In this document: in pieces, positions 1 to 41,505 of the stretch
How positions within the stretch are numbered: the stretch's first letter is position 1
Layout: each line of letters starts with the position of its first letter
From: Nitrospirota bacterium
GTDB lineage: Bacteria > Nitrospirota > Thermodesulfovibrionia > Thermodesulfovibrionales > UBA1546
Assembly: GCA_016208875.1 (NCBI GenBank)
Contig: JACQXD010000006.1
Span: forward strand, 1 to 41,505
DNA: 41,505 nt
Reading direction: 5' to 3'
Program-made: the position numbers and the translations under genes
Notes under the pieces: model-generated
What the model was told of the DNA's origin: nothing
Database searches by the model: none
Seen by the model: only the letters and a program-made list of their open reading frames with translations

Positions 1-29
1 CCATAGAGGCTTTTATCAAAAAAAATCAT

Positions 30-320
30 CGATAATACAAATATCAAATTTCAAATTGTAAAATTACCAATTATCATTCCAAATTTAAAATGATAATTTT
101 GTATTGATGAACCTCCCCGCCGCAGAGACGGCGGGGTATCAAAAAAATAAATCGTACTTTGTCATTCTCGCTTGTCGGGAATCCTTCTGACCCCCTCTTT
201 GGCCAAGAGGGGTTAGGGGAGATTTATTGAAAATTTATTTATTCAAAAATCCCCCTTCATCCCCCTTTGCCAAAGGGGGAATATAAGGACACCCCACAGC
301 AGAGACTGTGGGGTATTGAA
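30..320. repeat. AT-rich 7-nt-periodic array (30-110) followed by a mosaic of five GC-rich hairpin modules (111-320)
   Basis: The array reads atatcaa/atttcaa/attgtaa/aattacc/aattatc/attccaa/atttaaa. The hairpins are at 115-136, 161-184, 191-212, 261-279 and 292-313. Confidence 0.8.
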
Positions 321-386
321 AAATTAATAAATTTACATGGATAAGATTTAGAGCCAATCTTAGTAAGAGTTTATGAATAATATTTA

Positions 387-1526
387 CTATTTCAACAACA
401 GTTCTTCTGCGACTGCAACACCTGACCCGAGTTTTACGGGATGTCCCATTCCCCTTAGAACCATCTCAACGCCTGCAACCGCAGTTATGACGTCGAATGT
501 GTCTGCATAGCCGAGGTGTGCAATCCTGAATATCTTGCCCTTTACGTGGTCCTGGCCGCCGGCTGCCGTTATACCGTATTTCTCCCTGAGATTCTTATAT
601 ATTTCCTGTCCGTCGATCCCTGAAGGGGCGCATACCGCCGTCACTGCATTGCTGGGAGATTCCTTCGGAAAAAGTTCAAGACCGATTGCCAGCATCGCCT
701 TTCTCGTTGCATCCGCCAGTCTTTCATGGCGACTGAAAACATTTTCAATGCCCTCTTTCCGGAGCATCTTGATACATTCATTCAGGCCTATTATCAATGT
801 AACGGGAGATGTGAAATTGGTCTGGTTCTTTGCAAGGTTCTCACGCTCTTTTTTAAAGTTAAAATAAAACCTCGGACATTTTGATCTCTCTGCAAATTTC
901 CATGCCTTCTCGCTTATCCCTACAAATGCAAGTCCCGGAGGAAGCATCACACCTTTCTGGGAACCACCTATCATTATATCTATTCCCCATGCATCCATTT
1001 TAAGATCATGGGCAACAAGTGCGGATATCGCATCAACGATGAGGATTGTATTCTCATATTTTTTAACGATTCTTGCAAGTGCTTCGATGTCGTGGTAAAC
1101 ACCGGTTGACGTCTCGGATGCCTGCACAAATATACCTTTAATGGAAGTATCTTTCTTTAATTTCTCCTCTACAATCTCAGATTTGACTGCATAACCCCAT
1201 TCGACAACCATCTCATCGGTATTAAGGCCGTATGCCTTGCATATCTTTGTCCACCTTTCTCCGAATTTGCCGCCGTTTATGGTAATAACTTTATCTCCGG
1301 GGCTAAAGAAATTATTTACTGCACCTACCATTCCGCCAGTACCTGTCGAACATAAAATCAGGACATCGTTTTTCGTCTGATAAAGCCATTGGAGTCCCTT
1401 CTTCGCTGCATCCAGAACAGGTAGAAAATCCGGCGACCTGTGATGTATTATAGGCATTGCCATGGCCAATAATGCTTCCGAAGGTACAGGGGTCGGCCCT
1501 GGTGCTAAAAGGTAACGTTTCAACAT
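387..1526 (-). CDS. Class V PLP-dependent aminotransferase (serine-pyruvate / alanine-glyoxylate aminotransferase type)
   Basis: 379-aa ORF. N-terminus LLAPGPTPVP, an internal SQKG Lys-PLP-type motif and overall length are typical of AGXT/SgaA-like class V aminotransferases. Confidence 0.85.
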   Translation of the reverse strand: MLKRYLLAPGPTPVPSEALLAMAMPIIHHRSPDFLPVLDAAKKGLQWLYQTKNDVLILCSTGTGGMVGAVNNFFSPGDKVITINGGKFGERWTKICKAYGLNTDEMVVEWGYAVKSEIVEEKLKKDTSIKGIFVQASETSTGVYHDIEALARIVKKYENTILIVDAISALVAHDLKMDAWGIDIMIGGSQKGVMLPPGLAFVGISEKAWKFAERSKCPRFYFNFKKERENLAKNQTNFTSPVTLIIGLNECIKMLRKEGIENVFSRHERLADATRKAMLAIGLELFPKESPSNAVTAVCAPSGIDGQEIYKNLREKYGITAAGGQDHVKGKIFRIAHLGYADTFDVITAVAGVEMVLRGMGHPVKLGSGVAVAEELLLK

Positions 1527-1625
1527 GAAAACCTCCTGAGGATTTAAGTGAACCCTTTGAAAAATTAAGATACAGTATATTTTTCAAGCAGGGTACGATA
1601 GTTTATATTTTTGGGAGTGATGTAG

Positions 1626-2501
1626 TCAAGGTTTGGTGATTGACCGCCCCTTATCAATCATCTGAATAAGAGAATCCGCATCCTTATACCCCGGTATAAG
1701 GATGCCGTCAGGGAATATAATTGCAGGAGTTCCTGTAATCCCGAGCTTCTGGGCAAGTTTTATATTTTCGTCGAGTACCGTTGTCTCGCATTTAGGTTTC
1801 GGAATCGGTTTTTTCTCAAAGGCATCCTCAAGGAGCGCAAGGGATTTTTCACAGGCTATCGCCTTCGATTTCTCATACGCATCTTTGTGCATCGGCAGAG
1901 GATACAGTTTAATGTAAAAGGCAATGTCTTTCCTTTTTTCTATAACCTTCTTCATCTCCTGATGAAGTTTGCCGCAGAATGGTCAATCCGGGTCGTCGAA
2001 GACTATAATTTTATGTTTGGCGTCTTTGTCACCCATCACAAGGGCGTCATCGAGAGGTATGCCGGATACGTCAACCCTATTAATATCCTGAAGTCTCTCG
2101 CCCGTAAGGTTTGCTCTGGTCTTTATATTTAATAGGTTGCCGAATATAATATGTTGTTTTGAGAAATCGAGATACCCGATTACCTTCCGAGACTCTGCCT
2201 CAAAGGCAACCTCCCAGAACCCTTTAACGGGACCGGGTCGCACTTCAATGACCTTTACATCGGGGATGGTCATATCTTCCTTTAGCACCTTTAGTGCTTC
2301 GTCTTTAGACAACTGATGACACTTTGCACAATCATGATTTTTCTTCTGTATATGCAACCTCTGTTTTTTCGATACCGCCTTTTTGCCGGCATATACGACA
2401 GAGTTCGTAAGGCATAATAAAAGACCTGTGAAAACAAATAGCGACAAAATTCCACAATTTTGAAATTTGAAATTTGAAATTTGAAATTTCATGTTACGCA
2501 T
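1626..2501 (-). CDS. DsbC-family thiol:disulfide interchange protein, probable selenoprotein (U-P-F-C redox motif)
   Basis: Two same-frame ORFs (1983..2501 and 1626..1955) are separated only by TGA at 1983-1985. Read-through gives ...IIVFDDPD-U-PFCGKLHQEMKK..., so the TGA sits where the first Cys of the thioredoxin-fold CxxC belongs. The downstream half aligns to E. coli DsbC (C..C.KLH.QM ... GTPAIIFPDGILIPGY). An N-terminal signal peptide ends at VYA/GKK. Confidence 0.8.
1950..1967 (-). promoter_or_regulatory. Candidate bacterial SECIS hairpin downstream of the in-frame UGA
   Basis: On the minus strand the sequence is UGA + 15 nt, then CUUCAUC-AGGA-GAUGAAG. This is a perfect 7-bp stem with a G-containing apical loop starting about 22 nt after the UGA, within the spacing range described for bacterial SECIS elements. 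Confidence 0.5.
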
Positions 2502-2668
2502 GGTATAAAGTATAGCATATTTATTTTCGATAGTGGTAGGATTTTTTCATGTCTAAATTTTTTGCATTTGTCGCAAATCTCCAATCCTGCCTTATTTTCC
2601 GGTGTCTTTTATTTTCATATTAAACATGTTAGTATAATTGCACTGACATTTTAAAGGAGGTGGGCTGT

Positions 2669-2920
2669 ATGAAATTTGTTAATATCCGCGAGTTCAGTTC
2701 CTCTGCGACAAGGCTTCTCAGGGATGACGTTGAAAAAGGAGAAAGGGTCATAATCACCCGGCGCGGTAAACCCGTTGGTCTGATGCTTTCTTTTAAAGAT
2801 AAGGCAGCTATTGCCGATGCATTGCTTGAGGAAGCGGGAACCCTGCTTAGAGACATCGGGATAAAAGAGCGAGATGTCCTGAGAACTCTCGAAAAGGTGA
2901 GAGAGAAAATCTATGCCTAA
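2669..2920 (+). CDS. Type II antitoxin, Phd/YefM (prevent-host-death) family
   Basis: MKFVNIREFSSSATRLLRDDVEKGERVIITRRGKPVGLMLS matches the Phd/YefM N-terminal pattern. GGAGG lies 8 nt upstream of the ATG at 2669. The gene overlaps the downstream PIN gene by 8 nt. Confidence 0.7.
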   Translation: MKFVNIREFSSSATRLLRDDVEKGERVIITRRGKPVGLMLSFKDKAAIADALLEEAGTLLRDIGIKERDVLRTLEKVREKIYA

Positions 2921-3335
2921 GGTTGTGATAGATGCAAACGTTATTGTATCGGCATTATTTGGAGGCATACCGAGAAAGGCTTTTCTGACTGCAATGAGGA
3001 CATGCGATATTTATGTTTCTCGCGACATTAAGCTGGAGTTGTTTACTCTTGTGAACGAACTTGAGGATAAACTTGACGGCATTAAACTCAGGCGTCTTCG
3101 CTCTATAATTTCGAGCCTGCTTTCTGATTCAAAAGAGGTTGTCCCTATGAAAAGAATAGAGATCTCACGGGATAAAAAAGATAATGCCTATTTGAATCTC
3201 TGCCTCAGAGTAAAGGCCGATTTTCTCCTGACCGGGGACAAGGATCTCCTTGAAATTCCTGTACAGGAATTGAAATCCCGTGGTATGAACAGGCTTAAAA
3301 TAGTCTCTCCGAAAATGTTTCTGTCGTCTGTCTAA
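2913..3335 (+). CDS. PIN-domain toxin (putative toxin-antitoxin system toxin component, PIN family)
   Basis: 140 aa. The N-terminus VVIDANVIVSALFGG and C-terminal region FLLTGDKDLL are typical of the TIGR00305-type PIN family. The gene is coupled to the upstream antitoxin. Confidence 0.8.
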   Translation: MPKVVIDANVIVSALFGGIPRKAFLTAMRTCDIYVSRDIKLELFTLVNELEDKLDGIKLRRLRSIISSLLSDSKEVVPMKRIEISRDKKDNAYLNLCLRVKADFLLTGDKDLLEIPVQELKSRGMNRLKIVSPKMFLSSV

Positions 3336-3448
3336 AGTTATGAATCTATTTTCTCGCCCATTGTTGCCTAATTGAATCTTTTGAATTGTTCCATTGATTT
3401 TAAATAAATGAGAAACCCTGAGGAAAATTTAAAGGTAATTCGGAGGTA

Positions 3449-4009
3449 TCAAAGCCTGCGGACAATATCCAGTATCATCTCTGCAGTAGTCTTCTTGCAT
3501 CTTCCGCTAAATCCAAGTTTCTCTCTTACCTCTTTTTCGAGCATTGCAATATCGAAGTAAAATCCGGTACGCTTGATCTTACAGGTTTTTTCCATGTCCG
3601 TCTTTTCAGTAATAAACCTGTAACATCCTTCACCATATTCCAGCCGCATATTTCTAAAAAGTTCATACGGTACTCCATGAATCCTGCATATCATAGGGCG
3701 ATATTCATACAAGATACAAAGCCCGGTTTCATTAAGCGGGCACATAACCCTTACGTCTTCTGCAGAGGAATTGTGTATTCCTACAACATCCTTTGCCCGA
3801 TCAATAATAGCTCTCTTTTTATCTTCGTCAAGCTTTCTAAATCCTTCTGCAAGGTAATATTCCTCTATCAAGGTATGGTGGTGAAACTTTGTGACGCAGC
3901 AATTATCGGTGCAGTCATTACAGGTGAAATTATAATATCTTAGTGCTTCGTTATAAGCAGCGTCTATCGCCTTATAAATTCCGGCAAGTCTTTGGAGATA
4001 CTTATCCAT
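3449..4009 (-). CDS. YkgJ-family cysteine-cluster protein (CxxCxxCC zinc/iron-chelating domain)
   Basis: 186 aa with [15 protein letters not shown] (CxxCxxxCC cluster) plus later Cys residues. It overlaps the 3' end of rdgB by 8 nt, which suggests an operon. Confidence 0.65.
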
Positions 4010-4586
4010 ATGTTTTCAGGAATTGATGCAGTTTTCTCAATGCTGTACCCCGATGGCTAAGGGCGTCCTTTTCTTCATCACCTATTTCTGCAAATGTCCT
4101 GTTATACCCTTCAGGATAAAAAACAGGATCATAGCCGAACCCATTCGACCCCTTTGGCTTTTCCCCGATCCTGCCTTCGCAGTATCCCATAAATGTCTTT
4201 ATCTCACCGTGAGGGAAGGCCAGTGTAATACAGCAGACAAAACGTGCTGTGCGATCTTCCTTATTAATCATTTCACGTAAAAGCTTTTCTACATTCTTCC
4301 TGTCATCCGCTTCTTCCCCTGCATAGCGGGCGGATAAAACTCCAGGTGCTTTATTCAGAGCATCAACCTCGAGTCCGGAATCATCGGACAGTGCGGGCAT
4401 TCCGGCATGCTTTGACACTGCAATAGCCTTCTTAACGGCATTTTCTTCAAAGGTCTTGCCGTCCTCGATAACCTCCGGGCAATCCGGGAAGTCATCGAGG
4501 GTATAAATTGTAATCGGCATGCCTTCAACGATACGCCTTATTTCTTCGATCTTTTTCTTGTTTCTCGTTGCAAGGACAATTTTCAT
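4002..4586 (-). CDS. rdgB: RdgB/HAM1 non-canonical purine NTP pyrophosphatase (dITP/XTP pyrophosphatase)
   Basis: 194 aa. [15 protein letters not shown]..., [18 protein letters not shown] and SHRG are hallmark motifs of RdgB. Confidence 0.9.
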
Positions 4587-4599
4587 TATTGATGGAAAA

Positions 4600-5328
4600 T
4601 TATGATGTCCCTTTTCTTTTCCCCCATTTTATTATCTCCTCCACCATTGCCTCGATGGTTGCATTAATCGGCATTATATGAACCTTAAGCCCTGCTTTCT
4701 CGACTGCCCTGGCAGTTACAGGACCGATAACTGCGATTGCTACATCCTCAAGCAGATCATCGGCATCCTCTCCGATCATCTCTCTGAAGTTATTGAATGT
4801 TGCAGCACTCGTAAATGTTGCTACGGATATCCGCCCTTCTTTTAAAAATCTTTTTAACCTCTTCCCATGCTTCTCAGGTTTAATTGCACGATAGGCAACA
4901 GGGACGTCAATCTCTCCTCCGAGTTCTCTGACCTTTTCAGGAAATATCTCCCTCGCCTTTTCAGCCCGGGGCAATAGAAATCTCATTCCTTTGAAAATAT
5001 CCGGATTCGAGGTTTGCGAGATTGATTCATGATGCACGATACATGATACATGATTTTTTTTATCCTGAATCCTGTATCCTGAATCCTGTATCCTGTTTTT
5101 TATAAACGCTTCTATCAGTCCTTCCGCATTGAATTCATCGGGCATTAAGTCTACTTTCATACCATATTTTCTAATCTCCGCCCCTGTCTTTGACCCGATT
5201 GCGCAGACCTTTATCCCCTTCAAATCCCTGATATCTTTATCCCTTTCGATGAACCTCTTCATGAAAAACTTAACACGAAGAATACAATCTATGTGTAATC
5301 GGTATCCCTGCGTAGGCAGGTGCTGCAA
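4600..5328 (-). pseudogene. hemD: Uroporphyrinogen-III synthase (HemD) domain lacking about the first 70 residues; 3' part of a disrupted cobA-hemD fusion
   Basis: FFMKRFIERDKDIRDLKGIKVCAIGSKTGAEIRKYGMKVDLMPDEFNAEGLIEAF ... RFLLPRAEKAREIFPEKVRELGGEIDVPVAYR matches HemD from its first-domain return strand onward. No HemD N-terminus is present. It contains a 25-aa insert encoded by heptamer repeats. Confidence 0.55.
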
Positions 5329-5755
5329 CTGCAGAGCTTACACCTGGAACGACCTCAAACTCGATATCTTCTTTAGCAAGAGCTTCTGCCTCTTCGCCGC
5401 CCCTTCCGAATACAAACGGATCGCCGCCTTTTAACCTGCATACGGTTTTTCCCTCCGTAGCCTTTTCGACAAGGACACTATTAATCTCATCCTGTGTCAT
5501 GGTATGATGACCTCCCCGCTTGCCCGCGTATATAAACTCTGCATCGTGGCTAATGTAATTTAAGACCTGTGCATTCAGATGGAAGTCATAGATAACGACG
5601 TCCGCTTTCTGGAGACATTTCAACCCCTTCACGGTAATCAGACCAATATCGCCCGGTCCGGCGCCAACAAGATATACCTTGCCCTTTTTATTCTTCACGG
5701 TAGACAATCCTACGGTTTCCAGAACTCCTCGAACTTCCCGTCCTTTGTAGTCCAC
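5270..5755 (-). pseudogene. cobA: Uroporphyrinogen-III C-methyltransferase (CobA/SUMT) N-terminal half only; 5' part of a disrupted cobA-hemD fusion
   Basis: [19 protein letters not shown]...[15 protein letters not shown]...[22 protein letters not shown] is the first half of a SUMT domain. The frame stops 7 codons after THR, and the rest of the methylase domain is absent. An alternative GTG start at 5698 would avoid the overlap with the upstream gene. Confidence 0.55.
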
Positions 5756-6819
5756 ACGACATAAGGAGCTACGGTCACATCACCTTTTTTATCGAACTTT
5801 ATTTTACCGAGTGCTCCACCGAATTCCATTGAGTGAAGTTTTTCAATAACGGCTTTCCCATTAGTTGTAGCGGCTTCCTTTATGGCCGAAAGCATGATAT
5901 TAGTTGCATCATACGCATATATGGAATAAGGTCCTATCTCCTCGAACTTCTTTTCATAATCCTCTACGAATTTCTTTGCCGTTGAAATCTTTTTTGCATC
6001 AGGGCTAAAGGTAAGATATGTCCCTTCTGCCGCCTTTGCCCCTGCAATCTCTATAAACTTGGGATCTATGGTGCCGTCACCGCTCATAAATGGTATGTCG
6101 AGTCCTAGTTCCCTCGCCTGTTTTACAAGCAAGCCTGCCTCGGGATATATTCCTCCGAAGTAAATTAGTTCCGGCTTCTTTTCTTTAATCGAGGTTAGAA
6201 CGGTCTTGAAATCTTTGTCTCCCTGGATAATGCCGCTGTAATAAACAATATCAATATTTTTTTTGACGAACTTTTTAAATTCATCGGCAAGCCCCTGGCC
6301 GTATGTTGTCTTATCATGTATTACTGCTATCTTTTTCAGCTTCAGGTTATTTATTACGAATTCGGCCCCTACCTTGCCCTGTTGATCATCCCTTCCGCAT
6401 ACCCTAAAAACACCACTGTATCCTTTTTCCGTAAGCTGGGGATTTGTTGAGGCCGGGGTTATCATCGGAATACCTGCACGGTTATAAACATCAGACGCAG
6501 GTATTGAGCAGCTTGAATTGAAATGCCCGATTACGCCTGCTGCACCTGCATTTACCAGTTTATTCGCCACGGAAACCGCCTGTTTCGGGTCATGCTGGTC
6601 ATCCTCTACCAGTGCAATGATCTTTTTGCCGAGCACGCCGCCCTTCGAATTCCATTCTTCAACTGCGAGTGTGATGCCGTTCTTGAAATCCGTTCCCATC
6701 TTTGCCTGGTCCCCGGTCATAGGGCCTGCCACACCGATCTTAATTGCATCCTCCTTCTTCTGACAGCCTGAAAATATCAGTGCAGACACTACTAATGAAA
6801 ATAAGATTAACTTTTCCAT
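5710..6819 (-). CDS. ABC transporter substrate-binding lipoprotein, branched-chain amino acid (LivJ/LivK) family
   Basis: 369 aa. It has a lipobox (LIFSGC) and [14 protein letters not shown]..., typical of the type I periplasmic binding fold of the Leu/Ile/Val-binding family. Confidence 0.85.
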
Positions 6820-6914
6820 TTATCGGATAACCTCCAGAAATTTTTTACTTTTCAGGTAATTTTACAGGAGCATAGACGATTTTTACAAGAGATACATTTA
6901 TTGACGGGTCATAC

Positions 6915-7127
6915 TTATGATTGGCATTTACCCCGGCAACTGCACGCAATATTGTCTTTTGCTTTTTCGAAGGCCTCCCGTCCTTCTCTGTAAGAAATAA
7001 TAGCTATCCCTACCGCACCGAGTGAATCCAGCATGCCTATACCCGTAAGTTCATAGCCGACGCTTGCAATAAGAAGGACTATAGATAGATAAATACAAGT
7101 CTTTGTGCATTGAGCATCGCATATCAT
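6915..7127 (-). CDS. Small Cys-rich two-TM membrane protein downstream of feoA (function unknown)
   Basis: A 70-aa reading from ATG 7127 is preceded by GGAGG at 7-nt spacing. It has two hydrophobic helices and a C-terminal CSCRGKC. The longer ORF-track start (7178) lies inside a repeat array and lacks an RBS. Confidence 0.45.
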   Translation of the reverse strand: MICDAQCTKTCIYLSIVLLIASVGYELTGIGMLDSLGAVGIAIISYREGREAFEKAKDNIACSCRGKCQS

Positions 7128-7140
7128 TTTAAGACCTCCA

Positions 7141-7205
7141 AAAAGCGTCAAAGTATCAAAGTTCAAAGACTCTGACACTCTGATACTGTGATACTTTGAT
7201 ACTTC
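7141..7205. repeat. Heptamer-periodic imperfect palindrome (GTATCAAAG ... CTTTGATAC)
   Basis: tcaaagtatcaaagttcaaag...ctgtgatactttgatac lies between feoA and the small membrane protein gene. Confidence 0.8.
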
Positions 7206-7458
7206 ACTGTCTTTTCACCATTATCTTCATTGCCATGCCTCTGCTCAGGGCAATCCTCGATTCATCCACTTTTAAAAGGATAGGACCACGTCCTTCGTTG
7301 TTAAGCATCTCAACCAATTTACCGATTCGCAATCCCATATCCTCTGCATGGCATAAATGATTTTTTCCGGTTCGATGACCGTAATCAACCTGTCCCTTTA
7401 TCTCTACAATCTCAGCCTTTTCACCTCTGCTTAAAAGCCCGAGCGGTGCCATAGCCAT
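7204..7458 (-). CDS. feoA: FeoA-family protein (ferrous iron transport protein A domain)
   Basis: 84 aa. L..G..A.IVEI ... MGLRIGKLVEML..... PILLKVDESRIALSRGMAMKIMV fits the FeoA SH3-like domain. GAGG lies 11 nt upstream of the start. Confidence 0.8.
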   Translation of the reverse strand: MAMAPLGLLSRGEKAEIVEIKGQVDYGHRTGKNHLCHAEDMGLRIGKLVEMLNNEGRGPILLKVDESRIALSRGMAMKIMVKRQ

Positions 7459-7544
7459 ACTCGCTGTTTACCTCAATCTGGAACTTTCCCTTCCCCTGCG
7501 TACCCGTGTCGTCCGTGATCAAAGGATGAGCGGCATGAGAGACG

Positions 7545-7586
7545 GTGAATAGTGAAAAGTGAATAGTGAAAAGTGAATAGTGAATA
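7545..7586. repeat. Six tandem heptamers (GTGAATA/GTGAAAA) in the feoA leader
   Basis: Read directly from the sequence: gtgaata gtgaaaa gtgaata gtgaaaa gtgaata gtgaata. Confidence 0.9.
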
Positions 7587-7668
7587 GCAGAGAAAACGCA
7601 AGAACCCTCACCCTTAACCCTTTTACTTTGAATCTTAGACCCTGAAACTTCATTGCTTCCTCCTTTAC

Positions 7669-7687
7669 AATATTGATATTCATTATC
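7669..7687. promoter_or_regulatory. Fur box upstream of feoA
   Basis: AATATTGATATTCATTATC matches the 19-bp consensus GATAATGATAATCATTATC at 16/19 positions. It lies about 210 nt upstream of feoA. Confidence 0.5.
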
Positions 7688-7705
7688 AATTAATGAACAA
7701 AAAAA

Positions 7706-8137
7706 TTATCTACACTTCTTACACAGACCGTATATCTCTAATTTATGTCTTTGAGCAACAAAATCATTTGCCTCTGAAAGTTTTTCCTGAAGTCTTTCGA
7801 TCTTGTCGTCATGGACCTCAATGAATCTACCGCACTTCAGGCAGATAAGATGATCATGATGCTCATGGCCGTATTTTTGCTCGAACCTTGTCTTGTTAGA
7901 GCCTACCTTAATCTCATCGGCCAGACCACATTCGCACATCAATTTTAAATTACGATGTACCGTTGCATACCCTATGGCCTGATCCGTCTTTTTTAAGATA
8001 TTGTAGAGGTCGTCTACAGTAATATGTTTACCTGCCGACAGGAATGCATCGAGAATCTCTTCTCTCTGTTTCGTATTTCTCAATCCCTTATCCTTTATGT
8101 AAGCGAAGAATATTTCTCTCGCCTTACCTGCACCCAA
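7706..8137 (-). CDS. fur: Fur-family transcriptional regulator
   Basis: 143 aa with a winged-helix N-terminus, HEHHDHLICLKCG and CKKC metal sites. The TTG start at 8137 is preceded by GGAGG at 6-nt spacing. Confidence 0.85.
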   Translation of the reverse strand: MGAGKAREIFFAYIKDKGLRNTKQREEILDAFLSAGKHITVDDLYNILKKTDQAIGYATVHRNLKLMCECGLADEIKVGSNKTRFEQKYGHEHHDHLICLKCGRFIEVHDDKIERLQEKLSEANDFVAQRHKLEIYGLCKKCR

Positions 8138-8156
8138 TGCAGACCTCCATATATTT

Positions 8157-8175
8157 GATGTTGATAATTAATATC
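8157..8175. promoter_or_regulatory. Fur box in the fur promoter/leader (autoregulation)
   Basis: GATGTTGATAATTAATATC matches the Fur consensus at 15/19 positions. It lies 20-38 nt upstream of the fur start. Confidence 0.45.
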
Positions 8176-8223
8176 AATACCATAAAGATATGACTCCTGT
8201 CAAGTCTTTTTTGCAGTTGTGTC

Positions 8224-8576
8224 AATTAAAAATTAAAAGTGAACTACTCTTTTTCTAAGAAAATGGATATTACTAAGGAATACATACGTAAAGCCACACG
8301 CTCGTCATTCCCGCAAGCGAAGCGCGTCGGGAATCTTTCTGTAAACAAAGAAGGATTCCGGACAAGCCGGAATGACCGCTTTGAGGCTTTGTTATGTTAG
8401 TTCTTAGTAACATTACTTGGTATAATTGCGTCATGCCCGAAGTTCTTAATCGGGCATCCAGTATATTACTTAATGTCTGGATTCCCGCTTACTGACTGCG
8501 GGAATGACAAATAATGTGACATTCACTATATTCAGGTGTTCACTTTTAATTCGTAAACAGTTCACTTTTAAATTTT
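8224..8576. repeat. Nested-palindrome mosaic element (outer arms AATTAAAAGTGAAC / GTTCACTTTTAATT)
   Basis: Outer arms are at 8231-8244 and 8538-8551. Inner arms are TTACTAAGGAATACATACGTAAAGCC and GGCTTTGTTATGTTAGTTCTTAGTAA. The cores are ATTCCCG..CGGGAAT and ATTCCGG..CCGGAAT hairpins. Confidence 0.8.
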
Positions 8577-8654
8577 AGCTAACAGAATTTTTTGAAGTTG
8601 TCTCTGAAACAAAGATAGAACACAAACAAAAGATCGGGAAGGCCGGTTGAATTT

Positions 8655-9647
8655 TTGGCAATGGATATTTTATCCTTTAATATGGATTGCACGAAGATAT
8701 TTAAAAATTTCAAGAATAAAAAGATACTTGTAATCGGAGATCTCGTTCTCGACCAATATATATGGGGCAAGGTCAATAGGATATCGCCCGAGGCACCCGT
8801 CCCGATAGTAGAGGTCACAGGCGAAAACTTTTTACTCGGTGGGGCCTGTAATGTGGCATCGAACATTGTCAGTCTCGAAGGACGCGCAACAGTCACGGGA
8901 ATCGCCGGCAAGGACAGGGTAGCGGAGACCCTGCAAAAACTTCTCACCGAGAAGGGTATAGACTACCGGATATTGAGCGACCAGAGACCCACGACGGTAA
9001 AGACAAGGGTAATAGCCCATAACCAGCAAGTTGTACGGTTTGACAAAGAGGATAAGAAAAAGGTTAGTGGAAAAACGCTCAAATCGCTTATCGAATCTGT
9101 AAAAAAGGCGGTCTCGGAGCATGACGCAGTAATACTTTCCGACTACAAAAAGGGTGTTATTTCCTCTGAGCTTGTACAGGCGGTTGTGAATGCGTCTAAA
9201 TCCGGAGATAAATTTATTTCCGTTGACCCTAAGACAGGACACTTCCACTGCTATAAGGGCGTTTCATTGATAACACCGAATCTTATAGAGGCATCCCACG
9301 GTTCGGGCATAGAGATAAAAGATGAAAGATCCCTTATTAAAGCCGGTAAAACCCTTCTTAGAAAACTTCCATGCAAGGCGGTTCTCATAACGCGTGGTGA
9401 AGAAGGTATGAGCCTATTCGAAAAAGGAAGCGTGACTCATATCCCAACTGTTGCACGGCATGTTTTTGACGTAACCGGTGCCGGCGATACGGTTGTTGCC
9501 GTATTTACGCTTGCCTACGCATCAGGAGCGACGATGAAAGAGGCTGCTTTAATCGCTAATCATGCAGCCGGAATCGTTGTCGGTGAGGTGGGCACGGCAG
9601 TAACCACACAGGCAAAACTTCTTAAATCCATCAGAACCTCGAAGTAA
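8655..9647 (+). CDS. hldE: D-glycero-beta-D-manno-heptose-7-phosphate kinase (RfaE domain I / HldE kinase domain, PfkB family)
   Basis: KILVIGDLVLDQYIWGKVNRISPEAPVPIVEV and the C-terminal DVTGAGDTV motif are diagnostic. The exact start is uncertain (TTG 8655, ATG 8661 or ATG 8683). Confidence 0.85.
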   Translation: MAMDILSFNMDCTKIFKNFKNKKILVIGDLVLDQYIWGKVNRISPEAPVPIVEVTGENFLLGGACNVASNIVSLEGRATVTGIAGKDRVAETLQKLLTEKGIDYRILSDQRPTTVKTRVIAHNQQVVRFDKEDKKKVSGKTLKSLIESVKKAVSEHDAVILSDYKKGVISSELVQAVVNASKSGDKFISVDPKTGHFHCYKGVSLITPNLIEASHGSGIEIKDERSLIKAGKTLLRKLPCKAVLITRGEEGMSLFEKGSVTHIPTVARHVFDVTGAGDTVVAVFTLAYASGATMKEAALIANHAAGIVVGEVGTAVTTQAKLLKSIRTSK

Positions 9648-10032
9648 CTTCCAGTACATTTTGCAGTCTTTTAAATGAAAGGGGCTTATTTATAAAAATG
9701 TTCGCCCCTGCAGCCAAAAAATCCTTTTCATTGCCGGTGCCGCTGATACCTATTATTATCGGTGTTAATCCCCGTCCCCTGATCTTTTTTACAAGCTCCA
9801 ATCCGTTCATCCCGGGCATTATATAATCCGTTATGATAACGTCGTAAGACACCATTCTTATTGATGCCATTGCCTCTTCGGCATTACCGGCACACTCCAC
9901 ATTATATCCGAGAAGGCTCAGAAATTCTTTCAGCGAATCACGGATAGATGTATCATCGTCAACTATAAGGATATTTCTTCCATCTATTTGCATGGATGGT
10001 ATATTATTTACTACTTTAGGTTGTATTGTCAA
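9631..10032 (-). CDS. Single-domain response regulator (CheY-like receiver)
   Basis: ILIVDDD...DVIITDYIMPGMNG..., with conserved receiver Asp and Lys positions. There is no output domain. Confidence 0.85.
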   Translation of the reverse strand: MTIQPKVVNNIPSMQIDGRNILIVDDDTSIRDSLKEFLSLLGYNVECAGNAEEAMASIRMVSYDVIITDYIMPGMNGLELVKKIRGRGLTPIIIGISGTGNEKDFLAAGANIFINKPLSFKRLQNVLEVTSRF

Positions 10033-10096
10033 TGCTTACTGCAACTTCTGATTTATAGACTTTTCTTTATCTAAAAAGCACAATTATCTTACCTGA

Positions 10097-10504
10097 ATGG
10101 AAAAAAGAGCGGATAGAAAGAATATCGGGGATCTGATAAAAATATCCCGGAAGATAGCCGGATTATCACAGATGCAGTTGGCTGAGAGAATCGGTGTCTC
10201 TTATCAGCAGGTACAGAAATATGAGAACGGACTAAGCGAACTCAGCATATCGCGGCTTTCCCAGATAGCCCATGCCTTAAATATGTCTGTGAACAGATTT
10301 ATACCGGATGAAAAGATTATGGTAGCCGAATCCGTTAATTTCTACGGAACGCTGAATGATGATGAGATTGAACTTGTCAAATTCTTCAGGAATATAAAAA
10401 GCAAGAAATTAAAGTATGGCTTTTTAGCAGCGGTAAAGGGCATATCCCCGTTAAAGAAAAAGAAAAAATATACAAAGAAAAAAGCTAAGTCGCATAAATC
10501 TTGA
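10097..10504 (+). CDS. XRE-family helix-turn-helix transcriptional regulator with Lys-rich tail
   Basis: IKISRKIAGLSQMQLAERIGVSYQQVQKYENG is a canonical HTH_3/XRE motif. The C-terminus is KKKKKYTKKKAKSHKS. Confidence 0.75.
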   Translation: MEKRADRKNIGDLIKISRKIAGLSQMQLAERIGVSYQQVQKYENGLSELSISRLSQIAHALNMSVNRFIPDEKIMVAESVNFYGTLNDDEIELVKFFRNIKSKKLKYGFLAAVKGISPLKKKKKYTKKKAKSHKS

Positions 10505-10952
10505 GCATCATAATGATTGCATCTTCGCGCGGCTCGTTATAATATCCCTTTCTCGTTCCGATAATCTTAAACCCGAAGCCGTCGTAGAGCCTCTTCGCGG
10601 CATAATTGGAAGACCTAACCTCAAGATATAAAAACCTGCATCCATTATCTTTTAAATTTTTAAGGACATCTTCTACAAGGGCACTTGCAATCCATTTCCT
10701 TCTGAACTCCGGATGCACTGCAAGATTCAGAATATGCCCTTCATCCGATACCTGCTTTGCACATATATAGCCGGCAACTCTCTCCTTTATGACGGCAATT
10801 TTTGCCGTTGAGTGTGGATTATATATCTCATTGTAGAATGATGTCTCCGACCACGGTGTGGAAAATGACATTCGCTCTATCTCAAGAACCGATTGGATGT
10901 CCTCCTCTTTCATGGTACTGATAATAATCTCTTTTATTTTCGTATCCTGCAT
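10485..10952 (-). CDS. rimI: Ribosomal-protein-alanine N-acetyltransferase (GNAT)
   Basis: 155 aa. IERMSFSTPWSETSFYNEI..., LNLAVHPEFRRKWIASAL and YLEVRSSNYAAKRLYDGFGF fit the RimI subfamily. Confidence 0.8.
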   Translation of the reverse strand: MQDTKIKEIIISTMKEEDIQSVLEIERMSFSTPWSETSFYNEIYNPHSTAKIAVIKERVAGYICAKQVSDEGHILNLAVHPEFRRKWIASALVEDVLKNLKDNGCRFLYLEVRSSNYAAKRLYDGFGFKIIGTRKGYYNEPREDAIIMMLKIYAT

Positions 10953-10964
10953 AACTTTTAATAA

Positions 10965-11996
10965 TTATGCCTCATTTACCATATCGATGAGTTTTCGCAG
11001 CCTTCCGAAGTCTTTCATGTTGAAATCAACTACAAGTCTGATCAGGCCGGCAAGCCCGGGCTCGTCTTCCTCGGCCGGCAGAGGTCCTGAGAGATATATC
11101 CGTCCCTGCGGTACCAGTATACCCTGAAAACGCTCGTTGAGATCCACAACCGCCTGTTCGCTTAGAGAGGATGTAATCCTTATTACCATCTTCTTATCGA
11201 TCGAGCGATGGCTGTGAAAACGGCGATAAAAGCGACTGATACTTTCGACTGCGGAGTCTACAGAATTAACGCGTTCGAAGAGATCAAAATCCGAGGCATT
11301 TATATACCCTTCTTCCAGAAGTTCCCTGTGAAAAAAATTTATCCAGCGCGCCCAGTAGGTGCCGCCCGGCTCATCTATGAGAACCAGCGGTATGAGATTA
11401 TGCTTCCCGGTCTGTAACAGCGTCAAGGTTTCCATCGCCTCATCGAGCGTTCCAAACCCACCCGGAAAAAGTGCAACTGCACTGGCCTCCTTGAGGAATG
11501 CCACCTTACGGTTGAAAAAATATTTATAGGTGATTAAACGGGGATTCCCTTCTACGGTGGGATTGGGCTGTTGCTCAAAAGGAAGACGGATATTTGCGCC
11601 GAAGGAATGTTCGGAGCCGGCTCCCTCGTTGACCGCCTGCATAACACCACCGCCGCCGCCGGTAATAACCATATAGCCCGCACCCGCAAGCCTTTGACCG
11701 AAAAGATGTGCCATTTGGTAAACAGGTTCGTCGGGACCGGTTCTTGCAGAACCGAAGACGGTGACCTTCCGCTTATTACGATAAGGACCGAATACCTTCG
11801 AGGTAAATCGCATCTCCTTCAATGTGGAATTCATAAGCTTGAGGTCGGCCTTTTCCCCATCCTCCTGGCCTGCCTTGAGAGCGGCAATTATCATTTCCCG
11901 AATAATCTCAGGGTTATGGATACCACCCGCAAGCTCGAGCAATTTATCTATCGACTCGTCTACAGGTCCGTTATTCCTTAAAAAGTGAAGTTCCAT
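10965..11996 (-). CDS. LOG-family (TIGR00730) nucleotide 5'-monophosphate nucleosidase-like protein with C-terminal extension
   Basis: VTVFGSAR, GGGGGVM and PGGFGTLDE motifs are present in a 343-aa protein, with about 100 extra C-terminal residues. Confidence 0.75.
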   Translation of the reverse strand: MELHFLRNNGPVDESIDKLLELAGGIHNPEIIREMIIAALKAGQEDGEKADLKLMNSTLKEMRFTSKVFGPYRNKRKVTVFGSARTGPDEPVYQMAHLFGQRLAGAGYMVITGGGGGVMQAVNEGAGSEHSFGANIRLPFEQQPNPTVEGNPRLITYKYFFNRKVAFLKEASAVALFPGGFGTLDEAMETLTLLQTGKHNLIPLVLIDEPGGTYWARWINFFHRELLEEGYINASDFDLFERVNSVDSAVESISRFYRRFHSHRSIDKKMVIRITSSLSEQAVVDLNERFQGILVPQGRIYLSGPLPAEEDEPGLAGLIRLVVDFNMKDFGRLRKLIDMVNEA

Positions 11997-12015
11997 AAAA
12001 TGAGCGTATCTTTCT

Positions 12016-12396
12016 CTACTCCTTTGCCCTGATAACTAACATGCATTCCGGGCATTTGTTGTATGGCCGGTTTCGGACAATATCCATCCCCATGAGTACC
12101 AATATCTCCTTTGTACCCCAGCAATTGGGGCAAAAAGGCCCCTCTTTTTCCCCTTTGCTGCCGGTAGCGACCCAGTACACGGAATCTTCAAGCCTTATGG
12201 ATTTCATTATCTTCAGCTTCTCTTTGAGTTTGTCGATTTCTTCTTTCAAGGTGTTGCTTTCTTCCGCTAATTTTTTATTTTCTTCAAGCACAATCGATAT
12301 TTCAGCCTGAATGTCGAAAATCTTCTTGTGCAGATCTACATCGCCGATTTTCTTGATCTGCCGTGCTATGGATTTTATTTCATCACGGATATTCAT
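12016..12396 (-). CDS. Hypothetical coiled-coil protein with C-terminal CxxC...CxxC zinc ribbon
   Basis: 126 aa. The N-terminal 70 aa are heptad-rich (EENKKLAEESNTLKEEIDKLKEKLK). The C-terminus has CPNC ... CPEC. No family was recognised. Confidence 0.5.
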   Translation of the reverse strand: MNIRDEIKSIARQIKKIGDVDLHKKIFDIQAEISIVLEENKKLAEESNTLKEEIDKLKEKLKIMKSIRLEDSVYWVATGSKGEKEGPFCPNCWGTKEILVLMGMDIVRNRPYNKCPECMLVIRAKE

Positions 12397-12513
12397 ACAT
12401 GTCTCTGCCTTTCATGCCTGTATCATATATCAGGATTCATATTTAGGTAAAGGGAGAGGAATAGAATTAAGCAGTAAGTCCGTAAGCTATAGCAAGGTAT
12501 CTTGAGATTATTG

Positions 12514-12548
12514 AAAAAAAGAGAAAGCTAAGAAGGGTTGCATAGCTT
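12514..12548 (-). terminator. Weak intrinsic terminator after tRNA-Thr
   Basis: On the minus strand, AAGCUA-12 nt loop-UAGCUU is followed by UCUCUUUUUUU. The stem is short, so confidence is low. Confidence 0.3.
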
Positions 12549-12555
12549 AAAAGAA

Positions 12556-12627
12556 AGCCGGGGATGGGGGTTGAACCCACGACCTGCTGATTACGAATCA
12601 GCTGCTCTACCACTGAGCTACCCCGGC
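12556..12627 (-). tRNA. tRNA-Thr (anticodon CGU)
   Basis: A hand-folded 72-nt cloverleaf: acceptor GCCGGGG/CCCCGGC, D-arm GCTC-AGTGGTA-GAGC, anticodon arm GCTGA-TTCGTAA-TCAGC, T-arm GTGGG-TTCAACC-CCCAT. No CCA is encoded. Confidence 0.9.
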
Positions 12628-12645
12628 ATCCAAACACATTAAATT

Positions 12646-12728
12646 CCAATAACCAAATCTCAAATTCCAAATAATTACCAATAACCAATTTTCAAATTCA
12701 AGTTTGGTTATTGAGATTTGGTTATTGG
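12646..12728. repeat. CCAATAACC-family heptamer palindrome, copy 1 (18-bp perfect stem 12646-12663 / 12711-12728)
   Basis: ccaataaccaaatctcaa ... ttgagatttggttattgg. It directly abuts the stop codon of the MBL hydrolase gene. Confidence 0.9.
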
Positions 12729-13703
12729 TCATTCTCTTTTATTATATTCCATCATCGCTTCTTTTTCAGGAGCGTCAGGACACTCCCTGTATTTCGGGGA
12801 GAAATGCATGACGACAAGACTCTTTACACCTGCTTCCCTCGCAATCCTGCCGGCAGTCTTTGCAGTCAGGTGATGCCTTTCTATTGCCCGTTCTCTGTCC
12901 TCTTCAAGGAAATACGCCTCACAGTAAAGCGTATCGGAATCCTTCGCAAGCTCTATTACCTTTCTTATGTTCTCCTCGTTCATTGAAGAGTCGGCCACAT
13001 AAGACATCTTCTGCCCCTTTGTTATATTTGCTATCGGCGTTAATTCACCCAATGTATATCGTCTGTTCTTGACTATAAACTCGGTATCCGAGGATCCCCC
13101 AACCCTAATCACCTTTTTAAATTCCGACAGCCACGGTCCTACGGGAAGTCCCATTTCAACCAGCACCGCCTTATCTACGTTGATATGGAACTCCTCATTT
13201 AGAGAAAAACCGAGACAGGGTATCTGGTGCATAAGACACGCAGCCCTAATCTCAAAAGGAGTTTCTTTGAGAACGATCCCATCAAATGGTCTTTCACCCA
13301 GATCAATCCTCCTGAAGCAATTCCCGGCATAAAAACCAGAATGCCTTACAATATTTTCCTCTATACCGAAGGCCTCGATCTTAAGCGGATATTCGCTGAT
13401 CAGATTCCACGTATACCCCTTAAGTTTTCCCTCGATACACCCGATAATATTAGCCGGTCCAAAGACCCTTAGTGGAATTTCTCGTCGCAGAAGGGACCTC
13501 AGGAGAATGTCGAAACCTATAAAGTGGTCTATATGTGTATGGGTAACAAAGACATCCGTTATCTTCTGGATATCGCCTGGATCCAGTCTGCTTATACATC
13601 CAAGGTCAAAGAGAAAGGCACGCTTTTCTCTTAATACCCTCACATGCACACAAGGATCTTCGAAAGGATTATTTACGAGTCTGTGATGAAAAGTAGGCTT
13701 CAT
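12729..13703 (-). CDS. MBL-fold metallo-hydrolase, ribonuclease Z/BN-like
   Basis: 324 aa with VTHTHIDH (HxHxDH) and a later MHFS motif. The architecture resembles RNase Z-type beta-lactamase-fold nucleases. Confidence 0.7.
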   Translation of the reverse strand: MKPTFHHRLVNNPFEDPCVHVRVLREKRAFLFDLGCISRLDPGDIQKITDVFVTHTHIDHFIGFDILLRSLLRREIPLRVFGPANIIGCIEGKLKGYTWNLISEYPLKIEAFGIEENIVRHSGFYAGNCFRRIDLGERPFDGIVLKETPFEIRAACLMHQIPCLGFSLNEEFHINVDKAVLVEMGLPVGPWLSEFKKVIRVGGSSDTEFIVKNRRYTLGELTPIANITKGQKMSYVADSSMNEENIRKVIELAKDSDTLYCEAYFLEEDRERAIERHHLTAKTAGRIAREAGVKSLVVMHFSPKYRECPDAPEKEAMMEYNKRE

Positions 13704-13734
13704 ATCCTATTGTGATATAATTATCATATAAAAT

Positions 13735-13935
13735 TAAAGTTTAAAATTCAAAATGCAAAAAAAATTTAAAGAAGTGTCAGTGATTAGTGTCTGTGCCAGT
13801 ATGGTTCGACAGGCTCACCATGACTGTTACCCTGAGTTCTTCGACTTATGTCATCCTGAGCTTGTCGAAGGGTGACACTGTTAACCGACACCTGTCACTA
13901 TTTTGCATTTTTATATTTGATTTTTGAATTTATTA
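13735..13935. repeat. Nested palindromic mosaic in the divergent promoter region between the MBL-hydrolase and galT-like genes
   Basis: Arms are AAATTCAAAATGCAAAA and TTTTGCATTTTT..TTTGAATTT, with GTGTCAGTGATTAGTGTC-type inner arms. The cores are ATGGTTCGACAGGCTCACCAT and GTCATCCTGAGCTTGTCGAAGGGTGAC hairpins. Confidence 0.8.
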
Positions 13936-13945
13936 CGGAGGTTAT

Positions 13946-14941
13946 ATGTCTGAGCTTAGAAAAGATCCAATCGTTGGGCGCTGGGTTATAATATCCATCG
14001 AGAGAGGCAAGAGGCCTACTGATTTTATATCACCTTCCCAAAAGAAGAAGGGCGGGTTTTGCCCCTTCTGTCCGGGTAATGAACATACGGCTCCACCGGA
14101 GATAATGGCGTTCAGACCTGCCCAGACAAAGCCTAATCTCCCGGGATGGACCCTACGTGTTGTGCCGAATAAATTTCCAGCGCTCCAGATACATGGGGAT
14201 CTGACTAAGACGGGAGAAGGTATTTTCGACAGGGTAAACGGTATAGGAGCCCATGAGGTAGTTATAGAGACTGCCGATCATAATCTTTCCCTCTCGACAA
14301 TGCCGATTAAGGCGGTTGAGGATGTATTGTGGGCATATTATCTGAGACTTAATGATCTTAAGAAAGACAAAAGATTCAGGTATGGTTTGATATTTAAGAA
14401 TGAAGGGGAAGACGCAGGCGCCTCTTTGGAACACACGCACAGCCAGCTTATAGCCCTTCCTATAGTACCCAAGCTTGTGAGGGAGGAGATCGATGCATCG
14501 GAGCAGTATTTCCATTTTAAGGAGAGGTGTATTTTCTGTGATGTTATAAATCAGGAACTCGAAGACGGCAAACGTGTTATCTATGAAAATAAAAATTATC
14601 TCGCCCTTGCCCCATTCGCGCCGAGGGCGCCCTTTGAGACATGGATTTTACCCAAGAAGCACGAATCTGCCTTCTGTCCTCCCGATAAGGACTTCGCAAT
14701 GCTTGCAGATATATTGCAAAGGATACTTAAACAGATCGACAGGATACTCGACGTCCCGCCGTATAACTTTATTGTTCATACTTCACCGTTTTCCGATGAG
14801 ACTAACGATTATTATCATTGGCATATCGAGCTGATGCCCAAACTCACAAAGATAGCCGGTTTTGAATGGGGTTCGGGTTTTTATATAAATCCGACACCGC
14901 CTGAGGAGGCAGCAAAATTTATGAGAGAGGCGAAAATATGA
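13946..14941 (+). CDS. GalT/HIT-superfamily nucleotidyltransferase (galactose-1-phosphate uridylyltransferase-like / ADP-glucose phosphorylase-like)
   Basis: CPFCPGNE zinc-knuckle motif, VVPNKFPAL and the active-site EHTHSQ (HxHxQ). GGAGG lies 6 nt upstream of the start. Confidence 0.8.
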   Translation: MSELRKDPIVGRWVIISIERGKRPTDFISPSQKKKGGFCPFCPGNEHTAPPEIMAFRPAQTKPNLPGWTLRVVPNKFPALQIHGDLTKTGEGIFDRVNGIGAHEVVIETADHNLSLSTMPIKAVEDVLWAYYLRLNDLKKDKRFRYGLIFKNEGEDAGASLEHTHSQLIALPIVPKLVREEIDASEQYFHFKERCIFCDVINQELEDGKRVIYENKNYLALAPFAPRAPFETWILPKKHESAFCPPDKDFAMLADILQRILKQIDRILDVPPYNFIVHTSPFSDETNDYYHWHIELMPKLTKIAGFEWGSGFYINPTPPEEAAKFMREAKI

Positions 14942-15060
14942 ATGACCAATAACCAAATCTCAATAACCAAACTTGAATTTGAAAATTGGTTATTGGTAAT
15001 TATTTGGTAATTGGGATTTGGTTATTGTAATTTATTTAGTGATTGGGATTTAGTGATTGG
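14942..15060. repeat. CCAATAACC-family heptamer palindrome, copy 2 (inverted orientation relative to copy 1)
   Basis: Over 14946-15027 it is nearly identical to the reverse complement of 12646-12728. The 7-nt periodicity continues for about 16 units, up to the glgA RBS. Confidence 0.9.
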
Positions 15061-15068
15061 AGGTTAAA

Positions 15069-16439
15069 TTGAAGATACTGATTGCAACACCCGAGGCAGT
15101 GCCGTTTGCAAAGACAGGCGGTCTTGTATATAAAAGAGTGAAAGAGGCCTTCAATCCTAAGAATACGGGGGTAAAGGTAAAAGTACCTGTAGGTAATCAG
15201 AATTTTACAGGTAAGATATACAGCAAAGGAACTTCGGTATATTTCATCAAAAGAGACGAGTTTTTTGATAGAGAAGATCTCTACGGCACACCGCAAGGAG
15301 ACTATGCCGATAACGCAGCTCGCTTTATATTTTTTTCAAGAGGAATTCTTGAGGCGTGCAAGGCACTTAAAATTAAACCCGATATAATCCACTGTCATGA
15401 CTGGCAGACGGGACTCGTACCTTTATATTTGAAAACCATATATAAGCCTGATAAATTCTTCAATAAGACCTCCACTGTAATTACGGTTCATAATCTCGGT
15501 TATCAGGGGCTGTTTTCCCCATCCGAGATGCCGTTAACCGGCCTTGATCGGGCATTGTTCAATCCCGAGGGGATAGAATTTTACGGCAAGATAAATTTTT
15601 TAAAGGCGGGGTTGATCTCGGCTGATTTAATAACCGCAGTCAGCGATAACTATTCAAAGGAGATACTTAACAAAGAATACGGATTTGGACTTGAAGGTGT
15701 TTTAAAGAAAAGGTCAGCGTCGCTGTCAGGGATTATAAATGGGATAGATTACGGCGAGTGGAATCCCAAGACAGATATTTTTATAGCAAAAAAATATAGC
15801 GATTCCGATATCGCCGGCAAGAGAGAATGCAAACAGCAGCTTTTGAAGGATTGCTTTATAAAACCGAATGCCGAAATGCCTGTTGTAGGCATGGTCGGAA
15901 GATTATCGAGCCAGAAAGGGCTTGATCTTGTCTTAGAATCGATCGAGGGGATCGTATCTACCGGTGCATATCTTATTATCATAGGTAAAGGAGATGAGAT
16001 GTTCCATAAAAGGTTATCCGAAACAGCAGAAAAATATAAGGGCAACATACACGTAAAGATAGGATTTAACGACGCCCTTGCTCATAAGATATATGCCGGT
16101 TCCGATATATTCCTGATGCCGTCAAAATACGAACCTTGCGGTCTCGGCCAGATGATTGCTATGAGATACGGGACAATACCTGTGGTAAGGAAGACAGGCG
16201 GACTTGCAGACACGGTCTCGGACTATGAACCCCTAATAGGCGCCGGCACGGGTTTTCTTTTTGAAGATTATAATCGGTCAGCACTTCAGGATTGCCTGAA
16301 GAGGGCAATGTGCGTATATGTTGATAAGCCAAGGTGGCAGAATCTTATCCGGAATGCAATGAAAATGGACTTTTCATGGAATGCCTCTGCAAAAAAGTAT
16401 GTCAATCTTTTTAGAAAGGCTATAAAAATGAAACAATGA
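15069..16439 (+). CDS. glgA: Glycogen/starch synthase (GT5), with a shortened N-terminal segment
   Basis: KILIATPEAVPFAKTGGL..., HCHDWQTGL, VHNLGYQG and the C-terminal PSKYEPCGLGQM and TGGLADTV motifs. A TTG start at 15069 has GGAGG 5 nt upstream, so it is preferred over the ORF-track start at 15057. Confidence 0.85.
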   Translation: MKILIATPEAVPFAKTGGLVYKRVKEAFNPKNTGVKVKVPVGNQNFTGKIYSKGTSVYFIKRDEFFDREDLYGTPQGDYADNAARFIFFSRGILEACKALKIKPDIIHCHDWQTGLVPLYLKTIYKPDKFFNKTSTVITVHNLGYQGLFSPSEMPLTGLDRALFNPEGIEFYGKINFLKAGLISADLITAVSDNYSKEILNKEYGFGLEGVLKKRSASLSGIINGIDYGEWNPKTDIFIAKKYSDSDIAGKRECKQQLLKDCFIKPNAEMPVVGMVGRLSSQKGLDLVLESIEGIVSTGAYLIIIGKGDEMFHKRLSETAEKYKGNIHVKIGFNDALAHKIYAGSDIFLMPSKYEPCGLGQMIAMRYGTIPVVRKTGGLADTVSDYEPLIGAGTGFLFEDYNRSALQDCLKRAMCVYVDKPRWQNLIRNAMKMDFSWNASAKKYVNLFRKAIKMKQ

Positions 16440-16440
16440 G

Positions 16441-16530
16441 CAATGACCAAATCTCAATAACCAAACATTTGGAACTTGGTACTTGGTTATTGGAATTTAT
16501 TTGGTTATTGATACGTGGTTATTAATTATT
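16441..16530. repeat. CCAATAACC-family heptamer element, copy 3 (diverged)
   Basis: atgaccaaatctcaataaccaaac is shared with copy 2, then ttggaac/ttggtac/ttggtta/ttggaat units follow. It ends at the kinase RBS. Confidence 0.8.
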
Positions 16531-16546
16531 TGAGGTGTTTTCAGAT

Positions 16547-19500
16547 ATGAGTCTCAGGACAAAACTAACAATTTTTTCACTGGCATTTGCAGTGCTGACC
16601 GCAGGACTCGTCGCAGGCAGTTTTTTTATCTTTAACCGCATGACCGGCAACTTTGCTGCTCAGAGATCGGCTGCCGAGGGATACAACATTTATAATGAAT
16701 GGCATTCGGCCGTAGCGGATTTTGTCATGACCGCAGAGGGATGGGCTGTCACCGGCGACATCAGACATAAAAAAAAATATCGGGGAAAACTTAGAGACGT
16801 TTATACTTCTTTTAGCCGTCTCCACATGATAACACAGGATAGGCCGGAGATCGAAGCTATAGGAAAGGACTTTGAGGAGTTGAAGAAGTTTGCAGATAAC
16901 ATAATGGTATCCGAGCAGCCGGTCGGTGACACTGCCGTTCTTTTTGCATTGCGAAGGCTCGAAGAAAAAGACTGGGAGATCCGTGCGAGAATGGACACCC
17001 TGCGCAGCAGGGCAATAAACAGCTTCACTATTGCTATTGGTCTTGGAGAGAAGATCGAAAGGCAGATGGAGTTTTATCTCGGTGTCCTTTTTCTTTTCAG
17101 CTCTTTCGGATTCCTATCTCTCAGTCTTTTTATGAGAAGGATGATCGCAGTGCCGTTTGGCGATCTTTTGAAGGCAACCGAAAAGATAAGCAGGGGTGAA
17201 CTCACCTACAGGATAGGTTCTAAGCGGCGTGATGAATTCGGAACAATCTCGAAAAGATTCGATGAAATGGTGGAGAAACTTCAGGATTCAAATACAAAGA
17301 TACAGAATAAACTTGCAGAGACGGAACTTCTGCTCGAGACGGCAAGGATTGCGGCAACAACTCCTGAACTTAAGGAAGCCCTCGATATGATTGCAGGGAC
17401 TATTGCAAATAAACTCGGTAAAGATACATGTTCCATATATTTATACAGACAGGAAAGAAATGCATTCTGTCTTGAGGCAAACAGCACGACAGAGGAATTA
17501 TCCGGTGATAAATGCCTGCCACTGGATCACGGTATTGTTGAAGAAATTATTAAAAGCCTCAGCCCTGTGGTTATATATGACATGCAAAATCCCCTCTCAC
17601 CCCCCTTTGCCAAAGGGGGAATGGGGGGATTGGATGTATCAGGTAAGTTCGGTTCTCTGCTTGCAGTTCCGATCGTCAGGGACAACCAGTGTTTTGGACT
17701 GCTTATCCTTAAAACATACAGGGCATACGGCTTTATACCGGATGAGATTAATACAATAAATATTCTGTCGCATACTATAAGCTCCGGTGTAAGGAATACC
17801 GAACTTTATACGGCGACAAAAAATCAGTTGCAAAAGCTTACTGTTTTATATGAGCTCGGCACGACCGTTACATCGGTAATGGACCTCGATGAACTACTGA
17901 AGATAGTTGCCTCCGAGATTACAAAACTGCTGAATGCAAAGGGCTGTATTATAAGGCTTCTGGAAGATGGCATCCTCAGAATAAAATCCTCTTACGGGCT
18001 TGCGGATGAACTGAGAGAGCAGATGGATCTGGTGGTTGGCGACGGGATAGCAGGCTGGGTTGCAAAAGAGGGGACCCCGTTACTCGTTGAAGATGTATCC
18101 AAAATGCCTGCCGATATGAGGGTCCCCGTAATCGATGTTAAGTCCGTTATATGCGTGCCTCTAAAAGTCGGAAGAGAGATTATCGGAACTCTGGGACTTT
18201 ATGACAGGATAGGGCCGGAAGGTGTTGTTATATCGTTTTCTATAGATGATATGAATACGGTTACAACCTTTGCATCGATATCCGCTATCGCTATTGAAAA
18301 GGCAAAGATATATGAGAGTAAATTCCTGAGCGAAAACCGGGCTGTCGAGGCAAAGAAGAGGCTGGACATCCTTTTTGACAGCGTACAGGGCGGGATAGTT
18401 ACACTTGGTAAGGAGCATGAGATAATATCGGTAAACAAATTTATAGAAGACTGGACGAATATGGCCGCCGGTGAGATTATAGGCAAAAATGCCGTAGAGG
18501 TCTTTCATGAAAAAGGGGGGATATGTCCTCATTGTGTTGCAAAGGTTACATATGAAACTGGCCAGATAAATTCCATTACGCAATCCAGAGGCATGAACTA
18601 TGCCGAGCTGACATCGTATCCTATTAGAGACGAGGCAGGCAACATTATCGAGTGCGTTGTATTTATACAGGATATCACCGACAGGGTGCTTTATCACGAG
18701 GAAATACTCGGCCTTTATAAGGAGGTTGCACAGACAAAAGACTATCTTGAGAGTCTTATAGATAATTCTGCCGATGCGATCGTTACTTCCGACCTGAACG
18801 GAATTATAACCTCATGGAACCAGGGTGCAGATAGGATATTCGGCTATACGGAGATCGAGGCCGTAGGCAAATTTCTGCCCTTTGTTCCGCAGTTCCTTCT
18901 GGATACGGAAAAAGAACATATAGAGAGGATAAAGAAGGGTGAAACGCTCAAGGATGTAGAGATATTGCGGCAGAGAAGGGATGGCACGATAATCGAGATA
19001 AGCCTGACACTTTCTCCCATAAAGGATACGGCAGGCGAGGTCATCGGCATAAGCGGCATCTCCAGAGATATATCCGAAAGGAAACGCGTCGAGAAGGAGC
19101 TCATAAGAAGAAATCAGGAACTGTCAAGGTTGTTCTTTATTAGCTCTGCGATGCGTGGTACCCTTGATCTTGACAGGTTGCTCAGAATGGTATTGACCGG
19201 AGTAACAATGAGCGATGGACTCGGATTTAATAGGGCAATACTCTTTCTTATCGATGAGAAAAGGGGTGTGATCAAAGGGGCTATGGGTGTCGGCCCTGCA
19301 AGCCCCGAGGAAGCATGGCAGATATGGGAAAAGCTTTCTATCGAGAAAAGGACACTTCCCGAGATCATGCGCGATATAGAAGCAGGTCCTCTAAGGAAGG
19401 ACTCATTTCTTGACAGGCTCAGCATCGGAATGGAAATACCTATAGAAGATAATACGATACTGACGCGGACGGTTAAGGAGAAGAAGGCCATTGCCGTGCC

Positions 19501-20773
19501 TGATGTTAAGAAAGAGCCGTTGTCGGATGCCGTTCTTATACAGCAGCTCGGTACCCAGGCCTATGCTGCCGTGCCGTTGATCTCGAGGGATAAGGTAATA
19601 GGCGTATTATGGGTAGATAATTTTTTTACCAAGCGGCTGATAACGGAAGAGGACATGAAATTCCTCACCGGTTTTTCGAACCAGGTAGCAAGTGCCATAG
19701 AGAATGCACGACTGTTCGAACAGGTATCGCGTGCAGAAGCCGAACTCGAAAATATCTTCGGGTCTATTTCCGACATGGTCTATATTACGGATAAGAATTA
19801 CACGATAAAGAATATAAATAAGGCTGTAGCCGACAGGATAGGGAGACCTGCCGGAGAAATAATAGACAAAAAATGTTATGAGATATTCCACGGCATGAAT
19901 GAGCCGTTAATAGAATGCCCGCACCATAAAACGGTCACGACAAGGAAGGCATATATAGAAGAAGTCGAGGATAAATATCTCGGTGGAACATTCTTGACAT
20001 CGAGTTCCCCGGTATTCGACCCTGGAGGAGAATTTGTAGGTACCGTTCATGTAGTTAGGGACATAACCGAATTAGATAATCTCAGAGATAAGTTAGCTGC
20101 TGCAGAGAGAATGGCTGCCCTCGGAGAGGTTGCCGCAAAGGTCGCACACGAAATAAGGAACCCATTGGTCTCTGTCGGAGGTTTTGCAAGAAGACTCGAG
20201 GGTAAACTCGATGGAAACCTTAAAGAGTACGCCGGTATTATATCAAAGGAAGTAGGCAGGCTCGAAGATATACTCAAAGAGATACTCGGATTTGTCAAAG
20301 AGGCCAGGCTGGTTAAAGAGAGAATCGATATTAACGAGATCATTAACGATATTATATTGCTGACCGAGACGGAGGTAAAGGAAAGAGGGATCAGACTTGT
20401 AAGGGAAGCAACCGGAACACTGCAGGTCTTAGTAGACCCTAACAGGATAAAAGACGCATTGCTTAATATATTTAATAACGCCATCCAGGCATTAACCACT
20501 AACGGTACTATAACGGTAAAGACTTATTCGGCGGAAGATTCGGCAGTAGTCGAAATAGGCGATACAGGCCCCGGCATAGACGAAAAGGACCTGCCTTTTA
20601 TCTTCAGCCCGTTTTACACCACAAAGGCTGCGGGTACAGGTCTCGGTCTTGCAATTACCAACAGGATTATAGAGGAACATAAAGGGAGGATAGAAGTAGA
20701 AAGCATATCAGGTAAAGGCACGACATTTAAGGTATTCTTACCAATAATGTCGAAGCAGGATGATCTAAATTAA
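16547..20773 (+). CDS. Multidomain sensor histidine kinase (TM sensor-HAMP-GAF-GAF-PAS-PAS-GAF-PAS-HisKA-HATPase_c)
   Basis: About 1,408 aa. It has two TM segments, a HAMP domain (AVPFGDLLKATEKISRGELTYRI), several GAF and PAS blocks, the H-box AAKVAHEIRNPL and the G-box GTGLGLAI. Confidence 0.9.
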   Translation: MSLRTKLTIFSLAFAVLTAGLVAGSFFIFNRMTGNFAAQRSAAEGYNIYNEWHSAVADFVMTAEGWAVTGDIRHKKKYRGKLRDVYTSFSRLHMITQDRPEIEAIGKDFEELKKFADNIMVSEQPVGDTAVLFALRRLEEKDWEIRARMDTLRSRAINSFTIAIGLGEKIERQMEFYLGVLFLFSSFGFLSLSLFMRRMIAVPFGDLLKATEKISRGELTYRIGSKRRDEFGTISKRFDEMVEKLQDSNTKIQNKLAETELLLETARIAATTPELKEALDMIAGTIANKLGKDTCSIYLYRQERNAFCLEANSTTEELSGDKCLPLDHGIVEEIIKSLSPVVIYDMQNPLSPPFAKGGMGGLDVSGKFGSLLAVPIVRDNQCFGLLILKTYRAYGFIPDEINTINILSHTISSGVRNTELYTATKNQLQKLTVLYELGTTVTSVMDLDELLKIVASEITKLLNAKGCIIRLLEDGILRIKSSYGLADELREQMDLVVGDGIAGWVAKEGTPLLVEDVSKMPADMRVPVIDVKSVICVPLKVGREIIGTLGLYDRIGPEGVVISFSIDDMNTVTTFASISAIAIEKAKIYESKFLSENRAVEAKKRLDILFDSVQGGIVTLGKEHEIISVNKFIEDWTNMAAGEIIGKNAVEVFHEKGGICPHCVAKVTYETGQINSITQSRGMNYAELTSYPIRDEAGNIIECVVFIQDITDRVLYHEEILGLYKEVAQTKDYLESLIDNSADAIVTSDLNGIITSWNQGADRIFGYTEIEAVGKFLPFVPQFLLDTEKEHIERIKKGETLKDVEILRQRRDGTIIEISLTLSPIKDTAGEVIGISGISRDISERKRVEKELIRRNQELSRLFFISSAMRGTLDLDRLLRMVLTGVTMSDGLGFNRAILFLIDEKRGVIKGAMGVGPASPEEAWQIWEKLSIEKRTLPEIMRDIEAGPLRKDSFLDRLSIGMEIPIEDNTILTRTVKEKKAIAVPDVKKEPLSDAVLIQQLGTQAYAAVPLISRDKVIGVLWVDNFFTKRLITEEDMKFLTGFSNQVASAIENARLFEQVSRAEAELENIFGSISDMVYITDKNYTIKNINKAVADRIGRPAGEIIDKKCYEIFHGMNEPLIECPHHKTVTTRKAYIEEVEDKYLGGTFLTSSSPVFDPGGEFVGTVHVVRDITELDNLRDKLAAAERMAALGEVAAKVAHEIRNPLVSVGGFARRLEGKLDGNLKEYAGIISKEVGRLEDILKEILGFVKEARLVKERIDINEIINDIILLTETEVKERGIRLVREATGTLQVLVDPNRIKDALLNIFNNAIQALTTNGTITVKTYSAEDSAVVEIGDTGPGIDEKDLPFIFSPFYTTKAAGTGLGLAITNRIIEEHKGRIEVESISGKGTTFKVFLPIMSKQDDLN

Positions 20774-20786
20774 AAAAGGAGGGAAT

Positions 20787-21137
20787 ATGAAAATACTGGT
20801 AGTCGATGATGACCTGCACATCCAGAAGCTTTACAAGGAAGAGTTGGAGGAAGAGGGCTACAAGGTTGTTATCGCAGGTACGGGCGAGAAGGCAATGGAA
20901 TTGTTTCTGAAAGAGAATCCCGACCTCGTTACACTCGATATACTGATGCCCGATATTGACGGTATCAAACTCCTACGGCAGATGAAAGAGAAAAAGCCGA
21001 GGCTTCCGATCATAATGTCTACGGCATATGATTATAGGGATGACTTTGCCGTATGGGCCTCGGAGGCGTATATCGTCAAATCGGCAGATCTTAACGAGTT
21101 GAAGAACACTATAAAAAAGCTCCTGCCGAAACAGTAA
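20787..21137 (+). CDS. Single-domain response regulator (CheY-like), partner of the upstream kinase
   Basis: MKILVVDDD...LVTLDILMPDIDG...; 116 aa; starts 13 nt after the kinase stop and has an AGGAGG RBS. Confidence 0.9.
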   Translation: MKILVVDDDLHIQKLYKEELEEEGYKVVIAGTGEKAMELFLKENPDLVTLDILMPDIDGIKLLRQMKEKKPRLPIIMSTAYDYRDDFAVWASEAYIVKSADLNELKNTIKKLLPKQ

Positions 21138-22339
21138 TGTCTCTGGCGATTAAGGCTCAAGCTCCGGTTTACGGTGGTTATGTGATTGCCCGTGATAACG
21201 GGATCATTTTTATTCGCGGTGCGATCCCCGACGAGATTGTCGACGTTGCTATAAGCGAGAAGAAAAGGGATTATTCTATAGGGGTGGTCACAAATATCAT
21301 TGAGCCTTCACCTTACAGAATATTCCCGCCGTGTCCTGTATTCGGGATTTGCGGCGGATGTCACCTTCAGTTTATCTCATACGAGAAACAGATATTAATG
21401 AAAGAAGATATACTGCTCGACTCTCTTCGGAGGATTGGAGGGATCGAGACATCGCTGTCCCCCGCACTTACGGGAAATGATTACCACTACAGGCACAGAG
21501 CCCAGTTTAAAGTCTCTCCTCAGGGCAAAGTGGGTTTTTATAAAGAAGGCACGAGAGAGGTTGTAGCTATCGAAAAATGCCCTTTGATGACGACAGAGAT
21601 AAATCTCCTGCTCGATAGGTTATCCGCGCCCGTAGGAATGCTGCGGGGGATTAAGGAAATTCATGTATCATATGGCGATACCTCTGTTGCCCTGATCAAG
21701 ACAAGGACATTTACGGAGGATATGGAAAATATGCTGATCGGCATCTTTTCCGGTATCGCCTTTGAAAACGGAGAATCCATAGGTAAAGACTATATAAAAC
21801 TTGACCTTAACGGCCTTCAGTACACGATTACCGCATGGAGTTTTTTCCAGTCCAACTGGAACTTAAATAGGAAAATCGTTGAACTGCTGATAAGCGAATT
21901 GCAGCCTCTGGAAGGTATGCGTATTCTTGATCTTTATGCAGGTGCAGGGAATTTTTCCCTACCTATTGCAGTGCATGCATCGCATGTTGTTGCTGTCGAG
22001 GAAAATCTCCATGCAATTGAAGATGGGCAGAGGAATGCAGGATTAAACAACATAAAAAATTGTAAGTTTATTAAATCATCAGCGGAAAAATATAAAACCG
22101 GTGATAAATTCGATACCCTGATACTCGACCCCCCAAGGTCCGGACTTTCCAATGAAGTTATGAGAAAGGTCATTGACCTTTCTCCGGAAAGGATTTGCTA
22201 TATCTCGTGCAATCCGGCAACGCTGGCAAGGGATATAAAGAAGCTTAAAGAAAAATACGATATAAATTCTATCAGGATGGTTGATTTCTTCCCGAATACA
22301 TATCATGTGGAGGCAGTGGCTTTCTTGAGCCTGAGGTAA
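21137..22339 (+). CDS. rlmD: 23S rRNA (uracil-5-)-methyltransferase RlmD/RumA family (TRAM + Fe-S + SAM MTase)
   Basis: It has a TRAM-like N-terminus, the Cys cluster CPVFGICGGCHLQ ... C, LDLYAGAGNFSLP (SAM motif I), LDPPRSG and YISCNPATLARD. Confidence 0.85.
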   Translation: MSLAIKAQAPVYGGYVIARDNGIIFIRGAIPDEIVDVAISEKKRDYSIGVVTNIIEPSPYRIFPPCPVFGICGGCHLQFISYEKQILMKEDILLDSLRRIGGIETSLSPALTGNDYHYRHRAQFKVSPQGKVGFYKEGTREVVAIEKCPLMTTEINLLLDRLSAPVGMLRGIKEIHVSYGDTSVALIKTRTFTEDMENMLIGIFSGIAFENGESIGKDYIKLDLNGLQYTITAWSFFQSNWNLNRKIVELLISELQPLEGMRILDLYAGAGNFSLPIAVHASHVVAVEENLHAIEDGQRNAGLNNIKNCKFIKSSAEKYKTGDKFDTLILDPPRSGLSNEVMRKVIDLSPERICYISCNPATLARDIKKLKEKYDINSIRMVDFFPNTYHVEAVAFLSLR

Positions 22340-22394
22340 GAGAAACTTGATCAAATTTAAAATTTGCGGGGTTCATCGGCTTTCCTGTCTCTTG

Positions 22395-22595
22395 TGGTAT
22401 ACTTAACAAGAAATACATAAGTAAAACTACGTTGTCATTCCCGCAAGCGAAGCGCGTCGGGAATCTTTTCCCTTATGTCACTCCCGCTTGTCGGGAGTCC
22501 TTCTTTAAGAAAGATTCCGAACAAGTCGGAATGACGGTAGACCCGACAAGCCGGAATGACCGCTTCGAGGCTTTGTTATGTTAGTTCTGAGTAAA
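22395..22595. repeat. Second copy of the 8268-8410 mosaic, with extra hairpin modules
   Basis: A 33-nt block identical to 8305-8337 (gtcattcccgcaagcgaagcgcgtcgggaatct) and a roughly 43-nt near-identical tail (ccggaatgaccgctt.gaggctttgttatgttagttct.agtaa). Confidence 0.85.
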
Positions 22596-22617
22596 TGCAT
22601 AAAAAGGTGGAGGCTAA

Positions 22618-23217
22618 ATGATCGGTTCGTTAAGAGGAAGGCTTATCTCAAGAAGACCCGACAATGTGATTGTAGAGGTCAACGGCGTCGGTTACCATGT
22701 TAATGTCCCCCTGAATATCCTTTCTAATCTACCGGAAGAAGGCAGTAATGTTTTCCTGCACATCTACACACATGTTCGAGAAGATGCTCTCCAGTTATAC
22801 GGATTTTCAACCGAAGACGAAAAAAAGATATTCACCACCCTGCTTGGCATAACAGGCATAGGTCCCAGAATGGCGTTGAACATACTTTCAGGCATATCCC
22901 ACAATGATTTCATACAGGCAATAGAAAAAGAAGACGTTGCCCTCCTCTGCCGTATCCCGGGTCTCGGCAAAAAAACAGCACACAGGTTGATACTCGAACT
23001 CAGGGAAAAGCTGCCGGCGGCAGAAAAACCTAAAGACAGGCTCTTTGAAGACACACTCTCTGCCCTCGTTAATCTCGGATATAAAAAGGCAATTGCACAG
23101 GAGTCACTGGAAATTGCCTATAAAAAAGGGTTCAATACAATCGAGAGTCTTCTCAAAGAGTCGTTGAAATATCTGACCAAAGGTGTAGATGAAAATAAGG
23201 GAGGAATTGCTTTATAA
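22618..23217 (+). CDS. ruvA: Holliday junction branch migration complex subunit RuvA
   Basis: MIGSLRGRL......VIVEVNGVGYHVNVP ... GIGPRMALNILS ... IPGLGKKTAHRLILEL. Confidence 0.95.
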   Translation: MIGSLRGRLISRRPDNVIVEVNGVGYHVNVPLNILSNLPEEGSNVFLHIYTHVREDALQLYGFSTEDEKKIFTTLLGITGIGPRMALNILSGISHNDFIQAIEKEDVALLCRIPGLGKKTAHRLILELREKLPAAEKPKDRLFEDTLSALVNLGYKKAIAQESLEIAYKKGFNTIESLLKESLKYLTKGVDENKGGIAL

Positions 23218-23238
23218 AGGAGAATAAAGGAGAAAAAA

Positions 23239-23475
23239 ATGTCTCTTAAGATTGAACAAAGACTTGATAATCTCTTTTTCACCGAATCTAAGCCACGCAT
23301 ATACACAACAGGGGCGTATCTTGTTCCGATGGAAATTGTCGAAGGAGATAAACACCGATTTGTCTGGGTTGTCGATCAATTCGATGATGATACATATAAA
23401 AAGGATGGCCTCTGTTCCCCAAGAGTGTACACGTTTGAAAAAGATAAGATGTTTGAAACAGAAATAGCTGCATGA
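23239..23475 (+). pseudogene. Possible central fragment of a beta-class DNA methyltransferase (or small hypothetical protein)
   Basis: 78 aa. HRFVWVV..(15)..RVYTFEKDKMFE parallels FRNWILW..(15)..ILYFTKDKEKFKF of the intact methylase at 29737..30468. No DPPY/F motif is present. There is a good RBS, and the stop overlaps the next ATG (ATGA). Confidence 0.35.
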
Positions 23476-23993
23476 TATCTGACGTCTGGACAGATTTGCA
23501 CAGAATCAAACATGCTAAGAATAGGGACGAACACCCTTGTCAACTACCCGAAACAATTCTTGAACGTTTGATTTTAATGACGACAGATGAAGGTAATATC
23601 ATTCTTGACCCCTTTAATGGAACTGGGACAACTGTAATCGCTGCAAAACGTCTCGGAAGAAAATACATTGGGATTGAACTTGACAAACAATATGTTTCTA
23701 TTGCAGAAGAAAAGCTTAAAATCGTTCGACCGGATTCTCATATTGATGGTGTTTGGGTTAGTAAGTATCTTAATGGAATAGCTACTATTCGTGATAAAGA
23801 CTGGGGTGTTCTTCAATCTCATTTTAAAATTCCAAATCCCATCCCTCTGCTTGAATATAAAAATATCATTTATAAGAACGGAAAGATTTGTAAACATACG
23901 CATATTTCAAGAAAAACGGTGAGACAAAACGCATTTTCTTCTCCTGATATTATGACTTGTCATGAAATAGCAGCTAAATCTGCAAAAAACTAA
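23472..23993 (+). pseudogene. DNA methyltransferase C-terminal (AdoMet-binding) fragment lacking catalytic motif IV
   Basis: DVW......EHPCQLPETILERLILMTTDEGNIILDPFNGTGTTVIAAKRLGRKYIGIEL corresponds to motifs VIII-like through I-III of N4/N6 beta-class methylases. No (D/S)PP(Y/F) occurs anywhere upstream in frame. Confidence 0.6.
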
Positions 23994-24013
23994 AAGCAGG
24001 TGGCATTATTATA

Positions 24014-24169
24014 ATTGTTCGCTTTGTTCGCTTTGACGGCTGGCAACATACAACTACCGGAGAAAAAGAAGTTAAAAGAGAATTGAGAAAAATCTTTTGG
24101 GTGAAGTATGTGATTAAAGACGAGAAGCTTTTCAATAAGGCGTATGAATATATTAAGGAGTATTATTGA
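24014..24169 (+). pseudogene. Start-less remnant resembling the extreme C-terminus of type I restriction R subunits
   Basis: An open frame without ATG reads ...TGEKEVKRELRKIFWVKYVIKDEKLFNKAYEYIKEYY*. From memory, this is similar to the conserved HsdR-associated tail (..GE.EV...LR..L.KYKL..D.ELF.KAY.YI..YY). This was not verified by search. Confidence 0.3.
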
Positions 24170-24292
24170 TATCTTAGGACTTTTGGGGTGTAAATCTGTG
24201 GGTTTCGGACTCACAAATTGATATTTTGATAATGACATATTAAGGGTATTTTGTTTTACAATATTTAATAATTCTGTTAAAGGAGGAAAGGC

Positions 24293-24490
24293 ATGGGTGT
24301 AGGAGTAATGGTTGAATTAAAGGTTGAAGACATTGCCAGCTCTATCAAAAAGCTCGGTAAGGCTGATAAAGAAATGCTGCTTCTTTTGTTATCAGGCAAA
24401 GGTCGGGAACTTGCCGGACGTGTAAGAGATATAAAAACCAAAAGAGTCAAGCCGATAACAAGAGAGGAAGTATTCAAGGATGTCTTATAA
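24293..24490 (+). CDS. Putative antitoxin of the RelE/ParE pair
   Basis: 65 aa with an AGGAGG RBS. It overlaps the toxin gene by 11 nt and has the small, acidic/basic mixed character typical of such antitoxins. Confidence 0.55.
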   Translation: MGVGVMVELKVEDIASSIKKLGKADKEMLLLLLSGKGRELAGRVRDIKTKRVKPITREEVFKDVL

Positions 24491-24770
24491 AGATACCTAT
24501 CATCCCAGGGTTAAATCGGACTTGAAAAGTCTTGATCGACCTGTTGTTAAGGATATTTACGATATCCATATTGAAAGGCTTCTAAACAATCCCGAATTAG
24601 GGGAAAAACTCCATGGAGAACTCGAAGGTGTTTTTAGCTATCATTTCAGGAAAAACAAAATTGATTACCGTATCGCATATACGGCTGAAGAAACATCAAA
24701 TATTGTTTATATCGTTATGATAGGAAAGCGAGAAAACTTTTACGAAATATTAAAACGGCGGCTGTTATGA
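24480..24770 (+). CDS. Type II toxin, RelE/ParE family
   Basis: 96 aa. ...YHPRVKSDLKSLD..V...I...I..L..NP..G..L.G.L.G..SY....YRI.Y.....IV.I..IG.R...Y fits the RelE/ParE pattern. Confidence 0.8.
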   Translation: MSYKDTYHPRVKSDLKSLDRPVVKDIYDIHIERLLNNPELGEKLHGELEGVFSYHFRKNKIDYRIAYTAEETSNIVYIVMIGKRENFYEILKRRLL

Positions 24771-24870
24771 ATTTCTATAATCGAGATCGAATCACGGCTC
24801 GGACATTGAGGGAAATCATGACACAAAAGTGTAAAAGAAATTATGCCTTTAAAGAAAAAAAGGAAACCAT

Positions 24871-25896
24871 ATGATCCGCAAAGACGATCAGCCTGACAGA
24901 ACTTTGAGCCCTGCCGTAAAGGAGGACGACCTCTCGTGCGAAGTCAACCTGAGACCGAAGACATTCAACGACTTCGTAGGTCAGGAAAAGCTAAAAGAAA
25001 ATCTGAAGGTATTCATCACTGCTGCAAAACAGAGGAGCGAGGCATTGGATCATGTCCTCTTCTGCGGTCCTCCGGGACTCGGAAAGACTACGCTCGCAAC
25101 GATAATTGCGAATGAACTAAAGGTTAATATAAGGTCTACATCGGGTCCTGTTCTCGAGAGACCCGGAGACCTCGCTGCAATACTTACAAACATCTCGGAT
25201 TTTGACATCCTCTTTATAGATGAGATCCATCGTCTTCCGAGAATAGTCGAGGAAGTCCTCTATCCGGCAATGGAGGATTACCAGCTCGACATAATAATCG
25301 GGCAGGGGCCGAATGCGAGGACATTGAAACTGAATCTCCCTAAATTCACCCTTGTCGGTGCTACGACCAGGACAGGACTCCTTACCTCTCCCCTGAGAGA
25401 CAGATTCGGGGTAATAAACAGACTCGAATTTTATGATCCGGCTGAACTTAAAAAGATAGTTTTACGATCTGCCGAAATCCTCGGCATTGAGATTAAAGAT
25501 AATGCCGCTTTTGAGATTGCAATGCGCTCTCGCGGTACACCGAGGATTGCAAACAGACTTTTGAGGAGGATAAGGGACTTTGCACAGGTGAAAGGGGATG
25601 GATCGATTGACTTGAACATAACAAAGGAATCCCTGATCTCCCTCGATGTTGATGCAAAGGGACTTGACGACATAGACAGAAAACTACTTTCGACTATTAT
25701 CGAGAAATTCGGCGGCGGTCCGGTAGGTGTAGACACCCTCTCGGCAGCAATGAGGGAGGATAGAGAGACTATAGAGGACGTCTATGAGCCTTACCTCCTT
25801 CAGGAAGGATTCCTCGAGAGGACCCCGCGAGGAAGACTTGCCACAAAACATGCATATCAACACCTCGGGATAAATATCCCTCAAGGATTGTTTTAG
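24871..25896 (+). CDS. ruvB: Holliday junction branch migration DNA helicase RuvB
   Basis: [19 protein letters not shown], Walker [12 protein letters not shown], Walker [10 protein letters not shown] and the sensor/arginine-finger regions. Confidence 0.95.
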
Positions 25897-25899
25897 AAG

Positions 25900-26985
25900 A
25901 TGAAGATAGCGATAATCGGACTTGCGAATTCAGGAAAGACAACGATATTTAATGCTCTGACGGGATTGAATCTCGAGACCACCGTATACCCGACCGTAAC
26001 GGCAGAGCCCCATATCGGTGCCGTAAAAGTCCCGGACAAAAGAGTAGACAAGCTTACAGAGATATTCAAACCGAAAAAGACAGCCTATGCAACGGTAGAA
26101 TATATTGACTATATAGGTATCACAAAGGGTGACATATCCCAGAACAGAAAGGTCTTTGATCTCATAAAGGACGTTGACGCCATTGTCCATGTCATCAGAG
26201 GTTTTGAAGACGAATCCATAATACATCCTATGGAGAGTATTAATCCCCTCCGGGATGCAGAAACGATAGAGCTTGAGCTGATATTCGGGGACCTCGAGCT
26301 TGTGGAGAAGAGACTCGAAAGAATGGAACAGGGGTTAAAGAGGGGTAAAAAACCGGATGAGGCTGAAAAGAGGCTGCTTGTTAAATGCAAAGAGGCATTG
26401 GAAAAGGAGACGCCTCTTAGAGATGTTGAATTTTCAGAGGAAGAACAAAAGGCAATGAAGCACCTACAGTTTATATCCACAAAGCCTGAGCTGGTGGTGC
26501 TGAATGTTGCCGAGAAGGAGATAAACTCTGAAAAAACCGGAACAATAACCGAAGACTTACAAAAGTTTTTGAAGGACAAACAGGTAATGGTGTTGTCCCT
26601 GTGCGGAAAGATCGAGATGGAGATAGCTCAGATGTCCGCCGCCGACGCAAAGGTTTTTCTCGACGACCTCGGCATAACAGAACCTGCCCTGAGCAAATTG
26701 ATCCATGTCTCATACGACCTTCTCGGGTTGGTTTCCTTCCTCACGGTAGGTGAGGATGAGGTAAGGGCGTGGACGATTACCAGAGGGACAAACGCCCTCA
26801 GGGCAGCAGGCAAGATACACTCAGATATCGAAAGAGGATTTATCAGGGCAGAGGTCATATCATTCGATGATTTTGTATCGTGCGGAAGCATGTCCGCTGC
26901 GCGGGATAAAGGACTTCTGAGGCTTGAGGGGAAGACCTATGAGGTCAGGGACGGGGATATAACAAATTTCAGATTTAATGTGTAG
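25900..26985 (+). CDS. ychF: Redox-regulated ribosome-binding ATPase YchF
   Basis: MKIAIIGLANSGKTTIFNALTG, a TGS-like C-terminus (GFIRAEVISFDDF..., EGKTYEVRDGDI), 361 aa. Confidence 0.9.
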   Translation: MKIAIIGLANSGKTTIFNALTGLNLETTVYPTVTAEPHIGAVKVPDKRVDKLTEIFKPKKTAYATVEYIDYIGITKGDISQNRKVFDLIKDVDAIVHVIRGFEDESIIHPMESINPLRDAETIELELIFGDLELVEKRLERMEQGLKRGKKPDEAEKRLLVKCKEALEKETPLRDVEFSEEEQKAMKHLQFISTKPELVVLNVAEKEINSEKTGTITEDLQKFLKDKQVMVLSLCGKIEMEIAQMSAADAKVFLDDLGITEPALSKLIHVSYDLLGLVSFLTVGEDEVRAWTITRGTNALRAAGKIHSDIERGFIRAEVISFDDFVSCGSMSAARDKGLLRLEGKTYEVRDGDITNFRFNV

Positions 26986-26993
26986 AAAACTTG

Positions 26994-27335
26994 TCAGCCC
27001 CTTAGCGTTTCCATCAGCTTTTTTCTCTGTTTCTGGATTGACTTCTCTGCATGCTCGAACTTGTTTATAATCTCTTCCTTTGCATCCTCCGACAGCTCAA
27101 TGCCGCGTTTGATTATATCCGACGTCTTTTCCTTCATATCATCCACAAAGTCGTTTACATTTTCGATGGCATCATCAACCAGATCAACGGCCCCCTCTTT
27201 CATTCGCCGTGCAGCCTTTGAGATATCCTTTCTTGTCTCTCTTCCCGATTTCGGTGCATAGAGAACGGCAATGGCTGCACCGATTGCCCCGCCTACTAAA
27301 AATGCCCCTGCTATCTTTGCATAATTGTTCTTCAT
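26994..27335 (-). CDS. YtxH-domain general-stress-type membrane-anchored protein
   Basis: MKNNYAKIAGAFLVGGAIGAAIAVLYAPKSGRETRKDI is the YtxH signature. The ATG at 27335 is preceded by GGAGGAG, whereas the longer ORF-track start (27398) lacks an RBS. Confidence 0.75.
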   Translation of the reverse strand: MKNNYAKIAGAFLVGGAIGAAIAVLYAPKSGRETRKDISKAARRMKEGAVDLVDDAIENVNDFVDDMKEKTSDIIKRGIELSEDAKEEIINKFEHAEKSIQKQRKKLMETLRG

Positions 27336-27496
27336 GATCTCCTCCTGTCCATGATCTCTTCTTACCTCCAGCTTAGTATGAAGTGCGGCCGATGTCAAAT
27401 TTTTTTGTAATTGCGGATATACTTGAATGGTTTAGAGATGAATCAGATATTATTTCGATAATAAAGCAGAAATAGACAAAGAACTCGAACAGATAG

Positions 27497-27622
27497 ATGA
27501 TAAGGCTCTATCTTGATGAGGATGTTCATAAAAAAATGGCTTCTGCATTGAGATTAAAAGGATACGATGTAGTTAGCACCCACGAAGTGCAAAACCAAAT
27601 TCGGAGAACGATTGACTGTTGA
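27497..27622 (+). pseudogene. Truncated DUF5615-type (PIN-like) toxin remnant
   Basis: A 41-codon ORF, MIRLYLDEDVHKKMASALRLKGYDVVSTHEV..., equals the first third of DUF5615 proteins (M.LLLDENV...L...L...G.DV....E) and then terminates. It is preceded by a DUF433-like tail fragment (ADILEW...). Confidence 0.4.
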
Positions 27623-27649
27623 TTACCGGTTCTGGCATTCTAAAATATA

Positions 27650-28711
27650 GTGGGAAGAAATATTATAGCTATACTTATCTGCCTTTTAGTTCTCTATATC
27701 GTTTATGTAACAGTAGAATTCATCGTTCCGCTTCCAACCGGTACAGAGACCCCCGAGATATTTATACCGCTGGGAGCTACCTTTAAAGAGGCTGTTGAGA
27801 TCCTTGCAAAGGAGAGGCTGATACGGGATAAAAATATTTTTTTGCTTATCGGCAGATTGACGGGTCTGCATAAAAAGATAAGGGCAGGCTATTATTCCAT
27901 CTCGGGCACAATGAGCCCTCTCGATGTTTTACTGCTCTTGAAAAACGGCCAGATTATAGAGTATGAGATAACGATAGTCGAAGGAGATTCGCTGCTTGAG
28001 ATAGGAGAAAAACTTTCAGGTAAAAATATCGTAGACGAAAAAACATTTATGGAACTTGCCGGAGACGAGGACTTATTAAGGTCACATAATATTGCTGCAC
28101 CGTCAATCGAGGGCTATATTTTCCCGGATACATATAAGCTGCCTAAAGGGATAGAACCTGAAAATGCCCTGGATATGATGATAAACAGCATGCGCGAAAA
28201 GTTTTCTGAAAAATTGCAGAGAAGGGCGGCAGACATCGGGTTCACAGAGAGAGAGGTTCTGACGCTCGCTTCCATAATAGAGAAAGAGGCCATAATTAAT
28301 GCTGAACGGCCGGTGATATCTGCTGTTTATCATAACCGTCTCAGGAAGAAGATGCAGCTTCAGGCCGACCCCACGGCAATTTACGGTATAAAGAGTTCGA
28401 GAGAAAAGATAACCGCCAGCGATTTAAAACGTAAAACTCCTTATAATACATATTTCATCAAAGGTCTGCCTCCCGGACCTATCGCCTCTCCCGGTATCAA
28501 GTCGATCGTTGCAGCACTCTACCCTGCGGATGTGCCTTATATCTATTTTGTATCGAATAATGACGGGACGCATCAATTTTCCGTTACGGCAGAGGAACAC
28601 CTTAAGGCAGTAGAATTATATAGAGAAAAAAAACAGATCGAGAAAGAGATGATCGAGAAAGAGAATATGGAAAGGTCTCAAGAAGCGGCGGGCAATAATG
28701 AAGGCTCGTAG
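27650..28711 (+). CDS. mltG: Endolytic murein transglycosylase MltG (YceG family)
   Basis: It has an N-terminal TM anchor, EGYIFPDTY, ILTLASIIEKEA, VYHNRL, LQADPT and YNTY..GLPPGPIASPG motifs. Confidence 0.85.
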   Translation: MGRNIIAILICLLVLYIVYVTVEFIVPLPTGTETPEIFIPLGATFKEAVEILAKERLIRDKNIFLLIGRLTGLHKKIRAGYYSISGTMSPLDVLLLLKNGQIIEYEITIVEGDSLLEIGEKLSGKNIVDEKTFMELAGDEDLLRSHNIAAPSIEGYIFPDTYKLPKGIEPENALDMMINSMREKFSEKLQRRAADIGFTEREVLTLASIIEKEAIINAERPVISAVYHNRLRKKMQLQADPTAIYGIKSSREKITASDLKRKTPYNTYFIKGLPPGPIASPGIKSIVAALYPADVPYIYFVSNNDGTHQFSVTAEEHLKAVELYREKKQIEKEMIEKENMERSQEAAGNNEGS

Positions 28712-29753
28712 AAAGACAAAAACAATTTATGTAGGTAATGTGCCTATCGGTGGCGGAAATCCAATCAGTGTCCAATCAATGACAAAGACGGATACGAGGG
28801 ATGTAAGAACGACCGTGAAACAGATAAGGGGACTGGAAAGGGCAGGATGCGAGATTATAAGGCTTGCCGTGCCGGATATGGATGCCGCGAAGTCTCTCGG
28901 GAAGATCATGGCGGCTATAACCATCCCCATGATAGCGGATATCCATTTTGACTGGAGGCTTGCTCTCGAGGCAATAAGACAGGGGATTGAAGGATTGAGG
29001 ATCAACCCCGGTAATATAGGTGCAAAGTGGAAGGTCAAAGATGTTGTCCTTGCAGCAAAGGATAAAAAAATACCTATCAGGATAGGTGTGAATGCAGGCT
29101 CGCTCGAGAAAGAACTCCTGCATAAATACGGTCATCCTAAACCCGAGGCATTGGTCGAGAGTGCAGAGAGGCATATTGAGATACTTGAGGATATGGATTT
29201 TCGAGACATAAAAGTCTCATTGAAGGCATCGAATGTCGCCACAACGGTAGAGGCGTATAAGCTGTTCTCCAGAAAGTTTGATTACCCTCTTCATGTCGGC
29301 ATATCGGAGGCAGGACCGCCGTCCACAGGCAGAATAAAGAGTTCGGTTGGAATCGGGATATTGCTCTCAGAGGGAATAGGGGACACCATGAGGGTTTCCC
29401 TTACGGCAAATCCCATTGAAGAGATAAGAACGGCTTACGGAATACTGGGTGCGGTAGGCTTAAGAAAGAGAGGTGCAGAGATAATCTCCTGCCCGACATG
29501 TGGAAGGTGCAATATAGACTTGAAAGGACTTGCTGCAAAGGTTGAATCAAAGATAAAGTCGCTCGATAAACCGATAACGGTTGCTGTAATGGGATGCGTT
29601 GTCAATGGCCCCGGCGAGGCGAGGGAAGCTGATTTTGGGATCGCAGGCGGAAAAGGAAGAGGGATTCTTTTTAAGAAAGGTAAGATCATAAAACAGTGCA
29701 GTGAAAAAGACTTATTAAGGGAATTGATGACAGAGATCAGGGGGGGGGTATAA
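28698..29753 (+). CDS. ispG: 4-hydroxy-3-methylbut-2-en-1-yl diphosphate synthase (flavodoxin) IspG/GcpE
   Basis: RRKTKTIYVGNVPIGGGNPISVQSMT, RINPGNIG and the C-terminal Fe-S Cys residues (SCPTCGRC ... GCVVNGPGE). Confidence 0.95.
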   Translation: MKARRKTKTIYVGNVPIGGGNPISVQSMTKTDTRDVRTTVKQIRGLERAGCEIIRLAVPDMDAAKSLGKIMAAITIPMIADIHFDWRLALEAIRQGIEGLRINPGNIGAKWKVKDVVLAAKDKKIPIRIGVNAGSLEKELLHKYGHPKPEALVESAERHIEILEDMDFRDIKVSLKASNVATTVEAYKLFSRKFDYPLHVGISEAGPPSTGRIKSSVGIGILLSEGIGDTMRVSLTANPIEEIRTAYGILGAVGLRKRGAEIISCPTCGRCNIDLKGLAAKVESKIKSLDKPITVAVMGCVVNGPGEAREADFGIAGGKGRGILFKKGKIIKQCSEKDLLRELMTEIRGGV

Positions 29754-30468
29754 GTCTTTTGATGATTGCATTATAATAATTCTCTGAAATTTCGATCGTT
29801 ATATAACTCCTCTTTAATCTTTTTGCAACTGCAGCAGTAGTTCCCGTCCCACCAAATGGGTCTAAGGCAACATCTCCAACATCCGAACTGACTTTAATTA
29901 TTCTTTCAAGTAAGGATTCCGGCATTTGACAGGGATGTTCTCCGATGCGTTCTTTAAAAGTTCCACAGACCCTTGGAAACTCCCAAACATCATCAGGTAC
30001 TTTTCCCTTCGGATTGGCTCTTTTGTCTTTGTATACCAACTGGCGGGCAGAGGGTATTCTTATAGCCTCGGAATTGAACTTAAATTTTTCCTTATCTTTT
30101 GTGAAATAAAGGATATGTGTATGAGACCTGTTAAACTTCTTTCTCTGGTTTTGCCCGAATGTATAATACCAGAGAATCCAATTCCTGAAATAAAAACCTG
30201 TGCGTTTCAGAATAATGTTTATCTCTGCTGCAAACTCATCCCCTATGGCTATATATAGAGAACCATTCTCTTTTAGAAGCCTATAAGTTTCTGTAATCCA
30301 TCTCTCGGACCATCGGGAATATTCGTCATAAGAAAGATTATCGTTGTATTTGTCGTACTTAATGCCAATATTGAAGGGAGGGTCTGCGAAAACCAGATCT
30401 ACCGAATTTGGAGGAAACTCCTTCATTATTTTGATACAATCACCGAGATAAGCTTTATCGATTTCCAT
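29737..30468 (-). CDS. Orphan beta-class (N6-adenine or N4-cytosine) DNA methyltransferase
   Basis: DLVFADPPFNIG (motif IV) at the N-terminus, then HPCQMPESLLERIIK and ALDPFGGTGTTAAVA (motif I) at the C-terminus. No adjacent endonuclease gene is present. Confidence 0.85.
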   Translation of the reverse strand: MEIDKAYLGDCIKIMKEFPPNSVDLVFADPPFNIGIKYDKYNDNLSYDEYSRWSERWITETYRLLKENGSLYIAIGDEFAAEINIILKRTGFYFRNWILWYYTFGQNQRKKFNRSHTHILYFTKDKEKFKFNSEAIRIPSARQLVYKDKRANPKGKVPDDVWEFPRVCGTFKERIGEHPCQMPESLLERIIKVSSDVGDVALDPFGGTGTTAAVAKRLKRSYITIEISENYYNAIIKRLIPPP

Positions 30469-30505
30469 AATTATTCAAATTAATCCATATAATGCAATTT
30501 TCGGG

Positions 30506-30659
30506 GTAACCATTCAGTCACGAGTGGACAAGCAAATTCCCCTCTTTGGAAAAGAGGGGTTAGGGGAGATTTTATTGAATGGTTTCTGCATTATATAAAA
30601 ATCCCCCTACATCCCCCTTTGCCAAAGGGGGAATAATCCACCTTTCACTGAAGGGTTAC
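30506..30659. repeat. Nested palindromic mosaic; inner part is a second copy of 189-288
   Basis: Outer arms are GTAACCATTCAGT (30506-30518) and ACTGAAGGGTTAC (30647-30659). The inner sequence, cccctctttgg.aaagaggggttaggggagatt...aaaaatccccc..catccccctttgccaaagggggaat, is shared with 191-282. Confidence 0.85.
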
Positions 30660-30679
30660 TTTTCGGGTTAAATAAATCT

Positions 30680-32821
30680 TTACTTGCCTACCTTTGTTTT
30701 CCCGACAACTGGTTCCGACATTAATCCATTGGTACCGAATATATTAAACGCAGCTACTTTATAGTAGAAGGTTAATCCCTCTGCCATGTCCTCGTTATCC
30801 TCATAAAGGGTATTATCCCTTCCGTCAACCTCACCTATTTTTTGATAATTGCCGTCGCTTTTTGGACTTCTGAATATTCGATACCCCTCAACCTCCGGCT
30901 CTCTGTTGGGGGTCCACCGCAGCGTTATCTTTTTAGCAGAATTGCCTTCTGTCACAACCCCTGCCGGTACAGATACCTGCTTCCTGATCCTGTCATTCTT
31001 TGTTATCGGGATATCGGTATCGCTTATGGCTGCATAGGCCGTTCTCGGCATCAATTCTTTAACTTTAATCGTTCCGACAAATATTTCTTCTATCTGTAAG
31101 AGTTCACCCGTCTTTGGATCCTTCAAATTTTTTCCCGTTCTGAAAACAACATATTTATCACCTTTTTTAACTCCATCTATCGTACCGAGAGAGATTGTCG
31201 CTTTTTCCTTTTCGCTGTTAATATCGAGTATGAATCCTTCCGTATATGGTTCAAGGCTTATTACCTTAAGCTTATAAGGGGCCCCTTTACTACGTGATTC
31301 GGCACAATTATTTTGCAGATCACAGGCCGATACGTAATATTCGAGTGTTGCTCCCTTTTTGAGATAGATATCGGGTATTACTGTATCATAGGTGCCTTTT
31401 GATGAACCCGACATCTTTATACTCTGATAGTTTATCTCGCCTTCTATCCTGAGCATCAGTGCGGCTTCACCCACTGCCTGGTTATCTATGATCATGGCCT
31501 TTATAAAATTCTTATTTTCCTTTACTGCCTTTACAAGTGGTTCAACCCTTATCTCCGGCTCTTGAGTATCTATCTCCAACAGTATCTCATTTATTTCCGA
31601 CATACTGTCTTTAGCAATAGTTACCGATATGTTTTTCTCCACATAGCCTTCCCTCTTAAGTTTTACAATGTATTGTTTTGCAGGGATCGAATCAATCTTG
31701 AGGGGGGTTGTACCGTAATTTTTGTCATCGATTATTACATCTACTGCTGAAGGGTCGGTCTTTACGGAAAGACTTCCTATATATGGGGTAAGTCGATAGG
31801 TCTTCTCGGTGAGAAGGGTTCTGACATCAATAGTTTCTTCCTGTTCTTCATAGCCCTCTTTTACTACCCTTATCCTATGAAGCCCGGTCGATACATTTTC
31901 TATAATAAATGGTGTTTCGCCCTTGGCAGCCTCATCCCAGAATACCTCTGCCTTTTCGGGCACGGAAGATACCTTGACATCGAAGGTTATCCGCGACAAT
32001 CTCAGATTCATATCCGTGATTTCATCGGCTTTTACGGTAATCTTCTGCGTCGATTCGATATAACCGGTTTTTAAGATGCTGATCGTGTGATCACCGACAA
32101 AAACGTCTTTTATCAGGATAGGGGTTGCACCAATCGCCTTGCCGTCAAGATATACTGTTGCACCTGCGGGATCGGATATTACCGATAAGGTACCACCGGT
32201 CTGAAAATCAGCCGTAATGCTGACATCTCTGCCCGGCTCGGAGGTTATGGTCTTAACGACTTCCTGGCCTCCAGCTGTTACCTTAACAGTATGCATACCG
32301 GGCAAAAGGTCATTGACGATAACGGGCACCATTCCCTTCTCGATACCATCTATAACCACTTTTGCAATAGGGATATTTGCTTTTACGGTAATACCCGAAA
32401 GATTTTGCGAAATGATCTCTTTATAAAGCGAAATAACCTTTGGAGGATACAGTTCGGGGTTGAGAGTTTTATGCGGTGCTGCCATAAAAGCATTTTTGAA
32501 ATATTCCCTTGCCGGGTTTTCTTTGCCCTTGCCGAGATAGGACATCCCTATATACAGGTTGGCTGTAAAGAGACCTTCATTCCTTATATTATCATCAGGC
32601 CTTTTATTCAATTCATTTATTACTTGCTTGAATTCTCCTATCGCCTTATCAAAAGCCCCTTTTTCGTAAAGCGATATAGCCTTTTCGATATCGACCGAAT
32701 AGTCTTCGGCACCTACATAAGAATGCAAAAATAAAAAAGTAAAATTCAAAATTAATGTAAAAATTAAAATTCCTAAATTTGGAATTTGGAATTTGGAATT
32801 TGGAATTTTCATTACCCTCAT
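30680..32821 (-). CDS. Exported TPR-like / multi-PEGA-domain / FN3 protein
   Basis: 713 aa with a signal peptide and at least 5 PEGA-type repeats (e.g. SDPAGATVYLDGKAIGATPILIKDVFVGDHTISILKTGY). The C-terminal fibronectin-III-like module is ITLRWTPNREPEVEGYRIFRS...YYKVAAFN. The start ATG overlaps the kinase stop (ATGA). Confidence 0.8.
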   Translation of the reverse strand: MRVMKIPNSKFQIPNLGILIFTLILNFTFLFLHSYVGAEDYSVDIEKAISLYEKGAFDKAIGEFKQVINELNKRPDDNIRNEGLFTANLYIGMSYLGKGKENPAREYFKNAFMAAPHKTLNPELYPPKVISLYKEIISQNLSGITVKANIPIAKVVIDGIEKGMVPVIVNDLLPGMHTVKVTAGGQEVVKTITSEPGRDVSITADFQTGGTLSVISDPAGATVYLDGKAIGATPILIKDVFVGDHTISILKTGYIESTQKITVKADEITDMNLRLSRITFDVKVSSVPEKAEVFWDEAAKGETPFIIENVSTGLHRIRVVKEGYEEQEETIDVRTLLTEKTYRLTPYIGSLSVKTDPSAVDVIIDDKNYGTTPLKIDSIPAKQYIVKLKREGYVEKNISVTIAKDSMSEINEILLEIDTQEPEIRVEPLVKAVKENKNFIKAMIIDNQAVGEAALMLRIEGEINYQSIKMSGSSKGTYDTVIPDIYLKKGATLEYYVSACDLQNNCAESRSKGAPYKLKVISLEPYTEGFILDINSEKEKATISLGTIDGVKKGDKYVVFRTGKNLKDPKTGELLQIEEIFVGTIKVKELMPRTAYAAISDTDIPITKNDRIRKQVSVPAGVVTEGNSAKKITLRWTPNREPEVEGYRIFRSPKSDGNYQKIGEVDGRDNTLYEDNEDMAEGLTFYYKVAAFNIFGTNGLMSEPVVGKTKVGK

Positions 32822-34425
32822 TCCTTATGAAGACTAAAACTTACCTGCTCCGCAGCACCTTCGTTTATCTCTACGGTTCTTGTGGTTTCGGTATAACCTT
32901 CCTTAGTAATCCTTATCTTATGCCTTCCCGCAGGTACTTTCTCGATTGTCAGGGGTGTCTGGCCTATTAAATCTCCATCCATATAGACATTTCCCCACGG
33001 CGATGCATTTATAACAAGTGTCCCGAACCCTTCCCCAAACTTATGCGATTCCTTTGTTACCTTTCCTTTTGGAATATTAATGTTTACTTCATCAGCGGTC
33101 TTTTGCACTTTGCCCTGCTCTTTGTCTGTCTGAGGTTTTGGTACGTTCTGTTCATTATTAACAACAGCAGCCGGATTCTCTCCGGATACCGGAGGTTCGG
33201 TAGCAGCCGACGGCTGAGCACCAGACGGTGTAGGATGTTCAAGGACAGGTGCGGGGGATGGTAGGGGCCAGAACATAAAGGCCGCAATTATTAAAACAAT
33301 AACAGAGGCAATGGCTGTTGCTATTACGAACGGAGATAAATTCCGCCTCGGTTCCGAAGCCTTATTCTTAGACACCGTCTTCGGCTCTTCGGGCTTCGGC
33401 TTTGCAGGTTTCGGCGCTTCAGGCCTCGGCTTTTCTATTTCTATAGATTCCTGTTCTGGAGTTATACTTATAGCCTCCTTTTCCATCTCGGATTTATGTT
33501 CCGCCTCGATCTCGGTCTTGAATAGATGCTGCATAAACTGCTTTAGATATATAGCAGGGTCGACTCGCAGGAGCTTAAATACAATCTTACCGAGGTCCGC
33601 CTCCATTTCCGATGCATTCTGATAGCGGTTTCCAACCTCCTTTGCCAGTGCCTTAAACAGCCTTGCCTCGAGTTCGGCAGGCACTTCGGTATTTATTGCA
33701 GAGGGTATCGGTTCGACCTTTGCTGCCCTGACCCTTTCGAGCGTATTTAATTCGGAGTCTCCCCTAAAGAGTCTCTCACCCGTAAGCATCTCATAAAGTA
33801 CAATCCCCAGTGCGAAGATGTCGGAGCGGTGATCTATCGATCTTCCCCATGCCTGCTCGGGAGACATATAGGAGAGTTTTCCCTTAAGCACCCCTGTTGT
33901 TGTCTTTGACTGTGCCTCAGCCTTTGCTATCCCGAAATCAACAACCTTTACATCACCATCGTAAGAGATAAGGATATTCTGGGGACTCACATCCCTGTGG
34001 ATGATATTAAGATTTTTCCCGGCATTATCTTTTTGCCTGTGGGCATAACTCAGACCGGATGCAACGTCCTTTGCTATGAATACTGCAATCGCTATAGGGA
34101 ATTTAACCTTTCTTTCCTTACATTTTTTCAGGATTGCCCTCAGATCTTTACCCCTTATATATTCCATAGCGATAAAATAGCTCTGGCCTATCTTCCCGAA
34201 GTCATAGACCTGAGCAATACTCTTATGACCGAGACGTGCAACGAGTTTCGCCTCGGCAATAAACATCTCGATGAATTCCTCATCCGACGAGAGGTGTGGT
34301 AAGATTCTCTTTATGGCAAGCACCCGCTCAAAACCCTCTATGCCGAGCTTTTTGGCCTTAAAAAGTTCTGCCATACCGCCGGTGGCTACTTTTTCCAGCA
34401 ATATATATTGACCGAATCTCTCCAC
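32818..34425 (-). CDS. Hanks-type Ser/Thr protein kinase with TM segment and extracytoplasmic PEGA domain
   Basis: GGMAELFKAK...AIKRI (VAIK-type Lys), HRDVSPQNIL, DFGIAK and SYMSPEQ. There is a Pro/Lys-rich linker and a TM helix, and the C-terminal PEGA domain reads NASPWGNVYMDGDLIGQTPLTIEKVPAGRHKIRITKEGY. Confidence 0.9.
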   Translation of the reverse strand: MERFGQYILLEKVATGGMAELFKAKKLGIEGFERVLAIKRILPHLSSDEEFIEMFIAEAKLVARLGHKSIAQVYDFGKIGQSYFIAMEYIRGKDLRAILKKCKERKVKFPIAIAVFIAKDVASGLSYAHRQKDNAGKNLNIIHRDVSPQNILISYDGDVKVVDFGIAKAEAQSKTTTGVLKGKLSYMSPEQAWGRSIDHRSDIFALGIVLYEMLTGERLFRGDSELNTLERVRAAKVEPIPSAINTEVPAELEARLFKALAKEVGNRYQNASEMEADLGKIVFKLLRVDPAIYLKQFMQHLFKTEIEAEHKSEMEKEAISITPEQESIEIEKPRPEAPKPAKPKPEEPKTVSKNKASEPRRNLSPFVIATAIASVIVLIIAAFMFWPLPSPAPVLEHPTPSGAQPSAATEPPVSGENPAAVVNNEQNVPKPQTDKEQGKVQKTADEVNINIPKGKVTKESHKFGEGFGTLVINASPWGNVYMDGDLIGQTPLTIEKVPAGRHKIRITKEGYTETTRTVEINEGAAEQVSFSLHKE

Positions 34426-34426
34426 C

Positions 34427-35179
34427 TTACACGTACCTTACCAGTATTGCAGTGATATTATCATCCCCTCCCTTTTCATTAGCCTTTTCGATAAGTCTTT
34501 CACACCTTGTTTCGAGAAGGTCTCCCCCGGCGTCTTTTTCTATTATGCCCAGTATTTCGGAGTCTTCGAGCATGCCTGTAAGACCGTCGCTGCATAGCAA
34601 AAACATATCGCCGCTTATTATATCCTCGACCCTGCAGTCGCATTTTATATCGGCAGTCGTACCTATTGCCCTTGTTATTACATGCCTTAATGAGTAACTT
34701 CTGGCCTGTTCCCTGGTGATCGAGCCCCGTCTGATCTCCTCCGCTACAAGTGAATGGTCTTCGGTAAGCTGTGTAATTGCACTGTTCCTGATCCTGTAAA
34801 GTCTGCTGTCACCGACATGACAGATATATGCCTTATCATGCCTTATAAGAAGCACGACCATTGTTGTCCCCATGCCCTTTGCTTCATCGAATATTCGCCT
34901 GTTCGCAAGTCTTATTCCCGAAGATATGATATTAAGCTCCGTGGAAAGCGACCGGTCAACACCGAAAGGCCATTCAATCTCGCTGCCGGAGACTGCCTTT
35001 TTTACGAAGTCTCCCACTGTTTCTATTGCCATACTGCTTGCCTGATCTCCGCTTGAATGTCCGCCCATACCGTCTGCTACGGCAAATAGTCCATAATCCG
35101 GTTCTACCACATAATTATCTTCATTCCTCTTTCTTTTTATTCCTACGTCTGTCTTCCCGCATACATTTACACCTCTCAT
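34427..35179 (-). CDS. PP2C-family Ser/Thr phosphatase (Stp1-like)
   Basis: RKRNEDNY, VADGMGGH, LLCSDGL and GGDDNITAILV motifs. The start overlaps the cyclase stop (ATGA). Confidence 0.9.
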   Translation of the reverse strand: MRGVNVCGKTDVGIKRKRNEDNYVVEPDYGLFAVADGMGGHSSGDQASSMAIETVGDFVKKAVSGSEIEWPFGVDRSLSTELNIISSGIRLANRRIFDEAKGMGTTMVVLLIRHDKAYICHVGDSRLYRIRNSAITQLTEDHSLVAEEIRRGSITREQARSYSLRHVITRAIGTTADIKCDCRVEDIISGDMFLLCSDGLTGMLEDSEILGIIEKDAGGDLLETRCERLIEKANEKGGDDNITAILVRYV

Positions 35180-36741
35180 ATGACAACCTCATAGACGCCG
35201 ACCTCCATTGTCTTTCCCTTTACCTTCTGCATCCCTATGGGTTTAGTAGGAAAAATACCCTTTATCTGCTCGTGCGTTGTCTCGCCGATATATATCTTTC
35301 CGGGAACCGCCATCTTTTCCAGTCTGGCTGCAATATTAACGGTATCTCCTATCGCCGTATATTCTACCCTTTTTGTAGAACCGATATTGCCTATAACCGC
35401 AGGGCCGGTATTTATGCCGATCCTGATCTCAAATTTATTCAACTCTTTTATTGCCTTCTGTATGTAAATCGCAGCCCTCACCGCCATCTCTGTGAAGTCC
35501 CTATCACGAAATGGAGCCCCGAATATTGCCATCGCAGCATCGCCGATAAATTTGTCGATGCTTCCTTTATATTTAAAAACAGCATCCGTGATGATGTCAA
35601 AATACTCGTTTAAAAGTTTCGCTGTTCCCATCGGACCGAGTTTCTCGGAGAGCTGTGTAAAATCCTTAATATCGGTGAAAAGGACGGTTATCGTTCTTTC
35701 GTTTACATCGCAGTCCCCTTTCCCCTTGATTATCTCTTCCACTACCTGAGGGGAATGGTATCTCATGAGGCTCTGCCTTGCCTCGCTCTCGCTGCATATC
35801 TTATCTCTTAGACTCACCTGCTCTATACTTACTGCAGCTAAATTTCCTATAGTTGTAAGAAGATAGAGTTCGTCATGTGCGAACTGTCTGTCTGCATTCA
35901 GTATATCTACATAGATTGTTCCCACAACACTTTCCGTACCGAGCAAAGGAACGCACATTGCGGAACGAATACCGTAAAGGAAGATACTCTCCGATTCCTT
36001 GAATCTCGAATCCCTTTTGGTATCGGCAATTAGAAGTGAAATACCTTCATCCATAACCCTGTTTATTACCGTCCTGCTCAACATTAATTTATGCCCGCCC
36101 TTCTCGTCTCCGTTTAGTGAGGCTGCGACCGGATCGGAGGCGCCTCTGACGAAAACGGTCTTTAACGTGCCTGTTTTCTCATCTTTCATCAGGATATACA
36201 CCCTCTCGGCCTTAATATTACCGAGAATTGTGTCGGCCGTCATATTTAATATTGTACCGATCTCCGATTCCCTTAGGATATCTCTGCTGATACGGTAAAG
36301 GGCACTGAGCATTGCAGTCCGTTTCTTGAGAATATCTATGGAGGAATCTTCTTCCTCGACTTCCATTGCACCTTTCAGTATATCTTTTGAAGGCTTAATC
36401 ACCGTTTTAAAGCCGGAAGTATCTTCATCTACAAATATGCTTTCTTCTTCGGAATCTACGAGGAGGATATTGCCGCCTATGGCAATCGTATCACCGATTT
36501 TAATTATTGTACTACTGATCTTTGCGCCGTTGACCCATGTGCCGTTCTGGCTCTGGAGGTCTTTAACGATATACCGGCCGTTATCGAGAGATATCTCGGC
36601 GTGATGTCGGGAAACCCTTTTGTCTTCAAACGTAATATCATTATCCGCTGCCCTTCCGATCCTGAATGGGAAAGTCAGTACACGGTATCCGGTCCCCTTC
36701 TGTTTACCATCACTTATTATCAGTTTAAAAGCGTCCGGCAT
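35176..36741 (-). CDS. FHA-GAF-class III adenylate/guanylate cyclase
   Basis: N-terminal FHA domain (FRIGRAADNDITFEDKRVSRHHAEI...GTWVNG), a central GAF domain, and a C-terminal cyclase domain (ITVLFTDIKDFTQLSE...FIGDAAMAIFGAP...IRIGINTGPAVIGNIGS...YTAIGDTVNIAARLE). Confidence 0.85.
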   Translation of the reverse strand: MPDAFKLIISDGKQKGTGYRVLTFPFRIGRAADNDITFEDKRVSRHHAEISLDNGRYIVKDLQSQNGTWVNGAKISSTIIKIGDTIAIGGNILLVDSEEESIFVDEDTSGFKTVIKPSKDILKGAMEVEEEDSSIDILKKRTAMLSALYRISRDILRESEIGTILNMTADTILGNIKAERVYILMKDEKTGTLKTVFVRGASDPVAASLNGDEKGGHKLMLSRTVINRVMDEGISLLIADTKRDSRFKESESIFLYGIRSAMCVPLLGTESVVGTIYVDILNADRQFAHDELYLLTTIGNLAAVSIEQVSLRDKICSESEARQSLMRYHSPQVVEEIIKGKGDCDVNERTITVLFTDIKDFTQLSEKLGPMGTAKLLNEYFDIITDAVFKYKGSIDKFIGDAAMAIFGAPFRDRDFTEMAVRAAIYIQKAIKELNKFEIRIGINTGPAVIGNIGSTKRVEYTAIGDTVNIAARLEKMAVPGKIYIGETTHEQIKGIFPTKPIGMQKVKGKTMEVGVYEVVI

Positions 36742-36747
36742 TGTTTA

Positions 36748-36893
36748 CCCTGTGTCAGTGTTCAGTGTCCGTATTTTCAGTGTCTGTGTCAGTCCTCAGT
36801 GTCAGTTTTTTGCTGACACTGACACTATTCACTGACACTGATTTACTGTCACTGACACTGTTTTGTTGACACTAATCACTGACACTGTTCAGT
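36748..36893. repeat. Long imperfect palindrome of GTGTCAG/CTGACAC words centred on CAGTGTCAG-ttttttg-CTGACACTG
   Basis: The central perfect 9-bp stem is at 36797-36805 / 36813-36821, and the flanks repeat the same words. The right arm overlaps the ribBA 3' end. Confidence 0.85.
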
Positions 36894-38092
36894 ATATGGC
36901 CTAATTTCTTCTTCTTTGTCTTTAGATAGATAATATTTTTTTCATGCGGCTTCGTCTCTATCGGGACCCTCTCTACAACCTTCAGCCCGTATCCTTCAAG
37001 ACCTACAATCTTCTTGGGATTATTTGTCATCAGTCGCATCTTCCTTACACCGAGATCAACAAGCATCTGGGCACCTATACCGTAATCTCTGAGATCCGGC
37101 TTAAATCCAAGCTTTATATTCGCCTCCACAGTGTCGAGTCCCTTATCCTGCAGTTCGTATGACTTCAATTTATTAACCAGCCCTATGCCCCTTCCTTCCT
37201 GCCTCATGTACAGGACAACGCCCTTTCCCTCTTTCCTAACAAGCTCCATAGCCTTATGAAGTTGCTCACCGCAATCGCATCTCCTTGAACCAAAGACATC
37301 ACCTGTGAGGCATTCCGAATGCACTCTTACAAGGACTTCATCCTCATGTTTTATCTCCCCCTTTACAAGAGCAATATGGATATTGTTGTCCAGATCATTA
37401 GCGTATGCGAAAACCGTAAAATCTCCACCGTACTCTGTGGGCAGTTTTGTAACCGATATCCGTTTGACAAAAAGCTCTGCCCGCATCCTGTATTTAATAA
37501 GGTCTTTGACCGTTACAATCTTCATGTTATGTTTTTTGGAAAATTCCATGAGTTGGGGGACCCGCGACATTGTGCCGTCATCGTTCATGATCTCACATAT
37601 AACCCCTGCGGGATATAGCCCTGCAAGCCTTGCAAGATCGACAGAGCCTTCGGTCTGGCCGGCCCTCTGCAGCACACCTCCAGGTTTTGCCCTTAAAGGG
37701 AAAATATGTCCCGGTTTTGCAAGGTCTTCAGGATTTGTCTTTGGATTGATTGCCGTAAGTATTGTGGTTGCCCTATCAGAAGCCGAGATCCCTGTTGTCA
37801 CACCTTTTTTGGCCTCTATCGAGACTGTAAAGGCTGTACCAAAGGGCGAGGTATTATCATCCGTCATCATTTGAAGTTTTAACTGTCCCACCCGCTCCGT
37901 GGTAAGGGAAAGGCATATAAGCCCCCTGCCGTGTTTTGCCATAAAATTAATTGCATCGGGAGTCGCCTTCTCAGCCGCCATGCACAGATCTCCTTCGTTT
38001 TCGCGATCCTCATCGTCAACAAGGATGATCATCTTTCCCTTAGTTATATCATCTATTGCCTCGTCAATTGTATTGAATTTATACTTTTCCAT
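36872..38092 (-). CDS. ribBA: Bifunctional 3,4-dihydroxy-2-butanone-4-phosphate synthase / GTP cyclohydrolase II
   Basis: [11 protein letters not shown], the Zn site [18 protein letters not shown], and RQEGRGIGL. The last 6 codons plus the stop lie inside a repeat array. Confidence 0.95.
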
Positions 38093-38101
38093 TGTAAAAA
38101 C

Positions 38102-38136
38102 CGTTACACGTTACGCGTAACGCGTTACGAGTTACG
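38102..38136. repeat. Five heptamers CGTTACA/CGTTACG/CGTAACG/CGTTACG/AGTTACG forming a palindrome between ribE and ribBA
   Basis: ccgttacacgttacgcgtaacgcgttacgagttacgg. It contains the ribE stop codon and ends 9 nt upstream of the ribBA ATG. Confidence 0.85.
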
Positions 38137-38785
38137 GATTCGTATATCCTCCTTCCATCAGAGTCTTCATAAAACCTGAATCTCTGCTGCCGTTTTTATT
38201 CAAAAATTTTGCAACATACTTTCCAAGAATGTCCACCTCGATGTTTACGGTATCTCCGGCACTCTTAAGGCCGATTGTAGTAAGCCTTGCCGTATGCGGG
38301 ATTATTACAACCCTAAAACCATCCCTCAAAACATCGACAACCGTAAGGCTGATACCATCTACGGCAACAGATCCCTTTTCGACAAGAAAATTTATTACAT
38401 CTGCCGGTGCCTCGATTTCAACCTTCATCATATCACCGACATTTATCTTTGAACGTATTTTACCTACGGTGTCGACATGTCCGGTTACAAAATGGCCGCC
38501 GATCTTTGAGTTAGCCCTCAATGAAGGCTCGAGGTTAATCTTATCCCCTGTCTTAAGGCTGCCGAGATTTGAACTTCTCAGGGTTTCATCAGAGAGGTCA
38601 AAAAAAAGTTCTGAATTCTGAGTTCTGAGTTCTGTGACTGTAAGACATACGCCATTTACTGAGATGCTGTCTCCCGTTTCTGCATCCGATGCAATCTCAT
38701 TTGCCCTTAACGAAAGTATCGCGCCACCGCTGCGTTTTTTAACCGCCGTTATATCGCCCATTTCAAGTATCAGACCGGTAAACAA
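38132..38785 (-). CDS. ribE: Riboflavin synthase (alpha subunit)
   Basis: MFTGLI...GDSISVNGVCLTV...ETL..SNLG...GD.INLE, with the motif duplicated in the second half (GSVAVDGISLTVV). Confidence 0.9.
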   Translation of the reverse strand: MFTGLILEMGDITAVKKRSGGAILSLRANEIASDAETGDSISVNGVCLTVTELRTQNSELFFDLSDETLRSSNLGSLKTGDKINLEPSLRANSKIGGHFVTGHVDTVGKIRSKINVGDMMKVEIEAPADVINFLVEKGSVAVDGISLTVVDVLRDGFRVVIIPHTARLTTIGLKSAGDTVNIEVDILGKYVAKFLNKNGSRDSGFMKTLMEGGYTNP

Positions 38786-38786
38786 A

Positions 38787-39143
38787 TCACCCCTCTATAT
38801 CTACGTCAAAATCAAGCGTCGTTTCATATATACCGAGTATGTCAACCGTTTCAGACCATGATGCCTTCACACGTACTACCTTACCCGATGATATAACCTC
38901 TATATCCTTCTCTTTCAACGGCAGCTTATGTTCCTGCGCCTTCTCATAAATCTGTCCCTTTGTCTTTTCAAGCTCTCCGACGCTGATCCTTGCAAGCTCA
39001 ATGGCATCGTTCTTAAACGCCGAATACCTATAATAAGGCATTCCAAACTGTACGCCGGCGTACATGAGAAATGCAATGGTTGCAATGACAAGGATAAATT
39101 TGAAAAAGCCATCCTCATTATTAAGCACTCTTAGTATTTTCAT
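38787..39143 (-). CDS. Hypothetical N-terminally anchored small protein
   Basis: 118 aa with one TM segment (FKFILVIATIAFLMYAGVQF). It is tightly packed between lepB (4-nt overlap) and ribE (1-nt gap). Confidence 0.5.
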   Translation of the reverse strand: MKILRVLNNEDGFFKFILVIATIAFLMYAGVQFGMPYYRYSAFKNDAIELARISVGELEKTKGQIYEKAQEHKLPLKEKDIEVISSGKVVRVKASWSETVDILGIYETTLDFDVDIEG

Positions 39144-39751
39144 TTTATCAGCCTCCCGATCCTGTTAAATCTAACCCAATGGTTTTGACTGTTCCATGAC
39201 CAATAGAGTATAAGCGACTTGCCCTTTATATCTTTTATATCCACATATCCCCAATAGCGGCTGTCATAACTCTGGTCACGGTTGTCCCCCATCACAAAAA
39301 ACTTATCCCTGGGCACGATGAGCGGTCCAAAATTGTCTCTCGGTTCGATCCCGCCGGGCCGTACGGAATTGTCCGTATGCTGCGCGTAAGGCTCGCTTGC
39401 CGGTTTACTATTAACATATATCTTTTTATTCCTCGACTCGATCACATCGCCCTCGACTGCAACTACCCTTTTTATGAAATCCCTTGAGGGATCTTCAGGA
39501 TATTTAAAGACAATTATATCTCCTTTTTCGGGTTTTTTAAATTTTAGAATTCTTTTGTCGGAAAAGGGGATCTTAGTGCCGTAGATAAACCTGTTGACAA
39601 GGATATGATCTCCTATAAGGAGAGTAGGTATCATAGATCCCGACGGGATCTTGAACGCCTGTACGACATATGCCCTTATCAACAGTGCGAGGACAAGCGC
39701 AGTGACTATTGCCTCTACATATTCCCATATTATCTTTTTTTTGTTCTTCAC
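39140..39751 (-). CDS. lepB: Signal peptidase I
   Basis: IPSGSMIPTLLIGDHILVNRF (catalytic Ser box), KRVVAVEGD (Lys box) and GDNRDQSYDSRYWG. Confidence 0.9.
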   Translation of the reverse strand: MKNKKKIIWEYVEAIVTALVLALLIRAYVVQAFKIPSGSMIPTLLIGDHILVNRFIYGTKIPFSDKRILKFKKPEKGDIIVFKYPEDPSRDFIKRVVAVEGDVIESRNKKIYVNSKPASEPYAQHTDNSVRPGGIEPRDNFGPLIVPRDKFFVMGDNRDQSYDSRYWGYVDIKDIKGKSLILYWSWNSQNHWVRFNRIGRLIK

Positions 39752-39774
39752 CCGAGATTCTCCTTATTCACCTT

Positions 39775-40776
39775 TTACCCCGCTATCTCTTTTGCCTTCG
39801 CAAGTCCATCCGTGACGGAAAATACAAGCCTTGCCGAGCCTATTATCCCCGCATCATTTCCCAGCGAAGACGGGATTATTTTTACCCTTTCAAAAATGGC
39901 CTTAAATGTCCTTCTGGACGCCTCTTTGATAGCCTCCTGCACATATATATTCCACGCACCGATAAGCCCACCGGTGAGGATTATAGCCTCGGGACTCAGT
40001 ATATTTATTATATTCGCAAAGCCTATACCAAGGTATCTCCCCGTATCTTTAAGTGCCTCCCTTGCAAGGTTGTCGCCCTCTAAGGCAAATTTATAAATAT
40101 CCTCTGTTGTCAGCTTATAATAATTACCCTCACAGCACTCTCTCAAGAGGCTTTCCGTCCCCTTTTCGAGTGCAGATATCACTTTTGTCTTCATTGCATT
40201 CGATGCAGCGTACAATTCAAGACATCCGGAGTTCCCGCACGGACATCTCTCGCCGTCCGCATTGATACTCATATGCCCGATCTCTGCAGCGACATCGGCA
40301 AGCCTCCCCTCATAGATGATCCCACCACCAATGCCGGTGCCGAGGGTGAGGAGGACAAAATCATTGAACTCCCTGCCGGCTCCCATCCATTTTTCTCCGA
40401 GTGCCGCAGCGCTGGCATCATTTTCGATAAATACAGTCACCGGGAATTGTTTTTGCAATAACTCCACAAAATTGACTCCTTCAACAGAATGTAGATTCGG
40501 GGAAAGAAGAACAACCCCTCTCTCTTTATCCACGAGTCCGGCTATTCCTATTCCTATGCCTGCAACATCATCCCGATATATGCTTCCTATCATCTTTTGC
40601 AGAGATTCCAGCACATTTCCCATGGAGGTCTCTTTTATTTTTTCGACGATCTCTCCATTGCGGGATATAAGGGCAACCCTTAAATTTGTTCCGCCGACAT
40701 CTATCCCTATGGCATATTTCTTTGACATAAATAGACTTATGAGGTTTAAAAATGAAGATTTTAAAAATTTTAACAT
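39775..40776 (-). CDS. ROK-family glucokinase
   Basis: YAIGIDVGGTNLRVA, ENDASAAALGE, GTGIGGGII and the Zn motif GHMSINADGERCPCGNSGCLE. An alternative start at 40728 (MSKKYAIGID) would remove an atypical 16-aa extension. Confidence 0.85.
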   Translation of the reverse strand: MLKFLKSSFLNLISLFMSKKYAIGIDVGGTNLRVALISRNGEIVEKIKETSMGNVLESLQKMIGSIYRDDVAGIGIGIAGLVDKERGVVLLSPNLHSVEGVNFVELLQKQFPVTVFIENDASAAALGEKWMGAGREFNDFVLLTLGTGIGGGIIYEGRLADVAAEIGHMSINADGERCPCGNSGCLELYAASNAMKTKVISALEKGTESLLRECCEGNYYKLTTEDIYKFALEGDNLAREALKDTGRYLGIGFANIINILSPEAIILTGGLIGAWNIYVQEAIKEASRRTFKAIFERVKIIPSSLGNDAGIIGSARLVFSVTDGLAKAKEIAG

Positions 40777-40920
40777 AAAAACCTTTATAGTGTAAAGAAT
40801 GGCAGATACAGAAATTGCCTGCTAAAGATATTACTTATCAAGTTTTTGTAGAACCATTCGTTGACTCATTAAGGTAATTCGTCACATTGAACCATTAAAT
40901 CGAGGAGTGTTATAGTTATT

Positions 40921-41505
40921 CATGGGAGCAACCGATGCTAAATGGAGTTTATTTTACAAACCCATCTTTCATCTTTTCCTTATAGCAATCGTCGGCTTTC
41001 TTGCTTACTCAGATACCTTCCGTGTGCCATTTCAGTTCGATGATATACCTAATATAGCCGAAAACTATAATCTTAGGGATTTAAGCAAATTCTGGCTTCC
41101 GTTAGAGTCAAGATGGTTTGGATCCTTGACATTTGCTCTAAACTATCGTCTTGGCAGTTTAGATGTAACAGGCTATCATATCTTCAACCTTTCAGTACAC
41201 ATTGCCAACGCAATCCTTGTTTACTTTCTCATGGTTTTAACATTTAAAACACCATACTTCGCAATGCGGAGTTCGGAATTCGGAGTTCGGAATTCAGAAA
41301 ATAATATTCCGCATTCCGCATTTGGCATTCCGCATTTCTTCTCGCCTATTCACCAATTCACCTATTTACCATTATTTATTTCTTTGCTATTCGTTGCACA
41401 TCCGATCCAGACACAGGCGGTCACATATATATTCCATAGTGTTACAACCCTTGCAACAATGTTCTATCTCTTATCGCTTGTGATTTATATAAAGTTCAGG
41501 ATACA
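40921..41505 (+). CDS. Polytopic membrane protein, TMTC/PMT-like glycosyltransferase N-terminus (DUF1736-type); 3' end outside window
   Basis: FRVPFQFDDIPNIAEN..., SLTFALNY..G.LDVTGYHIFNL..H and LLFVAHPIQTQAVTYI match the bacterial TMTC-like family. It carries a repeat-encoded insert. Confidence 0.6.

Follow-up and report, generated by a model that had tools for sequence, protein, structure and literature searches.

Several kinds of short hairpin-forming repeats have been described in bacteria. Among them are the intervening sequences (IVSs) of rRNA, whose terminal inverted repeats form a stem with S23p in its loop, a stem that is cleaved by RNase III (PMC4990558). CGTC-tagged REP hairpins of the dRS3/NTS/SRM type are also known, together with the Ssn nucleases that cut them (PMC3733652, PMC11893778), and so are intragenic REPs, the REP dimers inside long palindromes that Di Nocera et al. 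described in A. variabilis and H. neapolitanus, and the paired inverted heptamer arrays of Xanthomonas (PMC4692102). A preliminary description of the DNA analysed here (41,505 nucleotides, hereafter the window) took heterocystous cyanobacteria as its frame of reference, which is misplaced for a contig of Nitrospirota, and held that its heptamer repeats match no element class. CGTC-tagged REPs, dimeric, nested and intragenic REPs and the Xanthomonas arrays make this statement too strong.

The explanation that we favour, with somewhat more belief than doubt, is that these heptamer hairpins are ORF-less relatives of IVS-like PF05635 cassettes, several hairpin families having settled in the same permissive spots. 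The host lineage is apparently new, and so is the connection of heptamer-armed hairpins with PF05635 four-helix-bundle cassettes; our literature search found no paper that draws this connection.

Periodic arms and nested hairpins

The proposed heptamer periodicity is well above background. TRF detected 16 period-7 and 8 period-14 arrays in the window, whereas 50 dinucleotide-preserving shuffles of it gave 0.82 and 0.16 on average. Lag-7 identity reaches z=8.8 in the intergenic DNA (3.7 kb), where lags 6 and 8 form shoulders and lag 14 has z=5.0; in the entire window, dominated by the coding 3-periodicity, it is z=3.8. Of 18 loci listed as heptamer runs, 13 contain period-7 or period-14 arrays and the one at 7141-7205 a period-8 array, while TRF found no such array at 12646-12728, 17588-17631, 22395-22595 and 30506-30659. 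The first of these four repeats the 14942-15060 element in inverted, near-identical form; the remaining three are clusters of GC-rich hairpins or MITEs, not heptamer runs. The description of the arms as inverted repeats stands for the 13 loci that fold with z from -3.5 to -8.0 against shuffles, whereas 2440-2500, 7519-7660, 32720-32815 and 38600-38640 show no significant fold and are mostly direct repeats. The listed loci sum to 2173 nt or 5.2% of the window, very close to the first tally of 2 kb and 5%.

Table 1. Repeat elements of the window, with the folding z-score against shuffles
Element	Positions	Strand	Context	z
Composite cluster	30..345	.	downstream of aminotransferase gene (387-1526, minus strand); dG -114.5	-7.3
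(TTTGAAA)x4.4 direct array	2459..2489	-	right after ATG of DsbC-like ORF, translated MKFQISNFKFQN; no significant fold	-0.8
Heptamer hairpin TGATACA x4.6 / TATCCTG x5.1	5023..5096	-	C-terminal HemD fragment	-4.4
Period-8 hairpin	7141..7205	-	between FeoA stop codon and next gene's Shine-Dalgarno sequence	-4.4
(GTGAATA/GTGAAAA)x6.1 direct array	7545..7587	-	between fur and feoA; no hairpin	+1.3
MITE cluster	8215..8580	.	outer inverted repeat AATTAAAAGTGAAC / GTTCACTTTTAATT	-8.0
CCAATAA-family heptamer hairpin copy 1	12630..12730	-	begins at TGA stop of metallo-beta-lactamase-fold gene	-5.4
Nested element	13722..13935	+	5'UTR of GalT-like gene, between conserved extended -10 box and Shine-Dalgarno	-4.9
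CCAATAA-family heptamer hairpin copy 2	14940..15056	+	between galT-like stop and glgA start	-3.5
CCAATAA-family heptamer hairpin copy 3	16438..16534	+	between glgA stop and histidine-kinase start	-4.0
Two-tier G/C-tract hairpin (AATCCCC..CCCCCTTTGCCAAAGGGGG..GGGGATT)	17588..17631	+	in frame, variable GAF-domain loop of histidine kinase	-2.3 (17585-17635)
MITE second copy	22402..22594	+	between trmA-like and ruvA; extra REP dimer nested within	-4.4
G/C-tract hairpin doublet	30500..30665	-	inside 13-nt inverted repeat, between PEGA gene stop and DNA-methylase start	-6.6
(AATTTGG)x4.7 + (AAAAATT)x4.3 arrays	32727..32808	-	start of PEGA-domain ORF, translated MKIPNSKFQIPN
GTGTCAG/CTGACAC-family long hairpin	36745..36895	-	between ribBA stop and cyclase gene start	-7.1
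Self-complementary (CGTTACG)x5 array	38095..38140	-	between ribE and ribBA	-2.3
(AGTTCTG)x4 direct array	38607..38634	-	within ribE coding sequence, encodes TELRTQNSELFF
TTCGGAA/ATTCCGC heptamer hairpin + (ATTCACC)x3 array	41255..41375	+	in-frame loop of PMT_2-like membrane protein	-5.1

The single shared grammar once proposed survives as a common architecture of periodic arms, hairpins and nesting, but not as one system. The repeats are superimposed separate families, namely CGTC-tagged REPs, G/C-tract hairpins, a MITE, and AT-rich heptamer hairpins with 4-6 heptamers per arm. The ATTCCCG..CGGGAAT modules belong to the CGTC-tagged REPs of dRS3/NTS/SRM type: the GC modules GTCATTCCCGC...GCGGGAATCCAG match the NTS consensus CGTCATTCCCGCGMAVGCGGGAATCYRG except in loop length, and an exact NTS match occurs at L022:7415. 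The strict published SRM search pattern, on the other hand, has 0 matches in the window.

Enclosure of GC-rich hairpins by heptamer arms was found at three places, as first noted. The cluster at 30..345 has AT-rich, heptamer-like sequence at 38-91 and about 316-345 as its outer arms; further in are two hairpins with the loop GCAGAGAC (115-137, 292-314), one TGTC-tagged REP at 160-188 and, at 192-283, a G/C-tract hairpin doublet that is 93-94% identical to the one at 30500..30665. The outer repeat of 8215..8580 contains a MITE (8273-8410) with terminal inverted repeats of ~26 nt, which carries a head-to-head dimer of CGTC-REPs (8304-8338, 8351-8376); a second REP dimer lies at 8430-8461 and 8477-8508. 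The element at 13722..13935 is layered, with AAAATTC/TTTTGCA arms outermost, then GTGTCAG arms, then GC hairpins (GTCATCCTGAGCTTGTCGAAGGGTGAC and others).

Elements do lie within the ORF of the histidine kinase, where the insert encodes NPLSPPFAKGGMGG (net +7 aa relative to the syntenic locus L001), within ribE and within the ORF of the membrane protein, which is cut off by the end of the contig. The hemD case, by contrast, is a gene remnant, the cobA-hemD gene being truncated and frameshifted; the peptide-level family of the element in it recurs in Nitrospirae paralogues. The array at 7545..7587 overlaps a 56-aa ORF with a strong Shine-Dalgarno sequence. Pfam scans of ~50 ORFs in the window revealed no transposase or integrase and, as no enzyme for them is encoded there, the elements are non-autonomous, in line with the preliminary description. 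Likewise, no target-site duplications were seen, either at the MITE copies or at the boundaries of the Omnitrophota unit discussed below. The sole transposase- or integrase-like name in the scans was a sub-threshold HhH match in RuvA.

Turnover and dispersal

The window is syntenic with MAGs of Thermodesulfovibrionales/Nitrospirota, which allowed orthologous loci to be compared. The galT-glgA spacer measures 0-17 nt in many relatives; in others it is occupied by unrelated heptamer hairpins, made of GTGTCAG in L001, AATGCAA in L002 and AAGATTC in L009 and forming a nested pair in L011, or by a G/C-tract hairpin (L022). Among the galT 5'UTRs compared, from about 70 species, ~20 form strong hairpins (z<=-3) whose arms are unrelated, and many are short and lack structure. 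L014 and L016 bear different families at one and the same site. The outer arms of 13722..13935 are common to L001, L002, L008, L009 and L016, and its inner part occurs only in the window. Copy 3 of the CCAATAA family is orthologous to an element of L001, and L002, L003, L006, L011 and L013 have an empty site. Since orthologous sites in relatives are empty or occupied by unrelated elements, these repeats come and go and are not ancient fixtures.

Moreover, the heptamer hairpins are dispersed copies. The three CCAATAA-family copies all adjoin stop codons, and copies 1 and 2 share an exact 48-nt inverted match (12667-12714, 14960-15007), while an exact 19-nt match joins 13773-13791 to 36868-36886. 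Sixty metagenome contigs, with GC contents of 37-61%, contain the 21-mer core of copy 2, ACCAAATCTCAATAACCAAAC, each time in the same arm-loop-arm layout.

These observations weigh against in-place polymerase slippage, favoured for 7-nt units, with template switching or weak selection keeping the symmetry of immobile repeats whose proximity to PF05635 would be incidental. A slippage hypothesis is in the literature (Mrazek 2007, quoted in PMC4692102). Almost every unit is different (69 canonical units in 105 arrays), arms are more homogeneous internally than against their partner (TCGGAAT and GCGGAAT at 41258-41337), some arrays consist of direct repeats alone, and in L009 an arm pair lacks complementarity, all of which fits local slippage as well; some orthologous 5'UTR hairpins with GTAG-containing units (L004, L005, L007, L013, L014) even look related by descent with varying copy number. 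However, exact matches between distant loci, one 21-mer with one architecture across so many contigs, empty sites in close relatives beside fully formed elements, the family switch between L014 and L016, and arrays that end abruptly at ~5 units, where slippage would give a geometric tail, make slippage an improbable explanation.

Equally doubtful is host punctuation of RNA or DNA (5' stabilisers, intercistronic processing sites, terminators or protein-binding arrays), where structure and not sequence would be selected. The strong folding, the stereotyped positions between the extended -10 and the Shine-Dalgarno of galT and right after the stops of the galT-glgA-histidine kinase operon, and the persistence of galT 5'UTR structure in ~20 species despite unrelated sequence all suit this idea, as do reporter work in Nostoc suggesting that heptamer repeats influence expression (bioRxiv 10.1101/2022.06.06.494920) and the translational control that MacGregor proposed for TAACTGA repeats (PMC4679880). 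Yet many relatives keep the same genes and promoter with no element, a single site may be occupied by either type of hairpin, heptamer or G/C-tract, or by nested mixtures, elements also sit in protein-coding loops and a pseudogene, about two thirds of the window's intergenic gaps are occupied irrespective of gene function, and most elements lack a terminator-like U tract.

Hairpins with a PF05635 gene in the loop

A gene-bearing form of the heptamer hairpin exists in L133, where a 115-aa PF05635/TIGR02436 four-helix-bundle gene lies exactly between heptamer arms, the layout of 23S rRNA IVSs. Close homologues occur between operon genes in Omnitrophota contigs, with ACCAAAC/TTGGTTA arms and nested GC hairpins. 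There, an identical unit of ~0.7 kb bounded by AAATAACCAA...TTGGTTATTT has two left and two right flanks (two of these contexts may be assembly chimeras across the repeat). Because the identical sequence stops exactly at the outer arm ends in differing flanks, the arms travel with the gene.

A tblastn search of 72,556 plasmids matched only 25 records, from Nostoc, Planktothrix, Anabaena, Dolichospermum, Pseudanabaena, Aulosira, Bernardetia and Ca. Chlorohelix. All 12 PF05635 genes examined (Nostocales, Planktothrix, Pseudanabaena, Bernardetia, Chlorohelix) adjoin a period-7/14 array, 11 of them on both sides, in a sample chosen by similarity to one protein and drawn from taxa already rich in heptamer repeats. 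The flanks are mostly reverse-complement arms of 4-6 units, the heptamer differing each time. In the first five regions, 8/10 PF05635 gene ends lay <=60 nt from an array, compared with 9/86 other gene ends (Fisher p=7e-6), an enrichment that, like the flanking of all 12 genes, also speaks against incidental proximity under slippage. Neither the window nor 1.27 Mb of syntenic Nitrospirota loci yielded a PF05635 gene, so the PF05635 partner for this genome is putative; the gene is present in only 1 of ~35 distinct metagenome contexts of the 21-mer. We know of no transposase chemistry for a four-helix-bundle protein, which, like the lack of target-site duplications, counts against the cassette explanation.

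Under the cassette explanation, short gene-less hairpin repeats, often nested, would have colonised the few permissive spots of this uncultured Thermodesulfovibrionales genome: the part of 5'UTRs from promoter to ribosome-binding site, spacers directly behind stop codons, and protein surface loops. The AT-rich hairpins (~4-6 heptamers per arm) would be ORF-less members of a mobile class whose complete form has the PF05635 gene in the loop. Into their loops GC-rich elements would preferentially go: CGTC-tagged REPs, of the type recognised by Ssn single-strand nucleases, G/C-tract hairpins and one terminal-inverted-repeat MITE. Factors encoded elsewhere in the genome may copy the hairpins, and arm length may change by gain and loss through 7-nt slippage. 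Once transcribed, the stems would form double-stranded RNA that RNase III cleaves, as it does in rRNA IVSs, and the hairpins would thereby be tolerable inside operons. Such gene-less cassettes may account for the long-puzzling heptamer repeats of bacteria.

Conversely, hairpins arising independently could be pre-existing landing pads that attract PF05635 genes, REPs and MITEs into their loops, as suggested by the GC-rich REPs and MITE in the window's heptamer hairpins, the palindromes of Di Nocera et al., the heptamer-in-heptamer nesting of L011 and 13722-13935, and the precise insertion of SDR5 into specific short sequences (HIP1) reported by Elhai et al., as cited; this seems unlikely to us, since Omnitrophota identity ends at the outer arm ends and each of the PF05635 genes examined comes with a matched pair of arms of its own. 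The unit AATTTGG of the window's PEGA-domain ORF also flanks a PF05635 gene in Dolichospermum.

Heptamer arrays and their turnover

The heptamer periodicity of this DNA is real. Tandem Repeats Finder returned 16 period-7 and 8 period-14 arrays over the whole window, compared with means of 0.82 and 0.16 in 50 dinucleotide-preserving shuffles. Lag-7 identity, which the preliminary description had proposed to compare with shuffled controls, lies above background across the full window (z=3.8), where the 3-nt coding signal dominates, and also in the intergenic DNA, 3.7 kb in all (z=8.8). There, lag 14 reaches z=5.0, and lags 6 and 8 appear as shoulders. The 18 loci described as heptamer runs add up to 2173 nt, or 5.2% of the window, in agreement with the early estimate of about 5%. 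Thirteen of them contain period-7 or period-14 arrays and one more a period-8 array, but those at 17588, 22395 and 30506, together with much of 30-320 and 8224-8576, are made of GC-rich hairpins and a MITE (a gene-less element with terminal inverted repeats), with no heptamer runs. Folding is significantly more stable than in shuffles at 13 of the 18 loci (z from -3.5 to -8.0); another four are essentially direct arrays with no significant fold, and the insert in a histidine kinase gene gives z=-2.3.

A common heptamer vocabulary is ruled out by the 69 canonical heptamers found among 105 arrays, units so diverse that no single motif can be drawn from them. Array length is more regular: in the window and the fetched loci L001-L163, 82, 56, 60, 14 and 7 period-7 arrays have 2, 3, 4, 5 and at least 6 copies, respectively, which is a cap near 4-5 units, unlike a geometric tail. 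Four units are also the rule in most Xanthomonas arrays reported by Rehm et al. (PMC4692102). Pfam scans of ~50 ORFs in the window showed ordinary housekeeping genes, with no transposase or integrase, as had been noted, and no RAYT/Y1 transposase. The sole Rfam match in the window is a tRNA-Thr at 12556-12627, with no rRNA.

A cyanobacterial affinity of the host is contradicted by a count of zero for the cyanobacterial octamer HIP1 in the window and by synteny with Nitrospirota MAGs. The GalT-like gene at 13946-14941 shows 77-92% amino acid identity to genes of 80 Nitrospirota/Thermodesulfovibrionales MAGs, and these loci keep, over ~10 kb, the gene order mbl - galT - glgA - histidine kinase - response regulator - trmA. 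The window is one complete contig of 41,505 nt. The organism itself is further represented by Logan contigs of 0.9-1.8 kb from three public read sets, 99.6-99.9% identical and without indels relative to the window, which stop within the repeats; such elements break short-read assemblies.

Three spacers were compared across dozens of species. The galT-glgA spacer is only 0-17 nt long in many relatives (empty sites), and in others it contains a hairpin whose arms differ from one to the next (see Table). In the galT 5′UTR, the species share an extended -10 box, TTGTGATATAAT, as well as the Shine-Dalgarno sequence, and the stretch between them is hypervariable, from 28 unstructured bases to 230-nt nested hairpins, with z<=-3 in ~20 of 70 species and unrelated periodic arms. 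The outer AAAATTC-type arms of the window 5′UTR are common to five relatives (L001, L002, L008, L009 and L016), and its loop is replaced by GTGTCAG-type arms, themselves enclosing GC hairpins. The density of period-7 arrays among relatives ranges from 0 to 9 per 10 kb. Empty sites, unrelated arms at the same spacers and this uneven density therefore speak against ancient, immobile elements conserved in position, the outcome that had been named as fatal to the original proposal. The positions are permissive hot spots, whose contents turn over. As a separate observation, the -10 box (window 13704-13730; sites in the relatives L001-L080) is preserved nearly letter for letter in ~70 Nitrospirota species.

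Although the units are diverse, whole hairpins recur, and the heptamer hairpins are in part dispersed copies. The segment 12667-12714 is the exact reverse complement of 14960-15007 over 48 bases, with a third copy at 16438-16534, and each of these three CCAATAA-family copies starts at or beside the TGA stop of the upstream gene. A 19-nt exact match joins 13773-13791 and 36868-36886. Outside the window, the 21-nt core ACCAAATCTCAATAACCAAAC is found exactly in 60 metagenome contigs, in ~35 distinct contexts of 37-61% GC, and every copy keeps the layout left arm - loop - right arm. Slippage alone accounts for part of the heptamer diversity. A possible TGAG target-site duplication around the element between glgA and the histidine kinase gene is not convincing.

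Intergenic 7-nt arrays are known from other bacteria (GGGAATC in Xanthomonas and GGGGAYT in Nostoc, PMC4692102; TAACTGA, PMC4679880; STRR), and the published arrays, like those of the window, usually have about four units and often lie by start codons or between genes. Xanthomonas genomes contain ~70 convergent, hairpin-capable array pairs each, and at a given site close relatives have arrays of different length and sequence (PMC4692102); TAACTGA repeats occur in Beggiatoaceae, Cyanobacteria and Bacteroidetes (PMC4679880). The window differs in its Nitrospirota host and in its mixture of many units. It has no tandem copies of any published unit, and TAACTGA, which forms direct repeats upstream of starts in the system of MacGregor 2015, has zero occurrences. 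The published reports treat heptamer repeats as SSRs or regulatory sites, with no tie to dispersed hairpin families or to genes of the PF05635 family.

Heptamer repeats have served as fingerprinting targets since 1990 and are over-represented in many genomes. The STRR of heterocystous cyanobacteria, reportedly described by Mazel et al. in 1990, are said to have the consensus units CCCCAGT (STRR1), TTGGTCA (STRR2) and CAACAGT (STRR3). Tandem heptanucleotide arrays in non-coding DNA are common to STRR and to the window, which has no tandem dimer of these three units, in any rotation or on either strand; its TTGGTTA/TTGGTAA arms are one base off STRR2. The hosts differ, as the window belongs with Nitrospirota and not with heterocystous cyanobacteria. 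Elhai et al. (2008, Genome Res 18:1484) are also said to have described tiny hairpin-forming mobile repeats (SDR1-8, with consensus sequences of 21-27 nt), which insert precisely into specific short sequences and are nested in other repeats, tandem heptamers included. SDRs were reported only in Nostocaceae, and the window elements may resemble them in these traits.

Repeat modules, orthologous spacers, arm-flanked PF05635 genes and small genes (window coordinates unless another source is named; L001-L028 are Nitrospirota relatives)
Feature	Location	Detail
(C/T)GTC-ATTCCCGC-type hairpins, seven copies	8304, 8376, 8430, 8508, 22434, 22477, 22535	
Further (C/T)GTC-tagged REP copy	160	
Head-to-head REP pairs	8304/8376, 8430/8508, 22477/22535	
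REPs with ATCCAG tails	8430, 8508	
MITE copies	8273-8410, 22402-22594	REPs carried in both
Two-tier G/C-tract hairpins, doublets	192-283, 30539-30635	
Two-tier G/C-tract hairpin, single	inside histidine kinase gene	
galT-glgA spacer	window, L010, L026, L028	arms CCAATAA/TTGGTTA
galT-glgA spacer	L001	arms GTGTCAG/CTGACAC
galT-glgA spacer	L002	arms AATGCAA/TTTTGCA
galT-glgA spacer	L009	arms AAGATTC and AATTTTA
galT-glgA spacer	L011	one heptamer hairpin nested within another
galT-glgA spacer	L022	G/C-tract hairpin
PF05635 gene	N. punctiforme pNPUN02	(CAATTCG)4.7 - gene - (AATTGCG)4.9
PF05635 gene	N. flagelliforme	(TAATTCG)4.7 - gene - (AATTACG)4.7
PF05635 gene	Aulosira	(TTCAAAA)5.3 - gene - (AATTTTG)5.6
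PF05635 gene, first	pNPUN01	(AAGTCGG)4.6 - gene - (ACTTCCG)5.7
PF05635 gene, second	pNPUN01	(GGGTGTG)3.9 - gene - (ACACCCT)4.9
PF05635 gene	Chlorohelix	arms ATGAAGG / CCTTCAT
DNA-methylase fragment	23472-23993	
ParE-like toxin gene	24480-24770	
PIN-domain gene	2913-3335	

GC-rich modules

The ATTCCCG..CGGGAAT hairpins follow the pattern (C/T)GTC-ATTCCCGC-loop-GCGGGAAT-CCAG and form head-to-head dimers. An unpaired CGTC/TGTC 5′ tag precedes a stem of 8-9 bp starting with AT, and a short CCA-type 3′ tail follows. Judged on these sequence features, the modules are CGTC-tagged REPs (short palindromic hairpins) as defined by Di Nocera et al. (PMC3733652), and to say that no nameable element class matches goes too far. 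This class takes in Neisseria dRS3 and Rickettsia RPE (Di Nocera et al. 2013, PMC3733652), and both REP dimers within long AT-rich palindromes and intragenic REPs have already been described (PMC3733652). Chenal et al. 2025 (PMC11893778) extended dRS3 to the NTS motif, CGTCATTCCCGCGMAVGCGGGAATCYRG. The small GIY-YIG nuclease SsnA binds this motif in single-stranded DNA and cleaves it, and related motifs (SRM) adjoin Ssn genes in many phyla.

The likeness to dRS3, NTS and RPE covers the C/TGTC tag, the 8-bp stem starting with AT, the ATCCAG tail, the head-to-head dimers and the mosaic clusters, and one G/C-tract module lies in frame within an ORF, as Rickettsia RPEs do. There are differences too: Nitrospirota are not among the phyla listed in 2013 (PMC3733652), and the loops of the window REPs measure 4-14 nt, mostly more than 5, and 9-14 nt in the copies that agree with the NTS in tag, stem and tail, whereas 4-5 nt is the published length for the class and for dRS3/NTS. 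Because of these longer loops the strict published SRM pattern finds nothing in the window (0 matches, 0.19 in shuffles), and REP-class membership was consequently judged by tag, stem and tail. An exact NTS match with a 4-nt loop is found at position 7415 of the relative L022. The Pfam scans revealed no Ssn gene (single-domain GIY-YIG, cd10448) in the window, nor did a motif scan in 1.27 Mb of related loci, and the GIY-YIG motif matches across all loci fall only in unrelated proteins. The REP heterodimer of 8430-8508 recurs twice, 700 nt apart, in L079, another relative (3997-4775). The two copies there flank an ORF that proved to be an AbrB/MazE-like antitoxin instead of an Ssn protein, in the REP-gene-REP layout described for ssnA with another gene in the middle.

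REPIN-RAYT/BIME systems of Proteobacteria (PMC3116915) resemble the window in that inverted REP doublets form larger hairpins in mosaic intergenic clusters, and REPINs are not autonomous but depend on a gene present once, at another place (PMC3116915). The window tags are CGTC/TGTC, however, and not GTAG, and the heptamer arms have no REPIN counterpart.

The two MITE copies share ~26-nt terminal inverted repeats (TTACTAAGrAaTAcATA..AAAGCC) and internal blocks that are 94-100% identical, and the copy at 22402 has an extra REP dimer nested inside. Terminal inverted repeats, a length of 100-300 bp, multiple copies and the lack of an ORF are those of a MITE; no clear target-site duplication is visible at either copy. 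The two-tier G/C-tract hairpins are a separate GC-rich family, abundant in L022. Two other hairpins, at 115-137 and 292-314, agree in their 8-nt loop, GCAGAGAC, and on the 3′ side in the flank GGGGTAT(C/T)(A/G)AAAAA, with compensatory changes in the stems (CCCCGCC/GGCGGGG versus CCCCACA/TGTGGGG) and no further copies in 1.8 Mb of fetched loci.

Heptamer arms around PF05635 genes

One of the metagenome contigs with the 21-nt core, L133, contains a 115-aa ORF of the PF05635/TIGR02436 family (“four helix bundle protein”) between CCAA-type arms. This family was first found within intervening sequences (IVS) of 23S rRNA. Close homologues of the protein are annotated in Candidatus Omnitrophota, where they lie between operon genes (T2SS E/F, hisF/hisI, leuB/asd) with ACCAAAC/TTGGTTA arms and nested GC hairpins. 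An Omnitrophota unit of ~0.7 kb occurs in identical form next to two distinct sequences on the left and two on the right, with no target-site duplication. The identical stretch runs from AAATAACCAAGATAC to GGTGATTGGTTATTT, the outer arm ends, and the arms are therefore part of the repeated unit.

The association is also seen on plasmids. A tblastn search of 72,556 plasmids found the family in only 25 records, from Nostoc, Planktothrix, Anabaena, Dolichospermum, Pseudanabaena, Aulosira, Bernardetia (Bacteroidota) and Ca. Chlorohelix (Chloroflexota). In this small sample, rich in cyanobacteria, a period-7 or period-14 array adjoins all 12 genes fetched, on both sides in 11 of them. Most of these flanks are arms of 4-6 units that are reverse complements of each other, and the unit changes from gene to gene. 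Over the first five regions, an array lies within 60 nt of 8 of 10 PF05635 gene ends and of 9 of 86 other gene ends (Fisher p=7e-6). A narrow HMM together with a motif search found no PF05635 gene in the window or in the Nitrospirota loci, and a full-text literature search returned no paper joining this family with heptamer repeats.

In the gene regions inspected (L145-L158, L159-L169), PF05635 genes stand alone between neighbours of linked function, as inserted genes: cas2/cas1, drmD/pglX, helicase/methylase, fabH/M20 hydrolase, T2SS E/F, leuB/asd and TnsA/XisH. They resemble hitch-hiking cassettes in operons and defence islands, and their presence inside cas operons was noted in 2013 without explanation (PMC3936711). 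[quoted passage not shown] The long stable stem of terminal inverted repeats is common to IVS and to 13 loci of the window. A complete IVS has the PF05635 gene in its loop and sits inside a transcribed essential unit (PMC4990558), whereas the window copies have no ORF, lie outside rRNA and build their stems from heptamer units. The ORF missing from every window element is present in the sequence-related L133 and in the 12 plasmid cases with heptamer arms.

The preliminary description had seen a single undescribed system here. The observation itself holds, but the components are of already known kinds, namely heptamer SSRs/STRR, CGTC-REP/NTS, MITE and intragenic palindromic elements. Apparent novelties are the occurrence of such repeats in Nitrospirota and, above all, the link of heptamer-armed hairpins with PF05635 cassettes. 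On the most economical reading, the AT-rich heptamer hairpins of the window would belong to the IVS-like hairpin cassettes as members without a gene, be they MITE-like derivatives or relics, with CGTC-REPs, G/C-tract hairpins and the MITE piled into and around them. Such members would be copied in trans by factors encoded elsewhere, their arms would grow by 7-nt slippage and, by analogy with IVS, their transcribed stems would be processed by RNase III.

IVS/four-helix-bundle proteins are very numerous in databases and occur within cas, BREX/DISARM and housekeeping operons. We know of no transposition chemistry for a four-helix bundle, nor, to our knowledge, is there a known role for these proteins outside DGRs, whose accessory protein Avd is a pentamer of the same family and fold. 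The crystal entry 2RLD of a family member has five chains, and a register of one heptamer per protein subunit is a speculation. A much wider proposal, tentative and on balance improbable, is that bacterial heptamer repeats in general (cyanobacterial STRR, Xanthomonas GGGAATC, and the arrays of Nitrospirota, Omnitrophota, Bacteroidota and Chloroflexota) might be arms or gene-less relics of one unrecognised class of PF05635/TIGR02436-encoding mobile cassettes. Both the 7-nt register and the 4-5 units per arm might then come from binding of an oligomer, one unit per subunit, and the window copies might be MITE-like derivatives of the class, in turn acting as landing pads for Ssn-type REPs.

If the link between PF05635 and heptamers holds, three loose ends would be joined: heptamer repeats, IVS proteins and nested palindromic mosaics. 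Such intergenic mosaics are built by small palindromic repeats, and the link, if true, would bear on them. The link predicts binding of the protein to the arrays, RNase III processing, and a gene copy number that co-varies with the heptamer load. Should the link not hold, this window remains the first clear case of a Nitrospirota sequence with STRR-like and NTS-like repeats.

Elements within genes and small neighbouring genes

The preliminary description also held that the elements are tolerated inside ORFs, and three cases agree with it. The insert in the histidine kinase falls in a length-variable GAF loop, with seven residues more than in the relative L001; the ORF of a PMT_2-like membrane protein, which runs off the contig end, stays open across a 120 nt heptamer hairpin; and ribE contains four in-frame-compatible heptamers. 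The example of hemD, in contrast, was rejected because the cobA-hemD gene is a remnant. In this fusion (4600-5755, minus strand) the methylase domain reaches only profile position 134 of 212, where a stop follows ITHRLYSSC. Of HemD just the C-terminal half is left, in a different frame and with a 75-nt heptamer hairpin in it; the gene appears truncated and frameshifted.

The loops of other Nitrospirae paralogues of the PMT_2-like protein are hypervariable and resemble translated heptamers, and one family of loop peptides matches the hemD insert of the window. In an HY754-tagged Nitrospirae MAG the family is multi-copy (P0002-P0039, compared with window 40934-41503), with two hypervariable heptamer-like loops. 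Most of the copies carry the annotation ‘partial’ where contigs end, which points to assemblies broken by the repeats. The elements also create spurious ORFs and odd N-termini or loops in annotated proteins.

Two secreted proteins start with translated heptamers, MKFQISNFKFQN and MKIPNSKFQIPN. These unrelated proteins, at 2454-2501 and 32772-32821 (minus), have the N-termini MRNMKFQISNFKFQN and MRVMKIPNSKFQIPN, and the arrays are apparently translated as signal-peptide n-regions; the second one, a PEGA gene, has no alternative start downstream. Between fur and feoA, a 56-aa ORF (7519-7689, minus) follows a strong AGGAGG ribosome-binding site and reads MKFQGLRFKVKG... The GTGAATA array codes for the second half of this ORF, which could be genuine or else a product of the repeat. 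Finally, a ParE-like toxin gene has as its neighbour a DNA-methylase fragment covering only profile positions 140-221 of 221, and the window contains a PIN-domain gene at another place; all are small mobile- or defence-type genes scattered among housekeeping genes.
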